Shown: positions 1 through 64,000 of the stretch, piece by piece | Position numbering within the stretch: position 1 is the stretch's first letter | Layout of the letters: every line of letters begins with the position of its first letter | Source: Escherichia phage dw-ec | Length of the DNA stretch: 64,000 bases | Sequence record: OL739525.1 | Direction: 5' to 3' (one strand) | Notes under the pieces: model-generated | What the model saw: the letters and a program-made list of their open reading frames with translations, nothing else | What the model was told of the DNA's origin: nothing | Database searches by the model: none | Made by a program: the position numbers and the translations under genes

Positions 1-1
1 T

Positions 2-229
2 TCCCGTGAAGAGTTGATGACACAAGCTAGTGCAAAAATTCGCTCTTTACAAGAAACAGCGGTAGCACTTATAACACCTTTACAGTATGCTAAAGATTTA
101 GAAATGGCTACTGAAGACGAATTAGCTTATCTTAAAAATCTTCAAGTTTATGTAGTTAAACTAAATCGTGTTCCGCTTCAAAAAGACTATCCTTACGCTA
201 TAGATTGGCCTACATTACCGACAGAATAA
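2..229 (+). CDS. C-terminal fragment of a tail fibre assembly chaperone-like protein (5' end outside window)
   Basis: Reading frame is open to the left window edge; C-terminus ...VVKLNRVPLQKDYPYAIDWPTLPTE resembles the conserved C-terminal motif of caudoviral tail fibre assembly proteins; tentative. Confidence 0.4.
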   Translation, partial: SREELMTQASAKIRSLQETAVALITPLQYAKDLEMATEDELAYLKNLQVYVVKLNRVPLQKDYPYAIDWPTLPTE

Positions 230-238
230 GGGATCACT

Positions 239-574
239 ATGGAATTTCAAGAAGCATGGGGACTTGCAAAGGATGCAATAATCCCTTTAATCGGAGTCAT
301 CTGGTTCTTTTTCAAACAAAAAATGGATAAATTCGGCTCTGATCTTGAGGAAATGGAGGAGAAAAGTCGAGAGCTAGAGAAGAAGTTGGTCTTTGTTGAA
401 TCAACTTACGCAACTAAAGCCGAACTTACCCAGATGCTAAATCAAATTAACTCTACATTAATGGCAAATAACAACACCCTTGAGCAAAAAATTGAAAAGA
501 TTATGGACCTCAAGAATGCGACTATCCAAATGATGCTAGATGACATAGTTAAACGTACACAGAATAAGGGGTAA
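239..574 (+). CDS. hypothetical membrane-anchored coiled-coil protein
   Basis: ATG with AAGGG RBS; N-terminal hydrophobic helix (IIPLIGVIWFFF) followed by charged heptad-like sequence. Confidence 0.5.
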   Translation: MEFQEAWGLAKDAIIPLIGVIWFFFKQKMDKFGSDLEEMEEKSRELEKKLVFVESTYATKAELTQMLNQINSTLMANNNTLEQKIEKIMDLKNATIQMMLDDIVKRTQNKG

Positions 575-577
575 TTA

Positions 578-3500
578 ATGGCAACATTCCCAACATATCC
601 AGCAACGTCTCTCGAACAGGGCGTAGACCTGGTTATTTTCTCATCTAACCAACTCCATGATGTTATTAATGGAAGTGCTACAGAGAGTATTGAAACAGAA
701 TCAGGGTTGATACCAACCCTGAGAAAAGCCCTTGTTGACAACTTTTTCTTTAAAAGCCCATTGGATTGGGCGCAAGGCACAAACGAAACAGTTTTTAACC
801 AACTTCGTTATTTCCAGAATGGAGTATTGAGCGGTTATTACTATGCTCCTAACGCTACATTGGTTAACCCAATCCCTATGCAAGGGACTCCAGTAGGAGA
901 TAACAACTGGGTATTGTGGGGACTGAAAACAGAACAATTAGCAACAGAAGTCACCCCGTGGGTATACTCTGGTGCAACTGGTTATGAAACAGTAATTAGT
1001 CCTCCTTACATCTTTGATAGTGCTATTGTTACGATCAATGGTGTTATTCAGGTTCTGGGGGAAGCTTTCCGTATAGAAGACAGTAAGATCATCTTATCTG
1101 AACCTTTGGGACACGATCCTGCAACAGGACTGCCAAACAAGCTTTTTGCTTATATTGGTAAAATCGTAGCTTCAGCAGATACAGATCCTAATCTAGAGAA
1201 CCGTCTTGTTAGTTTAGAAACAAAAACGGAAGAACTAACAGAAAGCATGGATAAAGTCCCTCTGCAAACTATTGCTCGTAAGTATGGTTTGTTAGATGAT
1301 GAGGTGGCTTACGCAACAGCAGGTCAATCGTTAACAGGGATTAAAGCTCTGTACGATCCGGTAGCACAGTCTTCCTACACATTACCTCCTAACATCACAG
1401 GAACTTTAACATCCTTATCTGTTTCTGGAGTAATGACTTATTCTGGAGGATCTGTAGACCTTTCTGCACTGGCTGTTGAGCGTGGACAGTTTGTTCATTT
1501 GCCTACAAGCTTTGGTAATAACGTAACTCTGACAGCTAAAAATCAGACGATTGGACGTGGTGCTGGTCGTTATCGTTGGGCTGGAAGTTTACCAAAAAGT
1601 ATTTTGGCCTCTGATACATTGGAGACAAGCGGAGGATTAGGTCCAAATGCATGGGTTCTGACTAATACAGAAGGACTGTTAACCCCTCGTGGTGGAACAT
1701 ACAACGATCTATTCGATGTTGTCTACTTGTCAGAATTTGCTAACAATACAACTACCTATACCACACCAGAAGCAGCTTTCCAGGCGGCACTGTTAGCAGC
1801 AAAAGCTTCGAAAAGCAAGATTCTCGATGCTTACGGTTGCGACATGACTTTCACGACAAGCTCTTTTGATATTCAAGATATCACTTTGCGTGGTGGTGTG
1901 TTCCGTGGTCAACGCGACTATCGTGTGCAGAATGCTACAGTAGAAGGCACAACTTTCCGTAACTCTCGTGTTATGTATTGGGGTGGTGCTGTGCGCATGT
2001 TCGATTGTTTGTGGGACGGTGCTCCTCGCGCAGGTCAAGTTGGTAGCTTGGTATTCCAAGGCAACCCAATATCAGGTACTTTTGAAATTGATAATTGTAC
2101 TTTTAAAAACGGGTTATATGGTATTCTTCAACAAGGAACAGGGGAACCAGTAACACGCGGTGTCTTCCGTAACCTTACCTTCATGGACATGCAAGGTGAT
2201 GCAATAGAACTGAACGTCATCAATAAACATTATGACGATGGTTGTGTGATTGAGAATATTTACCTGTCTAATATCGATGGGACTAACGCTCCTATTCCTC
2301 TGTCCAACTGGGGTATCGGTATCGGTGTAGCTGGTAAAGGACCATATGGTTACGGAATCCCTGATGATCAATATTGTAAGAACATTACAATTCGTAACGT
2401 TTTTGCAAAACGTTGTCGTCAGATTGTCCACGTAGAAGTTGGTCGTAATATCTCTATCGAAAACATTCATGGCGATCCAGATCAAACCGTATCTGTTGGG
2501 ACAGGTTTGGCAACTGGCGCAGTTGTAATGTATGGAAGTAAAGACTTTACGATTGATGGTGTTTATGGAGAGCCTAAAACAGACGGTAGCACACTTGCAA
2601 GTAATATCCGTATGATTTACTTGGAGTGGGGAACTAACGCAGTTCTGGATGAAGAGGGTAATCCGGTAGTTCCGGCACAGGGCAGACCTTCAAACCCATG
2701 CTTTAACTATTCTGTTCGTAACGTTCACACCAAAACTGGGCGTGTTTTTGCGGGAGTTTCCGCTGGGCCAGGTTATGAAAACAGAGTTAGCTTTGAAAAT
2801 ATTCGTTGCGCTGCCTTGCAGTTGTTCGGTATAGCTTCTTGGCTTTCAATGTCTAACATCACCTGTAATATCTTCGATTGTGTTGGTCAACCTGAATCTG
2901 GTCCAGGGACATTTTATGATGGATTCTTCCGTAGAGAAAAATCTGTTCTTGAAATGGTTAACGTAAACTGTTACCCAGATGGCAAGACGATGGTTACTGG
3001 TCGTCCACAGTGGAGCCGTTGCCGTTACTCGGATATTCATCGTGTCAACTGTAATGTTGAAGCTAATATGTATACCAATATCGCAGGTGGTATTGGAGCT
3101 ATTGTAGGGACAACGGGCAAAGTTTATTACTTAGAGCCTAATCCTAGTCGAAACATTGATGGAATGCATTTCCCAACAGGGAAAGAGTTTGACAAAGGGG
3201 ATATGATAGTCAAGGCGGATAATACGTTCTTCCTTGTAACAACAAGTGGGGCATATATTCCAGATATCCCAGCTTTCGGTATTCGAGCTACACAGGCAGG
3301 AGATACCTTCCTGACACAGAACTTGACTCCTAACGGGACAGCAACAAATGCTTCTTGGTTGTATCATTACCCTCTGTCAGCAGGGACACGTATCCGTATT
3401 CCTGGCGCTGGTGTAGGTGGAGCAGATTTGGACACAGTTATTACTCGTGCACCTTATCAAGATAATGATACGTGGACTAACCCAGTTAAAATAGACATTG

Positions 3501-3631
3501 CAGATCCAATTGTAACGCCTACAAGTGCTGGAGTTAGAATTAAAACCATACCTAATGATTCCAGTAATGTTTCTGTAGGTAATACTGCGGTTATTCGCCC
3601 AACGCCAGTAGTAGATGTGCCAACAACCTAA
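578..3631 (+). CDS. tail spike / tail fibre protein with predicted right-handed beta-helix (possible depolymerase)
   Basis: 1017 aa ORF, ATG with AAGGGG RBS; long central region of Gly/Asn/Thr/Val-rich repeats typical of parallel beta-helix tailspikes; terminator hairpin immediately downstream. Confidence 0.75.
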   Translation: MATFPTYPATSLEQGVDLVIFSSNQLHDVINGSATESIETESGLIPTLRKALVDNFFFKSPLDWAQGTNETVFNQLRYFQNGVLSGYYYAPNATLVNPIPMQGTPVGDNNWVLWGLKTEQLATEVTPWVYSGATGYETVISPPYIFDSAIVTINGVIQVLGEAFRIEDSKIILSEPLGHDPATGLPNKLFAYIGKIVASADTDPNLENRLVSLETKTEELTESMDKVPLQTIARKYGLLDDEVAYATAGQSLTGIKALYDPVAQSSYTLPPNITGTLTSLSVSGVMTYSGGSVDLSALAVERGQFVHLPTSFGNNVTLTAKNQTIGRGAGRYRWAGSLPKSILASDTLETSGGLGPNAWVLTNTEGLLTPRGGTYNDLFDVVYLSEFANNTTTYTTPEAAFQAALLAAKASKSKILDAYGCDMTFTTSSFDIQDITLRGGVFRGQRDYRVQNATVEGTTFRNSRVMYWGGAVRMFDCLWDGAPRAGQVGSLVFQGNPISGTFEIDNCTFKNGLYGILQQGTGEPVTRGVFRNLTFMDMQGDAIELNVINKHYDDGCVIENIYLSNIDGTNAPIPLSNWGIGIGVAGKGPYGYGIPDDQYCKNITIRNVFAKRCRQIVHVEVGRNISIENIHGDPDQTVSVGTGLATGAVVMYGSKDFTIDGVYGEPKTDGSTLASNIRMIYLEWGTNAVLDEEGNPVVPAQGRPSNPCFNYSVRNVHTKTGRVFAGVSAGPGYENRVSFENIRCAALQLFGIASWLSMSNITCNIFDCVGQPESGPGTFYDGFFRREKSVLEMVNVNCYPDGKTMVTGRPQWSRCRYSDIHRVNCNVEANMYTNIAGGIGAIVGTTGKVYYLEPNPSRNIDGMHFPTGKEFDKGDMIVKADNTFFLVTTSGAYIPDIPAFGIRATQAGDTFLTQNLTPNGTATNASWLYHYPLSAGTRIRIPGAGVGGADLDTVITRAPYQDNDTWTNPVKIDIADPIVTPTSAGVRIKTIPNDSSNVSVGNTAVIRPTPVVDVPTT

Positions 3632-3637
3632 TGGAAT

Positions 3638-3660
3638 AGAGGGGGATTCCCCCTCTTCTT
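3638..3660 (+). terminator. rho-independent terminator
   Basis: GAGGGGG-att-CCCCCTC stem-loop followed by T-rich run, directly after stop of 578..3631. Confidence 0.6.
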
Positions 3661-3692
3661 CCAATAGAATGGTCTAATGATAGGAGAGATAA

Positions 3693-5717
3693 ATGAATTT
3701 AACAAGACCTAATAGTGCGATAGCCGATCTGGTAGAAGCTACTTATCGAAAACGTCGCAGCTTTGAGGCAGGTTTTACATTACGTAATTCCCGTGAAGTT
3801 TTGCTGTTAGCAGCAGAAGGGAATTATTACCAATGGAAAGGAACTTTTCCTAAAGTTGTTCCAGCAAACTCTACGCCAGCCACCACAGGTGGTATTTCTT
3901 CCCTTGCATGGCAAAGTGTTGGGACCGCTGATGATATAGCAATTATCAATGCCAAGTTTACGGCAATGCAGCAACAGATTGATGATCTGTCGGAAACAAT
4001 ACCTGAAGCTGGTAAATCGGCTTATCAGATCGCACTTGATAATGGTTTTGTTGGAACAGAAGCACAATGGCTTGCTTCTTTGAAAGGGGATACTGGTGCT
4101 CAACTTAATATTAAAGGATCATTAGCAAACACTAGTGAACTACCATCCACAGGTAACGTTGCAGGGGATGGTTATATCGTAGGTGATGTAATCTACGCTT
4201 GGGACGGTTCTGTTTGGAAACTTATTTCTTCTCTTGGGCCAGAAGGTAAATCAGCTTACGAGGTATGGTTGGCAGATGGTAATACAGGATCTGTTTATGA
4301 TTTTCTTACCTCTATAAAAGGTGATAAAGGTGATGTTGGTCCTACAGGGCCACAGGGAGCACCTGGTGTTAACGCCAACGGTTTTGATTATCGTGGGGAT
4401 TTGCCTTCTACAAGTAACTTACCACAACCAAACTCTGAAAACGTAAGTCAAGCTTATTCTATCAATGGTAATCTTTATGTCTCTAATGGGACAGCTTGGG
4501 TCAACATGGGTAATATTGTTGGTCCTCAAGGTCCACAAGGTGAGGCAGGTAAAGACGGTCTTGATGGAACAGATGGAGATGAAGGGAAATCTGCATATCA
4601 AAGTTGGCTGGATGCTGGTAATGAAGGGACAGAAGTAGATTTTATTGCCTCACTTAAAGGTCCAAAAGGAGACAAAGGTGATCAAGGAGAGCGAGGTCCA
4701 CAAGGTGAACTAGGTCCACAAGGACCAGTGGGTGCAACAGGATCAGGCTTAGATATTATCGGGGTTCTGAACAGTGAAGCTGAACTTCCTCCTACCGGAG
4801 AAGTAGGTGATGCATATAAAATTAATAATGATTTATATGTTTGGGTTCAAGATGCTACGGAATGGATGAATGTTGGCAGTCTTGGAGGAACATCAATTAC
4901 AGCTAAAGGTCATGTTCCGAACAGTGAAGCTCTCCCTGTTTATAATAACTATGGCGATGCCTACTTAACTGAAGACACTAGTAATCTTTACATCTATACC
5001 TACGATCAAGACACCAATTCCGCATCTTTTGTTGACATGGGAAGTATTAAAGGCGACAAAGGTGAAAAAGGGGATAAAGGAGATAAGGGTGATCCTGGAA
5101 CAAACGGAACCAACGGTACTGATGGGACCAACGGTAAGGACGGCGCACAGTGGTTTGTAGCAACAACTAATCCAGTTGCAGGAGACGGTGTTATCAATGA
5201 TTACGCCTTCAATACTACCACTGGAGCAGTGTTTAAGAAAACAGATTCTTCTACGTGGACGCTTATAGGCACTCTTCCTAGTATACCAGAAGCCCCTCAA
5301 GACGGCTTGACGTATGGTCGGTCTGATGGAAACTGGATCGAAATATCAGGATCAGATCCTACGGAAGCTATAACACCAACTAGAGTTACAGCAGGTTTCA
5401 TGGAACTTGAAACAACTGCTGCCAACTCTGGAGCATCTTGGACTCCTTCTGGAACTTCCAATATGTATGTTGTTACAGTAACTGATGCTCTGACAGTTGG
5501 AGCATGGCCTGGTGTCACTGGCTCTACAAAACCTAAAGCGTTTTCAGCAATGATTTATTTGATTCAAGATACAACGGGACACACGGTTACACTAGATGCG
5601 TCTTATGGAGCACTAAATGATACAGAAATAGCAACTGCTGCTAACGCAGTAACAATTTTGCAATTAACGTATCCTGGTGTGGGTGATATCGTGGACATGG
5701 TTGTTGTAACACGATAA
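3693..5717 (+). CDS. collagen-like tail fibre protein
   Basis: 674 aa; several Gly-X-Y runs (GPQGPQGEAGKDGLDGTDG, KGDKGEKGDKGDKGDPGTNGTNGTDG); three copies of a GKSAYxxWLxxG..GT..xFxxSLKG motif and four ~30-aa LPxxGxxGDAYxIxxDLYVW repeats. Confidence 0.8.
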   Translation: MNLTRPNSAIADLVEATYRKRRSFEAGFTLRNSREVLLLAAEGNYYQWKGTFPKVVPANSTPATTGGISSLAWQSVGTADDIAIINAKFTAMQQQIDDLSETIPEAGKSAYQIALDNGFVGTEAQWLASLKGDTGAQLNIKGSLANTSELPSTGNVAGDGYIVGDVIYAWDGSVWKLISSLGPEGKSAYEVWLADGNTGSVYDFLTSIKGDKGDVGPTGPQGAPGVNANGFDYRGDLPSTSNLPQPNSENVSQAYSINGNLYVSNGTAWVNMGNIVGPQGPQGEAGKDGLDGTDGDEGKSAYQSWLDAGNEGTEVDFIASLKGPKGDKGDQGERGPQGELGPQGPVGATGSGLDIIGVLNSEAELPPTGEVGDAYKINNDLYVWVQDATEWMNVGSLGGTSITAKGHVPNSEALPVYNNYGDAYLTEDTSNLYIYTYDQDTNSASFVDMGSIKGDKGEKGDKGDKGDPGTNGTNGTDGTNGKDGAQWFVATTNPVAGDGVINDYAFNTTTGAVFKKTDSSTWTLIGTLPSIPEAPQDGLTYGRSDGNWIEISGSDPTEAITPTRVTAGFMELETTAANSGASWTPSGTSNMYVVTVTDALTVGAWPGVTGSTKPKAFSAMIYLIQDTTGHTVTLDASYGALNDTEIATAANAVTILQLTYPGVGDIVDMVVVTR

Positions 5718-5721
5718 CAGA

Positions 5722-5746
5722 AGCCCCGAAAGGGGCTTTCTTTTTA
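5722..5746 (+). terminator. rho-independent terminator
   Basis: GCCCC-gaaa-GGGGC stem-loop (GNRA loop) followed by TTTCTTTTT. Confidence 0.7.
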
Positions 5747-5758
5747 TGGAGGGTTTAA

Positions 5759-8431
5759 ATGTTTCCAATTCCAATATTTACTATTATGACCAGCACTGGT
5801 GTCGTTCCTCTGCCAGCGGGTATTGTTAAAAAAGTAATCACTTTAGATTACCCAGATAATGCTGGTAATTCTAACAGCAGTTTAGCAATTTTGCTTAATG
5901 ATGGTAGATTGTTTACTCAAGGCGCAAACCTTTTTGGTGAGATTGCAGATGGAACTCGTAGTGCACGATTCAATAATTTCCACTTAGCTTCTACTGTAGT
6001 AGCGGATGTGTTTACCGCAGATCGTTGTTTTGTTATTAAAACTAACAGCGGGGGATGGCAATATTCAGGATTGACAGCAGGGTTGGTAGGATCTATAGCA
6101 GCAGGTGGTACGGATGCATGTGTAACTACTTGGACCAGCTTTCCATCTGTAATAACAGGGACTATCTCTTTAGCCAATCTTAAAGAGGTTAAAGGAGGGT
6201 ATAACAATACTCTTTGGTTAATGAATAGCGGTGTTCTTTATGGATCGGGTCAAAACACAGTAGGCAGTTTAGGTGCAAGCACTACTAACGAAGTTTCTAC
6301 TCCCCGTCAGATAACAAGTTCAGCAGTTGCTTTTGATGCAGGTTATAACCAATGCTCTTATGTCAACAATGCGGGAACCTTGCGTGTTTGTGGAGCTAGT
6401 AAAGGTTTAGCAGGTAATAATAACACAACAACCGCTTTTGTCAATGCCACGATATCCACTACTGAAACAGTGTATGTCAAAGATTACATCAATACAGTTT
6501 CCCAGACAATAGTTGTAGGAGATACCTCCGGTGGCGCGGGTACAGTAAACTACTTATATGTTAGATCTAATACAGAAACAACCTACACTAAACTGGACAC
6601 CTTTGCAGCAGGTTTCTCAACATGGAAATTTCCACCAAGCCGCCACTCTTTTTTCGTTGGGATCAATAATTCCTTGTGGGCTATTGGTAAGAACTACACT
6701 GCAAACTTAGGTTTGGGATATGATTCTGCGAGCGGAGATCCACTCCAAGTGGGAAAACCAGTTAAACCTGAAGGAGTGGGTTCCTGGGATATAAACAAGC
6801 TCACAAGCGTTCATACGTTGAATATGGATATTACTAACCAATTAGGTTATCAAGGAACCTTTTTCGTTTATAACGGGGATATGTATTATTCCGGTATTTG
6901 GAAAGATGGGAAAGCCTCGTATCTGTTCAATAGTGGTCTAAACTATAATAAATTCACACCAATAGCAAGCTCCGTGATTACGGGGGATGTTCTGGCAACT
7001 GGCTTAACTACAGATTCTTTAGGAATTTGTATTGTAGGTGGAACTAAACAGTTGACACATTCTGTTAGCCCAGAAGGAGGTAAACTTTTCAATATTAAAT
7101 ACACTTCTTCTGCCCCTGCAAACATGACAATATCATCTACTGGTTTAATGACTTTCCATGCAGAAGGTGGTTTTGATGCAGGTATGACAGCCTTAAACGC
7201 TGAAGGAACAACTTTATCAGATACCTCTGGAGGATATGCTTCAACATTGAGTGTTTACACCCCTAGCTTATCTGCGATGGATGTAGGAACAACACAAACA
7301 ATGGTAGCAGAAATAACGCCAACAGGAGCAGCAAGCTTACCTGGTATGGTTGTTGAGTATACAACTACAGATCCTAATGTTGCTACAGTAGATCCTACAA
7401 CTGGTGTAATAACTGGTGTTGGTGATGGTGGTTGTAGAATTGGTTGCACAGCTACATATCAAGGTGTTGTTACCGCTTCTGATAGTTCTTATTTAACGGT
7501 GAACGCTGTTGCGGGAAAGGAGTTAGCTCCATCTCCGAGTAGTAGTTTAACGGTTCTAAACGGATATTTCAACCACTCGGCAGATGGGGCAATTACGTTC
7601 CCAATTTTATCGGGTACTGTCACACCAGCTAACTTTGTAGTTAAGGTGGATGACGTTGTAATACCTTCAAATAAAGTAATATTTAGAAATAAAGCTTTCT
7701 CTACAGTGGATAGTTATCCAGCAGGAGAATATAGACTGGCTATTGAATTTGCAAGTGCTTCAGTAGTGAATAGTGTTGATGTGTCTATGGAAGCAAATCC
7801 AGATCTTTTAGAATTATGGGGCGGCAACAGAATTGGTTATTCTACAAGCCCAGCCTCACAATTCTTAAAAGGTTGTGCTAACTTAAGACGAATAACTTCT
7901 GATTGTTTTAGTAACACATCTTACACCGGAACATCTATAAGTGGTATCTTCTCTGGCTGTACAAGTTTGACAGCTATCCCTGAAGGATTATTCAGTGATG
8001 CTTTATTTCCTTCAATGACAACAATGTCAAGCACGTTTGAAGGTTGTACATCTTTAACATCTATTCCTTCAGATTTATTTAAAAATCTATCAAAAGTTAC
8101 AAGATATTCTTACACCTTTAAAGATTGCACCTCTCTTGCAGAAGTTCCAGCAGGAATGTTTGATAATATTCCAACGAAAGTGACCTCTTTAACAGCTACA
8201 TTCCAAGGTTGTTTAGCACTTACAGATTTTAATAAAATCTTTAATGACAACCCAGGGTTAACTGTTTGTGGTAAACGTGGAGCATTATCTTCTTTCTTTA
8301 GTGGATGCACAAATCTTACAGGAACAGGAACAACATTAACAAATACATTAGGCGGAGTAGCTAATAGTTACCTATTCAGGTATTGCACAAAACTTTCTGA
8401 TTATAACAATATTCCTTCGGGTTATAAATAA
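5759..8431 (+). CDS. tail fibre / adhesin with RCC1-like repeats, Big_2-like Ig domain and BspA-type leucine-rich repeats
   Basis: 890 aa; N-terminal G.N..G.LG repeats (RCC1-like); central segment resembling bacterial Ig-like group 2 domain (TQTMVAEITPTGAASLPGMVVEYTTTDPNVATVDPTTGVITGVGDGG); C-terminal repeats F.GCTSLT.IP..LF typical of LRR_5. Confidence 0.75.
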   Translation: MFPIPIFTIMTSTGVVPLPAGIVKKVITLDYPDNAGNSNSSLAILLNDGRLFTQGANLFGEIADGTRSARFNNFHLASTVVADVFTADRCFVIKTNSGGWQYSGLTAGLVGSIAAGGTDACVTTWTSFPSVITGTISLANLKEVKGGYNNTLWLMNSGVLYGSGQNTVGSLGASTTNEVSTPRQITSSAVAFDAGYNQCSYVNNAGTLRVCGASKGLAGNNNTTTAFVNATISTTETVYVKDYINTVSQTIVVGDTSGGAGTVNYLYVRSNTETTYTKLDTFAAGFSTWKFPPSRHSFFVGINNSLWAIGKNYTANLGLGYDSASGDPLQVGKPVKPEGVGSWDINKLTSVHTLNMDITNQLGYQGTFFVYNGDMYYSGIWKDGKASYLFNSGLNYNKFTPIASSVITGDVLATGLTTDSLGICIVGGTKQLTHSVSPEGGKLFNIKYTSSAPANMTISSTGLMTFHAEGGFDAGMTALNAEGTTLSDTSGGYASTLSVYTPSLSAMDVGTTQTMVAEITPTGAASLPGMVVEYTTTDPNVATVDPTTGVITGVGDGGCRIGCTATYQGVVTASDSSYLTVNAVAGKELAPSPSSSLTVLNGYFNHSADGAITFPILSGTVTPANFVVKVDDVVIPSNKVIFRNKAFSTVDSYPAGEYRLAIEFASASVVNSVDVSMEANPDLLELWGGNRIGYSTSPASQFLKGCANLRRITSDCFSNTSYTGTSISGIFSGCTSLTAIPEGLFSDALFPSMTTMSSTFEGCTSLTSIPSDLFKNLSKVTRYSYTFKDCTSLAEVPAGMFDNIPTKVTSLTATFQGCLALTDFNKIFNDNPGLTVCGKRGALSSFFSGCTNLTGTGTTLTNTLGGVANSYLFRYCTKLSDYNNIPSGYK

Positions 8432-8433
8432 GA

Positions 8434-8460
8434 AAAGGAGCCATTTGGCTCCTTTCTTTT
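8434..8460 (+). terminator. rho-independent terminator (possibly bidirectional)
   Basis: GGAGCC-attt-GGCTCC stem-loop followed by TTTCTTTT after stop of 5759..8431. Confidence 0.7.
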
Positions 8461-8497
8461 ATAAAGTTAACTCTTCCCATGTTCTTGTGCCGCTTCT

Positions 8498-8520
8498 GGG
8501 GGGCCCCCCCCCCCCCCCCC
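8498..8520. repeat. G6-C17 homopolymer tract
   Basis: GGGGGG followed by 17 consecutive C in the convergent intergenic gap between late and minus-strand blocks. Confidence 0.9.
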
Positions 8521-8535
8521 TATAGATCAATAAGA

Positions 8536-9423
8536 TCAGAATGGAATATCATCATCGAAGTCCATTGGAGGTTCTTCTTGATTACTTGGAGTTGGTTCTG
8601 GTTGTGGTTCAGGTTTTTTAACTTCTTTCTTCTCTTCTTTCTTAGGTTGTTCTGCGGAACCACGAATGGCAGCAGCAACTTTATCAGACAAAGCTAGAAC
8701 TTTACGAGCAGAGTCAATCAAATCTTCTACAGATACAGTCTTAATGGTATGGTCTTTACAAGCATTGAGGATAGCGTGACCAACAGATGCCCCAAGATCA
8801 TAATCATTAATGTCAACGCCACGAGATTCAGCAATTTCCGATTTCAGCGTGACAGTTGCAGATTGAACAACCCCAGCGATATCGAAAGCATCACCTTTAA
8901 CACCATTACGAATCAGTTCCAGTGCACCATTTACTGCGTGACCAGTTTCCAGACCTACAGTATCACGTTTTTTATAGGACTGCTTAGGAGCAGCATCGTT
9001 GGAACCTTTATTGCCAGAAGATTTGTTAGACTTCTGAACACCATCGGTAGACAATACTGTAATACGAGATTTTTTAGTATTGTAGTAAGTTTTACCGCCT
9101 TTATTATCAACGCGATCAATATCAATACTTACTTCTACACCTTTTTCAATAGTGATCCAATTATCACCTTCTTTGACTTGCAGGTTTTCATAACCTTCTT
9201 TCAGTTCAATGTCACCAAGAGAAATCCAAACACCTTTCTCATCTGGTTTAGCACCTTTCTCTTTCAGAACAAGAGAAGCTCGGTGAGTTGAAACAATCGT
9301 TTTTCCTTCCCAATGAAAAGTTTTAGGTTCAGCGAATTTATCCAGTTTAACGTAGTCTACGATACCAGTTGCATAAGTTACGGTTTTGCCTTTACGATCA
9401 GTTTCAGTATTAATTACGGACAT
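8536..9423 (-). CDS. putative ssDNA-binding protein carrying a host SSB-type C-terminal tip
   Basis: 295 aa, ATG with GAGGAG RBS; Lys/Pro/Glu-rich linker then C-terminal PPMDFDDDIPF, the same nine-residue tip as E. coli SSB; N-terminal domain not obviously E. coli-SSB-like. Confidence 0.55.
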   Translation of the reverse strand: MSVINTETDRKGKTVTYATGIVDYVKLDKFAEPKTFHWEGKTIVSTHRASLVLKEKGAKPDEKGVWISLGDIELKEGYENLQVKEGDNWITIEKGVEVSIDIDRVDNKGGKTYYNTKKSRITVLSTDGVQKSNKSSGNKGSNDAAPKQSYKKRDTVGLETGHAVNGALELIRNGVKGDAFDIAGVVQSATVTLKSEIAESRGVDINDYDLGASVGHAILNACKDHTIKTVSVEDLIDSARKVLALSDKVAAAIRGSAEQPKKEEKKEVKKPEPQPEPTPSNQEEPPMDFDDDIPF

Positions 9424-9439
9424 TATTATCTCCTCTACA

Positions 9440-9832
9440 TTACATTAATTTTGCACAGAAAGAGCGGAGTCTTTCCATATCATCTTGCTCTAACAGGTAT
9501 TTACCTTTACCTATTCCAACTCCAATTTCACCATTAGGGAAATGAACTATTTGCACTGGAAAACCTCCGAGTTTAATTGTGGCAGCTTTGCCTTCTTCGT
9601 CTATAACGTTTCGGATTGTATCTTGCAGTGAAATGAATTCTTTGTTTGTAACAGTGGTTTCAATTATTTCAGATGTTTCAACACGAGCAGTTAGCTTCTT
9701 GTTTCCACCTTGAATAACCAAAATTTGAAAATAAAAAGAGTTGTCAAGACCTACAACATTTTTCTCAACTAGTGTCAAACTGGTATAGTTTCCATAAACA
9801 GTTTCAACAGCTATCTTAGAACGTTCAGTCAT
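9440..9832 (-). CDS. hypothetical protein
   Basis: 130 aa ORF co-directional with replication block. Confidence 0.55.
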   Translation of the reverse strand: MTERSKIAVETVYGNYTSLTLVEKNVVGLDNSFYFQILVIQGGNKKLTARVETSEIIETTVTNKEFISLQDTIRNVIDEEGKAATIKLGGFPVQIVHFPNGEIGVGIGKGKYLLEQDDMERLRSFCAKLM

Positions 9833-9877
9833 TGAATGCTATCCTATCATAAAATGTTTAATATTGTCAAGCTTTAA

Positions 9878-10471
9878 TTACCAAGGAATATCCTCTTCTT
9901 CCAATCTGGTATCTACTTGAGGTGGACGTGGAACCTTAACCTCTTTCACAAAACGAAGATATGGGAAACGTGTAGCAATTTTAATAACGTGTTTGGCATC
10001 TTCTCTAACGTCTTTGTGCAAGAAGCAGATCCCTGTTTCCAAGGTTGTTTCAAAATCTTTAGAATAATAACAATCCTTCCCATCAAATGCAGCCTGGCAG
10101 ATGGACAGATCGAACTCATTTAGAAAGGTTGTCATTACGCTTGGTTCCATAATCATAAGGTTGCAAAGCTGACCATCACGTTCAAACTCAAAAACGTGTT
10201 TAAGACCAGTAACACCTTCATAATTGTCAGAAGCCTCTTTGTTTCCTAGTTTACGAATATTGGTTCCCATTAAAGCAGATGCAATTAATCCTTGTATTTG
10301 TTCTTCAGTCCGATGTGCAGGAAGGGATGTATAGAAATCAAGATCACGTCCAGCAATATCAAGAATACGCCAATCACGAACAGCACCGCCAGCCAAGACA
10401 GAATTAGGATCAGCGATCTTTAATACGGTAAGAATTTCTTTGGCAATATTGATTTGTTTTGATTTAGTCAT
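9878..10471 (-). CDS. nucleotidyltransferase-fold protein (pol-beta superfamily head domain-like) with acidic IPW C-terminus
   Basis: GGAVRDWRILDIAGRDLDFYT resembles the GGAVRD...DxD head motif of CCA-adding / poly(A) polymerase class II NTases; C-terminus EEEDIPW resembles SSB tip. Confidence 0.45.
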   Translation of the reverse strand: MTKSKQINIAKEILTVLKIADPNSVLAGGAVRDWRILDIAGRDLDFYTSLPAHRTEEQIQGLIASALMGTNIRKLGNKEASDNYEGVTGLKHVFEFERDGQLCNLMIMEPSVMTTFLNEFDLSICQAAFDGKDCYYSKDFETTLETGICFLHKDVREDAKHVIKIATRFPYLRFVKEVKVPRPPQVDTRLEEEDIPW

Positions 10472-10682
10472 TGATACGCTCCACAGTTACTTTTACAACA
10501 TCATCCATATTAATCTCATCCCCCAAGACCTCAATAACACCTTCCTCATAAAGTCGAGCACATTCTTCCCACACTTCAGCTTCCGTCATTCCACCTGCAA
10601 TCTTATTTGCAAGACCTTTAATAACATCTTCATTTTGTTCATCAACAAGAATTGAAACATTAAAGCTCACTAATTTACGCAT
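10464..10682 (-). CDS. hypothetical protein
   Basis: 72 aa acidic ORF, ATG preceded by GGAGAA. Confidence 0.5.
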   Translation of the reverse strand: MRKLVSFNVSILVDEQNEDVIKGLANKIAGGMTEAEVWEECARLYEEGVIEVLGDEINMDDVVKVTVERIND

Positions 10683-10692
10683 TGTTTTCTCC

Positions 10693-10860
10693 TTATACTT
10701 CTAAACGGAAAGTTTCTTTAGATACAAAATCGTATCCACCTTTTTCAAGCCAGTCATTGTAAACCTCATCGGCTTGAGACTCTATCATAAAATACCGAGT
10801 GGTAATTTCGTCTCCGACAATACGCACAATTTTATAGCAAATCATGATACCATTTCCCAT
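10693..10860 (-). CDS. hypothetical small protein (55 aa)
   Basis: Not in ORF track (<60 aa); ATG preceded by GGAGGA RBS, start overlaps upstream stop (TAATG), translated by hand without internal stops. Confidence 0.4.
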   Translation of the reverse strand: MGNGIMICYKIVRIVGDEITTRYFMIESQADEVYNDWLEKGGYDFVSKETFRLEV

Positions 10861-11051
10861 TAATCTTCCTCCAGATCAATTTCATTATAACAATGTATGC
10901 AGAAACCATCATTGTGCATATGTTGTTCATAAGACATATCTTTACCACAAGACCAACAACGGATATCCCCATCGTCCCATTCACGTTCTTCTTCACCTTC
11001 AAATTCATCTGGTAGGTAAGGCATACCAAAATAATCTAAATCGTAACTCAT
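10860..11051 (-). CDS. small zinc-ribbon protein
   Basis: Internal ATG at 11051 with AGGAGA RBS preferred over track start; CWSC...CIHC cysteine pairs. Confidence 0.5.
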   Translation of the reverse strand: MSYDLDYFGMPYLPDEFEGEEEREWDDGDIRCWSCGKDMSYEQHMHNDGFCIHCYNEIDLEED

Positions 11052-11100
11052 ATCTTCTCCTATAAAGGGGCAGAAGCCCCTTATAAAACAATACGTTAGA

Positions 11101-13698
11101 TCAATGACAGGATGCCCAAGAATTCCCCACATCATATCCAGCAGTAAGCTGAACATTAAGATTGTAAAATTCTCCAGCCTTAGTAACAGCTAAAGCAGCA
11201 AGTTCACCTGCCCGACTATAAGCTGTAAACCATCCACCTTTGGGAGATTCATGAATGTTAGCCCAAATTTGCCCTGTCTCTTTTTCCTTATTATGCTTCC
11301 ATTCTTCGACTTTAGCAAGGCATTCTTTATCAATTTTCTTTTGTTCTTCAGGATCGTCTACTTTCTTCCAACCTAATGATTCAGGTGAAAACCATTTGAA
11401 TTCTACAAGGTTACGAGAAACTTCAAGCTGGGCTTCATCGTGATATGCAATCATTTGTTGCACGAAGTCTTTATTCTTCCAGTCATCTTTAAAGAAGTCA
11501 ACACTTAGCCCTTCTTCTTCGATCATGTCATCATAAATAACCATTGCACGTTTAGCACAGATAACCCCACCGCTTTGGAACAGAGAGTTAAGAATCGCGT
11601 GAGCAGAACGAGTAGGAACCTTACGACCGTCAATACCCAAAACATATTGTTTACCAGTCTTAACCCAGAAATCATTTAAACGTTCTTTAAGACGCGCCAA
11701 TGGGAATGCAGCTTCCCAGAAAGCATCGAACACCAATTGACCTGTAAACTTGTCGCTACCAATTGTTTTAGCAACCTTGTCGGCTTGTGCACCATAGGTA
11801 ATACCATACTTAACAGATTTAGCAGGACTACGTTCAAATTTACGTCCAATAGTTTCAGTGATACGTTTTGCCATCATTGTGTGAACATCGTTAGGTTTCT
11901 CTAACAACAGAGCGTTACAATATTCGTGTGGCTCTGGCTCGTACCGCCAACAGTAGTGTGATTCAATTTTTGCTTCCAAAGAGTCGAAGTCGTAGCCAAT
12001 CTGGAAGTACTTAGGAACCTCTACACCAAACAAGTTACGCATCTCCCATCCAAACAAAGATGTGACACGAGGAATATTAGCTACAGACCTATGCTTCATA
12101 CGAGAGGTTGCAGCATCACATGTAGCTGCTGGGGTAGGAATACGACCATCCGCCCTTACTGCGGCTAAGAAACCTTTATCATATTCTTGATCTTCCTCAT
12201 CTTCTTCCCAATCAGCACCACCGCCTAAAATAGAGTTCCTACGATGCTTATACGTTAAGTATTCTACAATCTGTGTAGCATAAGGGAATTTCTCACCTAA
12301 AGCTTGCAGGTTAGGACAGATTTCTTTTTCCTGACCTTTGGTAAAACATGGGTTAGTCAATACTTTAAGACCGCGACCCTTACCTTTTGCTATACGCTCT
12401 TGAATCTTCCTCTCCAAGGTTTCCGGTGTGCACTCCAGATGATCACAACGATCCTGACAAAAATTAGAAGACAGAGTTTGCTCAACGTAAGCTCGAATAC
12501 CTTTCTGAAGTTCTTCCTCGCTCTTTTTAATCTTGGTGCCAGATTTAAGAGTCAAGTCTTTATCTTTATATTCAGACGGTACCCAACCTAATCCTACAAG
12601 CCAGTTTTTAATATGGGTAGTATCGTTCAATGTTGCAGGGATATTAGGATCACACAAAGGCTCATCTGCTGCAACTGGCAGTTTCCATTCTTTCCCCAAC
12701 ATCACTAACCACCAATCTCCATCCCTCTCTTCCAAATGACCATCATGTTTCTTAGCAAAATTGATCATATGGTTAGTTGGCTCTAAGTTCTTTTTAATTT
12801 GCAACTTAGGTGGAATAAAAGCCTTAAGATAACCTTTTGTTGCTGGTTTAGGTGGCAAAATAGGCTCAACGAGTAAACGAAGACGCTCCATTTCTGCATC
12901 CAAAAAAGCAAGGTTCTCTTCTGCTTGTTTCATGTTAAAAGCAAACCCACGGTGTTCCTGGCGTGTAATAATGTCTGCTACACGTTGTTCAAGTTCAAAT
13001 GGACCTTCCCATTTATCATAATCACCCCATTCTTCCATAAGGTAATTATATACGCTCGTATTGGCTTTGTTGTCATAGATACAGTAATAAAGCATATCCG
13101 CAGCAAAAGTCTTAAATCGATCTTCTTCTGGAATCTCTTTACGGAAATCTATTTTTACATCACCCCCTGCCTTTCGAGAAAGTGCTGCCAAGCTATGTCC
13201 TGATTTGCCCTCAATCTTTCGATCTGGGTTTAACACTTTACTCAAAATCAAGGAGTCAATAAGTTTTACCTTATTTTTGCCCCACGTATTATATTTAACA
13301 CTGTAATCTAAACCATAAAACAGTTTTGTAGCCAACCAGTCATAGTTGATACCGTTGTGAGCCACAGCTATTTCAACCAGATATTCAGGCTTATCTTTAA
13401 AATAACCTTCATGATTAATAAAGTCTGGGAAATCTTTTAGTTGAAAATGTGTGTAATCTTGCGCCACATACTCTTTAAGAACATATGTGTATTTACCATC
13501 TGACTCTTCATAAGAACGCCCATCAAAGATGTATTTAGGGCCATCGTGGAAAGCTACTATTTCTCCTGTTTCATGGTTCTCTAAGACAATACAGTGCATT
13601 TGAAATGTGTCTTTGAGACGATAAGGACTAGCTAAATAATCGATAGTGTCATTATTCAACAATCCGTTTGCTTCAATATCCCATGTAAACTTACTCAC
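11101..13698 (-). CDS. DNA polymerase, family A (T7 gene 5-like) with 3'-5' exonuclease domain
   Basis: 865 aa; N-terminus ...DIEANGLL and C-terminus ...NSWASCH parallel T7 DNA polymerase (DIEANALL ... NWAICH); GTG start overlapping upstream stop, AAGGAGG RBS. Confidence 0.9.
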   Translation of the reverse strand: MSKFTWDIEANGLLNNDTIDYLASPYRLKDTFQMHCIVLENHETGEIVAFHDGPKYIFDGRSYEESDGKYTYVLKEYVAQDYTHFQLKDFPDFINHEGYFKDKPEYLVEIAVAHNGINYDWLATKLFYGLDYSVKYNTWGKNKVKLIDSLILSKVLNPDRKIEGKSGHSLAALSRKAGGDVKIDFRKEIPEEDRFKTFAADMLYYCIYDNKANTSVYNYLMEEWGDYDKWEGPFELEQRVADIITRQEHRGFAFNMKQAEENLAFLDAEMERLRLLVEPILPPKPATKGYLKAFIPPKLQIKKNLEPTNHMINFAKKHDGHLEERDGDWWLVMLGKEWKLPVAADEPLCDPNIPATLNDTTHIKNWLVGLGWVPSEYKDKDLTLKSGTKIKKSEEELQKGIRAYVEQTLSSNFCQDRCDHLECTPETLERKIQERIAKGKGRGLKVLTNPCFTKGQEKEICPNLQALGEKFPYATQIVEYLTYKHRRNSILGGGADWEEDEEDQEYDKGFLAAVRADGRIPTPAATCDAATSRMKHRSVANIPRVTSLFGWEMRNLFGVEVPKYFQIGYDFDSLEAKIESHYCWRYEPEPHEYCNALLLEKPNDVHTMMAKRITETIGRKFERSPAKSVKYGITYGAQADKVAKTIGSDKFTGQLVFDAFWEAAFPLARLKERLNDFWVKTGKQYVLGIDGRKVPTRSAHAILNSLFQSGGVICAKRAMVIYDDMIEEEGLSVDFFKDDWKNKDFVQQMIAYHDEAQLEVSRNLVEFKWFSPESLGWKKVDDPEEQKKIDKECLAKVEEWKHNKEKETGQIWANIHESPKGGWFTAYSRAGELAALAVTKAGEFYNLNVQLTAGYDVGNSWASCH

Positions 13699-14492
13699 TA
13701 TTCCTCCTTTCTAATGTTCTCCAGAACCCACTGAAGTTCTTTTAAACTTAAACTTCTTACTCCCGCAGTTTTACTAGCTTCAGCTTTAAGTAACGGGTAA
13801 GCCTCAATGATACGCGTTTTAAGATCAGAAGTCAAGGCTTTTAAAAAATAGGTAGATGCTTCAGATAAAGAATCTTCTTCTGATAACACTTTACCTGCAC
13901 TTGCTCCCGCTCTCCTAACGGCTATATCGTAGTCTTTACTGTTACCTAATACGAATAGTCGATTCTCTCCTAAAACAACGGGAGAACGCTTCTCGTTGCG
14001 TTTAATCCATATCTGGAATACACAAGGAACATCCCAAGGTTCTCCATGAAGAATAAAAGATCCTTTTGGACATTCTTCTTCGTAAAAAAGATGCATGTGG
14101 GGATTTAGTTTGTGTGCAAAAAAGATTTTTTGAAATGTGCGAGGCAAGATAAAACAAATACCACCTTCGTTATCCAACATTTCAGCACAATGGTTAAAGA
14201 ACTTAATGGCAAGACTGGCATTTTTTCCAAACGGAGGATTACCGACAAAAGCAGTTACACTACCAACAGACTCAACAGATTGAGCTAAAAAATCTGCCTC
14301 AATACAATCTTCAAACTTAGGGTCAATATCAAAAGAAGTTATGTTTTTAAAACAAGAAGAGAAAGCTCCTTCTCCCGCAGATGGTTCTACGTAGTTAGCT
14401 TCCTCTCCAAAAATTTCTTTGATCTTATCACATAAGAACCCCGCATAAGCGGGGTTAGTGTAATATTGATCAAGTATGTTCAACTTGCTCAA
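13698..14492 (-). CDS. putative DNA methyltransferase (amino-MTase, NPPF motif)
   Basis: EPSAGEGAF (SAM-binding motif I-like) and VGNPPFG (motif IV); TTG start with AAGGAGG RBS. Confidence 0.55.
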   Translation of the reverse strand: MSKLNILDQYYTNPAYAGFLCDKIKEIFGEEANYVEPSAGEGAFSSCFKNITSFDIDPKFEDCIEADFLAQSVESVGSVTAFVGNPPFGKNASLAIKFFNHCAEMLDNEGGICFILPRTFQKIFFAHKLNPHMHLFYEEECPKGSFILHGEPWDVPCVFQIWIKRNEKRSPVVLGENRLFVLGNSKDYDIAVRRAGASAGKVLSEEDSLSEASTYFLKALTSDLKTRIIEAYPLLKAEASKTAGVRSLSLKELQWVLENIRKEE

Positions 14493-14501
14493 TAGTCCTC
14501 C

Positions 14502-14933
14502 TTAGTTGTTAGCGAACTCAATAGTGAGGTCAACTTTACCATCATCAGAAATAACCATGTTTTTAGTATTTTTAAAGATGATGTCTACTTTACCTTCACT
14601 TACACGACAGAATGCAACACCATCTGCAACTTTATCGATATAATATTTGTAAGAAAGAATACCCACTTTACTACGACCAGCACCTTTTGTGAAAGAAGGG
14701 CTTACATCGAAACGGAAACCTTTAGAAGAAACAACACGGTAAGAACGTCCAGTTGGGATATGTTCAATAACAGAAACATTGTTCTCAACAACTTTTACAG
14801 CAAACTCTTCAGGATGATCCTCAACAATCATATGTGGGATGGCAAATGCCAACGCTTGTTTGTGTTTAATAACACCAGCACCTAGAGCACCAGCAGCTTT
14901 AACTTTTGCATTCAGATCGATTGTCATACGCAT
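14502..14933 (-). CDS. hypothetical protein
   Basis: 143 aa; GAGGAGA RBS; preceded by promoter TTGACA-17-TATACT. Confidence 0.6.
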   Translation of the reverse strand: MRMTIDLNAKVKAAGALGAGVIKHKQALAFAIPHMIVEDHPEEFAVKVVENNVSVIEHIPTGRSYRVVSSKGFRFDVSPSFTKGAGRSKVGILSYKYYIDKVADGVAFCRVSEGKVDIIFKNTKNMVISDDGKVDLTIEFANN

Positions 14934-14966
14934 TTTTACTTCTCCTCTTGTTTGGTTGATGAGACA

Positions 14967-14995
14967 AGTATAAGTCCCTTCCGCAAAGTTGTCAA
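14967..14995 (-). promoter_or_regulatory. sigma70-like promoter (TTGACA-17-TATACT)
   Basis: On minus strand, perfect -35 and near-consensus -10 between primase terminator and 14502..14933. Confidence 0.5.
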
Positions 14996-15000
14996 CAGGT

Positions 15001-15027
15001 ATTTTTAATAAAAGGGCCGAAGCCCTT
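15001..15027 (-). terminator. rho-independent terminator
   Basis: AAGGGC-uucg-GCCCUU stem-loop (UUCG tetraloop) followed by U-rich tract on minus strand after primase-helicase stop. Confidence 0.65.
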
Positions 15028-16804
15028 AATAGTTGCTATCCGTAGGCAAATTAGCAGGATTGTTGAAATACTGCTCTTTGTCATGCAGAGTTGCAGTTCT
15101 AATGTCATAGTAAAACTGCCCTGCCGGACCAGTTTCCGAGAACTCACGGTTTTTTAGGATAAAGCAATGAGTCGTATTGCGTTCTACAGGGTCTTCAGCG
15201 GCTTTATCTCGTTCCAAAGCCAAGGTAATACCAGCACCTTTAGCCAAAAAACTACTACCCATTGCATCGTCCTCTGTTAAGTGTTCATTGCCACCATTAG
15301 CCGATTTCTTAACGTGTGAGATGACGATAATAGTTATAGCGTACTCTTTCATGATGCGCTTCAACCATGTTGCTAACTCTTCCTGGGCTTGAACATCCAT
15401 ACCAGAAAGCAAATCAGAATAAGGGTCGATAACAAGAATTGTTACTCCAAAATAGATGATCATCTCCAAAACTTTTTCTTTGATAGACTCCACATCTGCT
15501 CCACGATCATCACACACATAAAAACGTGGTGATCCATCTTCTCTTTCGTAAAAATCTAGGATTTTTTCTTTATTCTCTTCCAAGATTTGAAATTTCTCTT
15601 CCGGTGTTTTCCTGTGTAGAGGAATATGCAGGAACGAGGACAACAGGTTACGAGAATATTTCTTATAAGTTGCTTCCAAGGACAGAATACCCAAGGTATG
15701 TTCTGGGTGAGCAACAATAATATGTTTGGTGATCTCGTTCACCATCAAAGTTTTACCGATACTGGTCTTTGCCAGGATCACTGTAATCTCTTCCTCTACT
15801 AAACCACCACCCAGCATATTTGCAGCAACACGCATAAAAGGAGGCAAGGTAATCATCTTGGATTCCAAGCATTCTAATGCAGCTTCATACAAGACATTAG
15901 AAGCATAAACACCTGCTGGGGTGTATAGACGAGCACTCCAAAAAGCTTTTACGAAATCTTTTGCACGACCTTCTTCCAGATACTGATTGGCATCCTTAAG
16001 ATCCATCTGCATACGGTAGACTTTGTTACGGGGCAGCACCTTAACAATATTTTCAAATGCCTCATTACCTGCTTTGTCATTATCCATGCAAACAATAATC
16101 TTCTTAAATTTTTCAAAGAAAGGATATTGTGCCTGAACTTGTTTATACATACTGGTTTCACCAGTTGTGCCACTAACTACTGCTGGAAGTTCATATTTGT
16201 TGTCCAAGTTTTCAGACAACATTTGATAAGCTGCCAGAGCATCGTGTTCACCACCTGTAATTACCACAGTATGAGAACGGTCTGCAAAACGAATTTGTCC
16301 AAAAAGATCTACATCTTTACCTACTTGACCAATAGGTTTACTGAAATCTTTAGGATGGATACGACGCTTAAAACCAACCAATTCTTTACCGATGGTAGTT
16401 GGATATAAACAACTTTCTACTACCATCTGATCCCCTTCCTGACGGTATTCATAACGAACACCATAGAAAGATGAAACTTTTTCTTTAATGCCTCGATAAC
16501 CACGTGGGTTGGTTGATGTTTCTTGAACAATTTTACGATGAATCTGTTTATTAAATTCCGAACCCACAATCTCCTCCTCTTCTTCTAAAACTTCACCATT
16601 TTCTCGTAACCATTCTACGCTAGGAATAGTGTATTCACACGCAAAGCACTTAGCACCTTTATGCTCTCCATTAGAATCTAATCCATAAACCATCAGGTTA
16701 TTACGAGAGCGATCCTTGCCATTTTTCATGCAGCGCGGACAACCTGTATGCCCTTCCTTGCTAAGATCAACATCAAATCCATATTTAGTTATAATGTGCG
16801 ACAC
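15026..16804 (-). CDS. DNA primase/helicase (T7 gp4-like)
   Basis: 592 aa; N-terminal zinc-binding CPRC...CFAC, central TOPRIM-like region, C-terminal DnaB-family helicase with Walker A (AKTSIGKT); GTG start with AGGAGA RBS. Confidence 0.85.
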   Translation of the reverse strand: MSHIITKYGFDVDLSKEGHTGCPRCMKNGKDRSRNNLMVYGLDSNGEHKGAKCFACEYTIPSVEWLRENGEVLEEEEEIVGSEFNKQIHRKIVQETSTNPRGYRGIKEKVSSFYGVRYEYRQEGDQMVVESCLYPTTIGKELVGFKRRIHPKDFSKPIGQVGKDVDLFGQIRFADRSHTVVITGGEHDALAAYQMLSENLDNKYELPAVVSGTTGETSMYKQVQAQYPFFEKFKKIIVCMDNDKAGNEAFENIVKVLPRNKVYRMQMDLKDANQYLEEGRAKDFVKAFWSARLYTPAGVYASNVLYEAALECLESKMITLPPFMRVAANMLGGGLVEEEITVILAKTSIGKTLMVNEITKHIIVAHPEHTLGILSLEATYKKYSRNLLSSFLHIPLHRKTPEEKFQILEENKEKILDFYEREDGSPRFYVCDDRGADVESIKEKVLEMIIYFGVTILVIDPYSDLLSGMDVQAQEELATWLKRIMKEYAITIIVISHVKKSANGGNEHLTEDDAMGSSFLAKGAGITLALERDKAAEDPVERNTTHCFILKNREFSETGPAGQFYYDIRTATLHDKEQYFNNPANLPTDSNY

Positions 16805-16816
16805 TTTGTTCTCCTG

Positions 16817-17095
16817 TTAAAATGGTTCGTTAGTCTCCATCATATATTCTGCTTCTAGTTCTTCCATGTGCTTTCTAAATTGGAAAGCAATTTCTGCTAC
16901 AGTTACATTTAAATCTTTTTCAAAAACTTCTGTAGAGCCTTCGTAAAAACGAATACCGTCAATTAAAAGCCCTCCGTGGTAATCCCAATCACTTTCACGA
17001 GAAAGCGGGTTAGGCTCTTCATAATAGTAATCCACCTCCACGACTAAAGCTTTCCCGTTACGAGTGGTGTATTCAAAATCAAAAGTGTTAATCAT
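16817..17095 (-). CDS. hypothetical protein
   Basis: 92 aa ORF tightly packed between primase and glycosyltransferase genes. Confidence 0.55.
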   Translation of the reverse strand: MINTFDFEYTTRNGKALVVEVDYYYEEPNPLSRESDWDYHGGLLIDGIRFYEGSTEVFEKDLNVTVAEIAFQFRKHMEELEAEYMMETNEPF

Positions 17096-18039
17096 TATAG
17101 CTCCTCAAATAAAAGTCTACGACGCTCATTCAACACATCAATGTGATAATGAGTCCTGACATACTTAGCTAATGCTAATCCTTTCTCCATGCAAACATCG
17201 GGAGCACTTAATAAGTATTCCGTAATATCTTTCCACTCGGAAGGTGTTTCAGCAAAGAATAACAAATCTTTAAACTCTTGCGTATGATAATTCTCACGAG
17301 GAGAACAGATCAAAGGTAAACCCTTAGCACCTGCCTCAAGAATTTTAAGATTGCTTTTTGCATTATTAAACACGTTATCAATCAATGGCGCAAGACTGAT
17401 TTGATGACCATCGTAAGATTCCATGTAGTTGGCATATGGTCTTACACCTTCATAAACACAAGTTGGTGCTACATTTTCTCTGATTACAGACCATTCACGA
17501 CTACTTAAAACTTCAGAATCCCTACGAAAACCACATATTGTAAGATCTTTACCAAAATCGGGCAAGATAGCCAAATCTTGTTTATGTGTTTCACTTCCAG
17601 CCCAGACTAATGGAGTTTTGGAGTAGCGATCACGGGTCAACACAAATTGACCTTCATCGTAAGGAAGTCCATTAGGGATTATGTGCACATTATCATTGTA
17701 TTGTGAAAGTTCAACTTGCAAAGCAGGTGTCGTAGTTGTGACAAGATCGCTGTGCTCTAAAAACCATTTTAAATGTTCACGAATACCTGATTCAAAAATA
17801 CCTTCTAACATGTGTCCTTTTGGAATAACTAAAGAGTCATCCAAATCCATAACCATTTTAAAGCCTAGGTTTTTAAGGGCTAAAAAGCCCTGTTTACCTT
17901 TTGTTGGCACCCCGTTAAAAACGAAAACGTTGTGTTTAGGTTGTGAAGAGAACTGCCTTGAGTAAGGCAGCACTACCCTATGGAAATCGCAGACACTATA
18001 ATTGATTCCGTTACGATTGTCAAGAATTATTTGTCCCAT
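17095..18039 (-). CDS. putative glycosyltransferase (GT-B fold), paralog 1
   Basis: 314 aa; C-terminal SNLKILEAGAKGLPLICS resembles GT-B (GT4-like) E..G.P motif; tandem paralog of 18047..18994. Confidence 0.55.
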   Translation of the reverse strand: MGQIILDNRNGINYSVCDFHRVVLPYSRQFSSQPKHNVFVFNGVPTKGKQGFLALKNLGFKMVMDLDDSLVIPKGHMLEGIFESGIREHLKWFLEHSDLVTTTTPALQVELSQYNDNVHIIPNGLPYDEGQFVLTRDRYSKTPLVWAGSETHKQDLAILPDFGKDLTICGFRRDSEVLSSREWSVIRENVAPTCVYEGVRPYANYMESYDGHQISLAPLIDNVFNNAKSNLKILEAGAKGLPLICSPRENYHTQEFKDLLFFAETPSEWKDITEYLLSAPDVCMEKGLALAKYVRTHYHIDVLNERRRLLFEEL

Positions 18040-18046
18040 ACTTCAC

Positions 18047-18994
18047 CTACAAACTTTCAATAACCTGGCGTCGCAACTCGTTTGCATCTGCCAGATTATA
18101 ATGTGTTCGAACATGTTCCGCCAAGAACAAACCACGATCTTCCCGATAGTTTGGATTGCGAAGAAGCTTAACAATTTCGTAATGCCATTCTGCTTTATTC
18201 TCTGCGTAAGCAACAGCGCGAGCATCTACAGGGTTAAAATAAGGTAATACCTTAGAACAAACAATTGGAATACCTTTTGCTCCAGCTTCCAGGATTTTGA
18301 GATTACTTTTACAATTATTAAAATCATTATCTACCAAAGGAGCTATAGCAATAGCATGACTTTCGTAAACACTCATGTAATTATCTAAATCTTTTACAGC
18401 GGCTTTATATTTGGCATTTGGTAAATTTCTGCGAATCTTAATCCACTCTTGTCCCGTGATGCTTTGTGATGCTTCATATCCCGCAATAGTAAGAAGTTCA
18501 TCATCGAAAGTATTAGAGACTAGTCGTAAATCTGGTTCGTGACTAGCACCGCCAGCCCATACAACAGGGGTACCGGATGAACGATCATTTGACAAAGTGA
18601 ATTGTCCACTATCAAAAGGAAGTGCATTTCGGATCACAACAACATTCCTATTTAAGTGACGGATCTTATATGCCAAATATTCTGTAGTCACAATAACCAC
18701 ATCAGCAAGCTTAACCATAGCTACAATAGCATGAGTGTTTGACTCGTATAGACTTGCTAAATAATGTTCTGGATTAAGTTGGTAGAAATCATCTAAATCT
18801 ACAACAATCTTAACACCTTGACGTTTCAAAGATAAAACGTATTCTGCACCTTTAGAGTGGATACGGTTAAACACAACAACATCTTTCTTAGGTTGAAGAT
18901 TATGGTTGTTAAATGGCATAACAATACGATGATAGTCACAACCGCTGTGAGGTTTTGCATCAATTTTTAGTTTAGACCATTTTTTATTTGACAT
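18047..18994 (-). CDS. putative glycosyltransferase (GT-B fold), paralog 2
   Basis: 315 aa; shares CD(F/Y)HR(V/I)V(L/M)P N-terminal motif and SNLKILEAGAKG(L/I)P C-terminal motif with 17095..18039. Confidence 0.55.
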   Translation of the reverse strand: MSNKKWSKLKIDAKPHSGCDYHRIVMPFNNHNLQPKKDVVVFNRIHSKGAEYVLSLKRQGVKIVVDLDDFYQLNPEHYLASLYESNTHAIVAMVKLADVVIVTTEYLAYKIRHLNRNVVVIRNALPFDSGQFTLSNDRSSGTPVVWAGGASHEPDLRLVSNTFDDELLTIAGYEASQSITGQEWIKIRRNLPNAKYKAAVKDLDNYMSVYESHAIAIAPLVDNDFNNCKSNLKILEAGAKGIPIVCSKVLPYFNPVDARAVAYAENKAEWHYEIVKLLRNPNYREDRGLFLAEHVRTHYNLADANELRRQVIESL

Positions 18995-19667
18995 GTGCTA
19001 GTGCCTCCTCATAGGAAATTCGGATTTTCCCATTTTTAATATCCTCTAAAGATGCTTTATATTCTTCCCAGTTAATCCCGATAGCAGCTTCTTTCTCTTC
19101 TTTTGTCAGATTAGCAAAAGGCATAGGATTGTTTCCAAAAACATCGTCTGGGTGGATATAAGCCATGATACGAAGTGGACAAGGTGTTGCCTGAATACCA
19201 TGATTCAAACCAGCAGCTTGTAAACGGTGTCCCCATTCAGCATCTTCAAAACCATAACCATGAGTGTAAGGACGGAAATAACCCATCTTCTCAACAACGG
19301 CACGAGAATACATTGCAAATTGACACATTGCAAGTTCCCAGAGAATAACTTCTCCTTTGCTTCCAACAACTTTATCTTTGAAGTACTCCGGCATACCAAA
19401 GAAATCCCATCCTCCAGAGACAGCTTGATCTACAAAATATGTTTCCCATCCCTCCATGACTGGGTAGCAATCGTCGTCAAAAATAAACCAATAATCATAA
19501 CCTTCTTCATAAAACTGGTGCATAAGTTCATTCCTGGCATAAGCTACACCTTTACGGTCTGGATCGTTGAATACTCGAAAATCTGCACGTGGATCTGTTA
19601 CAAGGTAGTCTTTAAGTGGACGGACACCTACAGTGATAACACCCACTCCGATTTTAATATTTTCCAT
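18984..19667 (-). CDS. putative glycosyltransferase (GT-A fold, DxD)
   Basis: 227 aa; WFIFDDDCYP (DxD) and YGFEDAEWGHRL motifs typical of GT-A family 2-like enzymes. Confidence 0.6.
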   Translation of the reverse strand: MENIKIGVGVITVGVRPLKDYLVTDPRADFRVFNDPDRKGVAYARNELMHQFYEEGYDYWFIFDDDCYPVMEGWETYFVDQAVSGGWDFFGMPEYFKDKVVGSKGEVILWELAMCQFAMYSRAVVEKMGYFRPYTHGYGFEDAEWGHRLQAAGLNHGIQATPCPLRIMAYIHPDDVFGNNPMPFANLTKEEKEAAIGINWEEYKASLEDIKNGKIRISYEEALAHVK

Positions 19668-19675
19668 TTTCTCTC

Positions 19676-20239
19676 CTAAATAGTTTTACTGTGATCATGA
19701 CAGTGTAATAAATGATGTATAGACCGTTGAGGATTTGTTTGACCTAATCTGTAAATGTGAAACAGATACATTCCCCGCATCAATCCTAACCTCTTCCCTT
19801 TTTCATGTAAAGTGCGAGAGAAAATTAAGTCGAATTGGATAGATTTTTCTTCGAAAGGAATTTCATTCCACAAGGATTTTCTAAAAAGCAAAAAGAAACC
19901 TGCTAGAGGTGTTCCGAAAGGAACTTCTTCAACACTCACTTTATGATATTCTCTTGCAATCTTAGCATATTCTATATGGTTTAGAATATCTGGATCATCG
20001 TTAATTTGGTTAGAGAAAAGCTGATAACCACTGCCTAACCTGTTACAAGTTGCACCTATTACATCAAAAGGTGGGTTTGACATAACAAGCTCTTCAAGCA
20101 TAGATGGTTGATCAGGTAGGAGGAACATTGTATCGGTATCTCTTAAACACACCCAACTATCATCTGGAAGAACGGCAATGGCTTCATTGATAGCCTTGCC
20201 GATATTTCCTGTCAGATAGGGAGTAATATAATAAATCAT
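19676..20239 (-). CDS. putative glycosyltransferase-like protein (GT-A-like)
   Basis: 187 aa; CLRDTDTMF DxD-like motif; weaker than neighbours. Confidence 0.4.
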   Translation of the reverse strand: MIYYITPYLTGNIGKAINEAIAVLPDDSWVCLRDTDTMFLLPDQPSMLEELVMSNPPFDVIGATCNRLGSGYQLFSNQINDDPDILNHIEYAKIAREYHKVSVEEVPFGTPLAGFFLLFRKSLWNEIPFEEKSIQFDLIFSRTLHEKGKRLGLMRGMYLFHIYRLGQTNPQRSIHHLLHCHDHSKTI

Positions 20240-20255
20240 TCTCCCCTCCGTTATA

Positions 20256-20447
20256 TTAACTGTCGGCTACAATCCCGCGTTTAATCATTTCCTGTTGGAT
20301 TTGGATGACACGATCTCGTGCTTCCATGTATTCTTTAAAAGATTCTTGAAGATGGTCACGAGCTACGTCTCGTAGCTTAATCAGTTTGTCGTTTGTCACT
20401 TCTTGAAGAGAGATTTCGCCAGTTTCATTGGTCCCAAGCGTTTTCAT
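20256..20447 (-). CDS. hypothetical protein
   Basis: 63 aa ORF. Confidence 0.45.
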   Translation of the reverse strand: MKTLGTNETGEISLQEVTNDKLIKLRDVARDHLQESFKEYMEARDRVIQIQQEMIKRGIVADS

Positions 20448-20655
20448 TTACAACCTCCTTAATAGCTACTGCACAGTTCTTACAAATACATTGACCTTTG
20501 TTCTTAGAAATTTCAATGTAAGGTTCATTTTCGTTTTCTCCGCGTCGTGAGTCGTATATTACCGTATTGAAGCAGACAACGCAAATGTTTTTAATAACGA
20601 CATATTTTTGCACTTTCTGTTTAGTGCGAAAATTGACTTCAATGACTTCTCCCAT
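20425..20655 (-). CDS. small zinc-ribbon protein
   Basis: Internal ATG at 20655 with GGGGAG RBS; CVVC...CICKNC. Confidence 0.45.
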   Translation of the reverse strand: MGEVIEVNFRTKQKVQKYVVIKNICVVCFNTVIYDSRRGENENEPYIEISKNKGQCICKNCAVAIKEVVNENAWDQ

Positions 20656-20939
20656 CAGTGAATCTCCCCTAAAATGTTGTTTTGAGACATTACTGCGGAG
20701 CATTCTACAGCATCATGAGTCCTTGCAAAACGCTCCCACAACACAGCATCTACTTTAAGAACCATACAAGGATAAATACTGTCGTTGATCATGTCAATGC
20801 TATATTTATCTACATCCTTTTCACCTTCCATAAACAAAGTAGCATATGCTTCTAAATGCTTACGGGTGTAGTATACATCCTCTTCAGTAAGACCGACAAC
20901 CAGGTAACTTGCTACAACAACAGTATTATCTTCTTGCAT
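20655..20939 (-). CDS. hypothetical protein
   Basis: Internal ATG at 20939 with GGGGAG RBS chosen to avoid 62-nt overlap with upstream gene. Confidence 0.5.
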   Translation of the reverse strand: MQEDNTVVVASYLVVGLTEEDVYYTRKHLEAYATLFMEGEKDVDKYSIDMINDSIYPCMVLKVDAVLWERFARTHDAVECSAVMSQNNILGEIH

Positions 20940-20940
20940 T

Positions 20941-21462
20941 TTAACTCCCCTTTGGTAGATAGAAACCATGCACTTTATCTCGATAAACAAGACGCATATC
21001 ACGTTCCCAGTGTGTCCTTATATTCCGTTTCTTGAAGTATAGAGCACCTTTAGTAACATCTAAAACAGACCGCAATTCAGGAAAATGTTTCTCTAAATAA
21101 AGTAAACGCTCCGCTATTGCTTTTGCTTCCTGCCACTTATCTTTCTCTGTTACGTTAAAAGTTTTCGCATATGAGAATTGCCCTTTCTGGAACAAGACTC
21201 CTCTGACCGTGTTAGGGAAGTAGGTATCATTTCTTCTGTTGATTACCACATTCCCAACGGCATTCATTCCTTTTTTACCCAGACCTCGACCTTCTGCGTA
21301 AATTGCACAAGCTAATAGAATTTTATCATTATATTGCTTTGTACATTTGTGAACTACTTTAGCGGTTTTTACGTTTGCAGCTTCGGCTTTCGCCACAACA
21401 GGTGTAAATGTAAAAGCAGTTAAGGATAGTAACGCAACTGTTACAAAGTTTTTTATCAGCAA
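20941..21462 (-). CDS. secreted cell-wall hydrolase (SleB/CwlJ-like), candidate endolysin
   Basis: N-terminal signal peptide (MLIKNFVTVALLSLTAFTFTPVVAKA); ACAIYAEGRG...VVINRRND...FP..V..VLFQKGQFS resembles Hydrolase_2 (SleB) domain. Confidence 0.65.
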   Translation of the reverse strand: MLIKNFVTVALLSLTAFTFTPVVAKAEAANVKTAKVVHKCTKQYNDKILLACAIYAEGRGLGKKGMNAVGNVVINRRNDTYFPNTVRGVLFQKGQFSYAKTFNVTEKDKWQEAKAIAERLLYLEKHFPELRSVLDVTKGALYFKKRNIRTHWERDMRLVYRDKVHGFYLPKGS

Positions 21463-21494
21463 ATTTTGCCTCCTTTTTAAGTTAACGAATTTCT

Positions 21495-21523
21495 AGTATA
21501 ACACGATAGAGGCTTTATTGCAA
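21495..21523 (-). promoter_or_regulatory. sigma70-like promoter (TTGCAA-17-TATACT)
   Basis: On minus strand upstream of 20941..21462. Confidence 0.45.
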
Positions 21524-21543
21524 GAGGGGGATTTCTCCCCCTC
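21524..21543 (-). terminator. intergenic GC-rich stem-loop (putative terminator after terD-like gene)
   Basis: GAGGGGGA-tttc-TCCCCCTC perfect hairpin directly after stop of 21562..22164; U-tract weak. Confidence 0.4.
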
Positions 21544-21561
21544 AAAATCATTTGTTAATTA

Positions 21562-22164
21562 TTATGGACATTCATACCATTCTTTTTTACCACCGAAGGC
21601 CATCACCACATCGCAAATATCCAGACCGGCTTTACCTACACCATATGCTTTCAGCTTCCATTCCCCATCTTCACGAACCAAGGAAGCCACGTGGCAGATT
21701 GTGTTACCAGCTACTTCAGGAGCCAGGAAGTCAAAATCCAGAATTTCCACATTACGTTCGGAGTCAAAGATTTTAAGCATACCTTCAGAAGCATGACCAA
21801 AACGTTTCAGACCTGTATCATCATCAATGGTCAGAACAAAGGCAATCTCTTGTGCATCAGGAGAGATTTTAGCCAGAGTAATATCAATCTGCTCCATGCT
21901 GCCAGTCCCATCACGAACATCGTCACCAGCGAAGGTAGAACGTTCAGGATCAAACTTGTTAGCGTAGCAAACCAGATGACGTGCAGACAGCATTTCAGGA
22001 TTGCCAGCGGCATTATGACGACAAACCAGTGCACTTACATCCAGATCCAGTTTAGAATCAGATTTCCAAGAGAATTCCAGGCGCAGTTCTTTCAGAGCCG
22101 GAGCAACTTTCTTCAGGGAAATTTTTTCGCTAGAGCCTTTTTTCAGGGAAATTTTATCAGTCAT
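21562..22164 (-). CDS. terD: TerD-family protein
   Basis: 200 aa; motifs parallel E. coli/plasmid TerD: LDLDVSALV, TFAGDDVRDGTGSMEQIDITL, EIAFVLTIDD, REDGEWKLKAYGVG. Confidence 0.85.
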   Translation of the reverse strand: MTDKISLKKGSSEKISLKKVAPALKELRLEFSWKSDSKLDLDVSALVCRHNAAGNPEMLSARHLVCYANKFDPERSTFAGDDVRDGTGSMEQIDITLAKISPDAQEIAFVLTIDDDTGLKRFGHASEGMLKIFDSERNVEILDFDFLAPEVAGNTICHVASLVREDGEWKLKAYGVGKAGLDICDVVMAFGGKKEWYECP

Positions 22165-22179
22165 CTTTTGTCTCCTCTA

Positions 22180-22449
22180 TTATTTAAGTGTAATACCAGT
22201 TACAGTCAATTCTACTTCCAAAAGCTTAGATGTGTTTTGGATTGATACTAATTGTGCATGATGGTTTAGTTCTACAGCGGAATAATCATTCTCCCCATCG
22301 TCTACTTTTAAATAAACAATGATTTCACTAAGGTCTAAACCATTTTCGTCAAATGCATTTTCATAGACGAAAGTATCTCCTACATCCAAATCTTTAATGG
22401 TAAGGCATCGTTTATTTACTTTTTGCTCATCAATTTCGAAGTTTAACAC
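22180..22449 (-). CDS. hypothetical protein (paralog family with 23471..23749)
   Basis: 89 aa; shares DLDVG(D/A)TF...GLD...VE(L/V)T(G/N)ITLK with 23471..23749. Confidence 0.55.
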   Translation of the reverse strand: MLNFEIDEQKVNKRCLTIKDLDVGDTFVYENAFDENGLDLSEIIVYLKVDDGENDYSAVELNHHAQLVSIQNTSKLLEVELTVTGITLK

Positions 22450-22678
22450 TTCTTCCTCCTAATGTTATCTCCGGTTTGTATATACGAAGAATTATAGCAT
22501 TTTCATTTTCTTTGTCAACCCATTCTTCATAATCGGGCCATACATGAATCTCTACTCTACTTACAATATCTTCCATTCGCACAGTCCCAATGAAATACTC
22601 TTTGAGACTGCGCATAATGAAAGCTTCTCTCTCGCGCCAATAATTTTCTACGACTTGAGAGGCAAGCTCGTCGATCAT
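22430..22678 (-). CDS. hypothetical protein
   Basis: 82 aa ORF. Confidence 0.5.
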   Translation of the reverse strand: MIDELASQVVENYWREREAFIMRSLKEYFIGTVRMEDIVSRVEIHVWPDYEEWVDKENENAIILRIYKPEITLGGRSVKLRN

Positions 22679-23469
22679 TTTTTAGCACCTACTTTAACAA
22701 CCCACTCTCCGAACTCTTCAGATAAGAGTTTGTCATAAAGCTCTGAATCTGTCAAGTCTAAATCTTTAATGCCAATAAAACCAACATTATCATAAGCATT
22801 TGCCAGTTCTTTCAGGAAGCCAAACTTCTCATTACCAACGCCAACCATGAACCAATAAATAGGTTTATTCTTATTCTCTTCAATAAGACGACGAACAGCA
22901 CTAGGATCACCATTCTCACCATCCGTCTGGAAGAATACAACACCAGGGGTAACGTCAGCACCTGGTTCAGATACAGCTACAACTTTTTCACGCTCTACAG
23001 ACACTGTTTCAGTTTTACCAAGCAGACGATTAAAGAAGCCTTTCTTTGGAGCCTCCTCTTGTACCACTTGTTTAGTGGTAATATATTTGGTAACAGTGCC
23101 AAAATACTCATCGTAGATATCTGCCATTACAGGGGCGTAATTTGTTCCACCTCCGATACGAACATTACGCATACATTTACCAACATAGTCATCGTAAACG
23201 TCTGCTGTTGCTGGAGTAAGCTCTTGGGAACTCGTATTGAAGGCCCACATATCAATTTGTTGATTATCGTCGAACAGCATACCAAAAGGAAGCAGTTTAC
23301 CTACAAAATCACTCACTACCCCACTAGAATATAGACCATGCATACTACCAGAAATATCTAGAGCACATGCTACACGAAGAACAATCTTACCTTCATTCAG
23401 GTTCTTATTCTTTTTCAGAGAGAAAGCAAGGTTTTCTTGACGTTTTTTCAGGCTGATTTTCTCGGACAT
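22675..23469 (-). CDS. von Willebrand factor A (vWA) domain protein with TerD-like N-terminal leader (TerY/TerF-like)
   Basis: 264 aa; MIDAS motif ALDISGSMHG; N-terminus MSEKISLKK resembles TerD N-terminus; AGGAGA RBS. Confidence 0.65.
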   Translation of the reverse strand: MSEKISLKKRQENLAFSLKKNKNLNEGKIVLRVACALDISGSMHGLYSSGVVSDFVGKLLPFGMLFDDNQQIDMWAFNTSSQELTPATADVYDDYVGKCMRNVRIGGGTNYAPVMADIYDEYFGTVTKYITTKQVVQEEAPKKGFFNRLLGKTETVSVEREKVVAVSEPGADVTPGVVFFQTDGENGDPSAVRRLIEENKNKPIYWFMVGVGNEKFGFLKELANAYDNVGFIGIKDLDLTDSELYDKLLSEEFGEWVVKVGAKK

Positions 23470-23470
23470 A

Positions 23471-23749
23471 TTATTTCTCCTTCTTAAGTGTAATATTGGT
23501 AACTTCTAAATCTACTTCCACCATATTTGTATCTGGTGGGATGCAATGAGTATAGCCTCGTTGTGCTAGTGATCCATTAATACAAATCGCACTGTTTGTG
23601 GAATTTTTAATGAACACCAAGTTACGGTAGGTATCCAACCCTGCGTCTTCATAGGCATCATAATACATGAATGTGGCCCCTACATCAAGATCTTCGAAAG
23701 CAATAGGTAAATCCTGACTTTTTTCTTCTTGAATATTGAATCTAAACAC
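23471..23749 (-). CDS. hypothetical protein (paralog of 22180..22449)
   Basis: GTG start at 23749 with GAGGAGG RBS gives 93 aa matching paralog length; alternative track start 23815. Confidence 0.45.
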   Translation of the reverse strand: MFRFNIQEEKSQDLPIAFEDLDVGATFMYYDAYEDAGLDTYRNLVFIKNSTNSAICINGSLAQRGYTHCIPPDTNMVEVDLEVTNITLKKEK

Positions 23750-24305
23750 GCATACCTCCTCTACCAATTTTGAAGCCCAAATCGTAAGCTTCCTTAGTGA
23801 TCTTTTGTAACTCACTTATAGGAAGTGTTACAAGAGGATCATCTTCTTCAATTTCCATCTTGTCATCTTCTGTTTCAATGAGAGTATTATGCACTTTGTG
23901 ATAAGGGTTGTCAACACGTTTAAACTTATTCTTTTCTGTGCTGAAAAAACAATCTGGATCTTCTTCACCATCACCCCAACCTTGGTTAGGATCTCCGTCA
24001 GATTGTTCTGTAGGGATTTCACCTGTAAAGTACTCTTCCAGCACCATAGCGATACCGTCCCTTGGATTTGAGGAATGCATCAAATCACAAACCTTACTCC
24101 AATCCATAGCCCATTCAAATCGTTCACGAACACCATTTTCATCCTCCTTTCCAGAGAAAACACAACCATAACTATCATAGTTGCCATACATCTCTTCAAT
24201 AACAACACCGTCCTTCAAAAGAAAGAGGTAGCAAGGTGATCCGTCGAAAGAAGTAGAAAGGGCAGCTTTGCCCGATTCTTTGCACAAAAAGCTAAAACAA
24301 CCCAT
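23742..24305 (-). CDS. hypothetical acidic protein
   Basis: 187 aa ORF. Confidence 0.55.
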   Translation of the reverse strand: MGCFSFLCKESGKAALSTSFDGSPCYLFLLKDGVVIEEMYGNYDSYGCVFSGKEDENGVRERFEWAMDWSKVCDLMHSSNPRDGIAMVLEEYFTGEIPTEQSDGDPNQGWGDGEEDPDCFFSTEKNKFKRVDNPYHKVHNTLIETEDDKMEIEEDDPLVTLPISELQKITKEAYDLGFKIGRGGMRV

Positions 24306-24703
24306 TACAAACCCTCCTTCAGATTATCAAGAGCTACAGTGGTTTCACAAAATTCTCCATAAGCTTTATGATGTTCCAGAAAAGCTTCGGGTCCACCCCA
24401 GTCATTATCTTGTGTATTCCAGCCATCTATAAAAGCATCTTCAATGATTGTGATCAGTTCCTGTCGAGTCAACGTAATGGTATCAGGTTTCTGCGTAGTT
24501 TCCACACGGAACCCTGGTTCTTCATAAAAACCTTTAGTTATAATGGATTCTAACTCTTCTGCATCACAGAGGAAGTAGCCACAAAGATAACACCAACCGT
24601 CATCATCTTTCATTACTTCATAAACTTCACCACTTGCCAAATTAGTGAAAAGAGTAGGGTCTGTTACTGTAAGTTTTAAAAGAATACCTGTTGGATTATA
24701 CAT
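24305..24703 (-). CDS. hypothetical protein
   Basis: 132 aa ORF, RBS GGAGGAAG. Confidence 0.55.
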   Translation of the reverse strand: MYNPTGILLKLTVTDPTLFTNLASGEVYEVMKDDDGWCYLCGYFLCDAEELESIITKGFYEEPGFRVETTQKPDTITLTRQELITIIEDAFIDGWNTQDNDWGGPEAFLEHHKAYGEFCETTVALDNLKEGL

Positions 24704-24869
24704 CTTCTTCCTCCTCTAAAATATGGAACCCGTAATTACAATAATCCTGAAAGGTTTCGTGTGCAAGATCTTCTATATCCTCTTGAGACATATCATCTTC
24801 AATTTCGATATCCACAACCTCATTGCATCCACACCAAGCAGTTTCAATATTCACTCGTAGTATTTTCAT
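24696..24869 (-). CDS. hypothetical small acidic protein (57 aa)
   Basis: Not in ORF track; ATG with GGAGGAGGAG RBS, start overlaps upstream stop (TAATG); hand-translated without stops. Confidence 0.35.
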   Translation of the reverse strand: MKILRVNIETAWCGCNEVVDIEIEDDMSQEDIEDLAHETFQDYCNYGFHILEEEEDV

Positions 24870-25066
24870 TACTCCTCCTCCTCATTGAAGTCAATATCTG
24901 CAAGGAGTTCGAATTTACGGAAGTTACGACAACCTTCATAAATATAACAATCACGACAAACTGCTAGAACACTTGGGGGATATATACCTCCCATCGGCGC
25001 GAATCGTTTTTCGTCATCATAACGGACACCAATGTCCTCATCAATTATATAGATACGGATTCTCAT
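24869..25066 (-). CDS. hypothetical Cys-containing protein
   Basis: 65 aa ORF (CRDC...C). Confidence 0.45.
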   Translation of the reverse strand: MRIRIYIIDEDIGVRYDDEKRFAPMGGIYPPSVLAVCRDCYIYEGCRNFRKFELLADIDFNEEEE

Positions 25067-26175
25067 TTACCAAGCCCTCGTTTCACAGCAGCTACCATCC
25101 CGTCTTCCAGAGATTGAACTTCATTAATATAATCAACACGAGCAGCACGGGCTTCCGTATTGATGCGGTTAGTTTCTTCCAACATCTTAACCAAGTTTTC
25201 CTGATCGTGACGCAGAGTTTCAATATCCAACACTTGACGGTTAGCCAGTGCTGCTGCTTCGATCTGATTCTGTGTGGCAAGATCGCTACCCAGTTTAATT
25301 GCCAGGTTAAATTCATCAAGAACGTTATTCTGCGTCTCTGCTGCTTTCATTTGACGTAAGCTCTCGATATACATTGAGAAGTTAGCAGAGTAAGCAGGAA
25401 TAACATTATTTACTATGTTACGCGCAGATCGCATTAAGCTTGCAGAAACTTTTTGCATACCTTGTACACGCGGTCCCATTTGGACACACAGTAGGCGCAA
25501 TGCTTTTAAATCTGCAATACGAATCTCCAGAAGATCCAAAGTATCTCGGATCACTTGTCGCTGTTCTACTGCATCTTCTGGAAGAGCAGCCAAAGCTTGT
25601 TCTTCTTTTTCATAGGTTGCTGTTAGAAGCTGCATATCTCGGTTCAAACTTGCAGCATATTGTCCAATAGCTTGATGTAGCTTTTCAAGATATACCAAGG
25701 AATCTTCTTCTTTGCGAATATCCATTTGAAGGTTCTTTACCAACTCTTCAATACGGTTATTAACATTATCAAACTCCCCGAACAGGTCTTCTTTCATACC
25801 CATAACTTTTTTAATGAGTTTAGTAATACCCTTGCTTTGTTTAATAGAGTTTGGATCAAGTTGTTTTGCCTGTTTAATCAAAGCTGTAAGTCGTTCACTC
25901 ATCTGATCGCCTTGATTACTACGTTGATGTTTTAACACCTCGGCATTCAAGGAACGCAAGGTTGTTCCTGCCTCTGCCCCAATCTCTTCAATCTCTTGTC
26001 GGGTCATAGAAGGCAAAACTGGAACTTCTTGCGGTGCCGCTGGTGCATAAACAGGACTGGCATCTAACACGCTTGGAGCGAATACAGATTTACTTGCATC
26101 TGTTGTTGCAGCGAATACACTCATTTCAGACTTCTTCTGACCACCAGTAGCTGCTTTTAAAAATGGACTTGTCAT
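25063..26175 (-). CDS. TelA-like (toxic anion resistance family) protein
   Basis: 370 aa, largely helical; LDPNS and DIETL segments resemble TelA/KlaA family; genomic context with TerD/TerC; needs HMM confirmation. Confidence 0.5.
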   Translation of the reverse strand: MTSPFLKAATGGQKKSEMSVFAATTDASKSVFAPSVLDASPVYAPAAPQEVPVLPSMTRQEIEEIGAEAGTTLRSLNAEVLKHQRSNQGDQMSERLTALIKQAKQLDPNSIKQSKGITKLIKKVMGMKEDLFGEFDNVNNRIEELVKNLQMDIRKEEDSLVYLEKLHQAIGQYAASLNRDMQLLTATYEKEEQALAALPEDAVEQRQVIRDTLDLLEIRIADLKALRLLCVQMGPRVQGMQKVSASLMRSARNIVNNVIPAYSANFSMYIESLRQMKAAETQNNVLDEFNLAIKLGSDLATQNQIEAAALANRQVLDIETLRHDQENLVKMLEETNRINTEARAARVDYINEVQSLEDGMVAAVKRGLGK

Positions 26176-26762
26176 TCTTCATTCTCCTCTTCTGCATCTC
26201 TTATATATGGTGAAACACCGTACTCTTTAGCTACTTTAACCCAATCATCCCATTTATACAACCATAATTTTCCTTCAGTTCCTTCTTTATCTGATTTCAA
26301 CCACATGTTAGGTTGCTTGCCTGGGTACATGCGATTAGGTTTACGATTATAACCTCTAACACATCTTGTCGCAAACCTATCTACCAGAACAAGAACATAT
26401 TTATACTCGTGGTTCAACGGCTCTTTGGAAGTGGCTTTAGGATTAGCCCCTAACTCTGCTGCCAGTTTTTGCCAATGAGCACCGTGCCTACTAAACTTAC
26501 CCATACAACCATCAATAGCGTGAGCAATTTCGTGCTTCATTGTATCCACGATCATATCTCTTGTAGAGTTCTTATGCAAGTGCCAATTTACAACAACAAT
26601 TTTATCTCGGTAGTTGCACCAACCGAAAGAGTTATTCACTTTGTTTCTAACACAAGCTTTATATCCTGCTTCACGTAACATGTTGTAGTAAACAGGAAAA
26701 TCTTCTTTTATTTCCTGCATCACTTCCCACCACAAGAGTTGCAAGTCTCTCTCGGTATGCAT
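26172..26762 (-). CDS. SprT-like zinc metallopeptidase-domain protein
   Basis: 196 aa; HEIAHAID (HExxH) within SprT-like context. Confidence 0.5.
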   Translation of the reverse strand: MHTERDLQLLWWEVMQEIKEDFPVYYNMLREAGYKACVRNKVNNSFGWCNYRDKIVVVNWHLHKNSTRDMIVDTMKHEIAHAIDGCMGKFSRHGAHWQKLAAELGANPKATSKEPLNHEYKYVLVLVDRFATRCVRGYNRKPNRMYPGKQPNMWLKSDKEGTEGKLWLYKWDDWVKVAKEYGVSPYIRDAEEENEE

Positions 26763-26764
26763 AC

Positions 26765-27358
26765 TTACACCTTAAAAGCGAAATGCGTGGTCGTGGCTTC
26801 AAAATCAGGGCCAGATAAACTTGCACTGAAATCTGAAATATTTGTAATTAAAAAGCTTTTATGCATACCTAACACAGCCACGCTTTCAATATCTTCTACT
26901 AACATTTCAATCATGTTAGAAACATGGCTGAACGTATAGTTTTGTTTTTTGATGGTGTAGAAAGAAAGACTCTCACCTGCTGTATAAGATACTTCTTCAA
27001 AATCTTTAATCGTATACTGTGTCCCATCAGTAAAGAAAATGGTAGCTTTATTAGTAGCACGTTTCTTGTTTTTTGGTCCTTTTTTACGTTTACTGCGAGT
27101 AGGCAAACCGTTTGGAAATACCGTAGCTACAAATTCTTCAGGAGAAACCTCCTTACCGAAATCATAACCGTAAGAAACAGCGTCTATAAACTCGTCGTCT
27201 TCATTTTTAAAATAATGAAAATAGGGCCAATTTGAGAGATTATCGAGCATCTTATGCTCATCCACAGCAGAGAACGTATCCCTCAAAGCACGTGTGATTT
27301 GCAAAGCATTAGGCAAACTTTTAACACCTGTAATGGAAGTACGGATAGAAATTGTCAT
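26765..27358 (-). CDS. hypothetical protein
   Basis: 197 aa ORF. Confidence 0.55.
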   Translation of the reverse strand: MTISIRTSITGVKSLPNALQITRALRDTFSAVDEHKMLDNLSNWPYFHYFKNEDDEFIDAVSYGYDFGKEVSPEEFVATVFPNGLPTRSKRKKGPKNKKRATNKATIFFTDGTQYTIKDFEEVSYTAGESLSFYTIKKQNYTFSHVSNMIEMLVEDIESVAVLGMHKSFLITNISDFSASLSGPDFEATTTHFAFKV

Positions 27359-27372
27359 TGTTTTTCTCCTTA

Positions 27373-27810
27373 TTAACGTCGCTTGCTACGAGATGAACTC
27401 TTTTTACTTAAAGGGCTATTGTAAGATTTACGAGTTGTATAGCTACTATTTGTTTTAAAAGTTTGTCTCGGCTTTTCATAAGTTTTTATCTCTTGTTTAG
27501 GCTTACCATAAAAATTAGTTTTCGGTTTAGGTGTATTATAATGCTTATTAATAATCGTTCTGTTATCGTTATAATCCCCACTGCTACGATTACTACCGCC
27601 ACTCATCATATGCCCTAACAACATACCTGTAGCAAACTCACCAACACCGCTACTACTAGAACCGCCACCATTGTTGATAATAGTTGTATCTCCGTCAGAT
27701 CCTTGTTGAGCGTATTGTTGAGGAGGTTGTTGGTATTGTGCAGGATTTGTTTCATCCTCGCAAGCTGTTAAAAAGATACAACCAATTAAAATCAGGGCTA
27801 GTTTTTTCAT
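27373..27810 (-). CDS. lipoprotein (candidate superinfection-exclusion protein)
   Basis: Internal ATG at 27810 with GAGGAA RBS; lipobox MKKLALILIGCIFLTAC; Gly/Ser-rich middle, basic tail. Confidence 0.55.
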   Translation of the reverse strand: MKKLALILIGCIFLTACEDETNPAQYQQPPQQYAQQGSDGDTTIINNGGGSSSSGVGEFATGMLLGHMMSGGSNRSSGDYNDNRTIINKHYNTPKPKTNFYGKPKQEIKTYEKPRQTFKTNSSYTTRKSYNSPLSKKSSSRSKRR

Positions 27811-27997
27811 ATTTGCTTTCCTCGTTTTGGCTATTAATACATCTGTGTTTGAAATCTCCAGAGAAGCAATAAAGTTGCTCTCCATCTCGGTATAAACTCA
27901 CTTTACTGCCGTTGATTACGCTTGTCAATACAAAAATTACAACAAACAACCCTATTGCAAAACAGATATTTTCAAACACAACCAACAAGTATTTCAT
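27752..27997 (-). CDS. hypothetical membrane protein
   Basis: 81 aa; one N-terminal TM helix; C-terminal part overlaps lipoprotein gene start so 3' extent uncertain. Confidence 0.4.
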   Translation of the reverse strand: MKYLLVVFENICFAIGLFVVIFVLTSVINGSKVSLYRDGEQLYCFSGDFKHRCINSQNEESKYEKTSPDFNWLYLFNSLRG

Positions 27998-28344
27998 TTT
28001 AAAAATACCTCATCATCAGTTTCATTATCCCAGAAGAACAAATCCCAACCATTCGGATCATTCCATTTGGCTGCTGGAGAAGTCCATATTTGTTCAATAT
28101 CAATATTCAAAACTTCACCGTTTCGTTTTGAAACAGCTTTAGTTAATTCCCAACGAGATACAGGCTCTACTTCTCCTGAACCACTTCCACAACAAGCTAC
28201 CACATTAGGAGGCAAATTAATCGGATCTTTGGTCACAATCATAACGCTTACCCCAGGGTAAACTTTTGAAAGATAATCTGAAATGTAATCCACATCACCA
28301 GGTAAATCCCAAACAAGTTCTTGAATTTCATCAAAATTATTCAT
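27994..28344 (-). CDS. hypothetical acidic protein
   Basis: 116 aa ORF downstream of terC terminator. Confidence 0.55.
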   Translation of the reverse strand: MNNFDEIQELVWDLPGDVDYISDYLSKVYPGVSVMIVTKDPINLPPNVVACCGSGSGEVEPVSRWELTKAVSKRNGEVLNIDIEQIWTSPAAKWNDPNGWDLFFWDNETDDEVFLK

Positions 28345-28361
28345 AAGTCTCTCCTATAAAA

Positions 28362-28384
28362 TAGCCTCCCGAAGGAGGCTCATC
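28362..28384 (-). terminator. rho-independent terminator
   Basis: GCCUCC-uucg-GGAGGC stem-loop with U-rich tail on minus strand after terC-like gene. Confidence 0.6.
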
Positions 28385-28386
28385 TA

Positions 28387-29361
28387 TTAAATAGCAGCTT
28401 CTTCTTTTTCAGGGAAGATAAAGCTTGCAATAACACCAAGAGCTAATGTGCCTAGAACAATCATCAGACTTACGTTAGGGGAAATATCATGCGGGAGGAA
28501 TGACCACTTGGCATGAAGTGTTTCACCGAACGGGTGGTACATAAGTTTAGCACCAACAAACACCAGAACCACAGCAACAGCTTTCTCTAAGTGAACCAGA
28601 TATTTCACAGCTACACTCAACACAAAGAAAAGTGCACGTAAACCAAGAACAGCCATCAGCATTGCAGAATAAACTAGCAGAGGTTCTTGTGTCACACCGA
28701 TCACAGCCGGAACTGAATCAAAAGAGAAGACAATATCTGTAAGCTCAATAACAAACACACAAAGAAGAGCAGGAGTTGCATATTTAATACCATTCTTAAT
28801 GGTGATGAACTTTTCACCATCCAGTGCATTGTGCACAGGCAGAACTTTACCTACTAAACGAACAGCCCAATGCTTAGAGTAATCAATATCCTCTTCTTCG
28901 TCACCACCTTTGATGATAGCCACGGCAGACCAAGCTACAATCAAACCGAACAACACTTGGACCGACCAATGAAGGTTAAACAAAGCGGTCCCTGCTGCAA
29001 CAAAAATACCTCGGAAGACAATGGCTCCTGCAATCCCCCAAAGTAGAATCTTATGTTGGAGATGTGTGCTCTTAATTCCAAAGCTTGCAAAAATCGCCAT
29101 GAACACCATCAGGTTATCTACAGAAAGACTCTTTTCCAACACATAGCCACTTAGGAAAAGCGCGGCAAACTCTTTACCATGTTCTACCCAAATGAATGCG
29201 TAATATCCTAAAGCTAAAGCAATCCAAAAAACAGACCAAAGCAAAGCAGATTTAATTCCAATTTCTTTATTCTCTTTATGACCAAAGAAATCGATACCAA
29301 TAGACAATGCCAAAATACCAACTAAAACAACTACATCAATAATTGGGAAACCGAGTTGCAT
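28387..29361 (-). CDS. terC: TerC-family integral membrane protein
   Basis: 324 aa multi-pass membrane protein; SLSVDNLMVF and ELTDIVFSFDSVPAVIGVTQEP motifs typical of TerC/Alx family. Confidence 0.8.
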   Translation of the reverse strand: MQLGFPIIDVVVLVGILALSIGIDFFGHKENKEIGIKSALLWSVFWIALALGYYAFIWVEHGKEFAALFLSGYVLEKSLSVDNLMVFMAIFASFGIKSTHLQHKILLWGIAGAIVFRGIFVAAGTALFNLHWSVQVLFGLIVAWSAVAIIKGGDEEEDIDYSKHWAVRLVGKVLPVHNALDGEKFITIKNGIKYATPALLCVFVIELTDIVFSFDSVPAVIGVTQEPLLVYSAMLMAVLGLRALFFVLSVAVKYLVHLEKAVAVVLVFVGAKLMYHPFGETLHAKWSFLPHDISPNVSLMIVLGTLALGVIASFIFPEKEEAAI

Positions 29362-29378
29362 TCTTTTCTCCTCTCTTT

Positions 29379-29437
29379 GCGGGGAACTATTCCCCGCTTC
29401 ATGTGATATATCTTACTCTTTTTAAGAACTATGTCAA
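29379..29437 (-). promoter_or_regulatory. promoter-leader cassette on minus strand (TTGACA-16-TAAGAT + GCGGGGAA-tag-TTCCCCGC stem-loop) driving terC
   Basis: Same -35/-10/hairpin/AAAGAGAGG leader architecture as the plus-strand early cassettes, here upstream of 28387..29361. Confidence 0.6.
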
Positions 29438-29440
29438 CAC

Positions 29441-29662
29441 TTATTTTGTTGAATGAGAGGAAAAGATTCCTCGTAATACCGCCAGAATAAACGAAACACA
29501 AACCACGGTCCAGAAGGTTACTGGGACAGTGATATCTGCATGACCCATAACTTCAGCAACATAGTTGTAAGCCAGCAACAGTAACCAAGCTGGAATCAAA
29601 CTAAGCATAAAAGCAATAACAAAAAAGCTTACCACTGCAACAATACCTGCAAAAACACCCAT
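29441..29662 (-). CDS. small membrane protein (2 TM helices)
   Basis: 73 aa hydrophobic ORF. Confidence 0.5.
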   Translation of the reverse strand: MGVFAGIVAVVSFFVIAFMLSLIPAWLLLLAYNYVAEVMGHADITVPVTFWTVVCVSFILAVLRGIFSSHSTK

Positions 29663-29674
29663 ACTAATCTCCTC

Positions 29675-30148
29675 TTAAAGTTTATAAATAGTCACATCGT
29701 GACCTGTTTTTACTAAAGTTTCTTCAATCATCACTTGGATGATAGCCCAATTACCTCCAGCATATCCAGCGCCAATCATAGGTAAGCCGATCTTACATTT
29801 TTGGTCACGGAGAAGCAAATCATTAGCCATAGCTATTAGTGCATCGTAAAGTGCATCATAGTCCAACTGACGACCTTTAGCATTGTATCCATAACGGTAT
29901 TGCCCGTATAGATTATATACCAAAGGGTCTGATTGTTCGTCTGGCACCCCTAAACTAAAACAACCTAGTTTACTTTGATCACCAGCCATTGTGTCTAAGT
30001 CTGCTGCATATGCGTAAGGAAATGCTTGTTTGATTTGTGGGGCAATACCTGCCCCCATATTACACATACAGTTGCAACAATGAGCAATAACAGTTACTTC
30101 ACCTGCTTTAGCGGCATCAATAAGATTACCTCTTTTCATTTTAAGCAT
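29675..30148 (-). CDS. macro domain-like protein (ADP-ribose processing)
   Basis: Internal ATG at 30148 with AAGGAG RBS; G.LIDA...VIAHCCNCMCNMGAGIA and later IGLPMIGAGYAGG resemble macro-domain Gly-rich loops. Confidence 0.5.
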   Translation of the reverse strand: MLKMKRGNLIDAAKAGEVTVIAHCCNCMCNMGAGIAPQIKQAFPYAYAADLDTMAGDQSKLGCFSLGVPDEQSDPLVYNLYGQYRYGYNAKGRQLDYDALYDALIAMANDLLLRDQKCKIGLPMIGAGYAGGNWAIIQVMIEETLVKTGHDVTIYKL

Positions 30149-30161
30149 TTTTAGCTCCTTA

Positions 30162-30989
30162 TTACAGAATGTGTTGTTTTGTGTAACGATCCAAGAATTC
30201 AAAGTTTTCAGCATACTTTGAAATTCGGTTGTAACCTTCTCCCAAACATCCAAAGAAAAGTTGCTCTACATAGTAATGTGGCAATTGGCTAAGAATGATT
30301 TTGAAGTCTTCATGATTTTGGCCCATAAGATACTTAATAGGACGAACAAGACACTGTGCATCACGTTCTTCATTAATCATTTTAACAAACGCTTCTGGTG
30401 TATTAATGTAGTTAAAATTCAGTTTAGCTTCGGTATCTGCTTGATTACCTTCGTATTTTGCAAAATACAAGAAGTAAACATCATTTTTAACTTGATTTTC
30501 ATCAAGGATCTCAATCAGTTTGTCTTCATGCGTTCCAGTGATATTTACATCATCAATGAATACAAGCTTCTTATCACCCCAGAATTCTTTGTTGCAGTAG
30601 AATGTATCCCCATCAATAAGTTTCTTACGACTAGCTTTATCCAAGAAACCATAATCGTTGATATAGCTAACTTTACGATGAATAATGTCCAGTTCTGCTG
30701 AACGACCTTGATCATATTGTGATTGCAACATATTAAAATAATTAATAAAATGATCTGTCATCATTGTTGCAGCATTATGCACATGGTTATAAGGAGAAGG
30801 AATGATAACAAATTGTTCCCCAATATGTTTCATTGCCACTTGAGCAAAAAACTGAAGTGCCAATTCTTTACCCATACGACGCGCAGCTTGGTTACTACCA
30901 AATTTCAATTTTGAATAATCTTGGATATCAAAAGTAGCAGTTTCCAGGTCATCAAATTTATTTGCAAAAATTTGAGTTTGATTACGCAT
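30162..30989 (-). CDS. phosphoribosyltransferase-like protein (type I PRTase PRPP motif)
   Basis: 275 aa; LVFIDDVNITGTH matches hhhhDDhxxTGxT PRPP-binding loop; GAGGAGA RBS. Confidence 0.55.
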   Translation of the reverse strand: MRNQTQIFANKFDDLETATFDIQDYSKLKFGSNQAARRMGKELALQFFAQVAMKHIGEQFVIIPSPYNHVHNAATMMTDHFINYFNMLQSQYDQGRSAELDIIHRKVSYINDYGFLDKASRKKLIDGDTFYCNKEFWGDKKLVFIDDVNITGTHEDKLIEILDENQVKNDVYFLYFAKYEGNQADTEAKLNFNYINTPEAFVKMINEERDAQCLVRPIKYLMGQNHEDFKIILSQLPHYYVEQLFFGCLGEGYNRISKYAENFEFLDRYTKQHIL

Positions 30990-31638
30990 TTACAATTTCT
31001 CCTCTTTTAAGTTTCTCTAGTAAGTCGTTAGGGTTCTTAATATGACAGAAGTTAAATCCTAAGTCAACACATTTTCCATCATATTCTTCACTATCACCTA
31101 CATGCAACACTTCGTGCCCTAACAGAGGGATCGGAGAATACGTGAGCGTGCGAGCAAAGAATCGCGGATCTGGTTTACAAAGTAAAGCTTCATCCGAGAA
31201 ATGGGTGAACTCAAAACAATTCCAACTATCAAACTTACAAGCACGACGCAGGATATCCCCTGATATGAAGTTGGTATTGCTCTTAATACTCAAATCATAA
31301 CGCCCCGAAAGATACAGCAAGTACATCGGCAGATCCACGGCTACGTGTGGTGGAAACTTAAGGAACCACTGTTCACACTCGAAACGAAGCTTTGCAGACT
31401 TCCAAGGCGTTATCCCAAGTTCAGAACCAAGTCTTTCCCAGGCGTATGCTGCACACTCGGCTTTGCCTTGAAGTGCTGCATTATCCAGTTCCTTTTTGAT
31501 CTTTTTATAAGCTGCTCTTGCTTCCACTTCCGTAATATCTCCATATTTTGCGATAGTCCAGGCTCGCATGTCTGCGTAATTGGAGTTTGCTGTGATCAGT
31601 GTGTTCCATACATCAAAAGAGATATGTTTAATAGTCAT
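30982..31638 (-). CDS. HAD-superfamily hydrolase
   Basis: 218 aa; motif I FDVWNTLI and motif IV-like HVGDSEEYD. Confidence 0.55.
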   Translation of the reverse strand: MTIKHISFDVWNTLITANSNYADMRAWTIAKYGDITEVEARAAYKKIKKELDNAALQGKAECAAYAWERLGSELGITPWKSAKLRFECEQWFLKFPPHVAVDLPMYLLYLSGRYDLSIKSNTNFISGDILRRACKFDSWNCFEFTHFSDEALLCKPDPRFFARTLTYSPIPLLGHEVLHVGDSEEYDGKCVDLGFNFCHIKNPNDLLEKLKRGEIVNA

Positions 31639-31639
31639 A

Positions 31640-32245
31640 TTAAGCCCACCATGCGTCTAAGTTAAGATTACTGTCCACTACCACTTGTTCTATGTGGTAG
31701 CCTTTTATCTGTATCCCACTATTCAAGAGCATATCATACGCTTCATTGAAACGCAACTTATCTTCTGCGGAATATAAGCGAGCATTATAAAATCGGTAAT
31801 CAACTTCTTCAGCATTAGAAGAAATACGGAAGAAGTTTGTTTCTACTTCGGGATCACTTGCTGAAGTCTTAATGTGAACTTCTCCGTAATTTTCTTTACT
31901 TAGATCCATGAAAAGAACACAGGCAACATGTTTAAACATTCGTTCCAGCTTGTAACGAACAACATTGAAACCTGCATTCTCAAGTTTTTCTACACACTGC
32001 AACATTAAAGTAGTGTCGAGATCGCTTTGATACTTTGTTAACATACGATCACGTTGAGACTTTGTATCCCGATGTAAATCAATTGTTGTGCATTTGGCAC
32101 CAATAATCTTAGCTGCTTTCATCAACTCTTCAGAACTAACGTTAGATAAAGTAAGATGAAAATGGGCTTTCCACACTTTTTTAGCAGGGACACCAAAAGA
32201 TTTATCCCCACTATTCGGCATGTTGACTACTACACTATGTTGCAT
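31640..32245 (-). CDS. 2H phosphoesterase-family protein (LigT/CPDase-like)
   Basis: 201 aa; two H-x-T motifs (HLTL, HIKT) ~95 residues apart. Confidence 0.45.
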   Translation of the reverse strand: MQHSVVVNMPNSGDKSFGVPAKKVWKAHFHLTLSNVSSEELMKAAKIIGAKCTTIDLHRDTKSQRDRMLTKYQSDLDTTLMLQCVEKLENAGFNVVRYKLERMFKHVACVLFMDLSKENYGEVHIKTSASDPEVETNFFRISSNAEEVDYRFYNARLYSAEDKLRFNEAYDMLLNSGIQIKGYHIEQVVVDSNLNLDAWWA

Positions 32246-32260
32246 TACTTATCTCCTCAC

Positions 32261-32452
32261 TTAAAATGGAAGTCTTTGAAGTTCATCTCCTCCGATATCA
32301 AGTAATTTAGCAACATCTCGATCAGAAAGCAACTCTTTTCTTTGTAAAATATCCACAAGGGTTGCAAGAATATCCTTAACGTCCCGATCACTGTTCTTCA
32401 AAAGTTCTCCTGCCGTCCCTACTCTATCTCCTACAGCAAAATATGTAACCAT
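32261..32452 (-). CDS. hypothetical small protein
   Basis: Internal ATG at 32452 with AGGAGG RBS. Confidence 0.45.
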   Translation of the reverse strand: MVTYFAVGDRVGTAGELLKNSDRDVKDILATLVDILQRKELLSDRDVAKLLDIGGDELQRLPF

Positions 32453-32465
32453 AAAACCTCCTAAG

Positions 32466-32936
32466 TTAATCTGATTGCCAACCACTTGCCGTTTTGGTCC
32501 ATAATCTTTGATTATCTGACCCTCTGAAAGGTTTTGTAGTTGGATTGTTTATTTCATACTTTCCGTCTACAATAATGTCAACAAGATTTTTAATATACAA
32601 AGGCACTTCCTCAAAAGTATATCCTGTATACACCATTATATCTTTGCTTGACCCATAAACGTCTCTAACCTTTTCTATAAGGTTTTTAACATTGTAAATA
32701 TTCTGCGGATCTAATGGCTCTCCTCCTAAAATTGTTAAACCTTTTACAAACGGTCTTGACAAATCTTTTAAAACTTGCTCTACATTTTCGTGAGTGAACG
32801 GTTTCCCATAAGAATAAGACCAGGCTTTTTGGTTAAAACAGCCACGACAACCGTGGCTACAACCACTAACCCAGAGGGAGCACCTAACTCCCTCACCATT
32901 AATAAGATCTACAGGTTCATATCCTGCAAAATTCAA
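32466..32936 (-). CDS. nrdG: anaerobic ribonucleotide reductase activating protein (radical SAM)
   Basis: 156 aa; CSHGCRGC radical-SAM cysteine cluster; TTG start overlapping nrdD stop. Confidence 0.85.
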   Translation of the reverse strand: MNFAGYEPVDLINGEGVRCSLWVSGCSHGCRGCFNQKAWSYSYGKPFTHENVEQVLKDLSRPFVKGLTILGGEPLDPQNIYNVKNLIEKVRDVYGSSKDIMVYTGYTFEEVPLYIKNLVDIIVDGKYEINNPTTKPFRGSDNQRLWTKTASGWQSD

Positions 32937-34747
32937 AGATGTTTCTCCCTTTGCAAAACTTCCTGCATTTTACCTTTGTTGTAAGGCCGTGAATTAGGGG
33001 CAGAAAGATACCCTGATACACGTCTAACTACAGAAATAGTTTCTTCTTCATGGTTGCCACAATCAGGACACTCAAACCCTTTAGCCGTTGCCTTAAATTC
33101 TCCATGAAAACCACACTTAAAGCATTGATCCACGGGCTGATTAATACCAAAATAGTGAATATGTTCATAAGCGTAGTCTACTAAAGTCTCCAAAGCTTCT
33201 AAGTTATTCTTTAAGTTTGGTGTTTCGACATAACTTATGTTACCACCATTGCTAATCTGTGCAAAACCTGCTTCATAATCCCATTTTTCAAAAGGATTTG
33301 TTACCAACCATACAGGTTGGTGAAAAGAGTTGGTAAGATAGTCTCTTTCTACCAAACCTGGGTATTTTTCATTTAAAGCTGTTGCAAACTTATAACACAA
33401 GGATTCTGCTGGAGTTCCATAGAGACTAAACGCCAACTTAGATCGTTCTTTAAACACAGCACACACATCTTTCATATGTTGCAGAATGCTTTTACCAAGT
33501 TCCTTTTTATCTTTTTCTTCTGGATAAAGGATTTCCAAAGCTTCGGCAAGACCTACATAACCAATACTAATAGAAGCATAACCACCTTCAAACAAAACAC
33601 CAATTTCATCATTGGCATTTAAACGCGCTAAAGCCCCTTCCATGAAAAGAATAGGGTTTTCAGATGCTTTGGTATGTCTGATACGGTTTACACGTAACAT
33701 GTGAGCATCGTAGGCTATCTCCATATGTTTATTAAGAAGATCGGTGAAAGATTCTCCTTTACTTCTCGCTTCCGCAGCGATCAGAGGTAAGTTGATAGAA
33801 ACTACTCCAAGGTTGAATCGTCCATCGTATTTTTCTCCTTGTTCGGTGGCATAGTACGACAAAAAGGAACGACAACCCATACTCGTAACAGTGCCATCTG
33901 CTGATCCCGTAACTTCTTTGTTCAAAGGAACAGAAATAAAATCTGGATAAATACGATCAGCACAACATGCCAAAGCTTGTTGCTTAAGGTCATAGTTAGG
34001 ATCACTAGGTTTCATGTTAACACCTTCTTGTAAAAAGAAAATAACTTTAGGGAATACAGGTGTTACATGATCTTTGCCTAGACCGTTACTATGAACTTTA
34101 AGATAGTTAGCTGTGATCATTCTGCCAAAAACAGAGGTATCCAGACCCATACTGATTGTAATAAAAGGAGATTGTCCATTAACACTCATTAAAGTATTAA
34201 CCTGATACAAGAGAGTTTGCATAGCATCATATACATCTTGTTCGGTCATTTCTAGTGCTTCTTTCCTTGCATAACAACCGTAGCGACGTTTGGTTATCTC
34301 CATGTTTTTAAGGAAACTAGCTTCAACATAAGGACTAAGACCTTTATCAATGTGCGCACACGTCTGACCTCCATACTGACTGGAGGCAACAGCTTGGATG
34401 ATTTGAGTTAGCACTGTGGTAGCTACCCCAATAGATTTTGGTTTTTCTATCTGTGCGGCTCCGATCTTAAAGCCATTCTCTAACATATCTTGATAATTAA
34501 CAAGACAACAGTTTGTAAGAGGAGAGAGTAGATAATCTAAGTCGTGAATATGTCCAAAACCTTCTGTATGCCATTCTGACAAGTTTTTTGGCAGTATCTG
34601 TGTCATTGCCATATGTTTGCTTAAAATCCCCGCCAAGAGATCCCTATGCGTGTTAACGAGGTGGGAAGGTTTGTTTGCATTCTCTCTAGTGTATGTTTCT
34701 GAAGTGCGATCTAAAAAAGAAAAAACATCTTGGTACAAATCTTTCAT
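32933..34747 (-). CDS. nrdD: anaerobic ribonucleoside-triphosphate reductase (class III)
   Basis: 604 aa; C-terminal zinc ribbon (CFKCG...CPDCG) and glycyl-radical motif RRVSGYL. Confidence 0.9.
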   Translation of the reverse strand: MKDLYQDVFSFLDRTSETYTRENANKPSHLVNTHRDLLAGILSKHMAMTQILPKNLSEWHTEGFGHIHDLDYLLSPLTNCCLVNYQDMLENGFKIGAAQIEKPKSIGVATTVLTQIIQAVASSQYGGQTCAHIDKGLSPYVEASFLKNMEITKRRYGCYARKEALEMTEQDVYDAMQTLLYQVNTLMSVNGQSPFITISMGLDTSVFGRMITANYLKVHSNGLGKDHVTPVFPKVIFFLQEGVNMKPSDPNYDLKQQALACCADRIYPDFISVPLNKEVTGSADGTVTSMGCRSFLSYYATEQGEKYDGRFNLGVVSINLPLIAAEARSKGESFTDLLNKHMEIAYDAHMLRVNRIRHTKASENPILFMEGALARLNANDEIGVLFEGGYASISIGYVGLAEALEILYPEEKDKKELGKSILQHMKDVCAVFKERSKLAFSLYGTPAESLCYKFATALNEKYPGLVERDYLTNSFHQPVWLVTNPFEKWDYEAGFAQISNGGNISYVETPNLKNNLEALETLVDYAYEHIHYFGINQPVDQCFKCGFHGEFKATAKGFECPDCGNHEEETISVVRRVSGYLSAPNSRPYNKGKMQEVLQREKHL

Positions 34748-34847
34748 TATTAATCCTTATTTTGTGAGTAGAACTATTATTCTACCTCTTCCAACCGAAA
34801 AAAGCTTTGAGGAAAATCAAAAAAGGCGCAAAGTGCGCCTTTAAGTT

Positions 34848-36194
34848 TTATCGTTTGGAGAGGAATTGTCTTCCCATGATCTTACCGTTCTTTACAGCGG
34901 TCCCATCGTGTCCATTATAATCCCAAGTTCCATCAATGTTACGCAAGAAGCTATCACGAACAGTGTAGGCTTTACCGTTCTCTACTTTACTTTCTTCCAC
35001 AATGATTGCCATAACAAGCTTATTTTCAATTTCGGTAGTAACCGATTCTTTAATACCCTCTGTAACTTCACGATCATATTGGATATAAACTCGCTCCTCG
35101 GTCACTTGCACGTCTACCACATTTTTAAATGTGTATGTCTGCTGTGTAGTGTAAAGGACACGAACGACACTCTTCTTACCTACTGGCGGCTTCTGACGAC
35201 GCTTGCGGTAACGTGGAGACGGGTTAAGTTGAATATAACCTACAATATCTGACCCATCTCCAGAGTGGCTCCAATAAAACGTCTCTGCCAAACCTTTTCC
35301 TTTGTCCCCATTTCGAAAAAGGATATTAACAGGACCATCACAAGGGCGTCTACCTCCGATGTGGGCTTGGTATTTTGCTGTTCTTGGGAGAACAAAATAT
35401 TCTTCAATCTGCCATTCACTGTCGTATTTCTCCCATTCGAAGTGGTTGGCTTTGCATACTTCTAAAACACCATTTTTGTAACGGACTTGAACAAAGTCCT
35501 CACAAGGTTGAATACCTGTATTAGGAATATAGGTAGGCTCTGTGTCTTCTGGTTCAAAAGTCTCTTTTTGTTGTTCTACATCTTCCACTTTTCTTACATG
35601 CTTAGTATAAAACATATCTTTAAACTCCTGTGCTTCAACCTCAACTGCAAATTCATGTTCTCTAACAGCCGGAGGCACAAGGCTTCCACACTCAAGATGT
35701 AGAGCATCCAGACCTGCCATTTTATCGTAAAAGATAACTTTTCGATACTTCTTACCGTCTTCTGGAATAGCAGGGTCTACTCGTTTAAGACGGGAAGCAT
35801 CGTTTTTAGTCCAAAAACTCTTCCCTGTTGTATTATTGAAAGTAGTAATCATTTCTCCAATTTCTTCTTCAGAAAGGTTACTAGTGTCTGTGTAAACATC
35901 TTCAATTTTTAGCATTTTAGTTTTCTTAAAAATTAAATCTAGCATTGCATCTCCTGTAAAACGTAGTTCATTATCTCCTACTGTCGGCTCTCCAGAAAAT
36001 TCATCAGTCCCGACTGTGTGACAGATGTATGGAAAATTTGTGCAACCGTGTAAAAGAGCATATTGTCCTGTAAGTTTAGGATCTGTCTCTTTAGTCCAAC
36101 CATATGCAATCTCAATAGCTTTGCAAAGCCTATCGAACAAGCCCCGATTGTTTGCCGCTGTTACCAAATCTTGCTTATGTGCATATACATTCAT
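34848..36194 (-). CDS. hypothetical protein
   Basis: 448 aa ORF with GGAGG RBS; no motif recognised. Confidence 0.6.
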   Translation of the reverse strand: MNVYAHKQDLVTAANNRGLFDRLCKAIEIAYGWTKETDPKLTGQYALLHGCTNFPYICHTVGTDEFSGEPTVGDNELRFTGDAMLDLIFKKTKMLKIEDVYTDTSNLSEEEIGEMITTFNNTTGKSFWTKNDASRLKRVDPAIPEDGKKYRKVIFYDKMAGLDALHLECGSLVPPAVREHEFAVEVEAQEFKDMFYTKHVRKVEDVEQQKETFEPEDTEPTYIPNTGIQPCEDFVQVRYKNGVLEVCKANHFEWEKYDSEWQIEEYFVLPRTAKYQAHIGGRRPCDGPVNILFRNGDKGKGLAETFYWSHSGDGSDIVGYIQLNPSPRYRKRRQKPPVGKKSVVRVLYTTQQTYTFKNVVDVQVTEERVYIQYDREVTEGIKESVTTEIENKLVMAIIVEESKVENGKAYTVRDSFLRNIDGTWDYNGHDGTAVKNGKIMGRQFLSKR

Positions 36195-36745
36195 AATAAT
36201 CCTCCCCGTTTTATTGCAATAGATGCCCTAGGCTCTGCGATACCAGTGGCGTATAAATATGGATGACCTTGTGGAGAAGTTCTCATCCCAAACGAACCTA
36301 ATTCTAACCCATACATATCTTCCACGTCAAGACCAATATCTGTCTCTATGATTTGAGTTTGAACTTTGTAATACGTCCAAAAGAAATAGCGCATAGTTTC
36401 GGCATATTCTTTGACGGACGCTCCTGGATAAAACTCAATAATTTCCAACTTTAAGAAAATGTTAAAATGAGCATCATCCAACTCTTCTTCTGTTCGGTAG
36501 CAAGGTGTTAGAGCCATATAAGGATGATCTGTTGAAAATTCAAACCCATCTTTCTCCATCTGGAGGAAAGACTGCTCTGCACTGGCTACGTAGAACTTAC
36601 CATTAGGATGCCCCAAGGGGCGATCCTCTTTACCTTCTGGTAATGTATATGCAAGGATATCCGCATCTACAAGATAAGGGACTTCCAACATCTCCGCAAA
36701 TCGCCCGTAGTAATCAATAGCTTGAGCAATAACAGCTACGTTCAT
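36191..36745 (-). CDS. hypothetical protein
   Basis: 184 aa ORF, AGGAGGAAG RBS. Confidence 0.55.
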   Translation of the reverse strand: MNVAVIAQAIDYYGRFAEMLEVPYLVDADILAYTLPEGKEDRPLGHPNGKFYVASAEQSFLQMEKDGFEFSTDHPYMALTPCYRTEEELDDAHFNIFLKLEIIEFYPGASVKEYAETMRYFFWTYYKVQTQIIETDIGLDVEDMYGLELGSFGMRTSPQGHPYLYATGIAEPRASIAIKRGGLL

Positions 36746-36993
36746 GATCTTCCTCCTGTGCGGAAAGCGCGTTTAGTAATGTTGGACATAATGATTAAGT
36801 CTTGTAAAGTCATATCTGGGAACTGTTGTTCTAAAACTCCCTCAACAGCACCTATAATATCTGATAATTCAACAAGTTGCATTATTTTGCAATCCTGTTC
36901 AACAGCATCAAAAAGTTCTTCTACTTCCTCTTTAATCTTTTCTATGCTGCCATAAGGTTGTTTCTTAATGTCTGTTATGTGATACCCTGCCAT
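36742..36993 (-). CDS. hypothetical protein
   Basis: 83 aa ORF. Confidence 0.5.
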   Translation of the reverse strand: MAGYHITDIKKQPYGSIEKIKEEVEELFDAVEQDCKIMQLVELSDIIGAVEGVLEQQFPDMTLQDLIIMSNITKRAFRTGGRS

Positions 36994-38586
36994 TTAACGA
37001 TCCTCTCTGATTTGATTAATCTTACGAGCAAGGGCAGCTATAAGCTTATCTTCTTCAGACACAGGAGCCGTGCTCTTACCTAAACGATGCATGTCTAAAA
37101 TCTCTTGAACAGTTCGGTTCCATTGTAGACATTTAATACAACGTGTATGTGCAACATACAGAAGATTTCGTTCTGATTCTTCAAGACCTACCCACTCACC
37201 CTTCTTATCATAATTAGAAGGAAAGTCATTTGCAACAATAACCTGATCCCATTCCAAACCTTTTGATTTGTGGGCTGTAGTTAAAGTAACTTTAGCCGTT
37301 GGAGAGTTACGGTGCATACGTAAAGTGTATGCAATATTATTAGCTTTACCAGAAACAACAATGTTTAAAAGTCGTTTTGCATCAGGATCTGATTCTGCAC
37401 ACTCTACAAATTCTTCCCAAGAAGTGTAAGGGAGAACTGTCTCATGCTTAACTTTGTCCAAATCACCTCTACGTAAAGCATTAACACTATCAACCATAGA
37501 AATGAAATCTTTGGTATCTACGTTAATAATAATCTCTTCTCCGTTAGCGATTCGGTCCATAGCTTCGAGCAACAGAGTCAAATTTTTACGGAAAATAATG
37601 GTGTAAGGTTTACTATAATCTACCACATCAGAATGAAAACTTCCAGTGACAGTATCATAACCTTTGCCTACCAGCGGATGCTTCAGAGGTGAGCGATCAG
37701 AAAGGATCGCATTAGCAATGTCCGCAACTTTAGGACCAAAGCGAAAACAAGCTGTCAGAGGCAACTCAACCCCATATGTAGCCGTTTGCTTCATCATGTT
37801 CTGGCTTCCACGGAACTGATAAATACTCTGAAATTCATCACCCACAACAACAATACGTTTAGCTGATTTAGCATTGCGAAGGATAGACAGGAATGCAGGG
37901 TTAACATCCTGGAATTCATCTCCAAAAATAATATCGTATCCTAAGTCTTCTTTGCTCAATTCAAAGAGTTTCACATAGGTGTCATGAGTCATAATGGTTT
38001 CTGATTTAGGATCAATACGCTCACGCCAAAGTTGCTTCGCATATTTAACAACTTCGTTAATAAGTTTTTGTTCGTTGATGTTCTTACGTTTAAGATCTGA
38101 CATATGCACTTTAGGAAAATGTTTATGTCCGATATGTTCATCGTCAGAAAACTCATATTTAGCTAAAGTTTGTTTTACCATTAACCCGATCATTGCACGA
38201 GTCAGTAGCACTTTACCATTCTTATCAATCAAGTTCTGAATCTTGAATTTTTTGGCAATCTCACTACCAGTTCCAGCTACGTTAACATATTGACCTTCTG
38301 GACGAGACAATTTGTGTCGAAGGTTTTGTGGAAGACGCTGGTAACAGATTGAATGTAGCGTTCGGCACATAACGTTAGGCGGCATTTTACGTCGAGCTTC
38401 CTCTGCCATACTCTTGTTAAAGGCCAAGTATAGAATACTATCATTTGTGCCATTAGCCAACATATACAGTGTTGACGTTTTACCTGATCCAGATTTAGCT
38501 TGAATTGTAACGAAACGATTTTCTTTATACCCGCTTTCAATAGCGTATTGTTCCTCGGTAGGTGTAAAACTCAATTGTGTAGACAC
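36994..38586 (-). CDS. superfamily 1 DNA helicase (UvrD/RecD-like)
   Basis: 530 aa; Walker A AKSGSGKT, VVVGDEFQSIYQFRG, C-terminal TAHKSKGLEWDQVIV; GTG start with GAGGAG RBS. Confidence 0.8.
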   Translation of the reverse strand: MSTQLSFTPTEEQYAIESGYKENRFVTIQAKSGSGKTSTLYMLANGTNDSILYLAFNKSMAEEARRKMPPNVMCRTLHSICYQRLPQNLRHKLSRPEGQYVNVAGTGSEIAKKFKIQNLIDKNGKVLLTRAMIGLMVKQTLAKYEFSDDEHIGHKHFPKVHMSDLKRKNINEQKLINEVVKYAKQLWRERIDPKSETIMTHDTYVKLFELSKEDLGYDIIFGDEFQDVNPAFLSILRNAKSAKRIVVVGDEFQSIYQFRGSQNMMKQTATYGVELPLTACFRFGPKVADIANAILSDRSPLKHPLVGKGYDTVTGSFHSDVVDYSKPYTIIFRKNLTLLLEAMDRIANGEEIIINVDTKDFISMVDSVNALRRGDLDKVKHETVLPYTSWEEFVECAESDPDAKRLLNIVVSGKANNIAYTLRMHRNSPTAKVTLTTAHKSKGLEWDQVIVANDFPSNYDKKGEWVGLEESERNLLYVAHTRCIKCLQWNRTVQEILDMHRLGKSTAPVSEEDKLIAALARKINQIREDR

Positions 38587-38600
38587 GTATTTCTCCTCTC

Positions 38601-39110
38601 TTAATAAAAACTCTTGACAATCCTCATCATTTCCTTAGCTCTGCTGGCATAAGGTTCTTTTAGATTAGGTGGCAAATGTGCATTAATGTACCCCATTTGT
38701 TTTTCCCATGTCCACTTATCTTTAAATCTTGGCATGGTGTCTCCTGCTAAACTGTTTTCTTTTCGTGTTTGAATAATCCAATTACATGGAAAATGCACAC
38801 CACCTTTACGGAAGGGAATATAATGTCCCAATGTGAATGCCTTATTATTCTTTAAACGTCCAGCTAAATTAAGATTAACAATAAGACTACGAAACACGTA
38901 GTATTGATAAAGATTGTCAACAGTATATACAGAGTAGTATGCTCTAAGTGCATTATCTCTACTAAGATTACCAACATCCAAACTGCACCAGTTTAAATTA
39001 CTTGGATCGTAGTTGTGATTATCAATCCATTCTTCTCTTTCCTCAAATTCTGCATTAACAGCAGACTGCCCTGCTGTAGATACAAAAAGAGAATTTGCAT
39101 CAAAGAACAT
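38601..39110 (-). CDS. hypothetical protein
   Basis: ATG at 39110 with GGGGGAG RBS preferred over GTG at 39116. Confidence 0.55.
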   Translation of the reverse strand: MFFDANSLFVSTAGQSAVNAEFEEREEWIDNHNYDPSNLNWCSLDVGNLSRDNALRAYYSVYTVDNLYQYYVFRSLIVNLNLAGRLKNNKAFTLGHYIPFRKGGVHFPCNWIIQTRKENSLAGDTMPRFKDKWTWEKQMGYINAHLPPNLKEPYASRAKEMMRIVKSFY

Positions 39111-39123
39111 ACTCACTCCCCCT

Positions 39124-39477
39124 TTAGTTTACATCGTTTAGAGCATTACCAATCTTTAAGATAATAGCATCATTAAGAGCGTCTTCTCCATTAAGGCCAG
39201 AGAAAGCAGGAGTAACGAAAGTTACCATATAATAATGGTCTTCTTGTAGGATTGCGATAACGCCGTCTAGTTTAACATCTCCTGTGAAACGAAAAACTTT
39301 CAACTTTTGTTCTAAAGGAAGATCTCCTTCAACATTTAAAACCATATCTCCGACACCAAACTTTTCTGCCCCGATGTAGATGTAAGCTTGGTCCTCTTTT
39401 TTATGGTAATACAATGTTGCTTGTTTGTCTTGTAGTGTTGTGATACCAAACACATCCACATCAATAATATTTTTCAA
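39124..39477 (-). CDS. hypothetical protein
   Basis: TTG start at 39477 directly after GGAGGAG, overlapping upstream stop; track start 39534 would overlap upstream gene by 61 nt. Confidence 0.4.
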   Translation of the reverse strand: MKNIIDVDVFGITTLQDKQATLYYHKKEDQAYIYIGAEKFGVGDMVLNVEGDLPLEQKLKVFRFTGDVKLDGVIAILQEDHYYMVTFVTPAFSGLNGEDALNDAIILKIGNALNDVN

Positions 39478-39842
39478 AAATTCTCCTCCCAAATCCAATA
39501 ATTGTCTACATAAGTAGGATGCCTTTTGTCCCACTCTTTTCTAGCCCAAGCTACGGCTGCTACCAATACATCTCCATGACAAGGTTGAGGTGAGCAGAAG
39601 CAAACTAAATCTTTCCCTTCTAACTCTAATAAATCTTCAAGAGTGATCTTACCACAACGAATTTGCTCCCACAACCACTCTTTATACCTTTGTATAGTTG
39701 ATCCTCGTGGCTCATCATCTTTTAACTTAAAAGGGTTTGCAAACTTAGAGGCTTTTAGTCCCATGTGTGGCATTGCTCTACCAATATAAACAGCACCTTC
39801 TGGGATTGTTTTGCCTAAATGGTAAAAGTTTAATACCTTCAT
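39474..39842 (-). CDS. DUF4326-like protein
   Basis: 122 aa; GAVYIGR...ANPF...GKDLVCFCSPQPCHGDVL resembles DUF4326. Confidence 0.5.
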   Translation of the reverse strand: MKVLNFYHLGKTIPEGAVYIGRAMPHMGLKASKFANPFKLKDDEPRGSTIQRYKEWLWEQIRCGKITLEDLLELEGKDLVCFCSPQPCHGDVLVAAVAWARKEWDKRHPTYVDNYWIWEENF

Positions 39843-39843
39843 A

Positions 39844-40206
39844 TTAACCTAAACACATACGTGCGATCAGACCCTGGATGAGTTTATCTGCTTCTTCCCG
39901 ATCATAGTCGGTATCTTCTATACCACCATCTTCGTCACGATAAACTTTACCTTCCAGGTACCCAGCATCGATCAAACCAATAATCAAATCGAACTGCCAG
40001 CAAGAGTTACCGAAAGGGCGTTTTCCACTGAAACTATCTTCTTCTTCCCAAAGTGTAGAGAGTAGTCGTCTGAAATATTCACGCACAGTAACAGTGCCAA
40101 GATCATCGTCTTCAAAAACAACATCTAAAGCATCTGGTTCAGCTTTCTCTACAACAGGCACATAACGTTGACCATTAATAACAACATCTACGATTGTTTC
40201 TCTCAT
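39844..40206 (-). CDS. hypothetical acidic protein
   Basis: 120 aa ORF. Confidence 0.55.
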   Translation of the reverse strand: MRETIVDVVINGQRYVPVVEKAEPDALDVVFEDDDLGTVTVREYFRRLLSTLWEEEDSFSGKRPFGNSCWQFDLIIGLIDAGYLEGKVYRDEDGGIEDTDYDREEADKLIQGLIARMCLG

Positions 40207-40565
40207 TTTTCCTCCTTTTTGTATTCAATGAACATATCTGCATAGTAAGCTTTACGTTCTTCAAATTTAGCAGGGTTTACCACAATGAACAACACCTTTC
40301 TATTGTCTTGTGGTTCTTTGACTGTAATATATAAATCTTTTGTGCAATAGAAACCTGTGGCTTTGTAAGCGTCACCCCAATTATCCACTCCACGATCTAT
40401 ACGATCAAACTTGCAGTTATACTTTTTATCATCCACCTGGTAGACAGCTTCACCACCATACCAAGTGAAGAATTGGCTACCTTCCACCCCAATCTTGAAA
40501 CCATCACGGGCTGCTGTAGCATTGGTGGCAATCATCAACATCAGGACACAAAGTAGCCTTTTCAT
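40203..40565 (-). CDS. secreted/periplasmic protein
   Basis: Signal peptide MKRLLCVLMLMIATNATAA. Confidence 0.6.
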   Translation of the reverse strand: MKRLLCVLMLMIATNATAARDGFKIGVEGSQFFTWYGGEAVYQVDDKKYNCKFDRIDRGVDNWGDAYKATGFYCTKDLYITVKEPQDNRKVLFIVVNPAKFEERKAYYADMFIEYKKEEK

Positions 40566-40871
40566 TTAGAATTCCTCTTCAGTCTTCTGTCGGTTTTTGA
40601 AGAATACTACGTCATATACCTCTCCGTAACCATCATTCACACAGAACATAATAAAACGATCATCTTCTGCTGTTGGTGCGCGATGTTCAAGTTCAAAACT
40701 TTCAATAAAACCGCGTGAATTTACGTAGTAGATTTCATCCTCACCAGAGAACATCCAATCCCTGTCTATCAGATGGAAAGCTAAACTCACAGGCGACAAC
40801 TCATCCTTCACAGAATCATTGTACAGCATGTGGGCTGCAACTGCCAAACTTAAAGTCGTATTGTGCCGCAT
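40566..40871 (-). CDS. hypothetical protein, tandem paralog A
   Basis: 101 aa; aligns with 40871..41179 (LSLAV..H..Y...VKD...ELE.RAP..DD..IM..VN.G.GE...VVF). Confidence 0.6.
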   Translation of the reverse strand: MRHNTTLSLAVAAHMLYNDSVKDELSPVSLAFHLIDRDWMFSGEDEIYYVNSRGFIESFELEHRAPTAEDDRFIMFCVNDGYGEVYDVVFFKNRQKTEEEF

Positions 40872-41179
40872 TACATCTCCTCGTCGGACTTCAAGGCTTT
40901 AGAGAATACTACATTAAACGTTTCACCGCAACCATTATTAACATAATACATGATGTAATTATCATCTTCGTCTACAGGCGCACGATACTCCAATTCATAA
41001 CTATACAAATTAGAATTACTTGTGCAACCTTGTGGATACCAAAAGTAAAGTTCACCACAAGATTCTACCCACTTAAGACCAGTCCGATCTTCAAATACTA
41101 ATGTAGATGGATTTTCTGAATCTTTTACAGCTTCTTCGTAATACTGGTGCACCGTAACTGCTAATGATAATGTACTCAT
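40871..41179 (-). CDS. hypothetical protein, tandem paralog B
   Basis: ATG at 41179 (track used GTG at 41182); paralog of 40566..40871. Confidence 0.6.
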   Translation of the reverse strand: MSTLSLAVTVHQYYEEAVKDSENPSTLVFEDRTGLKWVESCGELYFWYPQGCTSNSNLYSYELEYRAPVDEDDNYIMYYVNNGCGETFNVVFSKALKSDEEM

Positions 41180-41352
41180 CACGCCTCCAAATAGTGTTTA
41201 CAAATGACAAAACGCCATGTTTGTTTGTAATAGTCTCTTTTTTCAAGAGCCTCTTTGTAAGAGGGTATACGTTGCGACAGAAGCATCCATTCACAATCTG
41301 CACCCATTCTTCCATAAAGCGCGTAACGGATGTTACTTTGTTTATCTCCCAT
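41179..41352 (-). CDS. hypothetical small protein (57 aa)
   Basis: Not in ORF track; ATG with AAGGAGG RBS; stop overlaps downstream start (TGATG); preferred over track ORF 41091..41315. Confidence 0.4.
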   Translation of the reverse strand: MGDKQSNIRYALYGRMGADCEWMLLSQRIPSYKEALEKRDYYKQTWRFVICKHYLEA

Positions 41353-41395
41353 AAACGCCTCCTTAATCTTGTTTACAAGTATACCCTCTAATTAG

Positions 41396-41593
41396 TTACA
41401 CTTTTTCCCAAGTACCAAAAGCACAGGAAGGGTAGATTCCAACTTGAGGGTTTCCGTTATCATCTTTGAAAGTAAAACTGTTGTTGTCTTTATCAAGAAC
41501 TGTAGAATAAATCTTACCAACAGTAACGCAGTTGGAAGCTTGACCCAGTTCAGTGAGAGTAAGACATTTCATTTTCTGTTTCTTTGTAGCCAT
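41396..41593 (-). CDS. hypothetical protein
   Basis: 65 aa ORF. Confidence 0.45.
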   Translation of the reverse strand: MATKKQKMKCLTLTELGQASNCVTVGKIYSTVLDKDNNSFTFKDDNGNPQVGIYPSCAFGTWEKV

Positions 41594-41675
41594 TTATAAA
41601 ATCTCCTTAGTAAGTGAATCTTTATTCTACACAAAGAGCTTTGCACATGTCAAGTAACTCTTTGTCAGATTAGTC

Positions 41676-41945
41676 TTAATGATTAATGATGTTGATGACA
41701 ATCTTAGTTTCAACCTTAGCCCAACAGTAATCTGCTTCATTAAAACGACTAGTCACAATGTATTCTCCTGCACGAGAACCTGTTAAGCACACTGCACCTG
41801 TATCTGTAGCTAAGTAGTAGTCCCGTTCTTGTTCACTTACTTCTGAATCGTAGTAGTAGAAAACAGACATAGGTTCAATTTCAGATAAACGGTATAACTT
41901 TGGAACAGGGGATTTCTCGATAAACTCAACAGAAGTTTTACTCAT
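41676..41945 (-). CDS. hypothetical protein
   Basis: 89 aa ORF. Confidence 0.5.
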   Translation of the reverse strand: MSKTSVEFIEKSPVPKLYRLSEIEPMSVFYYYDSEVSEQERDYYLATDTGAVCLTGSRAGEYIVTSRFNEADYCWAKVETKIVINIINH

Positions 41946-42178
41946 TTGTTTTCTCCTAGATCTAAACTAATTAAGAAGTCACGAAGGATGATCATTTGTT
42001 CTGTAGACAATGATAATACACCTTCTCCATAAATATCACCAGACCATTCAGCAGTTAGATCTAGTGTACCAGTACCAGGAAACCAATCAACAGTGATCTG
42101 ATTACCATTAGAGTCAGGTAGTATTTCACTGACTAACATAACACACTCTCCTATTATTGTTCTTGATCTTACGATCAT
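41942..42178 (-). CDS. hypothetical protein
   Basis: 78 aa ORF, start overlaps upstream stop. Confidence 0.5.
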   Translation of the reverse strand: MIVRSRTIIGECVMLVSEILPDSNGNQITVDWFPGTGTLDLTAEWSGDIYGEGVLSLSTEQMIILRDFLISLDLGENK

Positions 42179-42634
42179 CTACCGATAAGAACAAGTACTT
42201 AAATCTCTGTTCTTCGAACATCTAACGATAGAGATTAATCTATTACATAATCTATACTCGCTATCGCTCGACCCTTCGGGGTTAGGGTAGCATATTTTTT
42301 GAAAAAAGTCAACACTTATTTTTTTGGTAAGTAGATAAATCAATTGTTCACCTGCTTCTGGTGCATATAGTGCTTTAGTATCGAAGTCAAAGAAGTGAGT
42401 GACTCCTGTTACTTTGGATGCATGAATAGATAATCGTGCAAGCTTAAGCAGATTATCCATTTCCGCAATCTTTGCACGAAATACTGCACGTGTAGCGTCA
42501 AAAGCTGCATGTGGCATGTATTTACGATTTAGACTACTACGTTTAAATTTACGATAATCTGCAATGATCCTGTTACGTTCTTTGTTCAAGTGCTTTACCA
42601 GTGCAGTATATACATGTGGTTCTTTGTTAGCCAT
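42179..42634 (-). CDS. hypothetical basic protein
   Basis: ATG at 42634 with GAGGAG RBS. Confidence 0.5.
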   Translation of the reverse strand: MANKEPHVYTALVKHLNKERNRIIADYRKFKRSSLNRKYMPHAAFDATRAVFRAKIAEMDNLLKLARLSIHASKVTGVTHFFDFDTKALYAPEAGEQLIYLLTKKISVDFFQKICYPNPEGSSDSEYRLCNRLISIVRCSKNRDLSTCSYR

Positions 42635-42839
42635 TGTTAATCTCCTCTTCATATGTTGGTAGTGCATGGTATGCGATCACAGGTGCCAAGTCAAAATAAA
42701 AATGACCATTGATAACAGCTATCGTGCCATTGCGTGTTTTGTTAACTTCACAGAATCCCTTCTTGCCGTTTGCCATGATTACAAGCCACTCTCCGATAGG
42801 AACATCCTCGGTACCAGATACTTTAATCCATCCACTCAC
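42627..42839 (-). CDS. hypothetical protein
   Basis: 70 aa ORF. Confidence 0.45.
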   Translation of the reverse strand: MSGWIKVSGTEDVPIGEWLVIMANGKKGFCEVNKTRNGTIAVINGHFYFDLAPVIAYHALPTYEEEINNG

Positions 42840-43096
42840 TTTACTTCCCCTTTGTAATCGGACACTATGCCAGGTCTTACTTTTGCCTTAAGATGTTTCA
42901 ACTCTGCCATAGGAGTTGCCACTTGTATAAGGTTAATAATTTCAACCTCGTAGATAGTATACTCATAACCCGCATACTTCCCGATGGAATGCAGGTATTT
43001 GATAGCATGTTCAGGTGAATCTGCTTCAACATACCCCAAATCTTTTGTAGTGCGGCCTTCACAGTCGCCTTCTGTAGTTACGTGATAAAGTGTCAT
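42836..43096 (-). CDS. hypothetical protein
   Basis: 86 aa ORF; start overlaps upstream stop. Confidence 0.5.
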   Translation of the reverse strand: MTLYHVTTEGDCEGRTTKDLGYVEADSPEHAIKYLHSIGKYAGYEYTIYEVEIINLIQVATPMAELKHLKAKVRPGIVSDYKGEVK

Positions 43097-43242
43097 AAAA
43101 CCTCCTCATAGTAAGGTAAAGCCTTGATCAGTTGTTCTGAAGTGCCATTTTGCACCCACGTAACACCCTTGTCAAGAGAAACATACCCTTTCTTATCGAT
43201 AAATTTACGAAGACAACCAGTGAACTTGTTTTTGTAGATCAT
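43093..43242 (-). CDS. hypothetical small protein (49 aa)
   Basis: Not in ORF track; ATG overlaps upstream stop (ATGA), AGGAAAG RBS; hand-translated. Confidence 0.35.
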   Translation of the reverse strand: MIYKNKFTGCLRKFIDKKGYVSLDKGVTWVQNGTSEQLIKALPYYEEVL

Positions 43243-43673
43243 TTCTTCTTTCCTTTCTTTAATTTGTTGTGACCTTTACCCTTATAAAGCTTGTGATTAC
43301 GAGCAGACGGGTTATTTTGGTTCTCCAGTCGGCTAACAGGTGTATTCCAAAGGTTTCCTGCTACAAAAGATGCTGCCACAAGTTCTTCCAGGTATACAAA
43401 ATCCAAAGCAGGTATCTTTGTTTCCCTCATCTCGTGTTCTACATTAGACAACACACCTTCTTCCTTACTGTCTTCTTTTTCAATTACAGACCAACCCTCT
43501 TCCTGCCAAGCTTCCCCTCTGAACCAAGTTTCCATGTTATAACCTTGTTCGTCGAGAATAACACCATCTCGCATTTCAAACCATTCGCCACCACAAAAAT
43601 GGCGGTGCTCAACACGTCTACCTTCCTTCATTGCTTCTTTAGCTTCGGGCCAAGTCAGTTTGATGTTTTGCAT
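43239..43673 (-). CDS. DUF2829-like protein (possible Tad2-type signal-nucleotide sponge), first gene of minus-strand operon
   Basis: 144 aa; N-terminus LTWPEAKEAMKEGRRVEHRHF..GEWFEM fits the [FW]xEAxxAxKxGxxVxR pattern of DUF2829; Lys-rich C-terminal tail; AAGGAGAA RBS. Confidence 0.45.
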   Translation of the reverse strand: MQNIKLTWPEAKEAMKEGRRVEHRHFCGGEWFEMRDGVILDEQGYNMETWFRGEAWQEEGWSVIEKEDSKEEGVLSNVEHEMRETKIPALDFVYLEELVAASFVAGNLWNTPVSRLENQNNPSARNHKLYKGKGHNKLKKGKKK

Positions 43674-43700
43674 TTGTTTTCTCCTTTTGTTTGGTAGGAG

Positions 43701-43763
43701 TTGATCTTAACAAGATTAAAAAGTATGTCAATACTTGATCTGAAATTATTTTCAGGTATCATG
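43701..43763. promoter_or_regulatory. divergent promoter hub between minus-strand and plus-strand early operons
   Basis: Plus strand: TTGATC-16-TATCAT (43735..43762) and TTGATC-17-TATGTC; minus strand: TTGACA-16-TAAGAT (rc of 43704..43731); small ATCTT-aac-AAGAT hairpin. Confidence 0.5.
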
Positions 43764-43787
43764 TATGAACATTAACAAGAGAGGTAG

Positions 43788-44081
43788 ATGATGAACATTA
43801 CTTTAGCAACTAAGAATATTTCTGAAACAATTAACGGTTTTGGTGTGATTGTAGCCTTGCACGGTAACAATGAGAAATGGTTGGCTTCTTTTGAAGAGGA
43901 TCGTCAACACAACATTATTTTAGATGCTCCTATAAAAGTTATGCATATCGTTGGTGAAAGCAAAGTGCTTACTTCCTCCCGTTCAAAAGAACAAATTACA
44001 AATGAATTAGTAAAACTGCTTGACAATGTTCTTAACATGTTTGATAATGCACCCATCGACACAAAACGTGTCTTAATGTGA
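43788..44081 (+). CDS. hypothetical protein
   Basis: 97 aa ORF, first gene of plus early operon. Confidence 0.6.
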   Translation: MMNITLATKNISETINGFGVIVALHGNNEKWLASFEEDRQHNIILDAPIKVMHIVGESKVLTSSRSKEQITNELVKLLDNVLNMFDNAPIDTKRVLM

Positions 44082-44093
44082 AAGGAGAATATA

Positions 44094-44585
44094 ATGGCTT
44101 ACCCTGATTACATTGACGAACGTGCTATGGGTTTCTTCCGTAACTTCTTGGTTGGTCGTTCTCACGGAGACAACGGTTCCAGTTATAAAACAAGCTGGGA
44201 TAGTCAGTGTGGCGCTAAGGCTACCAAAACTTTGAAAATGCCAGGTCGTCCGTTGTGCGCGTATTGTGGTAATGAAGCTTTAGCTCTTCAACCTGGTATT
44301 GAACATGGTGATTATACTATTAAAGGTTACACTTGTGTCTGCAAAGGTGCAATGGACGAGGCGGATTGGGTGAAAGAAAAAGCAGAGATGGAGGAACGTC
44401 ATAAACGAGAAGCTTATGAAATGGAAAAACGTATGCCTGTTCCAGATTTGCAAGTTAAGAAAGATATTGTTGCGAAAATGATGGAAAAAGTCCAGAAAGC
44501 AGAGACGGAAGAAGACCTAAATCGTGCACTGGAAAACTTACGTAATTTTAAAGAAGAAAAAGAGTTGCGTGAGATTATGTGGTAA
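44094..44585 (+). CDS. hypothetical Cys-rich protein
   Basis: 163 aa; AAGGAGAA RBS; C..C...C.C cluster. Confidence 0.6.
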   Translation: MAYPDYIDERAMGFFRNFLVGRSHGDNGSSYKTSWDSQCGAKATKTLKMPGRPLCAYCGNEALALQPGIEHGDYTIKGYTCVCKGAMDEADWVKEKAEMEERHKREAYEMEKRMPVPDLQVKKDIVAKMMEKVQKAETEEDLNRALENLRNFKEEKELREIMW

Positions 44586-44622
44586 GGTATACTATTTCCA
44601 TCAATTAAGAGAGGAGAACCAA

Positions 44623-44910
44623 ATGTATTATTCACAAGACGAAGTAGCAAACATTAAACTGGCAGTTGGCGATCTTATTGTGTCACCTAACTACTATTGG
44701 GATAACACAGACTTGGTTGAAGTAGTAACCTATGTTGGAGTTGAAGGTATTGTGCTCTACACACTAGGTGGAGGTGTTGTTGGGGAAATGGAACGTTATA
44801 CGACAACGAAGAAACTGGTAAGCTCTTATCACATGTTTTTACACCAAGGTTCGGAAGAGTATACAGCTTTCTTGTTGAAATTAGATGCAGATCGGGAGAA
44901 GGCACGATGA
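44623..44910 (+). CDS. hypothetical protein
   Basis: ATG at 44623 with GAGAGGAGAA RBS (track start 44524 rejected). Confidence 0.55.
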   Translation: MYYSQDEVANIKLAVGDLIVSPNYYWDNTDLVEVVTYVGVEGIVLYTLGGGVVGEMERYTTTKKLVSSYHMFLHQGSEEYTAFLLKLDADREKAR

Positions 44911-45263
44911 AAATTGTACACGATGAAATTCAAATAGAAGAAAGTGACCTGATGGATTTGGATGCAGCTTTGGGGAAGGTAATCTATGCAGGAATTAAAG
45001 CCTTCCGTGAGAAGGCAAACAATAGCACGTTTGTCATGATCCCCACTAAACTGATGCGTGTTTTGTATCCAAATAGAAGTGCGCCGTATACAGATGAAGA
45101 AGAGGAGACAGGTAGAAGAGAGTGGTTAAATATTTTAGAAAAGATGGAGAATGCTTTTATTGATAGTGGTAATCCAGAAATCGTGTATGCTGAAGATCAA
45201 AGGAAGGCACGGTTAGAGGGCCGTCTTTTATTCGCTAGTTATTTTGATAATCTTTGGAGCTAA
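44907..45263 (+). CDS. hypothetical protein
   Basis: 118 aa ORF. Confidence 0.55.
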   Translation: MKIVHDEIQIEESDLMDLDAALGKVIYAGIKAFREKANNSTFVMIPTKLMRVLYPNRSAPYTDEEEETGRREWLNILEKMENAFIDSGNPEIVYAEDQRKARLEGRLLFASYFDNLWS

Positions 45264-45265
45264 AT

Positions 45266-45442
45266 ATGTCTGAATTCTTCACAATGGCTTTCTTAGGGAT
45301 CTATCTGATTATTAGTGCTGTTGGCTTAATCATGTCTCTAATAGAGGAAATGGGAATTAAGTGGAATTGTGCATTCGGTATAGCTCTTATGCTCACTCCA
45401 GTTTGGATTTACATTTGCAAATCGGTTGAACTAATTGGTTAA
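45266..45442 (+). CDS. small membrane protein
   Basis: ATG at 45266 with GGAG RBS; two hydrophobic helices. Confidence 0.5.
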   Translation: MSEFFTMAFLGIYLIISAVGLIMSLIEEMGIKWNCAFGIALMLTPVWIYICKSVELIG

Positions 45443-45452
45443 TGGAGGTAAT

Positions 45453-45791
45453 ATGTTTAGTAAAGAAATGAGAGAGGTAATCGCTACTCTGGTAGTTGAT
45501 CATGGTGTTGAAGTTGAGCGTCACGTTTGGAAAGATGAGCCTCCTTTCTTTGATTTGGCATCACGAGCTAAAAGTCACATGAATCTCCTTGAAGATGATA
45601 AGGATTTTATTCTGCGTATGCGTTATGATCGAGAGTTTAGAATTCCTCTTGACACAAATCCTGATGATGTAGTATTGTGGTTGGCAGAGCATTTCGCATT
45701 TAACGCTCTACATGGAAGAAGTTTTGGTAATGAACGTTGGGATACCATTTGTCGTAAACATAATATTGAACCAGAATACGGGAGTATGTAA
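45453..45791 (+). CDS. hypothetical protein
   Basis: ATG at 45453 after GGAGGT. Confidence 0.55.
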   Translation: MFSKEMREVIATLVVDHGVEVERHVWKDEPPFFDLASRAKSHMNLLEDDKDFILRMRYDREFRIPLDTNPDDVVLWLAEHFAFNALHGRSFGNERWDTICRKHNIEPEYGSM

Positions 45792-46042
45792 TGTTAAGCG
45801 TTAAGCCTAAGATGATCAGTGAAGACCAGAAAGATTTCATTTACAAGTGTGGACGAATCTGGAGAGAGTATACCAAGGGTAACGAGGTCGTGGTGGTTAC
45901 TGAACACCAGATTGAAATCTCTGATCTTTTCGGTGATTATTTGCAAGTGATCAAATTAGGCATTGACAGAGGTTTGGTGCAGGTGTTAACATTATCCCAA
46001 GTTGAAGCAGAACACTTAGACAAAATCATTGTCGAGTTCTAA
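45791..46042 (+). CDS. hypothetical protein
   Basis: 83 aa ORF. Confidence 0.55.
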   Translation: MLSVKPKMISEDQKDFIYKCGRIWREYTKGNEVVVVTEHQIEISDLFGDYLQVIKLGIDRGLVQVLTLSQVEAEHLDKIIVEF

Positions 46043-46055
46043 GAGGAGAAAGAAT

Positions 46056-46220
46056 ATGATCTCTTTAGAATCAATAGCTTTTAAGAAAGGGTATACCGCA
46101 GGGTTCAAGTTTGGTATGTTTAATAAAGTAAATCCGTACTGTCCAATGACACACAAAAAGGAATTCGAAGAATGGGAAGATGGATTTTCTAAAGGCTACC
46201 AGGCAAAGGGTTGGTTGTAA
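46056..46220 (+). CDS. hypothetical protein
   Basis: ATG at 46056 with AAGAGGAGAA RBS. Confidence 0.5.
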   Translation: MISLESIAFKKGYTAGFKFGMFNKVNPYCPMTHKKEFEEWEDGFSKGYQAKGWL

Positions 46221-46229
46221 GGAGAGAAT

Positions 46230-46394
46230 ATGATTTTAAACTTCATCATCAATTTGTGTTTGACATTGGGACTACTTTGTGCAATAGTATCCCCTCTGGT
46301 TGGTGAATATTGTTCTGAACTGGCGATGTTTATAGTTCTTGGTGCGGCTATTGTTAATATGTTTGTCGCTGCGATTTGTATGTTGTGGGAATAG
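46230..46394 (+). CDS. small membrane protein (54 aa)
   Basis: Not in ORF track; ATG after GGAGAGAA; two hydrophobic segments. Confidence 0.4.
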   Translation: MILNFIINLCLTLGLLCAIVSPLVGEYCSELAMFIVLGAAIVNMFVAAICMLWE

Positions 46395-46405
46395 GAGGGA
46401 AGTTT

Positions 46406-46762
46406 ATGAAAAAACTAATCTTAGCCACATTGCTGGCTACCGTAAGCTTCACCACTTACGCTCAAAAATTTGTAGCAGTTAAAACGGATATTGGTAAAGA
46501 TGTTGTGATCACAGGCAACAAGTTTTACTATACATCTGGAAATGGTATTCTAGAAGAGTGCAAAGATGTTGAGGCATATACAGGAAAAGAAGATAACACG
46601 GAACGTCCTTTTTATTCGATTATAGCTACTTGCAAAAATGAAATAGTAGCTATTAAACAATACAAAGATGCCCCTGGAGGAGAATACTTATTAGTCAAGA
46701 ATATTAAGAGTGAAAAAACTGCAAAGTTTACAGTAATTATTTTAAAAGGAGAAACGTTCTAA
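46406..46762 (+). CDS. secreted protein
   Basis: ATG at 46406 with AGGAGGGA RBS; signal peptide MKKLILATLLATVSFTTYA. Confidence 0.6.
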   Translation: MKKLILATLLATVSFTTYAQKFVAVKTDIGKDVVITGNKFYYTSGNGILEECKDVEAYTGKEDNTERPFYSIIATCKNEIVAIKQYKDAPGGEYLLVKNIKSEKTAKFTVIILKGETF

Positions 46763-47901
46763 TGAAATACACTATTTTTGGAGATGTAGCTGTTGTAAAT
46801 AAGGAATATGGCGTTGAAGCTAATAAACTTCCTGCTGGAGTTTGGGTTGTCAACTGCGATCCGCACGGTAACTACTCTTTAGTGCGTGGCGAAAGTTTCT
46901 CTCTTCCGAACACTCTTTATGGGGAAACTAAAGATCGCGCCGCACATGTTATTAAAACATTTGCTCGTCGTAGTAAAGAAGGTAAAAATACTGGGGTGTT
47001 ACTGACAGGGACAAAGGGCAGTGGTAAGACGATGTTAGCTAAACTGATTAGCATGTCCCTAATGTCCACAGAAGGTTTAGGTATTCCAACCATTTTGGTG
47101 ACACAGCCTTACACAGATGCTGGATTCTTAGAATTTATGAGTAAAATTACAGATCGTGCTGTTGTTTTATTTGACGAGTTTGATAAAGTGTACGCTAAGA
47201 AAGAAGATCAGGAAGCACTGTTGACCTTGTTGGATGGAACAGGAAGTGGGAATAAACTTTACATCCTCACTAAAAATAGTGGCTATATCTCGGAATATTT
47301 TGTAAACCGTCCTAGTCGTATCTATTACAGTTTCAATTACGATAAACTGTCTAGTGAAACTATGTTAGATTACTTGGATAAGAACTTGGTAAATAAAAAG
47401 CACGTAGATAACTTCCAACGTTTATGGGATGTTAGCACAGAGTTGTCTTTCGATGTTATTCAAGGTATTGTAGAAGAATTGAATTTCTATCCAAAAATGA
47501 CTTTTAAAGAATGTCTTGAAATGATGGGTATTTCTTTAGGGAACGATGCTAAATGGAATGTGGCTTCTATCGTAGCTAATGGCAAAACCTTGAAGGTGAA
47601 TTGGATCAATAACTGGCACGACTTCACCCCTACTAAGTTTTTGTCGGGTGCTTGTTCCCTGAACATCTATCTACAAAGTTTGAAAGATGATGAAGTGGAA
47701 GCAATGGAAACCAACAGTTATGTTATCCTGGATGAAGATGGTGATCCACATATTGATCTATGTGCAACGGCTGATGGTCTAACTTGTGATCTGATTGAAG
47801 GTGGTAAGATTCTGGTTATGAGCACTACACCAGGAAACACTCTGCGAGTGGTGCTGGAGCCTGTAACACAACGTTCCACCACACTGGGTAGCGTGTTCTA
47901 A
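46762..47901 (+). CDS. AAA+ ATPase
   Basis: 379 aa; Walker A GTKGSGKT and Walker B VVLFDEFDK. Confidence 0.7.
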   Translation: MKYTIFGDVAVVNKEYGVEANKLPAGVWVVNCDPHGNYSLVRGESFSLPNTLYGETKDRAAHVIKTFARRSKEGKNTGVLLTGTKGSGKTMLAKLISMSLMSTEGLGIPTILVTQPYTDAGFLEFMSKITDRAVVLFDEFDKVYAKKEDQEALLTLLDGTGSGNKLYILTKNSGYISEYFVNRPSRIYYSFNYDKLSSETMLDYLDKNLVNKKHVDNFQRLWDVSTELSFDVIQGIVEELNFYPKMTFKECLEMMGISLGNDAKWNVASIVANGKTLKVNWINNWHDFTPTKFLSGACSLNIYLQSLKDDEVEAMETNSYVILDEDGDPHIDLCATADGLTCDLIEGGKILVMSTTPGNTLRVVLEPVTQRSTTLGSVF

Positions 47902-47917
47902 TAATTTGAGATTTATT

Positions 47918-47945
47918 AAACCCGCTTCGGCGGGTTTTGTTATAT
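47918..47945 (+). terminator. rho-independent terminator
   Basis: AACCCGC-ttcg-GCGGGTT followed by TTGTTAT. Confidence 0.65.
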
Positions 47946-47975
47946 TGGTTTTAGTTTAATAGAGAGGATCGTTAG

Positions 47976-49202
47976 GTGAGACGTAAATCAATAGAAGAAT
48001 ATATGGAAGAGTGCGCACCGATAGCGACTGAGAGGGGGATCATCATCCTCGGCACGTATGGAGAGGATAAGGGAAGTAAGACTAAAATGATCCTACGGGG
48101 AAGAGATTGCAATCATGAGTGGAATACCACGACTTTTAACCATTTTAAAAGGGGTAGTGGTTGTCCTGTTTGTGCAAAAGAAATGGAAAGTAGAGGTAAA
48201 GCTAAAAAGAAAAACTTAGAAACCTGTCTTATAGAGTGTCAACCTTTAGCACAGGAAAGAGATATTGAGATTATTGGGGTTGTGAAACCTTTTAAAGGTG
48301 TACGGACTAAAATGATCAACCGTTGTAAAGTTTGTTATCATGAATGGAATACTTGCAGTATTGCCAATTTCAAGAGAGGTTCGGGATGCCCGAAATGCAA
48401 AGCTGAGAAAATAGGAGAATTAGGCAAGTGTGCGGTTATCCCAGACGATCAGCACATACAAGATTTCATGAATACTGGCGCTTTCCAACCAGGAACCATC
48501 TTCATCAATACAGGGGAACGTACTGGAAAGAGCGACAGTATTTGGTGTATAAAATGTCCTATTTGCTCATACGACGAATATGTACAAGCTGGAGTATGTG
48601 ATGGTAAGTTTTATTCTACAAGGGGCAGTCTTAAAAACGGGAGTCTCGCTTGTCGTTGTTCTACACGTTATGTGTTTAGCGATCAGCAGTTAACATACCG
48701 CATGAGAAAGGAGTTGCAGAAAAAAGATTTGATTTTTATCGAATGGGTAGGCAAACCGTCTGTAAGATTAGGTAAGTTTAAATATGGATGTAAGAAACAT
48801 GGGGTACAAATAGGACGTGCCAGTAGTTTGTTAAATCATGGCACTGGTTGTCCGCAATGTGCTAACCAGACACAACAACAATGTTACATTAACCACATTC
48901 ATGATGAACAAGGTATTCTCTGTGCTTTGAAATTTGGAATTGCCAATAATAGTGATCGCCGTATCAAAGAACAAAATAGTCGTAATGTGTTTACTATGAA
49001 ACAGGTCCAAGTGTGGCACTTCCCTACTGCGAAGCAGTGCAAAGATGCAGAGAAGCGTTGTAAGCGTGTCCTTCACACGGAAGCAGTGAGCAAATATGCT
49101 ATGCCAGATGGCTACACAGAGACAGTGGAGTTATCTTGCATGGCATCAATACAAAACATTTATAAACTTTATGGTGGAACATTACAGGAGGAAACATGTT
49201 AG
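47976..49202 (+). CDS. zinc-ribbon repeat protein, possible GIY-YIG-like nuclease
   Basis: 408 aa, GTG start; repeated C.HEWNT...F.RGSGCP.C modules; C-terminal GILCALKFGIANNSDRRIKEQN weakly GIY-YIG-like. Confidence 0.5.
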   Translation: MRRKSIEEYMEECAPIATERGIIILGTYGEDKGSKTKMILRGRDCNHEWNTTTFNHFKRGSGCPVCAKEMESRGKAKKKNLETCLIECQPLAQERDIEIIGVVKPFKGVRTKMINRCKVCYHEWNTCSIANFKRGSGCPKCKAEKIGELGKCAVIPDDQHIQDFMNTGAFQPGTIFINTGERTGKSDSIWCIKCPICSYDEYVQAGVCDGKFYSTRGSLKNGSLACRCSTRYVFSDQQLTYRMRKELQKKDLIFIEWVGKPSVRLGKFKYGCKKHGVQIGRASSLLNHGTGCPQCANQTQQQCYINHIHDEQGILCALKFGIANNSDRRIKEQNSRNVFTMKQVQVWHFPTAKQCKDAEKRCKRVLHTEAVSKYAMPDGYTETVELSCMASIQNIYKLYGGTLQEETC

Positions 49203-49561
49203 TTGACGTTCAAATTATGCGCAACGAAAGAATGGACTTCTTTGAAGCAGTAGAGAAACATCTGATCAGATGGGACTATGAATTTGTTCCTGCTGGATGT
49301 GGACCAGTAGAGCATTTAGCGGAAGACGACGATGTATACATGATCATTCGTCAAGTGTACCAGACAGACCAGTGTGAAGAAACTCCCGAACTGATTTTGT
49401 TTGAGTGTAAAGATCTTGCAAAATATTTTGACTATGGTGGAAAAGAGGGTCATAATCTCTCCAGATACAATAAACGTCTACTTATCTTAGACTACATGCG
49501 GAACAATAAACACAAACTCATCGACGCAGACGCAGTTTATGGCTACTGGTGGATGGACTAA
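49196..49561 (+). CDS. hypothetical protein
   Basis: 121 aa ORF. Confidence 0.55.
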   Translation: MLVDVQIMRNERMDFFEAVEKHLIRWDYEFVPAGCGPVEHLAEDDDVYMIIRQVYQTDQCEETPELILFECKDLAKYFDYGGKEGHNLSRYNKRLLILDYMRNNKHKLIDADAVYGYWWMD

Positions 49562-49574
49562 CAAAGGAGAAATT

Positions 49575-49763
49575 ATGGCACGTTTAGCAGATCATGAAAT
49601 CTTTAAACCTATTCTGAACCATTATAATGAACTTAAAGCAGTGTTGGATTGTTATAAAGAGGATGAAGAACGCTTGGAAGTCAATCTTAAGATAGTTCTG
49701 ATGAAAGCTTTTCAAGACGGGCAAGCTGAAGTCTTAAGAGGTATGAAAAATGCGAATAACTGA
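49575..49763 (+). CDS. hypothetical protein
   Basis: ATG at 49575 with AAGGAGA RBS. Confidence 0.5.
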   Translation: MARLADHEIFKPILNHYNELKAVLDCYKEDEERLEVNLKIVLMKAFQDGQAEVLRGMKNANN

Positions 49764-50283
49764 TGAATATGTATTCTTCTTTTCACATAAAGATGTGTTT
49801 AGCAATTGGTACATTGCACCATTCACAGAGACGGAACCAGGGTACAGTGAGACTTTCTGTTGTGTAGAGCAATACATGATGTGGCGTAAGGCTTTGCTGT
49901 TCAAGGATCAGGTAATCGCAGCAGCTATCCTTGATCACTCAATGAAGCGAGACGACGAGAAGGGACAGGCATACTACAAGCGTATGGGTCGAGCGGTGTC
50001 TGGTTTTAATAATGACATGTGGGAAGAGTACCGAGAGCGTATCGTAATGCGAGGCTTATGCTTGAAGTATACACAGAACCCTGATCTTTACTCTGACTTG
50101 CGACTGTACCAATTCAAAACGTTCGTTGAGGCGAGTCCTTATGATAAGGTTTACGGAATTGGAATGGGTATGTACGAACCAGGGGTGCTTAATCCTGCCA
50201 ACTGGAAAGGGCAGAATCTTTTAGGTAAATATCATAATAAACTGATCGAAATACTTTTCCCAGACAAAATACCGCAAAGATGA
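49750..50283 (+). CDS. NADAR-domain protein (YbiA-like)
   Basis: 177 aa; FFFSHKDVFSNWY, CVEQYMMWRKALLF and KYTQNPDL..L segments fit the NADAR/DUF1768 fold family. Confidence 0.6.
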   Translation: MRITDEYVFFFSHKDVFSNWYIAPFTETEPGYSETFCCVEQYMMWRKALLFKDQVIAAAILDHSMKRDDEKGQAYYKRMGRAVSGFNNDMWEEYRERIVMRGLCLKYTQNPDLYSDLRLYQFKTFVEASPYDKVYGIGMGMYEPGVLNPANWKGQNLLGKYHNKLIEILFPDKIPQR

Positions 50284-50535
50284 TATTTGTGATATTTTAA
50301 CTTTTTTCATTTTTAGAACAAAGGTGTCACTTTGTAGCACAGAAATAAGGCTCCTACAGCACCGTAGAGAGCCTGTTATTTTGTCCTATACAAACCCTTA
50401 TCTTTTTCAGTTTGCATCACTAAGATTCGATCTAAGTGGGTTCCTGAAGGTCTACTAATAAGATTAAAGGTTATATCAAATTCCCACTATCCATTATCTC
50501 AAAAATCCCTCAAATTATTTAAACTTTTTAAGAAT

Positions 50536-50720
50536 TTACAAAAGTGAAAGTTGAAAACCAAAATTTAAAGTTTAGGAAAATTATCTTAAAATGTTAGATA
50601 CAAAACAAAACTCAAAAGTCAAGGAAAATTTTAAAAATTTTGCGCGCCCACAGTATTTAAAGTTTTTTTGCTTTTACAAAAATGAAAGTACAAAAGCAAA
50701 ATTTAAAGTTTACAAAAATT
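50536..50720. repeat. AT-rich direct repeats (two ~47-bp copies plus partial copies)
   Basis: 50536..50582 and 50674..50720 about 83% identical (TTACAAAA.TGAAAGT...AAAATTTAAAGTTTA..AAAATT); ATTTAAAGTTT occurs three times. Confidence 0.7.
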
Positions 50721-50731
50721 TTTATGCAGGT

Positions 50732-50752
50732 GAGAATGAGAAGAGTTCTCAT
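50732..50752. promoter_or_regulatory. palindromic operator-like site (ATGAGAA-gag-TTCTCAT)
   Basis: Perfect 7-bp inverted repeat; same half-site family as the Fur-box-like elements. Confidence 0.4.
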
Positions 50753-50762
50753 ATGGAAATGC

Positions 50763-50783
50763 AAATGATAATGATTCGCATTT
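50763..50783. promoter_or_regulatory. Fur-box-like element
   Basis: AAATGATAATGATTCGCATTT, partial match to GATAATGATAATCATTATC. Confidence 0.4.
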
Positions 50784-50820
50784 AAGTTTATAAATGAGAT
50801 TGATTCTTATTTAATAAGGT

Positions 50821-50850
50821 AAATGATAATCATTCTCATTTAGAGAATGA
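50821..50850. promoter_or_regulatory. Fur-box-like element with TCATTCTC-attta-GAGAATGA palindrome
   Basis: AATGATAATCATTCTC matches 15 of 16 positions of the Fur-box core AATGATAATCATTATC. Confidence 0.5.
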
Positions 50851-51098
50851 CGCGCAGGGGCGGTGTTTGTCTCGCGCTCCCGTGTCCCCTCGCCATGTAA
50901 TAAGAATAACAGATCCAGCCAGGAAAGCAAGCGATTATTTTATCTTTACATTTCTTTACAAATATATAGCGCCCAGCCTACCGGCGATCAACCTTCCAAC
51001 CAGCGCCCTGGTATGTTAGCCCCGCCTTTACGCCGTGGGGTGGCGCTTCCTCTTCTGTATGTAAAACAGTATAAGCCCGATCCCTGGGCTTGTCAAGA

Positions 51099-51365
51099 TT
51101 ATTTTTTGTTTTCTTGCCAGGATAGGACACCTAACCAAAAATACATATCGCCCCGCGCCCCTGGTGGTATCTTGCTTTCCCCGCCGCCACTGCAAGCCCA
51201 TAGATAACCATTTGCGAACGTATCAAAATGATCTATCTCTTCCACCTTATGATCGCCCAGGTTGAGAACGGTTTCAACCTTTAAGCCCGTTGCGCTTGCT
51301 ACCTGGTGCACCGTGCCGCCTTGCCAGCCCAATGAGTGCATAAGGTGTAATGTAGTAGTTGTCAT
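51099..51365 (-). CDS. hypothetical protein in GC-rich island
   Basis: 88 aa ORF with protein-like composition; surrounding 50860..51560 noticeably GC-richer than the rest of the window. Confidence 0.4.
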   Translation of the reverse strand: MTTTTLHLMHSLGWQGGTVHQVASATGLKVETVLNLGDHKVEEIDHFDTFANGYLWACSGGGESKIPPGARGDMYFWLGVLSWQENKK

Positions 51366-51474
51366 GGTGTCGCCCTTTCTTTGTTGTGCGCCCTGGTTGG
51401 CGCGGTAGAAAGATGATAGCCTTTTCCTTTATATATAGCAAGCAAAAAGAAAATAAAAAAGATTGAAAAAGTGG

Positions 51475-51503
51475 TTGACGTTCCTCACCTGGTAGCGTAG
51501 TAT
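51475..51503 (+). promoter_or_regulatory. sigma70-like promoter (TTGACG-17-TAGTAT)
   Basis: Upstream of 51639..51836. Confidence 0.4.
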
Positions 51504-51638
51504 TCATCTTGTCGAGGGGGGCGCGGCACAACGACAATAAAAAACAGGAGGGCGCAATGTAGGACGGGCAAAGGTGAGGATCTCCATAATCCACCGTCAA
51601 CCAACAAAAAACATCATTCATCACCTGGAGTTAAAATC

Positions 51639-51836
51639 ATGGCAACATTGCACATAGTAGCGAAAGCAGGACAAATCAGCGTCGTGGTAAACGGTTTTAC
51701 TGAGTTCAGTCATCCCCAGGATGATCATGAAACGGTTTTATCTTTCATTGATTCACTGTTAGAAATGGGAGTAATTACAGAAGACCAGCACGCTACAAAA
51801 TGCAAACGCGTTAATCAGATTGCAGGAATAGAATAA
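51639..51836 (+). CDS. hypothetical protein
   Basis: 65 aa ORF. Confidence 0.5.
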   Translation: MATLHIVAKAGQISVVVNGFTEFSHPQDDHETVLSFIDSLLEMGVITEDQHATKCKRVNQIAGIE

Positions 51837-51842
51837 AAAGTA

Positions 51843-51904
51843 TTGACAACAACCAACAACCTGATAAGATGTATCACATAGGGCGGCGGAATGGTCCACC
51901 GCTC
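51843..51904 (+). promoter_or_regulatory. promoter-leader cassette P1 (TTGACA-16-TAAGAT + leader stem-loop)
   Basis: -35 51843..51848, -10 51865..51870, then GTATCACATAGGGCGGCGGAATGGTCCACCGCTC hairpin and AGAAGAGAG leader. Confidence 0.7.
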
Positions 51905-51927
51905 ACAACAGAAGAGAGATTATAATC

Positions 51928-52200
51928 ATGGCATCATATAGCGCAACAATGATCGTAGCTGGCACCACTGGTAAACCTATGAGCGGTGGCGGATCTTTCG
52001 CAAATATCAACATTGACGGGCGTTTATCCCTGGACGCAGCGATCACCGTGGCGCGGGAAACATTTAAGAAAGAATGTAAATTCAATAAACAAGATTATCT
52101 CGGTTTTGCTATTGAAAAAACCGCGCGTTTTGTTGATTATAAAAGCCCAAAAATGGTTGATACTACACTAAAAGCGCAAGATGTAGCGTTTTTGCTTTAA
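51928..52200 (+). CDS. hypothetical early protein
   Basis: 90 aa ORF downstream of P1. Confidence 0.55.
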   Translation: MASYSATMIVAGTTGKPMSGGGSFANINIDGRLSLDAAITVARETFKKECKFNKQDYLGFAIEKTARFVDYKSPKMVDTTLKAQDVAFLL

Positions 52201-52203
52201 GGC

Positions 52204-52259
52204 TTGACATTAACGAATAATTTGTTAATATGTTACATAAAGCGGGAATAGTTCCCGCT
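52204..52259 (+). promoter_or_regulatory. promoter-leader cassette P2
   Basis: TTGACA, TAATAT, hairpin GCGGGAA-tag-TTCCCGC. Confidence 0.65.
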
Positions 52260-52276
52260 ATTTGTAAGGTGGTAGA

Positions 52277-52534
52277 ATGTTTTACATCAAATTAAAAGGT
52301 CACGTGATCGCGTTCAAAGATAACGCTTTTTACAGATTAGCAAAATATGCGTTAATACATCCCCACTATGTTTATATAAGGGGGCGTGATGAAATAAATA
52401 TCTTTGATCAAACAACATGCGAAAACATCGAGATCCGCAAGGTTGGCGTACGTGATTATCGTACATCTTTCTACCCTTGCAAGGATTCAGCAAGTCTTTT
52501 CAAAGTATGCCAATTGTTGAAAAAAGGTGGTTAA
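52277..52534 (+). CDS. hypothetical early protein
   Basis: 85 aa ORF. Confidence 0.55.
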   Translation: MFYIKLKGHVIAFKDNAFYRLAKYALIHPHYVYIRGRDEINIFDQTTCENIEIRKVGVRDYRTSFYPCKDSASLFKVCQLLKKGG

Positions 52535-52535
52535 T

Positions 52536-53093
52536 ATGGGCCGCGAATATGTGATCCAGTCTTGGGTAAAACATGAAGCAGATGATCCGCGCATCATTCC
52601 CGATCATCTTATCGATGAATCCACGGGATATAGCGGTGAGCAAATAGGTAACAGATTAGCACGTAGTAACGGCAACGTAAAAGCGCGTTATGTGCGCCCT
52701 GGTTGGCTGGCAAATGGTAATGCTGATTTATCCAGTGCGGAAGATGCGAGCGACGGCGCGAAAGATAATCCTTTGTACAAAGTTGATCCGGCTTTTCGTG
52801 TCCTGGATGAATACCCCAGCAAGATAGCGGCGCTCGATCAGGCCCTGGAAAGTAAGCGCATCACCTGGACCGCTTACAACATGGCAAAAAACGTACTTGA
52901 TGGTAAATTGATTCAAGCTGAAAGAAAATTAGCCAAAATTGCAGCCATAGCCCAGGAGGAAGACGAGGAGACAACGGAAGAGGAAGAGTACGAAGAGATC
53001 CCGCCGTTGTTGTGTGTTGATGCTTTTCCTGATTATCAGCCGACAGAGGAAGAAAAAAGGATCGCACTAGAAAACTTTGAAAATAGTCTTTGA
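52536..53093 (+). CDS. hypothetical early protein with acidic C-terminal region
   Basis: ATG at 52536 after AGGTGG; E-rich segment. Confidence 0.55.
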   Translation: MGREYVIQSWVKHEADDPRIIPDHLIDESTGYSGEQIGNRLARSNGNVKARYVRPGWLANGNADLSSAEDASDGAKDNPLYKVDPAFRVLDEYPSKIAALDQALESKRITWTAYNMAKNVLDGKLIQAERKLAKIAAIAQEEDEETTEEEEYEEIPPLLCVDAFPDYQPTEEEKRIALENFENSL

Positions 53094-53148
53094 CATATCG
53101 CCGCCACTGGCATAATATTTACCACGTAGGGCGGCAATGGTGCCGCTC
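53090..53148 (+). promoter_or_regulatory. promoter-leader cassette P3
   Basis: TTGACA-17-TAATAT, hairpin GCGGCA-atgg-TGCCGC. Confidence 0.65.
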
Positions 53149-53175
53149 ATAGTAAAATTATGCAAGAGGTTTGCA

Positions 53176-53271
53176 ATGATTAATAAAGAAAATAGCTTGA
53201 CGGTTGGAACGATTAACGCTATCATTTTCGCCGTTCCATTTTGGGTTGTAGTAGCGGCTATTATTTTCTAA
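53176..53271 (+). CDS. small hydrophobic peptide (31 aa)
   Basis: Not in ORF track; ATG after AAGAGG; MINKENSLTVGTINAIIFAVPFWVVVAAIIF; lies between cassettes P3 and P4. Confidence 0.35.
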   Translation: MINKENSLTVGTINAIIFAVPFWVVVAAIIF

Positions 53272-53280
53272 AAAATATTC

Positions 53281-53341
53281 TTGACAACGTTTTTTAATCT
53301 GATAAGATGTATCACATAGGGCGGCGGAATACTTCCCCGCC
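53281..53341 (+). promoter_or_regulatory. promoter-leader cassette P4
   Basis: TTGACA-16-TAAGAT, GTATCACATAGGGCGGCGGAATACTTCCCCGCC. Confidence 0.65.
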
Positions 53342-53362
53342 AAAACAAAAAAGGGTAACACA

Positions 53363-53725
53363 ATGAGCAAGCAAATCAGTACTATCATGTTTAATCTGGT
53401 ATCTTTCCGCGATGATATGAAAAATTTACCACGTGAAACGGTTGATATTCATGTTTCAGCTTATCGCGCCCTTATTGACATGTTACCGCTAAAACGTGAT
53501 CAACATGCCGCTAATATGATGCTTAATGCTATGCTTAAAAAGATGATTCAAACGGATCTCACCCTGGCATATGAGTATCAAGGGCGCTTATATGCAACTT
53601 ACAACAAAGCGGTACCTGGTTTGGGAAGTACCGAAGAGTTGCACGGCTTAAACCTGGATCAAAACACTTGGGATAGTATGCGCCGCGTTATGGTATGGGC
53701 CGAAAGCGGTAAAATTTACGAATAA
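53363..53725 (+). CDS. hypothetical early protein
   Basis: 120 aa ORF. Confidence 0.55.
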   Translation: MSKQISTIMFNLVSFRDDMKNLPRETVDIHVSAYRALIDMLPLKRDQHAANMMLNAMLKKMIQTDLTLAYEYQGRLYATYNKAVPGLGSTEELHGLNLDQNTWDSMRRVMVWAESGKIYE

Positions 53726-53731
53726 AAACGG

Positions 53732-53788
53732 TTGACACTGTTTAAACTTCTGGTATAGTTTATCACGTAGGGCGGCAATGGTGCCGCC
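53732..53788 (+). promoter_or_regulatory. promoter-leader cassette P5
   Basis: TTGACA-16-TATAGT, hairpin GGCGGCA-atgg-TGCCGCC. Confidence 0.65.
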
Positions 53789-53808
53789 AACAATAAAAGG
53801 TTAACATC

Positions 53809-53988
53809 ATGGCTATCATTGCAAAAACTGAGATTATAGGTTTAGATTCGATCCTCCTGGCTTATGAGGAAACTTTAAAAATGTATATAGTGACCTATGG
53901 TGATTATGTGCGTGAATACGAATACATTGATCTTGCTTTCGAATGTTACATTCGCCAGGTCAATAAAGCCTATAACGATTATCGTTAA
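53809..53988 (+). CDS. hypothetical early protein (59 aa)
   Basis: Not in ORF track; starts MAI like neighbouring cassette genes; hand-translated. Confidence 0.45.
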   Translation: MAIIAKTEIIGLDSILLAYEETLKMYIVTYGDYVREYEYIDLAFECYIRQVNKAYNDYR

Positions 53989-54007
53989 AAGTTTTAGTCT
54001 TATACTA

Positions 54008-54060
54008 TTGACAATGAGTGATAGTATAAGCATAATAACTTTTATCGGGAATACTTCCCA
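54008..54060 (+). promoter_or_regulatory. promoter-leader cassette P6
   Basis: TTGACA-17-CATAAT, hairpin GGGAA-tac-TTCCC. Confidence 0.6.
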
Positions 54061-54085
54061 CTAACCAAAAAGAGAGAGTGACACC

Positions 54086-54451
54086 ATGGCTATTAATATC
54101 AATGTTTCCGCTTATGCTACCCTGGCTAACACGGCTAAAATTGAATTATCCAGCATTGAGGCGGTGCATATTAGCGCCCGTCGCTGGTTTCAACGGTCCT
54201 ACGGTAACACATATTTTTCTTTAATGGTTGACGTTGAGATCGGCGGTAAACTGATCGAGGTGGTTAACGTTCCGTTTCAATATGGCTATGGTGATCATTT
54301 TGATACCGTCGCCCTGGAAGAATTTAGCAAGGTTATCAACCTTGAGGGCAAGGAATTTTCACGCGGCGCGTATCTTTCCCGTTTTTGCCGTGACAATGGG
54401 ATCACTGTATACAGTCATGCAAGCGATGTAAAACGTAAAAAAGATTTATAA
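54086..54451 (+). CDS. hypothetical early protein
   Basis: 121 aa ORF. Confidence 0.55.
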   Translation: MAININVSAYATLANTAKIELSSIEAVHISARRWFQRSYGNTYFSLMVDVEIGGKLIEVVNVPFQYGYGDHFDTVALEEFSKVINLEGKEFSRGAYLSRFCRDNGITVYSHASDVKRKKDL

Positions 54452-54456
54452 AAGCA

Positions 54457-54517
54457 TTGACAGCACGAATAAAAAGAGTAAACTGTATTACATAGAGAGC
54501 GGGAATAGTTCCCGCCT
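54457..54517 (+). promoter_or_regulatory. promoter-leader cassette P7
   Basis: TTGACA-16-TAAACT, GTATTACATAGAGAGCGGGAATAGTTCCCGCC. Confidence 0.65.
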
Positions 54518-54539
54518 CATTCAAAGAGAGATTATCATC

Positions 54540-54779
54540 ATGGCTATTACTAAAACTTACAACGGTCACAAAAACAAAACTCACTGGAATGTAAGCCTTT
54601 GGATTAATAACGATGAATCGTTATACCGGTTGGCCCAAGATTTTATTAACGCTAATGCTAATCGTAATGATGCGGCGCGGGATATGATGCTTTTTCTGGA
54701 ACAAACTGGACAAGATAAAACGCCAGACGGTTTCAAATATAGCACTACTGCGATCCGTGCCGCGATGGTTGGAATGTAA
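54540..54779 (+). CDS. hypothetical early protein
   Basis: 79 aa ORF. Confidence 0.55.
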   Translation: MAITKTYNGHKNKTHWNVSLWINNDESLYRLAQDFINANANRNDAARDMMLFLEQTGQDKTPDGFKYSTTAIRAAMVGM

Positions 54780-54788
54780 TAAAAACAG

Positions 54789-54849
54789 TTGACAACGTTT
54801 AAAATTAGTGTAAGATGTATCACATAGGGCGGGAAGTGGTTTCCCGCCA
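54789..54849 (+). promoter_or_regulatory. promoter-leader cassette P8
   Basis: TTGACA-16-TAAGAT, hairpin GGCGGGAA-gtggt-TTCCCGCC. Confidence 0.65.
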
Positions 54850-54869
54850 AAACAGAGAGATTAAAGATT

Positions 54870-55097
54870 ATGGCTATCAATATTGTTCGCGTATCCGGCA
54901 CCGTTGGCACTTCCCAGGTCATTGCAGTTGTAACAAACAAAAAGATTAATGATGTATGTGAGATCTTGAATAAGTGGGCTGTTGCTAATTTTGGGGAATA
55001 TGCAAGCGTCGAGTACATCGAATCCTACCAGGTGCCAACCATCAGCCTAACCGATCTCAACGTTGATCGCCTGTTATGCCTGGATGAATTAATCTGA
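54870..55097 (+). CDS. hypothetical early protein
   Basis: 75 aa ORF. Confidence 0.55.
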   Translation: MAINIVRVSGTVGTSQVIAVVTNKKINDVCEILNKWAVANFGEYASVEYIESYQVPTISLTDLNVDRLLCLDELI

Positions 55098-55106
55098 AAA
55101 AGATTG

Positions 55107-55164
55107 TTGACACGGGAAAGAAAAAGAGTAAACTGTATTACGTAGGGCGGCAATAGTGCCGCTC
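55107..55164 (+). promoter_or_regulatory. promoter-leader cassette P9
   Basis: TTGACA-16-TAAACT, hairpin GCGGCA-atag-TGCCGC. Confidence 0.65.
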
Positions 55165-55187
55165 ACAACAGAAGAGAGATTATCACG

Positions 55188-55400
55188 ATGGCTAATATCC
55201 GCACACTGTTAAAAAATGCAAGTCAAGTTTTATTTTCTGATCACGATCATTTTAATAAAGATATTACAGGCGTGAAGAATATCAAAGATGTAAAAAGTGT
55301 TATGGGTATATATTGCAATGTTAAACGTGTTGGAACGTTCGGTGATAAAGTATTGTATCAATCAGGTGATTACAATTTTACTTTGACGATTATTTCATAA
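55188..55400 (+). CDS. hypothetical early protein
   Basis: 70 aa ORF. Confidence 0.55.
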   Translation: MANIRTLLKNASQVLFSDHDHFNKDITGVKNIKDVKSVMGIYCNVKRVGTFGDKVLYQSGDYNFTLTIIS

Positions 55401-55406
55401 AACCGC

Positions 55407-55468
55407 TTGCAATACTGCAAAAATAAAGTAAACTGTATTACATCAAGGCGGCGGAATGGTCCACCGCC
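55407..55468 (+). promoter_or_regulatory. promoter-leader cassette P10
   Basis: TTGCAA-16-TAAACT, hairpin GGCGGCGGAATGGTCCACCGCC. Confidence 0.6.
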
Positions 55469-55492
55469 TAACAAAGAGAAGAGGAAAACATC

Positions 55493-55660
55493 ATGATCAC
55501 TTTCGCTACCCGTGAAGCCGCTCGCAACGTTGCCCGTAAAGTTAACGCCGCCAACCTGGGCGCTACGTTTAAAGCACCTGTAAAAGATGAATCAGGAAAA
55601 TGGATCTTCCCTGGTCTGCGTCACGCTGATAAGCTAGGCACTTTAAGCCTTAAAAAATAA
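55493..55660 (+). CDS. hypothetical early protein (55 aa)
   Basis: Not in ORF track; MITFATREAARNVARKV...; shares MITFA start with 55735..55956. Confidence 0.45.
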   Translation: MITFATREAARNVARKVNAANLGATFKAPVKDESGKWIFPGLRHADKLGTLSLKK

Positions 55661-55663
55661 TCG

Positions 55664-55701
55664 TTGACTTTTCGTTATAGCGCCCATTATAAGGCGCTAT
55701 A
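55664..55701 (+). promoter_or_regulatory. promoter-like element P11 with distinct hairpin
   Basis: TTGACT then AGCGCC-cattataa-GGCGCT hairpin overlapping the -10 region. Confidence 0.4.
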
Positions 55702-55734
55702 GAGAAGAGAAACCACTACTAACAAGGAAACATC

Positions 55735-55956
55735 ATGATCACTTTCGCTATTGTCGCCGTTGTTGCTGGTCAGGTTTACGTAAACGATACATTCACCACA
55801 GAAGACAAGGCCGCAGGAGACATAACCGCCGTTTACAATGAGTGCAAGGCAGTAGAAAGAATGTTAGCGCCTTGTATGCTAATGAGTGAACGCCAGGACG
55901 GGATAACAGTATTTACTAACATTGAAACAGGGTACCAAATGGTAGTAACAAAATAA
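55735..55956 (+). CDS. hypothetical early protein
   Basis: 73 aa ORF. Confidence 0.5.
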   Translation: MITFAIVAVVAGQVYVNDTFTTEDKAAGDITAVYNECKAVERMLAPCMLMSERQDGITVFTNIETGYQMVVTK

Positions 55957-55959
55957 AGC

Positions 55960-56018
55960 TTGACACGGATTTAATTTTCAGTAAACTGTTACACGTAGAG
56001 CGGGAATAGTTCCCGCTC
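55960..56018 (+). promoter_or_regulatory. promoter-leader cassette P12
   Basis: TTGACA-17-TAAACT, hairpin GCGGGAA-tag-TTCCCGC. Confidence 0.65.
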
Positions 56019-56035
56019 AAAAAGAGAGAAAGACC

Positions 56036-56389
56036 ATGAAAGCACAAAATGCAATTAAAGAGTACATCCTTGCCGCTATCGATTTTAATGATTACGGTAT
56101 TACAACCGAAAAAGAGAAGATCGCGGAATTGATGCGCCGTTTTAATTCCGAGTACTGGTACCCTGATAACCAATCACGTTTTAATTATAGTATTGTTAAA
56201 GCACTTGCATCATGGTTACAAGGTTTGCCATCAGATATCAATATCGCTTTCGAATATTGGGAAATTGATCGCCTGTTAACATCCTGGGGATACATTAAAG
56301 AGAATAGCAGCGATGATAAAATCCAACGAGAAAGGGAAAATTATTGGCTTTATATTGCAGGCGTGATCCTTGCTTGCTCTTATGAATGA
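56036..56389 (+). CDS. hypothetical early protein
   Basis: 117 aa ORF. Confidence 0.55.
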   Translation: MKAQNAIKEYILAAIDFNDYGITTEKEKIAELMRRFNSEYWYPDNQSRFNYSIVKALASWLQGLPSDINIAFEYWEIDRLLTSWGYIKENSSDDKIQRERENYWLYIAGVILACSYE

Positions 56390-56395
56390 TAAACC

Positions 56396-56449
56396 TTGAC
56401 AATTTTACAAAACAGTTTAAATTAATAATATAGCGGCAATGGTACCGCT
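56396..56449 (+). promoter_or_regulatory. promoter-leader cassette P13
   Basis: TTGACA, AT-rich -10 region, hairpin GCGGCA-atgg-TACCGC (one mismatch). Confidence 0.5.
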
Positions 56450-56468
56450 CATATAAAGAGGAAACAAA

Positions 56469-56615
56469 ATGAATACATCTAATCGCGCAGAAAAAATTCA
56501 ATCTTCCAAGATCCGCAAGGCCTGGAATGAGGAAGTGATCCGCAAAGGCGACAAGCGCAATAAAACAAAGCGCGGGAAGAGTGACAAATATAATTGGATG
56601 GATTTAGAGAATTAA
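56469..56615 (+). CDS. small basic protein (48 aa)
   Basis: Not in ORF track; ATG after AAGAGGAAA; Lys/Arg-rich. Confidence 0.4.
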   Translation: MNTSNRAEKIQSSKIRKAWNEEVIRKGDKRNKTKRGKSDKYNWMDLEN

Positions 56616-56621
56616 CATAAC

Positions 56622-56650
56622 AAGGGCGCACCAAGCGCCCTTTCTTTTTA
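56622..56650 (+). terminator. rho-independent terminator
   Basis: GGGCGC-accaa-GCGCCC followed by TTTCTTTTT; near-identical copies at 61964 and 62529. Confidence 0.7.
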
Positions 56651-56670
56651 CATGTAGAGGATAAACAAAA

Positions 56671-56856
56671 ATGACTTTAAACGAGCTTAAAACAGCGTAC
56701 AGCGCAACATTAAAAATAGCCGTGCGTTACCGTGACGAATACGGTTTTATTGCGCAGGGCGTGATCCTGGGCTTTTCTGACGATGGTTTGATCTATGTTG
56801 ATGCACATTATAACAAGGTTAAACCGGAAAACGTTATTAGCATAAAATATCTTTAA
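56671..56856 (+). CDS. hypothetical early protein
   Basis: 61 aa ORF. Confidence 0.5.
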   Translation: MTLNELKTAYSATLKIAVRYRDEYGFIAQGVILGFSDDGLIYVDAHYNKVKPENVISIKYL

Positions 56857-56862
56857 AAACGG

Positions 56863-56922
56863 TTGACACCATAACCGGACCTGTTAAACTGTATTACATC
56901 AGGCGGGGAATAGTTCCCCACC
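56863..56922 (+). promoter_or_regulatory. promoter-leader cassette P14
   Basis: TTGACA-16-TAAACT, hairpin GGGGAA-tag-TTCCCC. Confidence 0.65.
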
Positions 56923-56941
56923 ATACAAAAAGGTAAATATT

Positions 56942-57148
56942 ATGATCACCGCAAAACAAGAAAAAATCATTATCGACGTTGCAGCCGTTGCCGCTATCGC
57001 TATTATTGGATCTTATTATGATACCCGTTTCCCGTCGGCTATGCATGAGGTCGCCGCCGTTGCATCAGTTGGCGTACTGTTTTACGTTGGTAAACGCTAT
57101 TTATCACCAATGATTAACAAGCTGACACCGTGGAAAAATAAAGGTTGA
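56942..57148 (+). CDS. small membrane protein
   Basis: 68 aa; hydrophobic segment IIIDVAAVAAIAIIG. Confidence 0.5.
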   Translation: MITAKQEKIIIDVAAVAAIAIIGSYYDTRFPSAMHEVAAVASVGVLFYVGKRYLSPMINKLTPWKNKG

Positions 57149-57201
57149 TCCTGTTTTACATTGTGTTATAGTTATCGTGTAGGGCGGCAATGGTGCCGCG
57201 C
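57145..57201 (+). promoter_or_regulatory. promoter-leader cassette P15
   Basis: TTGATC-16-TATAGT, hairpin GCGGCA-atgg-TGCCGC. Confidence 0.55.
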
Positions 57202-57219
57202 CCCTTTGAGGATGCAATC

Positions 57220-57504
57220 ATGAGTAAAGCTAACACCGTGCTAATGTTTTCCCTGATTAATGATCTCGCTTACTTGTCCAACATGACGCAGGAGGGTAAC
57301 ACATTAACGGCAACATTCACCAATAAGCTTGACCGAGTGATCATCATCTCACTGAAAACAGTTAGTAAAGGCTTTTACTCGTTAGCTTATCATTGGATCA
57401 CCGATACCGATGAGACAAGCCAGGACTATAGCGCCCCTTTCCCTGAATCAATGGCACGGGAGATCATCGCCGCCGTTATAAATGATGGTTTGTTTACTGC
57501 ATAA
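57220..57504 (+). CDS. hypothetical early protein
   Basis: ATG at 57220 after GAGGA; track start 57190 lies inside the leader hairpin. Confidence 0.5.
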   Translation: MSKANTVLMFSLINDLAYLSNMTQEGNTLTATFTNKLDRVIIISLKTVSKGFYSLAYHWITDTDETSQDYSAPFPESMAREIIAAVINDGLFTA

Positions 57505-57521
57505 ATAATTTAGAAAAAGGC

Positions 57522-57578
57522 TTGCAATCATTTTGAGATAGTGTATATTTAATTCATAGGGCGGCGGGAATAGTTCCC
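57522..57578 (+). promoter_or_regulatory. promoter-leader cassette P16
   Basis: TTGCAA, TATATT, hairpin GGGAA-tag-TTCCC. Confidence 0.55.
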
Positions 57579-57601
57579 AAAGCAAACGAGAGGATTACAC
57601 G

Positions 57602-57721
57602 ATGAGCAAGTACACAGTAGAATACACGGTAGAAAATCCGGCAGTATCCGAAGGTAAAAAGATGACATTTGCCATCAGTATAATCGCTTTCGTTGTCACT
57701 ATCTTATCAATCATCTTATAA
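57602..57721 (+). CDS. small membrane peptide (39 aa)
   Basis: Not in ORF track; ATG after GAGAGGA; C-terminal TM helix FAISIIAFVVTILSIIL. Confidence 0.35.
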   Translation: MSKYTVEYTVENPAVSEGKKMTFAISIIAFVVTILSIIL

Positions 57722-57731
57722 GGTGCACACC

Positions 57732-57893
57732 ATGAAAACAACAGACATTATCAAAGAGATCGCCCTTGCCGCTGGCGTTGAAGTCGAGGAAGTGATCGCG
57801 CTCAATCTTACAGAAAACGATCTGCGCAACTATGAAGCGGAAAGCGTGAAAGCAAGCGGCGCGGTCCTGGTATATGATCCGGCTAACAAGTAA
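57732..57893 (+). CDS. hypothetical early protein
   Basis: ATG at 57732 after AAGGTG. Confidence 0.45.
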   Translation: MKTTDIIKEIALAAGVEVEEVIALNLTENDLRNYEAESVKASGAVLVYDPANK

Positions 57894-57902
57894 GGGGATA
57901 AC

Positions 57903-58013
57903 ATGAATCCGAAAGATATGCAAGCATGGAAAGGGTACGACGATCTAAGCGCCTTGCGCAATAAGTCAAGCCGTAACCTTAGACGGTTGGAAGCAAAGAA
58001 AAAGAAAAAATAG
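57903..58013 (+). CDS. small basic protein (36 aa)
   Basis: Not in ORF track; ATG after AAGGGGA; Lys-rich tail. Confidence 0.3.
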   Translation: MNPKDMQAWKGYDDLSALRNKSSRNLRRLEAKKKKK

Positions 58014-58014
58014 T

Positions 58015-58071
58015 TTGACAAGTCCGCCTAGTCTGATAATATGTATCTTGTAGGGCGGCAATGGTGCCGCT
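58015..58071 (+). promoter_or_regulatory. promoter-leader cassette P17
   Basis: TTGACA-16-TAATAT, hairpin GCGGCA-atgg-TGCCGC. Confidence 0.65.
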
Positions 58072-58091
58072 CACAAGAAGAGAGAAAAATC

Positions 58092-58376
58092 ATGAAAATC
58101 ACAAAAAGCCTAACTAATTATGCAGCACGTCGCGGATTATGTTTAACCGTTGAAAACTTAGGGAAAGAAGACTTTTTGTGTTTTTGGGAGCTTGAAAATG
58201 ATTGCGAGTGGATGTTTTCTTATTCTATCTGCGAAGATCAAAACGGTTGTTTGTTAACCTGGCGCGGTAATATCTATTTACCGGAAGAAATTAAAGAAGA
58301 GTTACCAGGTACGATCATGACAGAGAGACAGCTTAAGGAAATGATTAATTTTGTAGGGCAAAACATTAAAAAATAA
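58092..58376 (+). CDS. hypothetical early protein
   Basis: ATG at 58092 (track start 58041 overlaps the leader hairpin). Confidence 0.5.
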   Translation: MKITKSLTNYAARRGLCLTVENLGKEDFLCFWELENDCEWMFSYSICEDQNGCLLTWRGNIYLPEEIKEELPGTIMTERQLKEMINFVGQNIKK

Positions 58377-58377
58377 T

Positions 58378-58440
58378 TTGACAGCACGCAAATAACGTAG
58401 TAAAGTTTATTACATAGAGCGGCGGAATGGTCCACCGCTC
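58378..58440 (+). promoter_or_regulatory. promoter-leader cassette P18
   Basis: TTGACA-17-TAAAGT, hairpin GCGGCGGAATGGTCCACCGC. Confidence 0.65.
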
Positions 58441-58461
58441 ACAACAGAAGAGAAACAAATC

Positions 58462-58632
58462 ATGATCCCGACTATGTTTTATGTATCGCGCAAAGGTCAC
58501 AATATTTTTTGGTCTGAAGATTTAAATGAAGCTATGACGTTTGCCCGTGATCGTGTTGCTATCGGTGGCGTTAACATCACCGTAACCGATGAAAACGGCA
58601 TTGAATACTATAACGGCGACAATGAAGAGTAA
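58462..58632 (+). CDS. hypothetical early protein (56 aa)
   Basis: Not in ORF track; hand-translated without stops. Confidence 0.45.
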   Translation: MIPTMFYVSRKGHNIFWSEDLNEAMTFARDRVAIGGVNITVTDENGIEYYNGDNEE

Positions 58633-58639
58633 TCAACAA

Positions 58640-58657
58640 GGCGGGATTAATCCCGCC
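58640..58657 (+). other. intergenic stem-loop (GGCGGGAT-ta-ATCCCGCC)
   Basis: Perfect 8-bp stem between two small genes; no U-tract. Confidence 0.5.
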
Positions 58658-58676
58658 TGTATTAAAGGGCAATATA

Positions 58677-58814
58677 ATGAAAACTTTCAACGCAACAGCC
58701 TCGACAATTGGTTATATTATTACAGTACAAGCCGTTGACCTGGTAGCGGCAGCAAACAAGATTAAAAAAATGATCCCAACAGGCAGCGAATTTTCCGTTT
58801 GGGAAGTAAAATAA
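58677..58814 (+). CDS. hypothetical early protein (45 aa)
   Basis: Not in ORF track; hand-translated. Confidence 0.4.
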   Translation: MKTFNATASTIGYIITVQAVDLVAAANKIKKMIPTGSEFSVWEVK

Positions 58815-58817
58815 AGC

Positions 58818-58880
58818 TTGACAATAATTTGTTATCTAGTAAAGTGTATTACGTAGGGCGGGGCAATGGTGCAACGCCCA
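58818..58880 (+). promoter_or_regulatory. promoter-leader cassette P19
   Basis: TTGACA-16-TAAAGT, GTATTACGTAGGGCGGGGCAATGGTGCAACGCCC. Confidence 0.6.
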
Positions 58881-58897
58881 TTAATGAGGGTAGAATC

Positions 58898-59002
58898 ATG
58901 TTAGAGAAAATTTTCACGGTTGCAGTGGTTGGCCTGGCGTTATCGGTTGGAGTAGTTGCAACTATGGCTAATATGATCCTATCTTCCCACGGTATCGGTT
59001 AA
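58898..59002 (+). CDS. small membrane peptide (34 aa)
   Basis: ATG at 58898 after GAGGGTAGAA; MLEKIFTVAVVGLALSVGVVATMANMILSSHGIG. Confidence 0.35.
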   Translation: MLEKIFTVAVVGLALSVGVVATMANMILSSHGIG

Positions 59003-59003
59003 G

Positions 59004-59228
59004 GTGAAACAAATGATCACGAACAAAACAGGCAAAACGGAATTTTTACGCGGCTTACAAGTTGGTAAGCCTGAGATCTGGCATTGCACGAAGTCCGCGC
59101 ATAATGAAATGAAAGATTTTACCGCTACTTTACAACGTGTTAAAATATCTATCACACAGAAAAAAGCCTTGTTAGTAGTAGAAAACGAGATCCCGCAAAC
59201 TATTATTATTGTCGAGCGTACAGCATGA
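59004..59228 (+). CDS. hypothetical early protein
   Basis: 74 aa ORF. Confidence 0.5.
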   Translation: MKQMITNKTGKTEFLRGLQVGKPEIWHCTKSAHNEMKDFTATLQRVKISITQKKALLVVENEIPQTIIIVERTA

Positions 59229-59611
59229 AAACAGAAATCATTATTGAAATCATCAACGGCTATAAAGAAGCCTTTATTTTTGCTGAATCAGCAAGGGATC
59301 ATGAAGGTAATTTTATTGATAACTTAGACGATTATGATTTTTCTCCTAGCGCGGATCAACGGATCGCCCAGGATGTAACAGCCTTTATTAATGCTAATCT
59401 TGCCGCTATCTCTGAGGCAATGAGCGACGGCGCAACAGCCAACCAGATCGGGAATGATTTACATTTTACCCGTAACGGTCACGGCGTAGGCTTTTGGGAT
59501 CGCCCTGAAATATACACCACTAACACGGCGAACCGCCTAACCAATGCAGCTAAGTTTATGCCGAACGTGTCGGCTTACATTGGTGAAGATAATTTGATTT
59601 ATATTGAATAA
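59225..59611 (+). CDS. hypothetical early protein
   Basis: 128 aa ORF. Confidence 0.55.
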   Translation: MKTEIIIEIINGYKEAFIFAESARDHEGNFIDNLDDYDFSPSADQRIAQDVTAFINANLAAISEAMSDGATANQIGNDLHFTRNGHGVGFWDRPEIYTTNTANRLTNAAKFMPNVSAYIGEDNLIYIE

Positions 59612-59617
59612 AAAGTA

Positions 59618-59675
59618 TTGACACAGATCGCCAGTGTGATAATATTTACCACGTAGGGCGGCAATGGTGCCGCTC
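59618..59675 (+). promoter_or_regulatory. promoter-leader cassette P20
   Basis: TTGACA-16-TAATAT, hairpin GCGGCA-atgg-TGCCGC. Confidence 0.65.
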
Positions 59676-59694
59676 ACTGTAAAAGGTAAACATT

Positions 59695-59886
59695 ATGAAA
59701 ACTATCACCTATCTGGAATCGAATAACATGTTTTTTGCGCCCGTTGATGAAATCATCGAAGCATTAAACAACGAGGAAGGGATCAATGGTTTATCTTATA
59801 GCCAACTTTTAGGAATGGTTGCAGCAAATGCAGAGCTTGCTTACTATGTTGAAAATTTTGATGAAGCTGTAATCTTTACAAAATAA
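59695..59886 (+). CDS. hypothetical early protein
   Basis: 63 aa ORF. Confidence 0.5.
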   Translation: MKTITYLESNNMFFAPVDEIIEALNNEEGINGLSYSQLLGMVAANAELAYYVENFDEAVIFTK

Positions 59887-59889
59887 TCC

Positions 59890-59946
59890 TTGATCTAATC
59901 TCTTAAATAACTTATATTTAATGCGTAGGGCGGCAATGGTGCCGCC
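59890..59946 (+). promoter_or_regulatory. promoter-leader cassette P21
   Basis: TTGATC-17-TATATT, hairpin GGCGGCA-atgg-TGCCGCC. Confidence 0.55.
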
Positions 59947-59964
59947 GATAATGAGGAAAGTAAA

Positions 59965-60264
59965 ATGGAAACTATCGCTATTGTTACCGTAGAAAAACTG
60001 GTTGTTGGTGATGTATTCGCGTTAATGGTGCCTAACAGCAGCAAGCTGGGCGCTTATGAAGTAATGGATCATAAAAATGAATCATTTGGCGACGGTTGCA
60101 CAATGGCGGTAAAATCTTTAAAGGATGGAATCATCCGTCAAGCTAATTGGCACAAAGGAAATCAAGTCGGATTAATATCAGCTAATTTCTTGCCAGAAGA
60201 GCAAACGTTAGACCAACTGTCAGGCGGTAAGACGTTAGCCGAACTACTGGAAACAGCGATCTAA
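59965..60264 (+). CDS. hypothetical early protein
   Basis: 99 aa ORF. Confidence 0.55.
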   Translation: METIAIVTVEKLVVGDVFALMVPNSSKLGAYEVMDHKNESFGDGCTMAVKSLKDGIIRQANWHKGNQVGLISANFLPEEQTLDQLSGGKTLAELLETAI

Positions 60265-60272
60265 TCAACAAA

Positions 60273-60288
60273 GGGGCGGCAACGCCCC
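60273..60288 (+). other. intergenic stem-loop (GGGGCG-gcaa-CGCCCC)
   Basis: 6-bp GC stem with GNRA-type loop, no U-tract. Confidence 0.5.
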
Positions 60289-60308
60289 ACGTCAGAAAGG
60301 AAAAGATT

Positions 60309-60545
60309 ATGAGTATTGCAACAGTATTAAACGCCGTTAAAACCGCTGAATCATCCGGCTTACATGTTGAGCTTATAGATCAACCAGGTGGCGATCTCCT
60401 GGTCCAGGTTTACCCGCCGAAAGTAGGGGATGATTATTATTGGTGCTATTCCGATACGTTCGAACAAGTAGACACGAAAGCGATCACGGCTTTTATTTTA
60501 AAAGCTATTGAAGAAAATAATTTTCATTATAACATCAATCAATAA
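60309..60545 (+). CDS. hypothetical early protein
   Basis: 78 aa ORF. Confidence 0.5.
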   Translation: MSIATVLNAVKTAESSGLHVELIDQPGGDLLVQVYPPKVGDDYYWCYSDTFEQVDTKAITAFILKAIEENNFHYNINQ

Positions 60546-60554
60546 ACCATAAGC

Positions 60555-60570
60555 GGGGCGGTAACGCCCC
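60555..60570 (+). other. intergenic stem-loop (GGGGCG-gtaa-CGCCCC)
   Basis: Same stem as 60273 with a different GNRA loop. Confidence 0.5.
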
Positions 60571-60600
60571 ATTAAACGCAATAGGAAGAGGCTAGAAAGC

Positions 60601-60885
60601 ATGAAAAAGATGATCGCAGTAGTTGCCCTGGTTGTTGGTATTAACGCGCCTGTAATGGCGAAAGAGTTGCCAGAATCCATCACGTTAACCGATATTAACG
60701 CAGTGAACCGGATCGGCGTTAATTATCGCCTATGCCTTGCCGCTAAAACTTTCCAGGACGGCACAACAGAGTACTACGGATTCGAGGGTGTCCGGTGCGG
60801 TGAGCTTGCACGCGACCTTAAGGAAGATCCAGACCTTGAGGCCATACCGATGACCGTAAACGGTAAAGCCCAGGTAAACCGCTAA
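60601..60885 (+). CDS. secreted/periplasmic protein
   Basis: Signal peptide MKKMIAVVALVVGINAPVMA. Confidence 0.55.
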   Translation: MKKMIAVVALVVGINAPVMAKELPESITLTDINAVNRIGVNYRLCLAAKTFQDGTTEYYGFEGVRCGELARDLKEDPDLEAIPMTVNGKAQVNR

Positions 60886-60887
60886 CC

Positions 60888-61022
60888 ATGAGAAAGGTAA
60901 TCATCACAATGGGGATCGTAGTAGCAACGCTGGCGCTTATCCCCTTCCTGGTTGAATATGTGCTGATTAATGTTGTCCTGGTAGTCAGTGACCTATTGGA
61001 AACGGTTGGCAACTGGTTTTAA
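60888..61022 (+). CDS. small membrane peptide (44 aa)
   Basis: Not in ORF track; ATG after GAGAAAGG; two hydrophobic segments. Confidence 0.35.
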   Translation: MRKVIITMGIVVATLALIPFLVEYVLINVVLVVSDLLETVGNWF

Positions 61023-61197
61023 GATAAATAAACAGGGCTTGCTTTTGTCCTGTTTTTTGTTATGCTTATTGAACGGGCGGCACCTGGGAGCAGGGGAAGA
61101 TAATCACCGGAAGACCCCGCTATATATTGATAGCTAACATCTATCAAACAACAAAACATCAAAGGAATAAACTATCAAATCTTTACAATCCCACCTA

Positions 61198-61254
61198 TTG
61201 ACACCGGATCACGCTTACATTATTATTTATCACGTAGGGCGGGAATGTTTCCCA
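61198..61254 (+). promoter_or_regulatory. promoter-leader cassette P22
   Basis: TTGACA-17-TATTAT, hairpin GGGAA-tgt-TTCCC. Confidence 0.6.
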
Positions 61255-61274
61255 CCTGATTTAGGAGTCATATC

Positions 61275-61508
61275 ATGATCGAACAAATTAAAAGCACTAC
61301 ACCAAATGTTAACGGTAATGTTTCTCACTTTATCGGGGATAATGAAAGAGGTACACCGTACGCCGCCGTAACCGTTCAACCTAACGGGGATTATTGGTTT
61401 ACCGTGTACGGATCTTACTCTTTTGGACGTTCGGCACATGATAAGATCTTGCAAGTGGTTAAGCCTACTGGGAAGAATATCACAGCAGAAAAATTTTATA
61501 AAAAATAA
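61275..61508 (+). CDS. hypothetical early protein
   Basis: 77 aa ORF. Confidence 0.5.
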   Translation: MIEQIKSTTPNVNGNVSHFIGDNERGTPYAAVTVQPNGDYWFTVYGSYSFGRSAHDKILQVVKPTGKNITAEKFYKK

Positions 61509-61569
61509 CTTGCTTTATAGCTCCTGTTAACTTATAGTTATTGCGTAGGGCGAGCAATACAGCAAGCCC
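61509..61569 (+). promoter_or_regulatory. promoter-leader cassette P23 (divergent variant)
   Basis: TTGCTT, TATAGT, then TTGCGTAGGGCGAGCAATACAGCAAGCCC with alternative pairing. Confidence 0.45.
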
Positions 61570-61586
61570 ACAAAGAGGAAAATAAA

Positions 61587-61955
61587 ATGAGCAAATCAGC
61601 AATTAAAGCACTTGAAAAAGCACAAGAAGTGATCGCAACGTCAACCACTGGCGCAAATATTAATTTGGTCGCTTATCTGGAAGATGAAACTATCCGTAAA
61701 AATTGGCGTAATGCTGATTTACTGGCTTGCTTATTGATTAATAGTGTCGCTAATGCTTTCCAGTGTGAAACAGCCGAGAGCCTGGAGGAAAACTTGTTTG
61801 ATAATATGGATCAAGCCATTGAAACCTATATACAATCAAACTTGGATAGCTGGAACAGTAAAACATGGCCCGACAATTTACGCGATACAACTGATCAACT
61901 GATCCGCCTTGCCGTGATGGTTGAACGCGATAACGTTTACAACAGCACAAAGTAA
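61587..61955 (+). CDS. hypothetical early protein
   Basis: 122 aa ORF. Confidence 0.55.
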   Translation: MSKSAIKALEKAQEVIATSTTGANINLVAYLEDETIRKNWRNADLLACLLINSVANAFQCETAESLEENLFDNMDQAIETYIQSNLDSWNSKTWPDNLRDTTDQLIRLAVMVERDNVYNSTK

Positions 61956-61963
61956 GATTATAC

Positions 61964-61990
61964 AAGGGGCGCACTAAGCGCCCTTTAACG
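61964..61990 (+). terminator. rho-independent terminator
   Basis: GGGGCGC-actaa-GCGCCCC followed by TTTAACG. Confidence 0.55.
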
Positions 61991-62011
61991 TAAAGAAATG
62001 TAAATAATGCG

Positions 62012-62050
62012 CTATCCCCTATTGACAGGGGATCGGCGTTATATTATATT
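62012..62050 (+). promoter_or_regulatory. promoter P24 with -35 embedded in a palindrome
   Basis: TCCCCT-attgac-AGGGGA hairpin contains TTGACA (62022..62027); 17 nt later TATATT. Confidence 0.45.
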
Positions 62051-62095
62051 TAACTCACTGGCAGCAAACAACGAAACGAAACAAAGGATAACACT

Positions 62096-62515
62096 ATGAA
62101 CATTAAATCAAATAATCCAGCTTACTCCTTCGATAACGCTTTTTGTCACGGTAGCGCCGCCAAAGGCTTCGAAATCGATGGTAAATTGGTTATCGTGAAC
62201 GTTGACGGGGAAGAGGTTGCAGTGTATCCGGTAAACGATGTTAAAAGCCGTTTACAATGCCGTATGGATGTTACCGCATATCAGCTTGATCCGATCCGTG
62301 TAGTTGCCCTGGTATTAGAGGAAGAGATCAAAGCAATGCATCACAGTAATAAGTTTATTGGTGACGCGCAGGATAATATGAACGTTTGCCGCCATAAAGT
62401 TAATGAAGCACTGAAAGAATGCGGTTTTAAGGATCTGATGATCAAACGTGATGAAAAATTCCGCTTTCGTAATGACCTGGCAAACCGGATCTACTCAATC
62501 TATGAAGCGTTATAA
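62096..62515 (+). CDS. hypothetical early protein
   Basis: 139 aa ORF, last gene before the non-coding A+C-rich region. Confidence 0.55.
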   Translation: MNIKSNNPAYSFDNAFCHGSAAKGFEIDGKLVIVNVDGEEVAVYPVNDVKSRLQCRMDVTAYQLDPIRVVALVLEEEIKAMHHSNKFIGDAQDNMNVCRHKVNEALKECGFKDLMIKRDEKFRFRNDLANRIYSIYEAL

Positions 62516-62528
62516 TTGACAACAAAAC

Positions 62529-62556
62529 AAGGGCGCACCAAGCGCCCTTTCTTTTT
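62529..62556 (+). terminator. rho-independent terminator
   Basis: GGGCGC-accaa-GCGCCC followed by TTTCTTTTT; identical core to 56622. Confidence 0.7.
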
Positions 62557-63130
62557 GCCCGAACAATGTTGATAGCTTTCGCCTATGAAAAACCGACACA
62601 GAACAAAATTGAATAAATCGCGGTATCGAGCTAATCAACCATTAAACGAATAACCATACCTCCCAGGGTAACAGGCTGTTAGAGAGCCATTTATAGCGGT
62701 TAAAATCGATCAACAACCAACAACAAACCATCAAAAACACCCTTCTACCTCCTTTCTAGTGCAATGATAACCATTATCATCTACCCATGATTATCTATGC
62801 AATATAAGCGCATAATTATAATGTTGATAATAGTTCGCAACAACTAACCAACAAACAACATAAAACAATAAGCAAACTAATCATAATCAAAGGAATAATA
62901 GCAAGATGATTGATAACGACAAACAATCAAACCATGATGAATACTAAGCAAAATAACGATAACACGACAAAACAACCAACTAACGAACAATAACAAACGA
63001 AACCATTAAAATAATAACTATTGCCATAATAGTGACTGAATGAAATCATTACAAAACGAATCATTCACAGGATCATCATTAGCACGCTATGCCGGACACA
63101 TAGCGAGCTAATAATAAGCCAACTACACCC
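62557..63130 (+). other. ORF-free, strongly A+C-skewed non-coding region
   Basis: No ORF of 60 aa or more in any frame from 62516 to the window end; plus strand dominated by A and C with CAA/AAC-type triplet runs. Confidence 0.7.
62765..62779. promoter_or_regulatory. palindrome TGATAA-cca-TTATCA
   Basis: Inverted repeat of Fur-box-like hexamers. Confidence 0.4.
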
Positions 63131-63138
63131 CAACAATC

Positions 63139-63206
63139 ATAACCATCGGTGATGGTTATTTCTTGTTACTGCGTAGCTTGCAATAATTGCAAGCGTAATG
63201 ACGCTT
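63139..63206. repeat. cluster of three distinct palindromes
   Basis: ATAACCATC-ggt-GATGGTTAT (63139..63159), CTTGCAAT-a-ATTGCAAG (63177..63193), AAGCGT-aatg-ACGCTT (63191..63206). Confidence 0.7.
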
Positions 63207-63590
63207 ACACTTATTGCGCTGGCTTATTATTAGCATTATATGTAATTACCAAGATCATAACATTAGCGCAATAACAATAATCATTGTAATGGTTACAATA
63301 TGAAATCATTAGCAGGATGAATAATTGCACGTAGCAACATGAGCGAATAGCGACAGGTTGCATAGTGTGCACATAATAGAATAAAAGTCAATAATTTTGG
63401 GGGCGAAATGTTACCGCCACGGGCGGGAATGTTGAGCACTAAGAAAAGAGATAAACCTTAATCATGGGGGCGTAAATATCCGCAGGATTGCCAACGGCGA
63501 TCCGGTAGGATGTTGAGCATCTTCTCTTAAACGTAAATAAAATCAGAAAATTCTTGATTTATTCTGGTTTTTATGTTAATAAACGTTTAA

Positions 63591-63610
63591 ATAATAATCA
63601 TTCTCATATG
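63591..63610. promoter_or_regulatory. Fur-box-like element
   Basis: ATAATAATCATTCTCATATG; shares ATAATCATTCTCAT core with 50826..50839. Confidence 0.45.
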
Positions 63611-63766
63611 AATAATAGTCCGTCTGTCATGAGCGGCATTAGTTGACATTGTTCCGTCATATGATGAAGTTGCCAAACCATTGATAAATAAGCGTTTGTG
63701 TGATTTATAATCAAGTGGCCCACCTTGTCGCTATGTTGGCATAAGCCTTGCATAAGTCATTGAATA

Positions 63767-63789
63767 CGAATGATAATTATTCTCATTCG
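63767..63789. promoter_or_regulatory. Fur-box-like palindromic element
   Basis: CGAATGA-taattattc-TCATTCG. Confidence 0.45.
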
Positions 63790-63895
63790 CATGATATTTG
63801 GGAATTGTCGCTGCGTGGACCTGACGGCCCGAAAATTCGCGTTAGGTTAAACACCCAAGCAGACGCCGCAATATCAGCACCGACAGGAAACACAA

Positions 63896-64000
63896 AGACA
63901 CCGACAACTTTCTTGTCACATGTGTACTTCGTTCAGTTTCGAATGTTCGGGTGTTTATGCAATCGTAAGCCCTACCGTGACAAGAAAGTTGTCGGTGTCT
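63896..64000. repeat. 24-bp perfect inverted repeat (arms 63896..63919 and 63977..64000) flanking a 57-nt spacer
   Basis: AGACACCGACAACTTTCTTGTCAC and its exact reverse complement; right arm touches the window edge. Confidence 0.8.

Follow-up and report, generated by a model that had tools for sequence, protein, structure and literature searches.

The analysed stretch of DNA (hereafter the window: 64,000 nucleotides of Escherichia phage dw-ec, record OL739525.1) belongs to a Phapecoctavirus (Stephanstirmvirinae), a lytic myovirus of the phAPEC8/ESCO13 type with a genome of ~150 kb. A megablast search with positions 50300-52300 returned 144 phage records, the best of which (95-99% identity) were the Escherichia phages BI-EHEC, ESCO13 and phAPEC8. 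A rightward operon, whose final gene encodes a NADAR-domain protein, ends at 50283, and the phAPEC8 annotation places a terminator directly after this gene; the first small early gene lies at 51639. Within the 1.35-kb gap between them, which holds no convincing gene, we found an array of palindromes at the left edge of a ~12-kb early-gene block, between AT-rich repeats and a conserved GC-rich segment (Table 1). Triple repeats of a different sequence occupy the equivalent position in phi92, rV5-like and PVP-SE1-like phages.

Some 200-210 nt of conserved non-coding DNA separate the array and the hairpin that follows it from a strong leftward promoter, whose position is kept in the phage SSE121 as TTGCAA-17-TATAGT. 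The 88-aa minus-strand ORF is the sole likely gene in the GC-rich island. A 114-aa plus-strand ORF (50863-51207) was rejected as a gene, as it carries a 1-nt indel in phi92 and an annotated frameshift in the phage Schickermooser and has no PHROG or Pfam match. No iron-related function was found among 24 neighbouring ORFs, and a Pfam search of 20 early ORFs returned only DUF7249 and no DNA-binding domain. The island is thus conserved non-coding DNA plus the 88-aa gene, not iron cargo, and the analogy with Fur-controlled phage toxin genes, drawn in a preliminary description of this DNA, fails: the 114-aa ORF is not coding, the 88-aa ORF has no assigned function and nothing iron-related lies nearby.

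Table 1 Features of the array locus and of the right genome end (positions in the window; Fur boxes with their matrix scores and, for the array, matches to the 19-bp consensus).
Feature	Position	Strand	Details
AT-rich direct repeats	50511-50720		25% GC; two 72-nt units 138 bp apart, with 34-nt sub-repeats; directly left of the boxes
Candidate rightward promoter overlapping box 1	50709-50737	+	TTTACA-17-GAGAAT, 9/12; -10 at 50732-50737
Fur box 1	50734-50754		GAATGAGAAGAGTTCTCATAT; 17.0 bits; 13/19
Fur box 2	50763-50783		AAATGATAATGATTCGCATTT; 23.8 bits; 14/19
Fur box 3	50792-50812		AAATGAGATTGATTCTTATTT; 18.2 bits; 12/19
Fur box 4 (promoter-proximal)	50821-50841		AAATGATAATCATTCTCATTT; 25.9 bits of a possible ~26.7; 16/19
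Candidate sigma-70-type promoter P2	50819-50848	+	GTAAAT-18 nt-GAGAAT; predicted start near 50855
GC-rich hairpin	50851-50895		invariant loop motif GGTG(W)TTGTCTC; contains GGTGTTTGTCTC
Strong leftward sigma-70 promoter	51068-51096	-	TTGACA-17-TATACT, 11/12; converges on the boxes
88-aa gene	51099-51365	-	phrog_19316, no assigned function; phi92 gp224, anhysbys_79
Leftward promoter of the 88-aa gene	51413-51441	-	TTGCTA-17-TATCAT; divergent from the first early promoter
First rightward early promoter	51475-51503	+	TTGACG-17-TAGTAT; early-gene block begins here
Fur box, second non-coding gap	62762-62782		19.6 bits
Direct terminal repeat, 329 bp	63516-63844		63844 is the physical right genome end
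Fur box, direct terminal repeat	63589-63609		21.0 bits
Fur box, direct terminal repeat	63768-63788		22.5 bits; overlaps the -10 of an outward promoter, TTGCAT-18-GATAAT

The preliminary description had reported three adjacent Fur-box-like elements at this place. Their location was right and their number too low, as the array (50734-50841) consists of four 21-bp sequences, each palindromic around a central base, with start-to-start spacings of 29, 29 and 29 bp. The core quoted for them, ATGATAAT(C/G)ATTC(T/G)CAT, occurs exactly in boxes 2 and 4 only, and boxes 1 and 3 are degenerate. The best copy does agree with the Fur-box core at 15 of 16 positions, as had been claimed (AATGATAATCATTCTC against AATGATAATCATTATC, one position different). 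All four boxes match the 19-bp consensus GATAATGATAATCATTATC at ~11 or more of 19 positions, the level of accepted Fur sites, and when compared to TGATAATnATTCTCA for the 7-1-7 inverted repeat (TGATAAT-N-ATTATCA) box 4 has no mismatch, box 2 has one and boxes 1 and 3 have three each. In addition to its main palindrome, box 2 has a secondary site shifted by 6 bp (50757-50777, 14.7 bits); the corresponding site of box 4 is weak (50815/50821, 9.4 bits), and boxes 1 and 3 have none. A degenerate version of the pattern matched the window 37 times, compared to 14 ± 4.6 expected.

We derived a Fur matrix by de novo palindromic EM on 13 intergenic regions of Fur-repressed genes of E. coli K-12 (MG1655): fepA-fes, fepD-entS, fepB-entC, feoA, ryhB, tonB, fecI, fhuF, fhuA, cirA, exbB, fiu and fhuE. 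When EM was started from 40 random k-mers with no Fur consensus given, the top-scoring solutions all converged on AAATGATAATCATTATCATTT, and the matrix equalled that of a consensus-seeded run. The matrix was specific, since all 18 sites of at least 14 bits in 169 kb of E. coli DNA lay in training promoters or upstream of oppA or acnA, regions that are earlier predicted Fur clusters (PMC2189734). In leave-one-out scoring the host operators reached 9.8-21.4 bits (median 16.9), and the best host site had 22.4 bits compared to 25.9 bits for box 4. Scoring with a Fur matrix, a check proposed in the preliminary description, thus placed the four boxes (17.0-25.9 bits) level with or above host operators. 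The top seven sites in the 64 kb were the four boxes and those at 62762, 63589 and 63768, all in two non-coding gaps, and the eighth was the shifted partner of box 2. With boxes ranked among the seven best by a matrix made from host promoters, their identification as Fur boxes has strong sequence support.

These scores lie well outside what chance would give. In 2000 runs of an order-2 Markov model fitted to the AT-rich DNA of the locus, sites of at least 17 bits averaged 0.0015, compared to four observed, and no run matched the observed site count or maximum; whole-window Markov-1 simulations gave an expectation of 0.04 such sites per 64 kb. The half-sites favoured by the phage, TGAGAAT and ATTCTCA, are likewise present in E. 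coli operators, namely those of fecI, fhuE, ryhB, fhuA, exbB, feoA and entC. KdgR, ArgR and Zur boxes were considered by inspection and rejected; the outer AAATG...CATTT of the boxes resembles Zur and KdgR flanks, but the inner GATAAT/ATTATC is Fur-specific. We are fairly confident that host Fur binds these sites.

The phage boxes share with E. coli Fur operators such as those of fecI, fhuF, ryhB, fhuA and cirA (19-bp or 7-1-7, TGATAATnATTATCA) a common 21-bp consensus, the tolerated variants (T/G at position 7, a free central base) and, at some boxes, a 6-bp-shifted site; their scores lie within the host range or above it. Pairs of sites 6 bp out of phase have been described for real Fur clusters (PMC2189734), and such pairs occur in the window at 50757/50763 and 63762/63768, in addition to the 29-bp spacing of the main array. 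However, the E. coli operators are overlapping hexamer arrays, whereas the boxes of the phage stand apart as complete palindromes at 29-bp intervals, nearer to consensus than any host site tested, and they lie in non-coding DNA of a lytic phage with no iron-related gene downstream. It is textbook knowledge that Fur boxes control bacterial iron promoters and a small number of cargo genes in prophages; the stx1 promoter of Stx1 phages is Fur-regulated. The phage-carried sitABCD genes of lambdoid prophages are Fur-regulated as well (PMC6969025). As in those cases, phage-borne Fur boxes would here connect a phage locus to the iron regulon of the host; in contrast to the single box that precedes a prophage cargo gene at stx1 and sitABCD, we see multi-box arrays in regulatory and terminal non-coding DNA of virulent phages, with no identifiable cargo beside them.

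The surroundings of box 4 suggest how the array could be read. Its sequence covers the -35 and spacer of candidate promoter P2, and the hexamer GAGAAT follows at 50843-50848; P2 was missed by a generic promoter scan because its -35 (GTAAAT) is weak in this phage. The hairpin downstream opens with AGGGGCGG, ~8 nt after the hexamer, and this start resembles the AGGGCGG... hairpins of early transcripts: each of ~20 early promoters of this phage precedes such a 5' hairpin at a similar distance. The same order of last box, 1-2 nt, -10-like hexamer, ~12 nt and hairpin is kept in Phapecoctavirus, Justusliebigvirus, Vequintavirus, Seunavirus and further IMG/VR lineages, with the hexamer varying between GAGAAT, CAGAAT, CGGAAT and TATATT. 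In Vequintavirinae the left edge of the box reads TTGAAT, 18 nt upstream of CAGAAT, and it is reasonable to regard TTGAAT-18-CAGAAT as a sigma-70 promoter with the Fur box as its -35 and spacer. Alternatively, the hexamer may represent the U-rich tail of a terminator that ends leftward transcription, as all lineages have a GC hairpin with a U-rich run after it. We prefer operators at a promoter mainly because of the fixed geometry of box, hexamer and hairpin and the likeness of this hairpin to those of the early promoters.

Hairpin stems vary between lineages while the loop is invariant, and one helix shows a double compensatory change. In an RNAalifold analysis of 10 homologues, covariation was local only, comprising the hairpin stems and a change of CCCC:GGGG to CCAA:TTGG; there was no strand preference (-81 vs -87 kcal/mol), and long-range pairs were unconvincing. 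Single-sequence folding of 50842-51062 gave no stable-RNA signal on either strand (z-scores 0.05 and 0.62), and Rfam (at gathering thresholds and at E ≤ 5) and tRNA scans found nothing relevant.

The boxes are widely conserved. A distant blastn search with 50700-50900 matched 417 phage records, and we read the homologous regions of phi92, slur16 (rV5-like) and SSE121 (PVP-SE1-like), together with further ones retrieved from IMG/VR through the hairpin motif; every region read had at least one strong Fur box. In SSE121 and PVP-SE1 the one box at the locus (23.9 bits) is the promoter-proximal one, rV5-like phages have boxes of 22.9 and 23.0 bits, and phi92 has five of 18.8-25.9 bits. The number of boxes per locus ranges from 1 to 6 (0 to 5 upstream of the proximal box), and their spacing also varies. 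Box 4 is the only one found in every related lineage, and the position of box 3 scores 16.9-21.9 bits in close relatives. The rV5 genome paper labels the equivalent region merely "non-coding".

A pattern scan of IMG/VR with AATGAKAATSATTMTCATT extended this to at least 120 loci, far above the handful estimated by chance. Among the matches listed, 70 loci had at least two and 31 at least three boxes of at least 15 bits within 400 bp, and GC content ranged from 21% to 58%; six of these matches were T5-like, and two matched Vequintavirinae/Phapecoctavirus flanks by blastn. The arrays sit in ORF-free gaps (median 757 bp), compared to an ORF-free share of only 20% for the loci overall. One contig of 21% GC (L098) carries 13 boxes beside DnaA boxes, as in T5, and at another locus (L181) the boxes lie upstream of a consensus promoter. 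At 31 IMG/VR loci, the only families that recurred with arrays were the terminase large subunit (8) and DnaB-type helicase/primase (5), neither of them a regulator, at counts close to those expected from locus size, and no small protein family co-occurred with the arrays.

These distributions bear on the alternative, already raised in the preliminary description, that the boxes are operators of a phage-encoded dimeric regulator that shares the sequence preference of Fur. Regularly spaced palindromes are typical of phage operators, and most early ORFs here have no assigned function. However, the 21-mer recurs in Demerecviridae, Vequintavirinae and Stephanstirmvirinae and in over 100 IMG/VR contigs, carriers that show no relationship in nucleotide sequence and span 21% to 58% GC. 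A host factor common to them accounts better for this distribution. A tblastn search of 50,697 phage records with E. coli Fur found no homologue in Phapecoctavirus, Vequintavirus or Tequintavirus records; the only matches were to unrelated phage records, many of them short unannotated fragments. With no Fur homologue, no DNA-binding domain in the 20 early ORFs (the window covers 64 of ~151 kb) and no co-occurring small family, a phage-encoded regulator is less parsimonious than host Fur, and we think it very improbable.

Tentatively, and with something short of even confidence, we favour the reading that the four palindromes are high-affinity operators of host Fur, through which transcription beside the early block would respond to iron status. 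The agreement with Fur operators, its conservation and the fixed geometry are observed in the sequence, and from them we infer Fur occupancy, the promoters and the regulatory outcome. In an iron-replete cell, Fe2+-Fur dimers would occupy all four sites once the DNA enters. Fur on box 1 would cover the -10 and start of the weak rightward promoter there, and Fur on box 4 the -35 and spacer of the second weak rightward promoter, P2, so that rightward transcription would be silenced; the P2 transcript would start with the GC hairpin and be antisense to the strong leftward promoter and the 88-aa gene. Fur on the array would also form a protein barrier at the place where leftward transcripts end. 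Under iron scarcity, apo-Fur would leave and rightward transcription would be released. Control of the adjacent GC-rich segment by iron, as proposed in the preliminary description, is plausible, given the fixed distance between box 4, hexamer and hairpin in every related lineage and the likeness of that hairpin to those of the other early transcripts. Several observations argue against operators of this kind. The -35 of P2 is poor in this phage, the presumed RNA has neither a thermodynamic nor an Rfam signal on either strand, no iron-related product is encoded downstream, and four separated near-consensus palindromes exceed the need of one weak promoter. Furthermore, loci with up to 13 boxes, and the boxes of L181 upstream of a consensus promoter, are unlike the geometry of simple repression.

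An alternative is a Fur sink, in which the sites are decoys that capture Fur and do not act in local control. With ~10 near-consensus sites in each genome and many genome copies after replication, the phage would titrate Fur and thereby derepress iron uptake and the Fur regulon or free other phage DNA from Fur. A cell contains an estimated few thousand Fur molecules. Box 4, with 25.9 of ~26.7 possible bits compared to 22.4 for the best host site, appears supra-optimal, and both copy number (1 to 6; 13 in L098) and spacing vary freely. Titration by multicopy Fur boxes is an established effect: in the Fur titration assay they derepress fhuF::lacZ (cited in PMC2189734). Many strong boxes on replicating phage DNA must likewise compete with chromosomal sites, although the assay itself is a laboratory artefact of plasmid copy number. 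However, PVP-SE1 and SSE121 keep only the promoter-proximal box at this locus, which indicates a position-dependent role, and in T5 derepression of host genes cannot be the purpose because that phage degrades host DNA within minutes. We regard a Fur sink as unlikely. It is not exclusive of the operators that we favour, and operator, sink and architectural roles may coexist.

The second group of boxes lies at the genome end. Alignments of all relatives stop at 63844, and several records begin or end there. In Schickermooser, the first and last 329 bp are identical and match window positions 63516-63844 at 97% identity; the termini of that phage have been determined, with a 328-bp repeat reported. 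As the repeat maps to these positions, the two strongest boxes of the second locus lie inside it. The last 156 nt of the window have no phage match. They contain what we take to be Oxford Nanopore adapter and barcode sequences, an untrimmed artefact that gives evidence, separate from the alignments, that the DNA physically ends at 63844. The array therefore lies 13.0 kb from the right end, a distance of 8.6% of the genome. A promoter scan of the second locus was too noisy in AT-rich DNA to be used. No DnaA box (TTWTNCACA or relaxed) was found in 50000-51700 or 62400-63900, where there was one IHF-like match.

A further similarity links the array to phage T5. By blastn, boxes 2-3 match T5-like phages within their terminal repeats, and the T5 match (AY587007, 9468-9637) corresponds to "direct repeat C copies 1-4" and "palindromes E-I" of the injection-stop region, between the DnaA boxes and nick 1. 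The host matrix gives the T5 units 19.3, 25.9 and 20.7 bits and also finds 6-bp-shifted partners; no other cluster in the first 12 kb of T5 comes close to them in strength. The comparative study of Davison discusses the DnaA boxes and palindromes of this region and never Fur; its calculated shear point, 9618, falls inside a box at 9611-9631. A preprint of April 2026 still describes the T5 stop signal only as "rich in repeats and palindromes". Both loci are large, repeat-rich non-coding regions that border the early block ~8% from a genome end, with the boundary of first-step transfer at 7.9% in T5 and the array at 8.6% in this phage. In T5, however, the boxes belong to a terminal repeat of 10 kb and have paired DnaA boxes and a nick site next to them, whereas the array described here has no DnaA boxes and lies in unique sequence 13 kb from its 329-bp repeat.

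The likeness to T5 raises the possibility of an architectural role, in which a nucleoprotein structure of bound Fur would mark where the early block begins and stops and where the genome ends. It might insulate against read-through or keep H-NS from spreading out of the AT-rich repeats, or it might serve as a checkpoint of DNA entry like the T5 stop. Fur antagonises H-NS at ftnA. The early block has boxes on either side, the 329-bp terminal repeat contains boxes too, and arrays of unrelated contigs occupy gaps free of ORFs (median 757 bp). The T5 boxes coincide with direct repeat C and palindromes E-I, with the calculated shear point in a box, and the first-step-transfer boundary of T5 is at 7.9%, compared to 8.6% for the array here. 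This percentage match may, however, be a coincidence, the paired DnaA boxes of T5 are missing here and the terminal repeat, at 329 bp, is far shorter than the 10 kb of T5. To our knowledge two-step injection is unknown in myoviruses, and a cytoplasmic protein on DNA that has already entered would not obviously stop further entry. An architectural role thus seems to us distinctly improbable.

The locus could also be part of a replication origin, with iterons, host-factor sites and an activating transcript acting together. In every lineage the boxes have tandem AT-rich repeats next to them, convergent promoters face each other across a G-rich transcript, and boxes adjoin DnaA boxes in T5 and L098 and other iteron-like repeats in T5 and a further contig (L129); five arrays lie near primase-helicase genes. 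The absence of DnaA boxes from the scanned regions, and GC-skew changes that track gene orientation only, weaken this idea. The origins of T5 map to the middle of its genome, and we know of no role of Fur in replication initiation. An origin has, in our view, only a slim chance of being the explanation.

Literature searches linking Fur with first-step transfer, phAPEC8, rV5 or Fur boxes of lytic phages found nothing, and arrays of consensus Fur boxes as conserved non-coding or terminal elements of virulent phages, including the T5 palindromes, appear unreported. On the combined sequence evidence, these viruses probably recruit Fur for a purpose so far undescribed. A much broader proposal, which we put forward as speculation and consider improbable as a whole, is that Fur-box arrays are a general, unrecognised cis-element of large virulent enterobacterial phages and many uncultured ones that captures iron-loaded Fur on the first-entering DNA; the T5 stop palindromes would then be Fur sites, and Phapecoctavirus would have such arrays on either side of its early block and in its terminal repeat. 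If this were true, Fur would be a missing host factor in first-step transfer of T5 or in control of its early programme, and the T5 injection-stop region in any case gains a concrete and cheap Fur hypothesis to test. If Fur binds the boxes, coliphages that are therapeutic candidates (phAPEC8-, phi92-, rV5-, PVP-SE1- and T5-like) would sense or manipulate host iron, which would be directly relevant to the iron-starved environment of the infected host.

The non-coding DNA to the right of the Fur-box-like palindromes carries further conserved elements. We found that the tandem motif TCTTTACAtttCTTTACAAA is retained from Phapecoctavirus through Seunavirus, and that it also adjoins a Fur-box array in L086, a 345-kb IMG/VR contig (3600-3623). 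From its sequence, a second element, AGCCCCGCCTTTACGCCGTGGGGTGGCG, could form an H-type pseudoknot in which CCCC:GGGG pairing is interleaved with CGCC:GGCG; in one distant relative, L033, CCCC:GGGG is replaced by CCAA:TTGG at this site, a double compensatory change.

Predicted Fur boxes also occur in other phages. In the rV5-like phages the whole module is duplicated, with the second copy (2660-2760 of L005, from slur16) ~130 bp downstream of the first; this second module consists of overlapping Fur boxes at a 6-bp offset followed by a GC hairpin with GGTGGTTGTCTC, and a TTGACA-17-CACAAT promoter converges on it. A set of 13 Fur boxes of 15.8-24.4 bits lies at 2150-2850 of an IMG/VR locus with 21% GC (L098, 3300026512_000013), within a 1.2-kb ORF-free gap; immediately after it come four sequences resembling DnaA boxes (TTATCAACA and TTATGCACA, two of each). 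The same two kinds of element are paired in the injection-stop region of T5.

Almost all early promoters (TTGACA...TAAGAT-like) are followed by a conserved hairpin, AGGGCGGCAATGGTGCCGCTC, at ~20 sites between 51840 and 62060. The annotated "PHIRE promoters" of phAPEC8 coincide with these hairpins downstream of early promoters; instead of being promoters, they thus probably form stem-loops at the 5' ends of early transcripts. CCWGG, the Dcm/EcoRII site, is also enriched in the early block (compared over 51000-62500): it occurs 10 times in 51-52 kb and 8 times in 60-61 kb, against ~1 per kb or less over 1-50000. In the equivalent region of the rV5-like phages, the motif ACCTGGCGGGGCC is repeated.

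A long non-coding tract rich in C and A and poor in G (caacaaccaacaacaaacc...) lies after the last early gene and before the direct terminal repeat; neither an ORF nor a repeat or RNA family was detected in it. The repeat of Schickermooser, a relative with determined termini, has the same extent, and nucleotide 63844, at which the phage genome physically ends on the right, is also where many database records begin or end. The final 156 nt (63845-64000) had no match to any phage record and include Oxford Nanopore library sequences, namely barcode BC01 AAGAAAGTTGTCGGTGTCT in both orientations, the rapid-barcode flank GGTTAAACACCCAAGC and an adapter piece TGTACTTCGTTCAGTT. This stretch is an untrimmed assembly artefact attached to the true DNA end.

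Features in and around the non-coding DNA and at the right genome end
Feature	Position	Strand	Detail
NADAR-domain protein gene	49750-50283	+	last before gap; PF08719, E = 7e-34
Tandem motif	50937-50958		
Candidate pseudoknot	51016-51045		
Early-promoter hairpin sites (examples)	51843-51905; 53090-53150; 59618-59680		
Non-coding tract	62690-63130		
Direct terminal repeat	63516-63844		329 bp

The NADAR family removes ADP-ribose from DNA, and the NADAR-domain protein encoded beside the gap may therefore have an anti-defence function.

Follow-up and report, generated by a model that had tools for sequence, protein, structure and literature searches.

What is a GC-rich island doing in the control region of a large virulent phage, and has it been brought in recently from elsewhere? 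The question is raised by a 64,000-nt stretch of Escherichia phage dw-ec (record OL739525.1), referred to here as the window. Sliding-window analysis bears out the GC-richer segment of about 700 bp that a first-pass annotation had described: positions 50860-51560 have a GC content of 0.485, compared with a window mean of 0.395 (z 3.7, based on 6330 sliding windows of 701 nt with a standard deviation of 0.024). These are the GC-richest 700 nt of the 64 kb, and only six of the 6330 sliding windows reach such a value. Among the 300-nt segments of the whole window, GC content peaks at 0.52 in the one that begins at 51111 and is lowest, at 0.237, in the one that begins at 50511, directly beside the island on its left. 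The island lies inside a 1.35-kb gap bordered on the left by a NADAR-domain gene and on the right by small rightward early genes (Table 1). The surrounding 1.8 kb are 98.7% identical to Escherichia phage BI-EHEC and match 144 phage records, mostly from the genera Phapecoctavirus and Justusliebigvirus (Stephanstirmvirinae), with 90-99% identity in 123 of them; the source of the window is a Phapecoctavirus, that is, a phAPEC8-like phage.

Table 1. Observed and predicted features of the control gap and its flanks (positions of the window; a point stands for no assigned strand)
Feature	Position	Strand	Remarks
NADAR-domain gene	49750-50283		Last gene of the upstream rightward operon; Pfam E 7e-34
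GC-rich hairpin with T-runs on both strands	50348..50374	.	After the NADAR gene; ARNold terminator at the homologous phAPEC8 position
AT-rich tract	50511..50720	.	AT-richest of the window; 72-nt direct repeats and shorter A-rich repeats
Four Fur-box-type 9-1-9 palindromes, AATGAkAATnATTmTCATT	50735..50840	.	19 nt each
Candidate hairpin 2, GC-rich, imperfect, AUGGCGAGGGG ... CCCCUGCGCGUCAU, conserved apical AGACAAACA	50847..50896	-	At the predicted Pm2 transcript start
Putative promoter Pm2, sigma-70-type	TTGCTT (50930..50925), 16 nt, TATTCT (50908..50903)	-	Predicted start near 50896-50898
Pair of conserved direct repeats, TCTTTACA as plus strand, UGUAAAGA as minus-strand RNA	50943..50960		One helical turn apart
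Candidate core structured RNA	50978..51062	-	Leader, H-type pseudoknot, hairpin P2, conserved tail
Conserved tail GGAAGGUUGAUCGCCGGUAG	50997..50978	-	
Hairpin P2	51015..50997	-	G-run loop
Pseudoknot stem Sa	CCCC 51040..51037 with GGGG 51023..51020	-	Loops of 1, 2 and 7 nt
Pseudoknot stem Sb	CGCC 51045..51042 with GGCG 51034..51031	-	
Early-type leader ACAGAAGAGGAAG	51058..51046	-	
GC hairpin	51073-51091		In the Pm1 spacer; also 3' of the stop codon of the 88-aa gene
Putative promoter Pm1	TTGACA (51096..51091), 17 nt, TATACT (51073..51068)	-	Near-consensus sigma-70, 11/12 matches
88-aa ORF	51099..51365	-	ATG start; PHROG 19316; all-helical protein predicted
5' hairpin of P88, GCGCC/GGCGC	51403..51388	-	Followed by a purine-rich leader, then ATG
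Putative promoter P88	TTGCTA (51441..51436), 17 nt, TATCAT (51418..51413)	-	Early-type promoter of the 88-aa gene
Putative divergent early promoter TTGACG-17-TAGTAT	51475..51503	+	Would start the rightward early cluster (first ORF 51639-51836)
First small rightward early genes	51639-51836 and 51928-52200		

The composition had been read in that annotation as a sign of recent horizontal acquisition (a moron) or of a structured non-coding element, with conservation and synteny among related phages named as a finding that would count against it. Several observations do suit a moron, imported DNA with an autonomous gene. Besides the raised GC content, GC at third codon positions (GC3) is atypical in the 88-aa gene (0.49 vs 0.33 +/- 0.07 for long ORFs); the gene is flanked by its own promoter-like site (P88, 51441..51413) and by a hairpin after its stop codon (51091..51073), as expected of a moron; it is absent from Vequintavirinae that keep the neighbouring RNA element; and its middle has been exchanged between phages that are otherwise 98-100% identical. 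However, every related Stephanstirmvirinae genome inspected has the gene in the same place, with the NADAR gene on one side and the small early genes on the other; its position and orientation agree in phAPEC8, anhysbys, iGC_PHA_EC001 and ECO340P1 as well as in the diverged SF1-1 and KP13-26. Annotations of these genomes differ, with a plus-strand ORF in phAPEC8, a minus-strand gene in anhysbys and none in ECO340P1. Neither presence/absence variation among close relatives nor a donor was found, the gene being missing only in a different subfamily; one record filed under Vequintavirinae, LTH01, carries it at the end of the record. The comparison with host genomes that had been proposed as a check gave no blastn match to the island in 5,426 complete E. 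coli genomes. Because the position is shared among related phages and E. coli genomes have no match, the island is not a recent moron: this explanation is largely refuted and we give it hardly any credence. The deviation in GC and codon usage stands, without recent import as its cause. Instead, GC-richness stems from RNA helices (61-68% GC) and from the composition of the 88-aa gene, and the peak lies mostly in conserved RNA elements common to two subfamilies. Since its GC3 is atypical, the gene itself may have an old foreign origin.

The minus-strand ORF of the island is located exactly as previously described, and several lines of sequence evidence mark it as a genuine gene. Its product matches PHROG 19316 (E 3e-59) and is found by tblastn in 150 phage records. 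Homologues in a large protein collection range from 98% down to 47% identity, nearly all of about 88 aa, with LMHSLGWQGGTVHQVASATGLKVETILNL almost unchanged at the N-terminus and FWLGV conserved at the C-terminus. A profile search with the family recovered 210 cluster representatives, mostly of 80-110 aa; a few large proteins among the matches are leucine-rich-repeat false positives. Of the distinct substitutions that separate close relatives, 15 affect codon position 3, 9 affect position 1 and 1 affects position 2, and synonymous changes outnumber non-synonymous ones (17 vs 8). The AlphaFold2 model comprises five helices (pLDDT 94), including helices at residues 19-26 and 30-38, and residues 19-36 conform by eye to a helix-turn-helix pattern (position 5 A, position 9 G, positions 4, 10 and 15 hydrophobic), so that DNA binding by the predicted product is possible. 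The protein had no match in a Pfam search and no significant or informative match in a fold search, in which XRE/Cro entries appeared only at probability <=0.25; searches of Pfam and PHROG for toxin families gave no match either.

Superimposed on this conserved frame is a hypervariable cassette (aa ~36-75, DNA 51140-51260). Comparison with phages anhysbys and iGC_PHA_EC001 yields 45-70% identity within 51140-51260 and 98-100% on both flanks, and in Shigella phage SF1-1 all of 51060-51300 is replaced. As far as these alignments can tell, the middle of the gene is a cassette exchanged inside a conserved frame, a pattern that would be typical of proteins under host-interaction pressure.

The non-coding DNA to the left of the gene is distributed more widely than the gene. 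The 261 nt at 50840-51100 matched 233 phage records by blastn, more than the 88-aa protein, among them Vequintavirinae of the genera Seunavirus, Mydovirus, Certrevirus and Henunavirus. In these four genera, the alignment is limited to a core of ~125 nt (77-84% identity), found in gaps without annotation that measure up to about 1 kb, and the RNA element occurs without the 88-aa gene. More homologues came from scanning IMG/VR, metagenomes and bacterial genomes for the core motif, once chance matches had been discarded; the bacterial-genome matches were chance ones plus one phage contig inside a MAG. The loci from IMG/VR and metagenomes were retrieved with the tail or core motif, and only the BLAST-derived loci are unbiased, so the invariance of the tail is partly an artefact of retrieval. 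Open-access papers and preprints, searched for the sequences of core, tail and palindromes and for small-RNA work on these phages, returned no description of the element. The core is best regarded, on sequence grounds, as a candidate for a new and apparently undescribed RNA family conserved across two phage subfamilies.

Base-pair covariation marks a conserved, RNA-type structure in the core. With a covariance model based on 50 sequences, each of 63 loci yields a single copy, and the sole match in the 64 kb is at 50931-51077 on the minus strand (137.7 bits). Standard pairs occupy 92.4% of paired cells vs 83.5% in shuffles, with none of 500 shuffles reaching 92.4%, a significance that is overstated because the aligned sequences share descent; controls in which the structure was slid along the alignment are 28-52% paired. 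All five tested pairs of hairpin P2 have changed on both sides. Compensatory changes in the alignments include CCGACC...GGUACG vs CCAACC...GGUAUG, and GCCCC...GGGG vs GCCAA...UUGG, GCCAG...CUGG and GCCAU...AUGG. Stem Sa accordingly exists in four fully Watson-Crick versions (CCCC/GGGG, CCAA/UUGG, CCAU/AUGG and CCAG/CUGG). Stem Sb varies between CGCC/GGCG and GAC/GUC, its compensatory change being confined to one lineage with two sequences, and because Sb has this single compensatory variant, the H-type pseudoknot, obtained by a register-aware analysis, is likely but not proven. Hairpin loops vary from 4 to about 13 nt. The pseudoknot loops measure 1-2, 1-3 and 6-7 nt across homologues, except where one of them holds an insertion of 52-53 nt made of mini-hairpins (two loci, L014 and L039). 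Folded singly, the sequence has unremarkable energies (z -1.5 for the minus and -0.8 for the plus strand), and RNAalifold on gapped MAFFT alignments gave no useful consensus. Rfam 15 has no match at E<=10 to segment 50843-51560 on either strand, no match to 50900-51100, and none at gathering score in the whole 64-kb window; a few weak matches elsewhere in 50200-51700 fall far below gathering scores.

Other interpretations of the same nucleotides were discarded. The plus-strand ORF annotated in phAPEC8 (50863-51207) has no PHROG or Pfam match and its frame is broken by loop-length differences; loops change by 1-2 nt between near-identical phages, and therefore no ORF runs across the element. 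The tRNA-Met and tRNA-Ile features placed over the element in OY978796 are not reproduced by ARAGORN, which found no tRNA or tmRNA in the window or in seven homologous loci. A GGCG/CGCC pairing in place of the pseudoknot and a long-range CUACC/GGUGG helix are broken in variants that keep Sa and Sb (L015, L025, L029, L030, L049). A CsrA sponge was dismissed (GGA motifs not conserved in the L009, L011 and L025 types), as were a mini-ORF in the tail (GUG-GAU-CGC-CGG-UAG, with a variable start codon position) and a CRISPR-repeat mimic (type I-E-like GCGGGG-CUAAC, present in one subtype only and judged alike by eye).

On which strand would such an RNA be made? The structured RNA had been suggested, as a possibility, for the plus strand; a structured non-coding element is indeed there, but its strand is most likely the minus one, given the promoter, the loop geometry, the layout in a distant clade and the early-gene leader. 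Of the 53 distinct homologues, 52 have the Pm1 promoter at a constant distance from the element; on average 9.9 of its 12 positions match, the hexamers being conserved and the spacers variable. The best plus-strand sites in these stretches score 7.6-7.7 of 12, and no conserved plus-strand promoter adjoining the core was found among the 53. Read on the minus strand, the pseudoknot is CGCC-A-CCCC-AC-GGCG-UAAAGGC-GGGG, and only in this orientation do its loops, a short first and a long A-rich last one, have the classical geometry. In a distant low-GC clade (L014, L025, L039 and L067), a TTGCTT-17-TATAAT promoter precedes the RNA and a U-tailed GC hairpin follows it, which to judge from the sequence is the canonical layout of a small-RNA gene on that strand. 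Finally, the predicted RNA starts with ACAGAAGAG, of which the 64 kb contain only three further copies, all in leaders of rightward early genes and 13-17 nt ahead of the ATG. Wobble counts are mixed, with G-U-only and A-C-only cells on both readings.

The leader of the putative RNA is of the type found in early genes of the phage. The early region of the window contains 17 modules of a sigma-70 promoter and a 5' hairpin, arranged as promoter, start context ACAT/ACGT-AG, 5' hairpin GGCGGCAAUGGUGCCGCU, purine-rich leader and ATG; the phAPEC8 annotation lists these hairpins as 'PHIRE promoters', and in phAPEC8 the standard hairpin also comes after the homologue of the divergent promoter at 51475..51503. 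According to PMC7344957, relatives rely on the RNA polymerase of the host and on early promoters of sigma-70-like type. A canonical intrinsic terminator after the core was not found in the window, where the nearest terminator-like site is a weak AU-rich hairpin (50851..50829), and because this site is weak, RNA lengths of about 240 nt (Pm1) and about 75 nt (Pm2) are guesses.

The helices are strand-symmetric and, together with the mixed wobble evidence, could also belong to a DNA-level element, the core serving as a protein-binding site or as a single-stranded-DNA structure, for instance a signal for priming or packaging; the near-invariant 18-mer and the two TCTTTACA repeats resemble binding sites. 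Such an element, however, would not call for a conserved promoter upstream at fixed distance, for the terminator seen in the distant clade or for a start with an early-mRNA-type leader. rV5-like phages are, moreover, circularly permuted headful packagers with no fixed genome end (PMC3475682), and because relatives are circularly permuted, a genome terminus or pac site is unlikely. We rate a DNA-level role as very improbable.

Downstream of the core, the proposed leftward path leads past Pm2, whose position is conserved as TTGnnn-16/17-TATTAT/TATATT in about 40 of the 53 distinct homologues. In relatives, the stem of hairpin 2 (AGCGGG...CCCGCU) has the sequence of the standard early 5' hairpin with an enlarged loop. 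It is 89% paired vs 27-54% in slid controls, with covariation that is not significant, which leaves an RNA structure here as plausible only. The Fur-box-like sites and AT-rich repeats that had been noted beside the island prove to be four 19-nt palindromes and two 72-nt direct repeats. The palindromes start at 50735, 50764, 50793 and 50822, a spacing of exactly 29 nt; the window holds seven Fur-box-type sites vs 0.24 expected by chance. The Fur box follows a 9-1-9 reading, AATGAnAATnATTnTCATT in the Xanthomonas consensus (PMC1790865), to which the four tandem sites have 0 to 3 mismatches (16 to 19 of 19 positions). In this they resemble Fur boxes, at the level of sequence; unlike the usual Fur box, they come as four phased copies, and in a lytic phage. 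The rightmost palindrome is conserved in most relatives, Vequintavirinae included, and none of the four clearly overlaps a strong promoter. A plus-strand promoter candidate, TTTACA-17-GAGAAT (50709-50737), overlaps the first palindrome. The 72-nt repeats (50511-50582 and 50649-50720) are 82% identical. Further left, the GC-rich hairpin at 50348-50374 is, by prediction, the terminator of the upstream rightward operon and possibly the end point for leftward transcripts.

This arrangement invites comparison with replication origins. In the T7 primary origin and in T4 oriF and oriG, a promoter is combined with a downstream AT-rich unwinding element, and the locus likewise has tandem promoters aimed at an AT-rich tract in a non-coding gap. 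Pm1 and Pm2 could thus transcribe into the palindromes and an unwinding element, with transcripts that activate or prime replication: the tandem promoters are followed by phased palindromes and then by the AT-richest, repeated 200-400 nt, and in all genera the region is a non-coding stretch of about 0.7-1 kb. Of 22 homologous loci profiled from other genera, 20 repeat the GC peak over the element and the trough on its left; the exceptions are the low-GC loci L025 and L035. Unlike the T7 and T4 origins, however, the locus has conserved RNA structures between promoters and AT-rich tract, and origin transcripts need no pseudoknot and hairpin kept by compensatory changes. In addition, GC skew reaches its minimum in the window not at the island but at ~44 kb, at a switch in gene orientation, and no DnaA-box or iteron family was recognised by eye. 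An origin is, in our estimate, unlikely.

The orientation of the promoters suggests a further alternative, in which the convergent leftward promoters and their structured RNAs act in cis, as antisense or insulator, and shield the early region by blocking, or pairing with, transcripts that run on rightward out of the upstream operon or out of Fur-controlled promoters of the AT-rich tract. Three leftward promoters indeed face the end of the rightward operon, promoter-like sites are enriched in the gap (13 vs 4.4 +/- 2.2), and one plus-strand promoter candidate overlaps the first palindrome. Yet a good terminator at 50348-50374 already closes the upstream operon, no conserved plus-strand promoter was found beside the core, and interference alone leaves the conserved RNA structure and tail unexplained; we consider insulation quite unlikely. 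None of the three alternatives, origin, insulator or DNA element, explains the compensatory base changes as well as an RNA does.

The island is, in our view, probably a conserved leftward early-type transcription module in the control gap of phAPEC8/rV5-like phages. This reading combines observed conservation, synteny, base-pair covariation, promoter conservation and coding signal with RNAs that would be made from the minus strand early in infection, their starts, ends and strand being predicted. Three host sigma-70-type promoters (P88, Pm1 and Pm2) would fire leftward. P88 would express the small helical protein with its conserved N-terminus and recombining hypervariable middle. Pm1 would produce a non-coding RNA that opens with the early-gene leader ACAGAAGAG, carries a pseudoknot in place of the start codon, and continues through the covarying hairpin into the conserved tail (AAGGUnGAUCGCCGGUAG), which is apparently single-stranded. 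Pm2 would give an early-type 5' hairpin with enlarged loop and read into the Fur-box-type palindromes. Leftward transcripts would cross the four palindromes and then the AT-rich repeats, finally reaching the bidirectional terminator at 50348-50374.

What the Pm1 RNA might do is a more speculative matter. Its leader and the tail AAGGUnGAUCGCCGGUAG appear unpaired, purine-rich and Shine-Dalgarno-like, and for this reason we favour, tentatively, an early regulatory or decoy RNA whose exposed leader and tail would act by pairing with a target or by titrating a factor of early initiation regions. No second site identical or complementary to the tail, and no target or partner of the RNA, was found within the window. 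More doubtful is the wider proposal that virulent Vequintavirinae and Stephanstirmvirinae share an undescribed early structured RNA that acts in trans as decoy or regulator, coupled to iron, or to the titration of Fur, by the Fur-box array. The RNA would titrate a factor or ribosomes that recognise early initiation regions, or pair via its tail, and the adjacent phased array would tie the module to host iron status or titrate Fur.

Known phage RNAs offer partial parallels. Lambda OOP, P22 sar, P1 c4 and the P4 CI RNA are small regulatory or antisense RNAs of temperate phages with defined antisense targets. The predicted Pm1 RNA is similarly short and non-coding, with a host-type promoter, a place in a regulatory region near early genes and a stable fold; by contrast, its carriers are virulent myophages and there is no sequence or structural similarity. 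H-type pseudoknots serve as protein-recognition sites in the 5' leaders of T4/T2 gene 32 mRNA, E. coli rpsO and the alpha-operon. The candidate pseudoknot resembles these in its compact two-stem form, its first loop of 1-2 nt, its A-rich last loop of 6-7 nt and its place after a Shine-Dalgarno-like leader; unlike them, it is followed by no ORF and its stems have only 4 bp each. Within the same phage group, the rV5-like Pectobacterium phage PhiTE has in an intergenic gap a decoy RNA that mimics an antitoxin, pseudo-ToxI, which is a tandem 36-nt repeat at 106.7 kb (PMC3475682). The predicted Pm1 RNA would likewise be non-coding and intergenic; in contrast to ToxI-like type III RNAs, the element is single-copy and without repeat units, and has no similarity to ToxI. 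A partial match to the 88-aa protein near 40 kb of PhiTE is the nearest marker for this locus there, and identity with pseudo-ToxI was rejected, both locus and architecture being different.

Few functional non-coding RNAs are, to our knowledge, known in virulent phages. The candidate described here is widespread at the DNA level (233 phage records, at least six host genera), and many of its carriers are therapy-candidate phages of E. coli, Klebsiella, Salmonella and Cronobacter. It shows clean covariation and has its own putative strong promoter, and annotators cover it with spurious ORFs or tRNAs; the plus-strand 'hypothetical proteins' over 50863-51207 should be removed from annotations. The element would provide a concrete RNA with which to study early host takeover in phAPEC8/rV5-like phages, and the hypervariable small early protein and the Fur-box array at its side may reflect host-interaction or arms-race functions.

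Across the early region of the window, the rightward promoters follow the pattern AAAA..TTGACA-17-TAAGAT/TAAACT, and each of them carries at its start site a near-identical 5' stem-loop, GGCGGCAAUGGUGCCGCU, which is succeeded by a purine-rich leader and an ATG. In the annotation of the related phage phAPEC8, these early 5' hairpins are labelled 'PHIRE promoters'. The stem-loop is apparently a recurrent 5' element of mRNAs, which may serve in stabilisation or recognition. The standard early 5' hairpin also occupies, in phAPEC8 and the related phages SF1-1 and iGC_PHA_EC001, the place of segment 51505-51625, the ~120 nt that directly follow the divergent rightward early promoter. The window's own version, which lies between two 12-nt direct repeats (51481 and 51617), instead contains AGGAGG and, 6 nt on, an ATG-TAG start-stop mini-ORF (51546-51562).

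Repeated elements in the window
Feature	Position	Remarks
Early promoter with 5' stem-loop, 17 sites	51880-59950, e.g. 51882, 53130, 55146, 58054, 59657	rightward
Fur-box-type palindromes, 4 copies	50735-50840	exact 29-nt phase, left of the GC-rich island
Fur-box-type palindromes, 3 copies	62763-62781, 63590-63608, 63769-63787	second non-coding region
Tandem GC-rich units, 2 copies	about 63399-63445 and 63466-63525	both terminate in ATGTTGAGCA

The 88-aa minus-strand gene contains a hypervariable cassette at 51140-51260, corresponding to residues ~36-75 of the protein, which is 45-70% identical to its counterparts in the related phages anhysbys and iGC_PHA_EC001, with flanks at 98-100%; in SF1-1, 51060-51300 is exchanged, including the spacer hairpin of Pm1, the predicted promoter of the core RNA. 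Within the core, the predicted structured minus-strand RNA, the loop of hairpin P2 (51002-51010) carries a homopolymer tract that reads as G on the minus strand and as C on the plus strand and ranges from 3 to 7 in length among otherwise near-identical phages. Between the core and Pm2, the predicted leftward promoter of hairpin 2, TCTTTACA occurs twice at 50943-50960, one helical turn apart and conserved in both subfamilies, and the AT-rich repeats also contain TTTACAA, at 50535, 50673 and 50709. The TCTTTACA copies may be protein-binding sites.

In Klebsiella phage K45PH128C2 (OY978796.1), tRNA-Met and tRNA-Ile are annotated at 1862-2015, over a Fur-type palindrome and Pm2 and on into the beginning of the core; these features appear spurious because ARAGORN detects no tRNA in that region. 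A 4 kb contig of a 'Proteobacteria bacterium' MAG (JAEZZU010000352.1) has the core RNA, which scores 135.8 bits, together with the 88-aa gene in a copy that is 99.6% identical; the contig is therefore a piece of a Phapecoctavirus that was binned with a bacterial MAG.

A second long non-coding stretch, 62516-64000, has a single ORF of at least 50 aa (53 aa), a strong bias of A over T on the plus strand and no match in an Rfam search. The second of its GC-rich units encloses GGCGATCCGGTAGG, reminiscent of the core tail. Fur-box-type 19-nt palindromes with the consensus AATGAkAATnATTmTCATT lie both here and beside the island, with seven in the window versus 0.24 expected, and their consensus is the same as that of Xanthomonas Fur (PMC1790865). 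These palindromes could reflect iron or Fur control, titration of Fur, or operators of a phage protein.

Follow-up and report, generated by a model that had tools for sequence, protein, structure and literature searches.

The early-gene region of the window, by which we mean the whole 64,000-nucleotide stretch of a Phapecoctavirus genome analysed here (98% identity to Escherichia phage BI-EHEC), holds 22 canonical intergenic cassettes with a unit of about 80 bp between 51.8 and 61.6 kb on the + strand. Our best explanation, held with moderate confidence, is that each unit is a self-contained, portable early-expression cassette, with a 5' hairpin as mRNA stabiliser and a conserved block as recombination linker. 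The motif ACRTAGRGCGG, with at most one mismatch, occurs 14 times in the window, on the + strand only and between 51876 and 61242, against 1.35 occurrences expected, a count matched by 0 of 100 shuffles, so that the array lies where the initial annotation had seen it and far exceeds chance. A model search returned 21 significant matches in the array and one at TerC; the units at 54008, 57522 and, on the minus strand, 51441-51366 gave no match with model R1, and no cassette was found by model search in the remaining 98 kb of the close relative phage DE16. The cassettes are restricted to the early array plus TerC. The earlier count of about 24 cassettes is revised to 22 canonical ones plus variant promoters, and the roughly 35 small genes described before agree with the ~35 ORFs found within 51639-62515.

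Layout of the cassettes in the early array

The elements of a unit follow each other in the order A-tract, TTGACA, spacer of 16-17 nt, TAnnnT, about 10 nt (YACRTAG), GC hairpin, leader and ATG. Each cassette occupies the entire intergenic gap, with the upstream stop codon 0-10 nt before the -35 hexamer or within it. TTGACA is perfect in 17 of the 22 cassettes, the hairpin keeps a fixed distance to both the -10 and the ATG, and the leader between hairpin and ATG measures 15-27 nt, is CA/purine-rich and has a weak Shine-Dalgarno sequence. Hexamers, spacers and the YACRTAGRGCGG block agree with the initial annotation, as do the shared N-termini it had pointed out (MAI..., MITFA...), since MAI, MAN or MAS opens six array genes and MIT three. 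Phapecoctavirus, phi92, FV3, SSBI34 and the jumbo phage UB all retain a C followed by A or G at positions 7-8 past the -10. The cassettes stand head to tail and most genes have no terminator in between, hence read-through transcripts hold hairpins internally, a point against the proposed role as 5' stabiliser.

In the following, ranges begin at the -35 hexamer, and brackets give -35/spacer/-10 and the hairpin. The cassette at 51843-51927 (TTGACA/16/TAAGAT, hairpin 51881-51904, GGGCGGCGGAATGGTCCACCGCTC) precedes a 90-aa gene at 51928 and is followed by that at 52204-52276 (TTGACA/16/TAATAT, 52241-52259, AGCGGGAATAGTTCCCGCT) with an 85-aa gene at 52277. At 53090-53175 (TTGACA/17/TAATAT, 53129-53148, GGGCGGCAATGGTGCCGCTC) the -35 hexamer contains the TGA stop of the upstream gene and a 31-aa gene starts at 53176, whereupon 53281-53362 (TTGACA/16/TAAGAT, 53320-53341, GGCGGCGGAATACTTCCCCGCC) leads to a 120-aa gene at 53363. 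MAI genes lie behind 53732-53808 (TTGACA/16/TATAGT, hairpin within 53767-53791, core GGCGGCAATGGTGCCGCC; 59 aa at 53809, MAII), the degenerate 54008-54085 (TTGACA/17/CATAAT, weak hairpin 54047-54059, GGGAATACTTCCC, -5.5 kcal/mol; 121 aa at 54086, MAIN), 54457-54539 (TTGACA/16/TAAACT, 54495-54518, GAGAGCGGGAATAGTTCCCGCCTC; 79 aa at 54540, MAIT) and 54789-54869 (TTGACA/16/TAAGAT, 54828-54848, GGCGGGAAGTGGTTTCCCGCC; 75 aa at 54870, MAIN). The cassette at 55107-55187 (TTGACA/16/TAAACT, 55142-55166, GTAGGGCGGCAATAGTGCCGCTCAC) serves a 70-aa gene at 55188, that at 55407-55492 (TTGCAA/16/TAAACT, 55446-55469, AGGCGGCGGAATGGTCCACCGCCT) a 55-aa MITFA gene at 55493, and that at 55960-56035 (TTGACA/16/TAAACT, 55998-56018, GAGCGGGAATAGTTCCCGCTC) a 117-aa gene at 56036.

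Further downstream, 56396-56468 (TTGACA/16/TAAATT, 56432-56449, AGCGGCAATGGTACCGCT) has one mismatch that weakens the hairpin before a 48-aa gene at 56469; 56863-56941 (TTGACA/16/TAAACT, 56902-56922, GGCGGGGAATAGTTCCCCACC) precedes a 68-aa gene at 56942, and 57145-57219 (TTGATC/16/TATAGT, 57182-57202, GGGCGGCAATGGTGCCGCGCC), whose -35 again contains the upstream TGA stop, a 94-aa gene at 57220. Only a partial hairpin, GGGAATAGTTCCC within 57561-57583, is left in the degenerate cassette at 57522-57601 (TTGCAA/16/TATATT; 39 aa at 57602). The core GGGCGGCAATGGTGCCGCTC returns at 58015-58091 (TTGACA/16/TAATAT, 58048-58076; 94 aa at 58092), followed by 58378-58461 (TTGACA/17/TAAAGT, 58417-58440, GAGCGGCGGAATGGTCCACCGCTC; 56 aa at 58462) and 58818-58897 (TTGACA/16/TAAAGT, 58856-58879, GGGCGGGGCAATGGTGCAACGCCC, with an internal loop; 34 aa at 58898). 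The gene 59695-59886 (63 aa) is flanked by cassettes 59618-59694 (TTGACA/16/TAATAT, 59653-59677, GTAGGGCGGCAATGGTGCCGCTCAC) and 59890-59964 (TTGATC/17/TATATT, 59929-59946, GGCGGCAATGGTGCCGCC), the latter preceding a 99-aa gene at 59965. The series ends with 61198-61274 (TTGACA/17/TATTAT, 61237-61257, GGGCGGGAATGTTTCCCACCT; 77 aa at 61275) and 61510-61586 (TTGCTT/17/TATAGT, 61545-61571, GGGC-GA-GC..GC-AA-GCCC; 122 aa at 61587); hairpins very similar to this last one, with its internal loop, precede small genes in SSBI34, PBES02, KaOmega and the jumbo phage UB.

Hairpin structure and the predicted 5' end

The three stem versions quoted in the initial annotation are present in the array alongside further ones, and comparison across phages supports its proposal that selection acts on hairpin structure, not sequence. 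Thirteen phages, among them phi92, rV5-like, Certrevirus and 350-kb Asteriusvirus phages, share the layout in a total of 140 cassettes, which have 74 distinct hairpin sequences. An alignment of 47 cassettes has 94.2% of its stem positions paired and compensatory changes at 6 of the 8 pairs, with a covariation score and a paired fraction that 0 of 500 shuffles reached; for 124 distinct cassettes from the 13 phages over 90 alignment positions the values are 94.3% and 7 of 8 (equalled by 0 of 500 shuffles), in both cases with alignments fitted to the structure by model, and with covariation that stands for the trading of hairpin alleles within a limited pool and thus for far fewer independent events than counted positions. 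Predicted 5' UTR folds have the hairpin begin at nt 3-5, with z ≤ -2.2 in 15 of 20 and a best value of -5.4 (cassette 55960). Folding is equally strong on the sense strand (mean -12.1 kcal/mol) and on the antisense strand (-11.9 kcal/mol; p = 0.3), so strand asymmetry cannot separate an RNA from a DNA role.

The A-tract, which resembles an UP element, and the near-consensus sigma-70 promoter would bring in host RNA polymerase, and the most likely start of transcription would be the conserved purine within YAC-R-TAG, which lies 7-8 nt past the -10; a start just 5' of the hairpin, as first proposed, is thus predicted from sigma-70 geometry. The predicted mRNA would then carry 3-5 free nt (zero in GUAGGG...CUCAC variants) ahead of a GC hairpin of 6-10 bp, which the leader length would put right at the upstream border of the footprint of the initiating ribosome. 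Little naked RNA would be offered to 5'-end-dependent decay by RppH and then RNase E, and the hairpin near the predicted 5' end probably stabilises the mRNA, protection from RNase E being suggested by the rules of E. coli mRNA decay. With a start at position 6 instead of 8, 5-6 nt would be unpaired and protection would be weaker. Moreover, 3 of the 22 hairpins (54008, 56396, 57522) are weak or degenerate and these cassettes nevertheless persist, which counts against a stabilising role. A literature search on these phages found no transcription-start, half-life or expression data.

Recombination at the conserved block and rival explanations

Genome comparison shows the conserved block at work as a recombination linker at which related phages swap small genes. 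In ESCO13 and phiWec179, from which the gene 59695-59886 and one cassette are absent, a single chimeric cassette replaces the cassette, gene and second cassette of the window; its crossover falls inside CGTAGGGCGGCAATGGTGCCGC, in the conserved hairpin block, and cassette 59890 is the right-hand partner of the junction. Against phiWec179, 11 of the 16 internal homology breakpoints lie in cassettes, which make up about 23% of the region, and against phi92 gene order is shuffled, with block ends in cassettes. Hairpins have been exchanged as well: 18 of 27 promoter-spacer groups have more than one hairpin type, and identical promoters bear different hairpins across phages. Together, the crossover, the breakpoints and the hairpin swaps bear out the earlier suggestion of recombination at the conserved leader. 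A conserved block of 20-45 bp (start site, hairpin and leader) every 300-900 bp offers a foothold for homologous recombination, by which genes are gained, lost and rearranged together with their cassettes and promoters trade their hairpin alleles, independently of any role in RNA.

Several features of the hairpin would not be needed by a pure stability element, namely the conservation of the AURG loop and of an A-U closing pair that hardly varies, and they lend some weight to a possible, if somewhat unlikely, alternative, in which the hairpin is a tag for a dedicated trans-acting phage or host factor that controls the entire early gene set. Such a factor would attach to each early transcript at its 5' end, or to RNA polymerase via the nascent RNA, with timed shut-off, selective protection during host mRNA destruction or processive antitermination as possible outcomes. 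While stems vary, the A-U loop-closing pair is nearly constant, being present in 38 of 38 cases in the 47-cassette analysis and, in the 124-cassette analysis, in 99 of the 105 rows that have a letter in both columns (the other six being four GC and two unpaired); AAURG stands on the sense strand in 139 of 140 cassettes, the loops are not of the especially stable GNRA or UUCG kinds, the unpaired UAG immediately 5' of the stem is almost invariant, and the motif is limited to one gene set plus TerC. In T4, the protein Srd stimulates RNase E. A T4 Srd homologue is reported in this phage group (rV5 paper), but no candidate binder was identified among the array genes tested, all of which belong to families of unknown function, and neither an Rfam match nor a boxA-like partner in the right order was found for the cassettes. 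Besides, some lineages have a different loop, ACAAC or ACAAG (e.g., SSBI34, PBES02 and phiWec179), and loop constancy could stem from shared descent and exchange among few alleles. The clear spread and exchange of cassettes by recombination, together with the three decayed hairpins, might also be taken to mean that the hairpin is a functionless passenger that was copied along with a successful promoter as this spread through duplication and gene conversion; this is highly improbable, as a passenger would not keep 94% pairing over 74 variants from three or more phage subfamilies or groups, nor hold its fixed distance to -10 and ATG.

If the inverted repeat acted at the DNA level only, the cassette would mainly be a recombination site. 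As a repressor operator of the early promoter, or as a cruciform or single-strand hairpin for a recombination or replication protein, it would suit the near-perfect palindromes without strand asymmetry, the position at about +4 to +25 typical of operators, the crossovers in or beside the hairpin and two whole-hairpin inversions that point to hairpin-mediated DNA events. We nonetheless consider this unlikely, because the conserved outer arms GCGG and CCGC stand anywhere between 8 and 12 nt apart, as in a stem of varying length and not in the site of a rigid DNA-binding dimer, and together with the many stem sequences this misfits one sequence-specific dimeric binder; G-U pairs on the sense strand, which one position has in 35 of 124 cassettes, also speak against it, as does the loop orientation, a hint of an RNA-level role in that it is conserved although whole hairpins do invert, and ordinary homologous recombination between identical 20-45 bp blocks accounts for the junctions without a dedicated enzyme. 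A terminator or attenuator that shields each gene from transcription out of the upstream cassettes is distinctly unlikely, even though it would suit a head-to-tail array with few other terminators and has a precedent in the closest known system, the PeSL cassettes of T4-like phages. The stem-loops of PeSLs cut downstream lacZ expression as much as a strong terminator (PMC2839356), a terminator/attenuator role has been proposed for those of RB49 and phi1, and a role as recombination sites has been speculated upon. The phapecoctavirus cassettes are the same kind of element, a correspondence that the initial annotation missed, as it did the layout common to several phage subfamilies. However, the RB49 PeSL shares no sequence similarity with them and has its hairpin between -35 and -10, outside its own transcript, which fits an insulator, whereas in the window the hairpin lies downstream of the -10 and efficient termination would abort the cassette's own transcripts too. 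Furthermore, none of the 22 hairpins has the + strand T-run present at the region's three true terminators, which argues that they are not terminators.

The TerC copy, variant promoters and promoterless hairpins

The opposite-strand copy described for TerC exists, although at 29.4 kb, outside the stated range of 51475-62100. This isolated cassette, 29437-29362 on the minus strand (-35 at 29437-29432, -10 TAAGAT at 29415-29410, hairpin 29397-29379, GCGGGGAATAGTTCCCCGC), drives the minus-strand ORF 28387-29361 (Pfam PF03741, E = 3e-40). Likewise on the minus strand, a divergent unit at 51441-51366 (TTGCTA/17/TATCAT) before an 88-aa gene (51099-51365) keeps the layout and the CA/purine leader and has a different hairpin (51403-51388, GCGCCAACCAGGGCGC). 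Three + strand promoters are without a canonical hairpin: the first of the array, 51475-51638 (TTGACG/17/TAGTAT), with a 135-nt leader before the gene at 51639; that at 55664-55734 (TTGACT), whose hairpin (55676-55701, TATAGCGCC-CATTATAA-GGCGCTATA) overlaps the -10 and has its loop inverted relative to ESCO13, before a 73-aa MITFA gene at 55735; and the last, 62022-62095 (TTGACA/17/TATATT), where a CA-rich leader that lacks any hairpin precedes the gene at 62096. Conversely, promoterless GC hairpins lie on the + strand 18-29 nt before three genes, at 58639-58658 (AGGCGGGATTAATCCCGCCT, no + strand T-run, 18 nt before the ATG at 58677), 60273-60288 (GGGGCGGCAACGCCCC, 20 nt before 60309) and 60554-60571 (CGGGGCGGTAACGCCCCA, 29 nt before 60601), and are a hint of a role at the RNA level.

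Architecture and distribution of the cassette array

Across its full length, the region 51475-62100 is 98% identical to Escherichia phage BI-EHEC and 95-97% identical to many genomes of Phapecoctavirus, the phAPEC8-like myoviruses of about 150 kb within the subfamily Stephanstirmvirinae. Annotated relatives carry 30-39 'hypothetical proteins' and no annotated promoters in this region. Pattern, repeat and promoter searches agreed on 22 plus-strand units between 51843 and 61586, distributed over about 35 small ORFs, which confirms the array of promoter-hairpin units described in the initial annotation. In alignment these cassettes, named here by the first position of their -35 element, follow the consensus AAAAAnnnTTGACA-(16-17 nt)-TAnnnT-(about 7 nt)-YAC-R-TAGGGCGG...CCGC-CA/purine leader-ATG, where AAAAAnnnTTGACA is the AT-rich consensus upstream of the -35. 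With a perfect TTGACA in 17 of the 22, a spacer of 16-17 nt and a -10 of the form TAnnnT, the predicted promoters correspond to consensus sigma-70-type early promoters with an AT-rich upstream tract. The motif ACRTAGRGCGG (at most one mismatch) occurs 14 times against 1.35 expected, always on the same strand and always within the array stretch. The stem begins 9-11 nt past the -10 in nearly all units and ends 15-27 nt short of the ATG; 19 of the 22 hairpins have folding energies of -10 to -17 kcal/mol, while those of cassettes 54008, 56396 and 57522 are weak. Three additional plus-strand promoters (51475, 55664 and 62022) and a divergent minus-strand unit (51441-51366) have promoter and leader, with a hairpin that is different or missing.

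The cassette occupies the whole intergenic gap, with the upstream stop codon 0-10 nt before the -35. How closely cassettes abut genes is seen from the TGA inside the next -35 (TTGACA, TTGATC), which twice serves as the stop of the upstream gene, at 53091-53093 and 57146-57148. A Pfam scan of ten array genes matched none of them, a PHROGs search of nine returned matches solely to families of unknown function, and array gene content varies among close relatives.

Plain MAFFT alignment with RNAalifold recovered no structure from the hairpin region because the stems vary in length, and a covariance model seeded with seven equal-length units was used instead. Within the window it matches 21 units of the array and one minus-strand unit at 29440-29371, which drives a 324-aa TerC-family protein (PF03741, E = 3e-40; gene 28387-29361); the opposite-strand copy in front of TerC, noted at first reading, is thereby borne out. 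An 88-aa minus-strand gene adjoining the array had also been considered as TerC and was rejected. In DE16, a close relative, the model matches nothing in the other 98 kb, and the element is therefore specific to this gene set. Among relatives drawn from an annotated phage collection, the cassette layout was recovered in phi92 and PHB05 (Justusliebigvirus), FV3 and UPEC06 (Vequintavirinae), Cronobacter PBES02 and Klebsiella KaOmega (Certrevirus), Salmonella SSBI34 and the 353-kb Asteriusvirus phage UB, and in all of them the cassettes directly precede small annotated genes. The 141 model matches across 13 sources comprise 140 cassettes and one opposite-strand reading of an inverted hairpin. A blastn search of 5,426 E. 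coli genomes found no cassette copy, which rules out a host copy or mimic at that sensitivity.

Structure of the hairpin and its predicted place in the transcript

The 140 cassettes contain 74 distinct hairpin sequences, nearly all of which fold at -7 to -16 kcal/mol. When leaders were folded from the predicted start, 15 of 20 were significantly more stable than dinucleotide shuffles (z -2.2 to -5.4), the hairpin being their sole stable element. In an alignment of 124 distinct rows, fitted to the model and made up of related copies, standard pairs occupy 94.3% of stem positions, seven of the eight stem pairs show changes on both sides (90 alignment positions), and the covariation score was reached by none of 500 shuffles and collapsed in shifted registers, in agreement with a 47-sequence set. 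Much of the hairpin variation is exchange within a limited pool of alleles (GGCAATRGTGCC, GGGAATAGTTCCC, GGGAARTGGTTTCCC, CGGAATGGTCCA, GGGGAGAA..TTCTCCCC, GGGCGACACAACGTCGCCC, GGGGCGACAAGCGCCCC), and because alleles are exchanged, copies are related and the alignment is model-fitted, the independent compensatory events are far fewer than the positions counted. The covariance modelling proposed in the initial annotation thus supports its claim that selection acts on the structure of the hairpin rather than on its sequence. The conserved outer arms lie 8 to 12 nt apart, a variation to be expected of a stem and less easily reconciled with a DNA-binding protein that acts as a dimer. An extension of the helix to the first nucleotide (R-U with A-Y after the stem) would form the U-A pair in 31 of 47 sequences and the terminal pair in 25 of 47, without clear covariation in this set, and a stem reaching the very first nucleotide is suggestive only.

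Sigma-70 polymerase is expected to initiate 7-8 nt past the -10. Exactly at this distance, every phage group examined has a pyrimidine-purine step (C followed by A or G), and the conserved purine is probably the transcription start; no mapped starts or transcriptomes of these phages turned up in the literature search. From this predicted start, 0-5 nt would be unpaired ahead of the stem; the mRNA would open with R-U-A-G followed by the stem, and in the GUAGGG...CUCAC variants the first two nucleotides would be paired too. Cassette mRNAs would hence begin with a 5'-terminal stem-loop, as had been proposed from first reading. A stable hairpin a few nucleotides from the mRNA 5' end is a geometry known to block 5'-end-dependent attack by RNase E, and protection by the cassette hairpin is plausible on this analogy. 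The 5' UTR of ompA, reportedly in work of Emory, Bouvet and Belasco from 1992, stabilises E. coli mRNA through a 5'-terminal stem-loop. The dw-ec leaders resemble it in having a stable hairpin a few nucleotides from the (predicted) 5' end, followed by the ribosome-binding region, but their hairpin is a repeated, exchangeable module with a conserved loop on about 22 phage transcripts, and both the 5' end and an effect on half-life are predictions. If the hairpin lies inside the transcript, the cassettes would provide about 74 interchangeable natural 5' hairpins on otherwise similar strong promoters, a test bed for the effect of 5' structure on mRNA stability and output during infection and possibly a source of compact expression parts.

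The conserved element may act as RNA or as DNA; folding of sense against antisense strands, meant to separate the two, gave no difference. An RNA role is favoured by sense-strand G-U pairs, which at one position occur in 35 of 124 rows, by the orientation of the AAURG loop, which is constant in 139 of the 140 cassettes despite whole-hairpin inversions (SKA64; unit 55664), and by promoterless hairpins that precede the next ATG of three array genes by 18-29 nt, the same spacing as in the cassettes. These promoterless GC hairpins, at 58639-58658, 60273-60288 and 60554-60571, have no plus-strand T-run. The sole inverted loop among the 140 belongs to phage SKA64 (2520-2588 in comparison sequence L011), where the whole hairpin is flipped, reading GGCACTATTGCC against GGCAATAGTGCC in orthologues with the same promoter spacer. 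A function as intrinsic (Rho-independent) terminator was rejected, as a plus-strand T-run follows none of the 22 cassette hairpins and is present in three true terminators nearby (56622, 61030 and 62529). Short GC hairpins encoded just past phage early promoters and active in nascent RNA are also known from lambda nut boxB, which is bound by N protein, and from HK022 put. The dw-ec hairpins share this position, but they have no boxA in the right order, no put-type second stem-loop, no N-like protein identified and no Rfam match, and they occur once per gene rather than once per operon. The sequence CGCUCACAACA, considered as a boxA, was a poor match in the wrong order relative to the hairpin, and ATCACATAGGG as a T7-type promoter core (CACTATAGGG) was rejected on inspection, its register being off by one and the upstream specificity region absent. 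A search of the whole window against Rfam 15 yielded nothing at the gathering threshold, and for 50000-62600 no hit had E <=1.

A bolder reading, which we consider unlikely, takes the hairpin with its conserved UAG 5' flank, A-U closing pair and AURG loop as a shared RNA 'address label', read by a specific phage or host factor that, in rV5-like, phAPEC8-like and Asteriusvirus phages, would control all early genes at once. The label might, for example, protect its transcripts when an Srd-like phage protein directs RNase E against host mRNA, or might serve to shut them off at the early-to-middle transition, and every gene acquired behind a cassette would automatically carry it. Near the divergent promoter at 43.7 kb, the search for an Srd-like or other RNA-related protein returned only domains of unknown function.

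Recombination at the cassettes

Comparison of close relatives shows recombination at the cassettes. In the window, gene 59695-59886 stands between cassettes 59618 and 59890; in ESCO13 and phiWec179 the gene is absent and a single chimeric cassette takes its place. The chimera is identical to 59618 as far as the end of the hairpin and identical to 59890 from there on, which places the crossover within the shared block CGTAGGGCGGCAATGGTGCCGC. Relative to phiWec179, 11 of 16 internal homology-block ends lie inside cassettes, which make up about 23% of the region, and relative to phi92 the gene order is rearranged with block ends again in cassettes. The chimera and these breakpoints uphold the earlier suggestion of gene capture by recombination at the conserved leader. 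Cassettes from different phages with a common -35/-10 spacer, and hence the same promoter copy, form 27 groups, of which 18 contain at least two hairpin types; in front of the gene at 51928, for instance, four phages have three different hairpins between unchanged flanks. Two neighbouring genes are alike only in the leader and the first five codons (MITFA) and then diverge, a pattern that fits crossovers extending just beyond the ATG. Selection for efficient initiation could explain the frequent ATG-GCT start equally well.

These phage groups have hairpin alleles and at least one cassette-gene pair in common. Array genes of SKA64, a Phapecoctavirus, are annotated as similar to proteins of the jumbo phage PBECO4, phiTE and Av05, and an internal-loop hairpin much like that of cassette 61510 stands before a small gene in phages of the rV5-like, Certrevirus and Asteriusvirus groups (UB 12006-12423); this suggests cassette-linked gene traffic among very different groups. 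Accessory genes would in this way diversify by recombination at standard promoter-hairpin linkers. For phage-therapy genomics, in which these genera are widely used, the cassettes mark the early region and predict the sites of gene-content variation between isolates.

At the variant promoter 55664, the hairpin at 55676-55701 overlaps the -10. Window and ESCO13 have the same stems there, but the 8-nt loop is inverted between them, reading CATTATAA and TTATAATG, respectively. The ESCO13 counterpart (comparison sequence L001, upstream of the gene at 7182) has a perfect TATAAT and a 16-nt spacer, versus TATAAG and an 18-nt spacer in the window; a small hairpin-loop inversion thus appears to alter promoter quality.

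Relation to promoter-early stem-loops and surroundings of the array

The closest described system is the promoter-early stem-loop (PeSL) cassettes of the T4-like phages RB49, phi1, PST and nt-1. PeSLs lie on either side of genes without known function, bring about indels from which chimeric units result, and form mini-circles (Arbiol et al., 2010, PMC2839356; Comeau et al., 2014, PMC4122927). PeSLs and the dw-ec cassettes are alike intergenic repeats of ~80-100 bp with an AT-rich tract, sigma-70-type promoter, GC stem-loop, Shine-Dalgarno and ATG. Both precede small genes without known function within a variable region, in both an indel between close relatives leaves one chimeric unit, the crossover falling inside the stem-loop or close to it, and both constitute portable expression modules and recombination linkers. 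In contrast, there is no sequence similarity: the hairpin covariance model gave a best E of 4.7 on the PeSL-rich region of RB49 (100-150 kb). RB49 units read TTGACAGGGGATC..GATCCCCTATAAT with the layout TTGACA-GGGGATC..GATCCCC-TATAAT, that is, their GGGG...CCCC hairpin lies in the -35/-10 spacer or overlaps a hexamer (see also PMC2839356). Placed in the promoter spacer, the RB49 hairpin is outside the transcript of its own unit, consistent with the terminator role assigned to the PeSL stem-loop (PMC2839356). Whereas a PeSL stem-loop lies in the promoter or ahead of it, mostly in the -35/-10 spacer or across the -10, and is assigned the role of terminating or attenuating transcription that arrives from upstream, the dw-ec hairpin is predicted to lie inside the 5' UTR at a fixed distance to the -10 and the ATG, lacks a T-run and has a conserved AURG loop; only the variant 55664 has a hairpin overlapping the -10. 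The lineages also differ, the dw-ec-type cassettes occurring in Stephanstirmvirinae, Vequintavirinae and Asteriusvirus rather than in T4-like phages. Judged by layout and sequence, the dw-ec cassettes are PeSL-like in function as a module and not homologous to PeSLs, and they would extend the PeSL idea beyond T4-like phages to three further groups of large E. coli and enterobacterial phages, 350-kb jumbo phages included. The hairpin-less promoter 62022 (62022-62095) has a leader, AACGAAACGAAAC, that resembles the ACCGAAACGAAA following many RB49 PeSL promoters, which may be convergence on a CA-rich translation leader.

Morons of lambdoid phages are single genes that bring along the signals for their own expression (Hendrix et al., 2000, discussed in PMC2839356), as the cassette genes do, but morons are not flanked by a conserved repeat, are inserted mostly in antisense orientation, and their movement is attributed to illegitimate recombination. 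Published papers on related phages give promoters, not the hairpin: the promoter table of the rV5 paper ends 7 nt past the -10 and the stem is never mentioned, and the CBB paper has only RpoD-like promoters with UP elements. A full-text literature search, whose coverage did not extend to the PVP-SE1 and phi92 genome papers, found no description of a dw-ec-type hairpin.

Several further features lie in or near the array. A terminator sequence (AACAAGGGCGCACCAAGCGCCCTTTCTTTTT) is reused at 56614-56649, 61957-61992 and 62521-62556, two of the copies being 97% identical and the third 69%. Upstream of the array are genes for a 408-aa protein with four CapR-homology repeats and a treble-clef zinc finger (47976-49202) and for a NADAR-domain protein (49750-50283). 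The latter is followed by an 800-nt stretch without convincing ORFs (50285-51100) that contains AT-rich direct repeats at 50511-50720, and a near-consensus minus-strand promoter at 51096-51068 faces a GC-rich segment. The segment 51002-51599 is 95.8% identical to phi92, as compared with about 70-87% in neighbouring genes. This part of the window could encode a conserved non-coding RNA or serve in replication or packaging. Clusters of Fur-box-like repeats (AATGATAATCATTCTCATTT) flank the array on both sides, at 50735-50850, 63588-63616 and 63767-63795, with a spacing of 29 nt in the first. These clusters may serve iron-responsive control or titrate host Fur; 50819-50837 is the only site with <=3 mismatches to the 19-nt E. 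coli Fur consensus.
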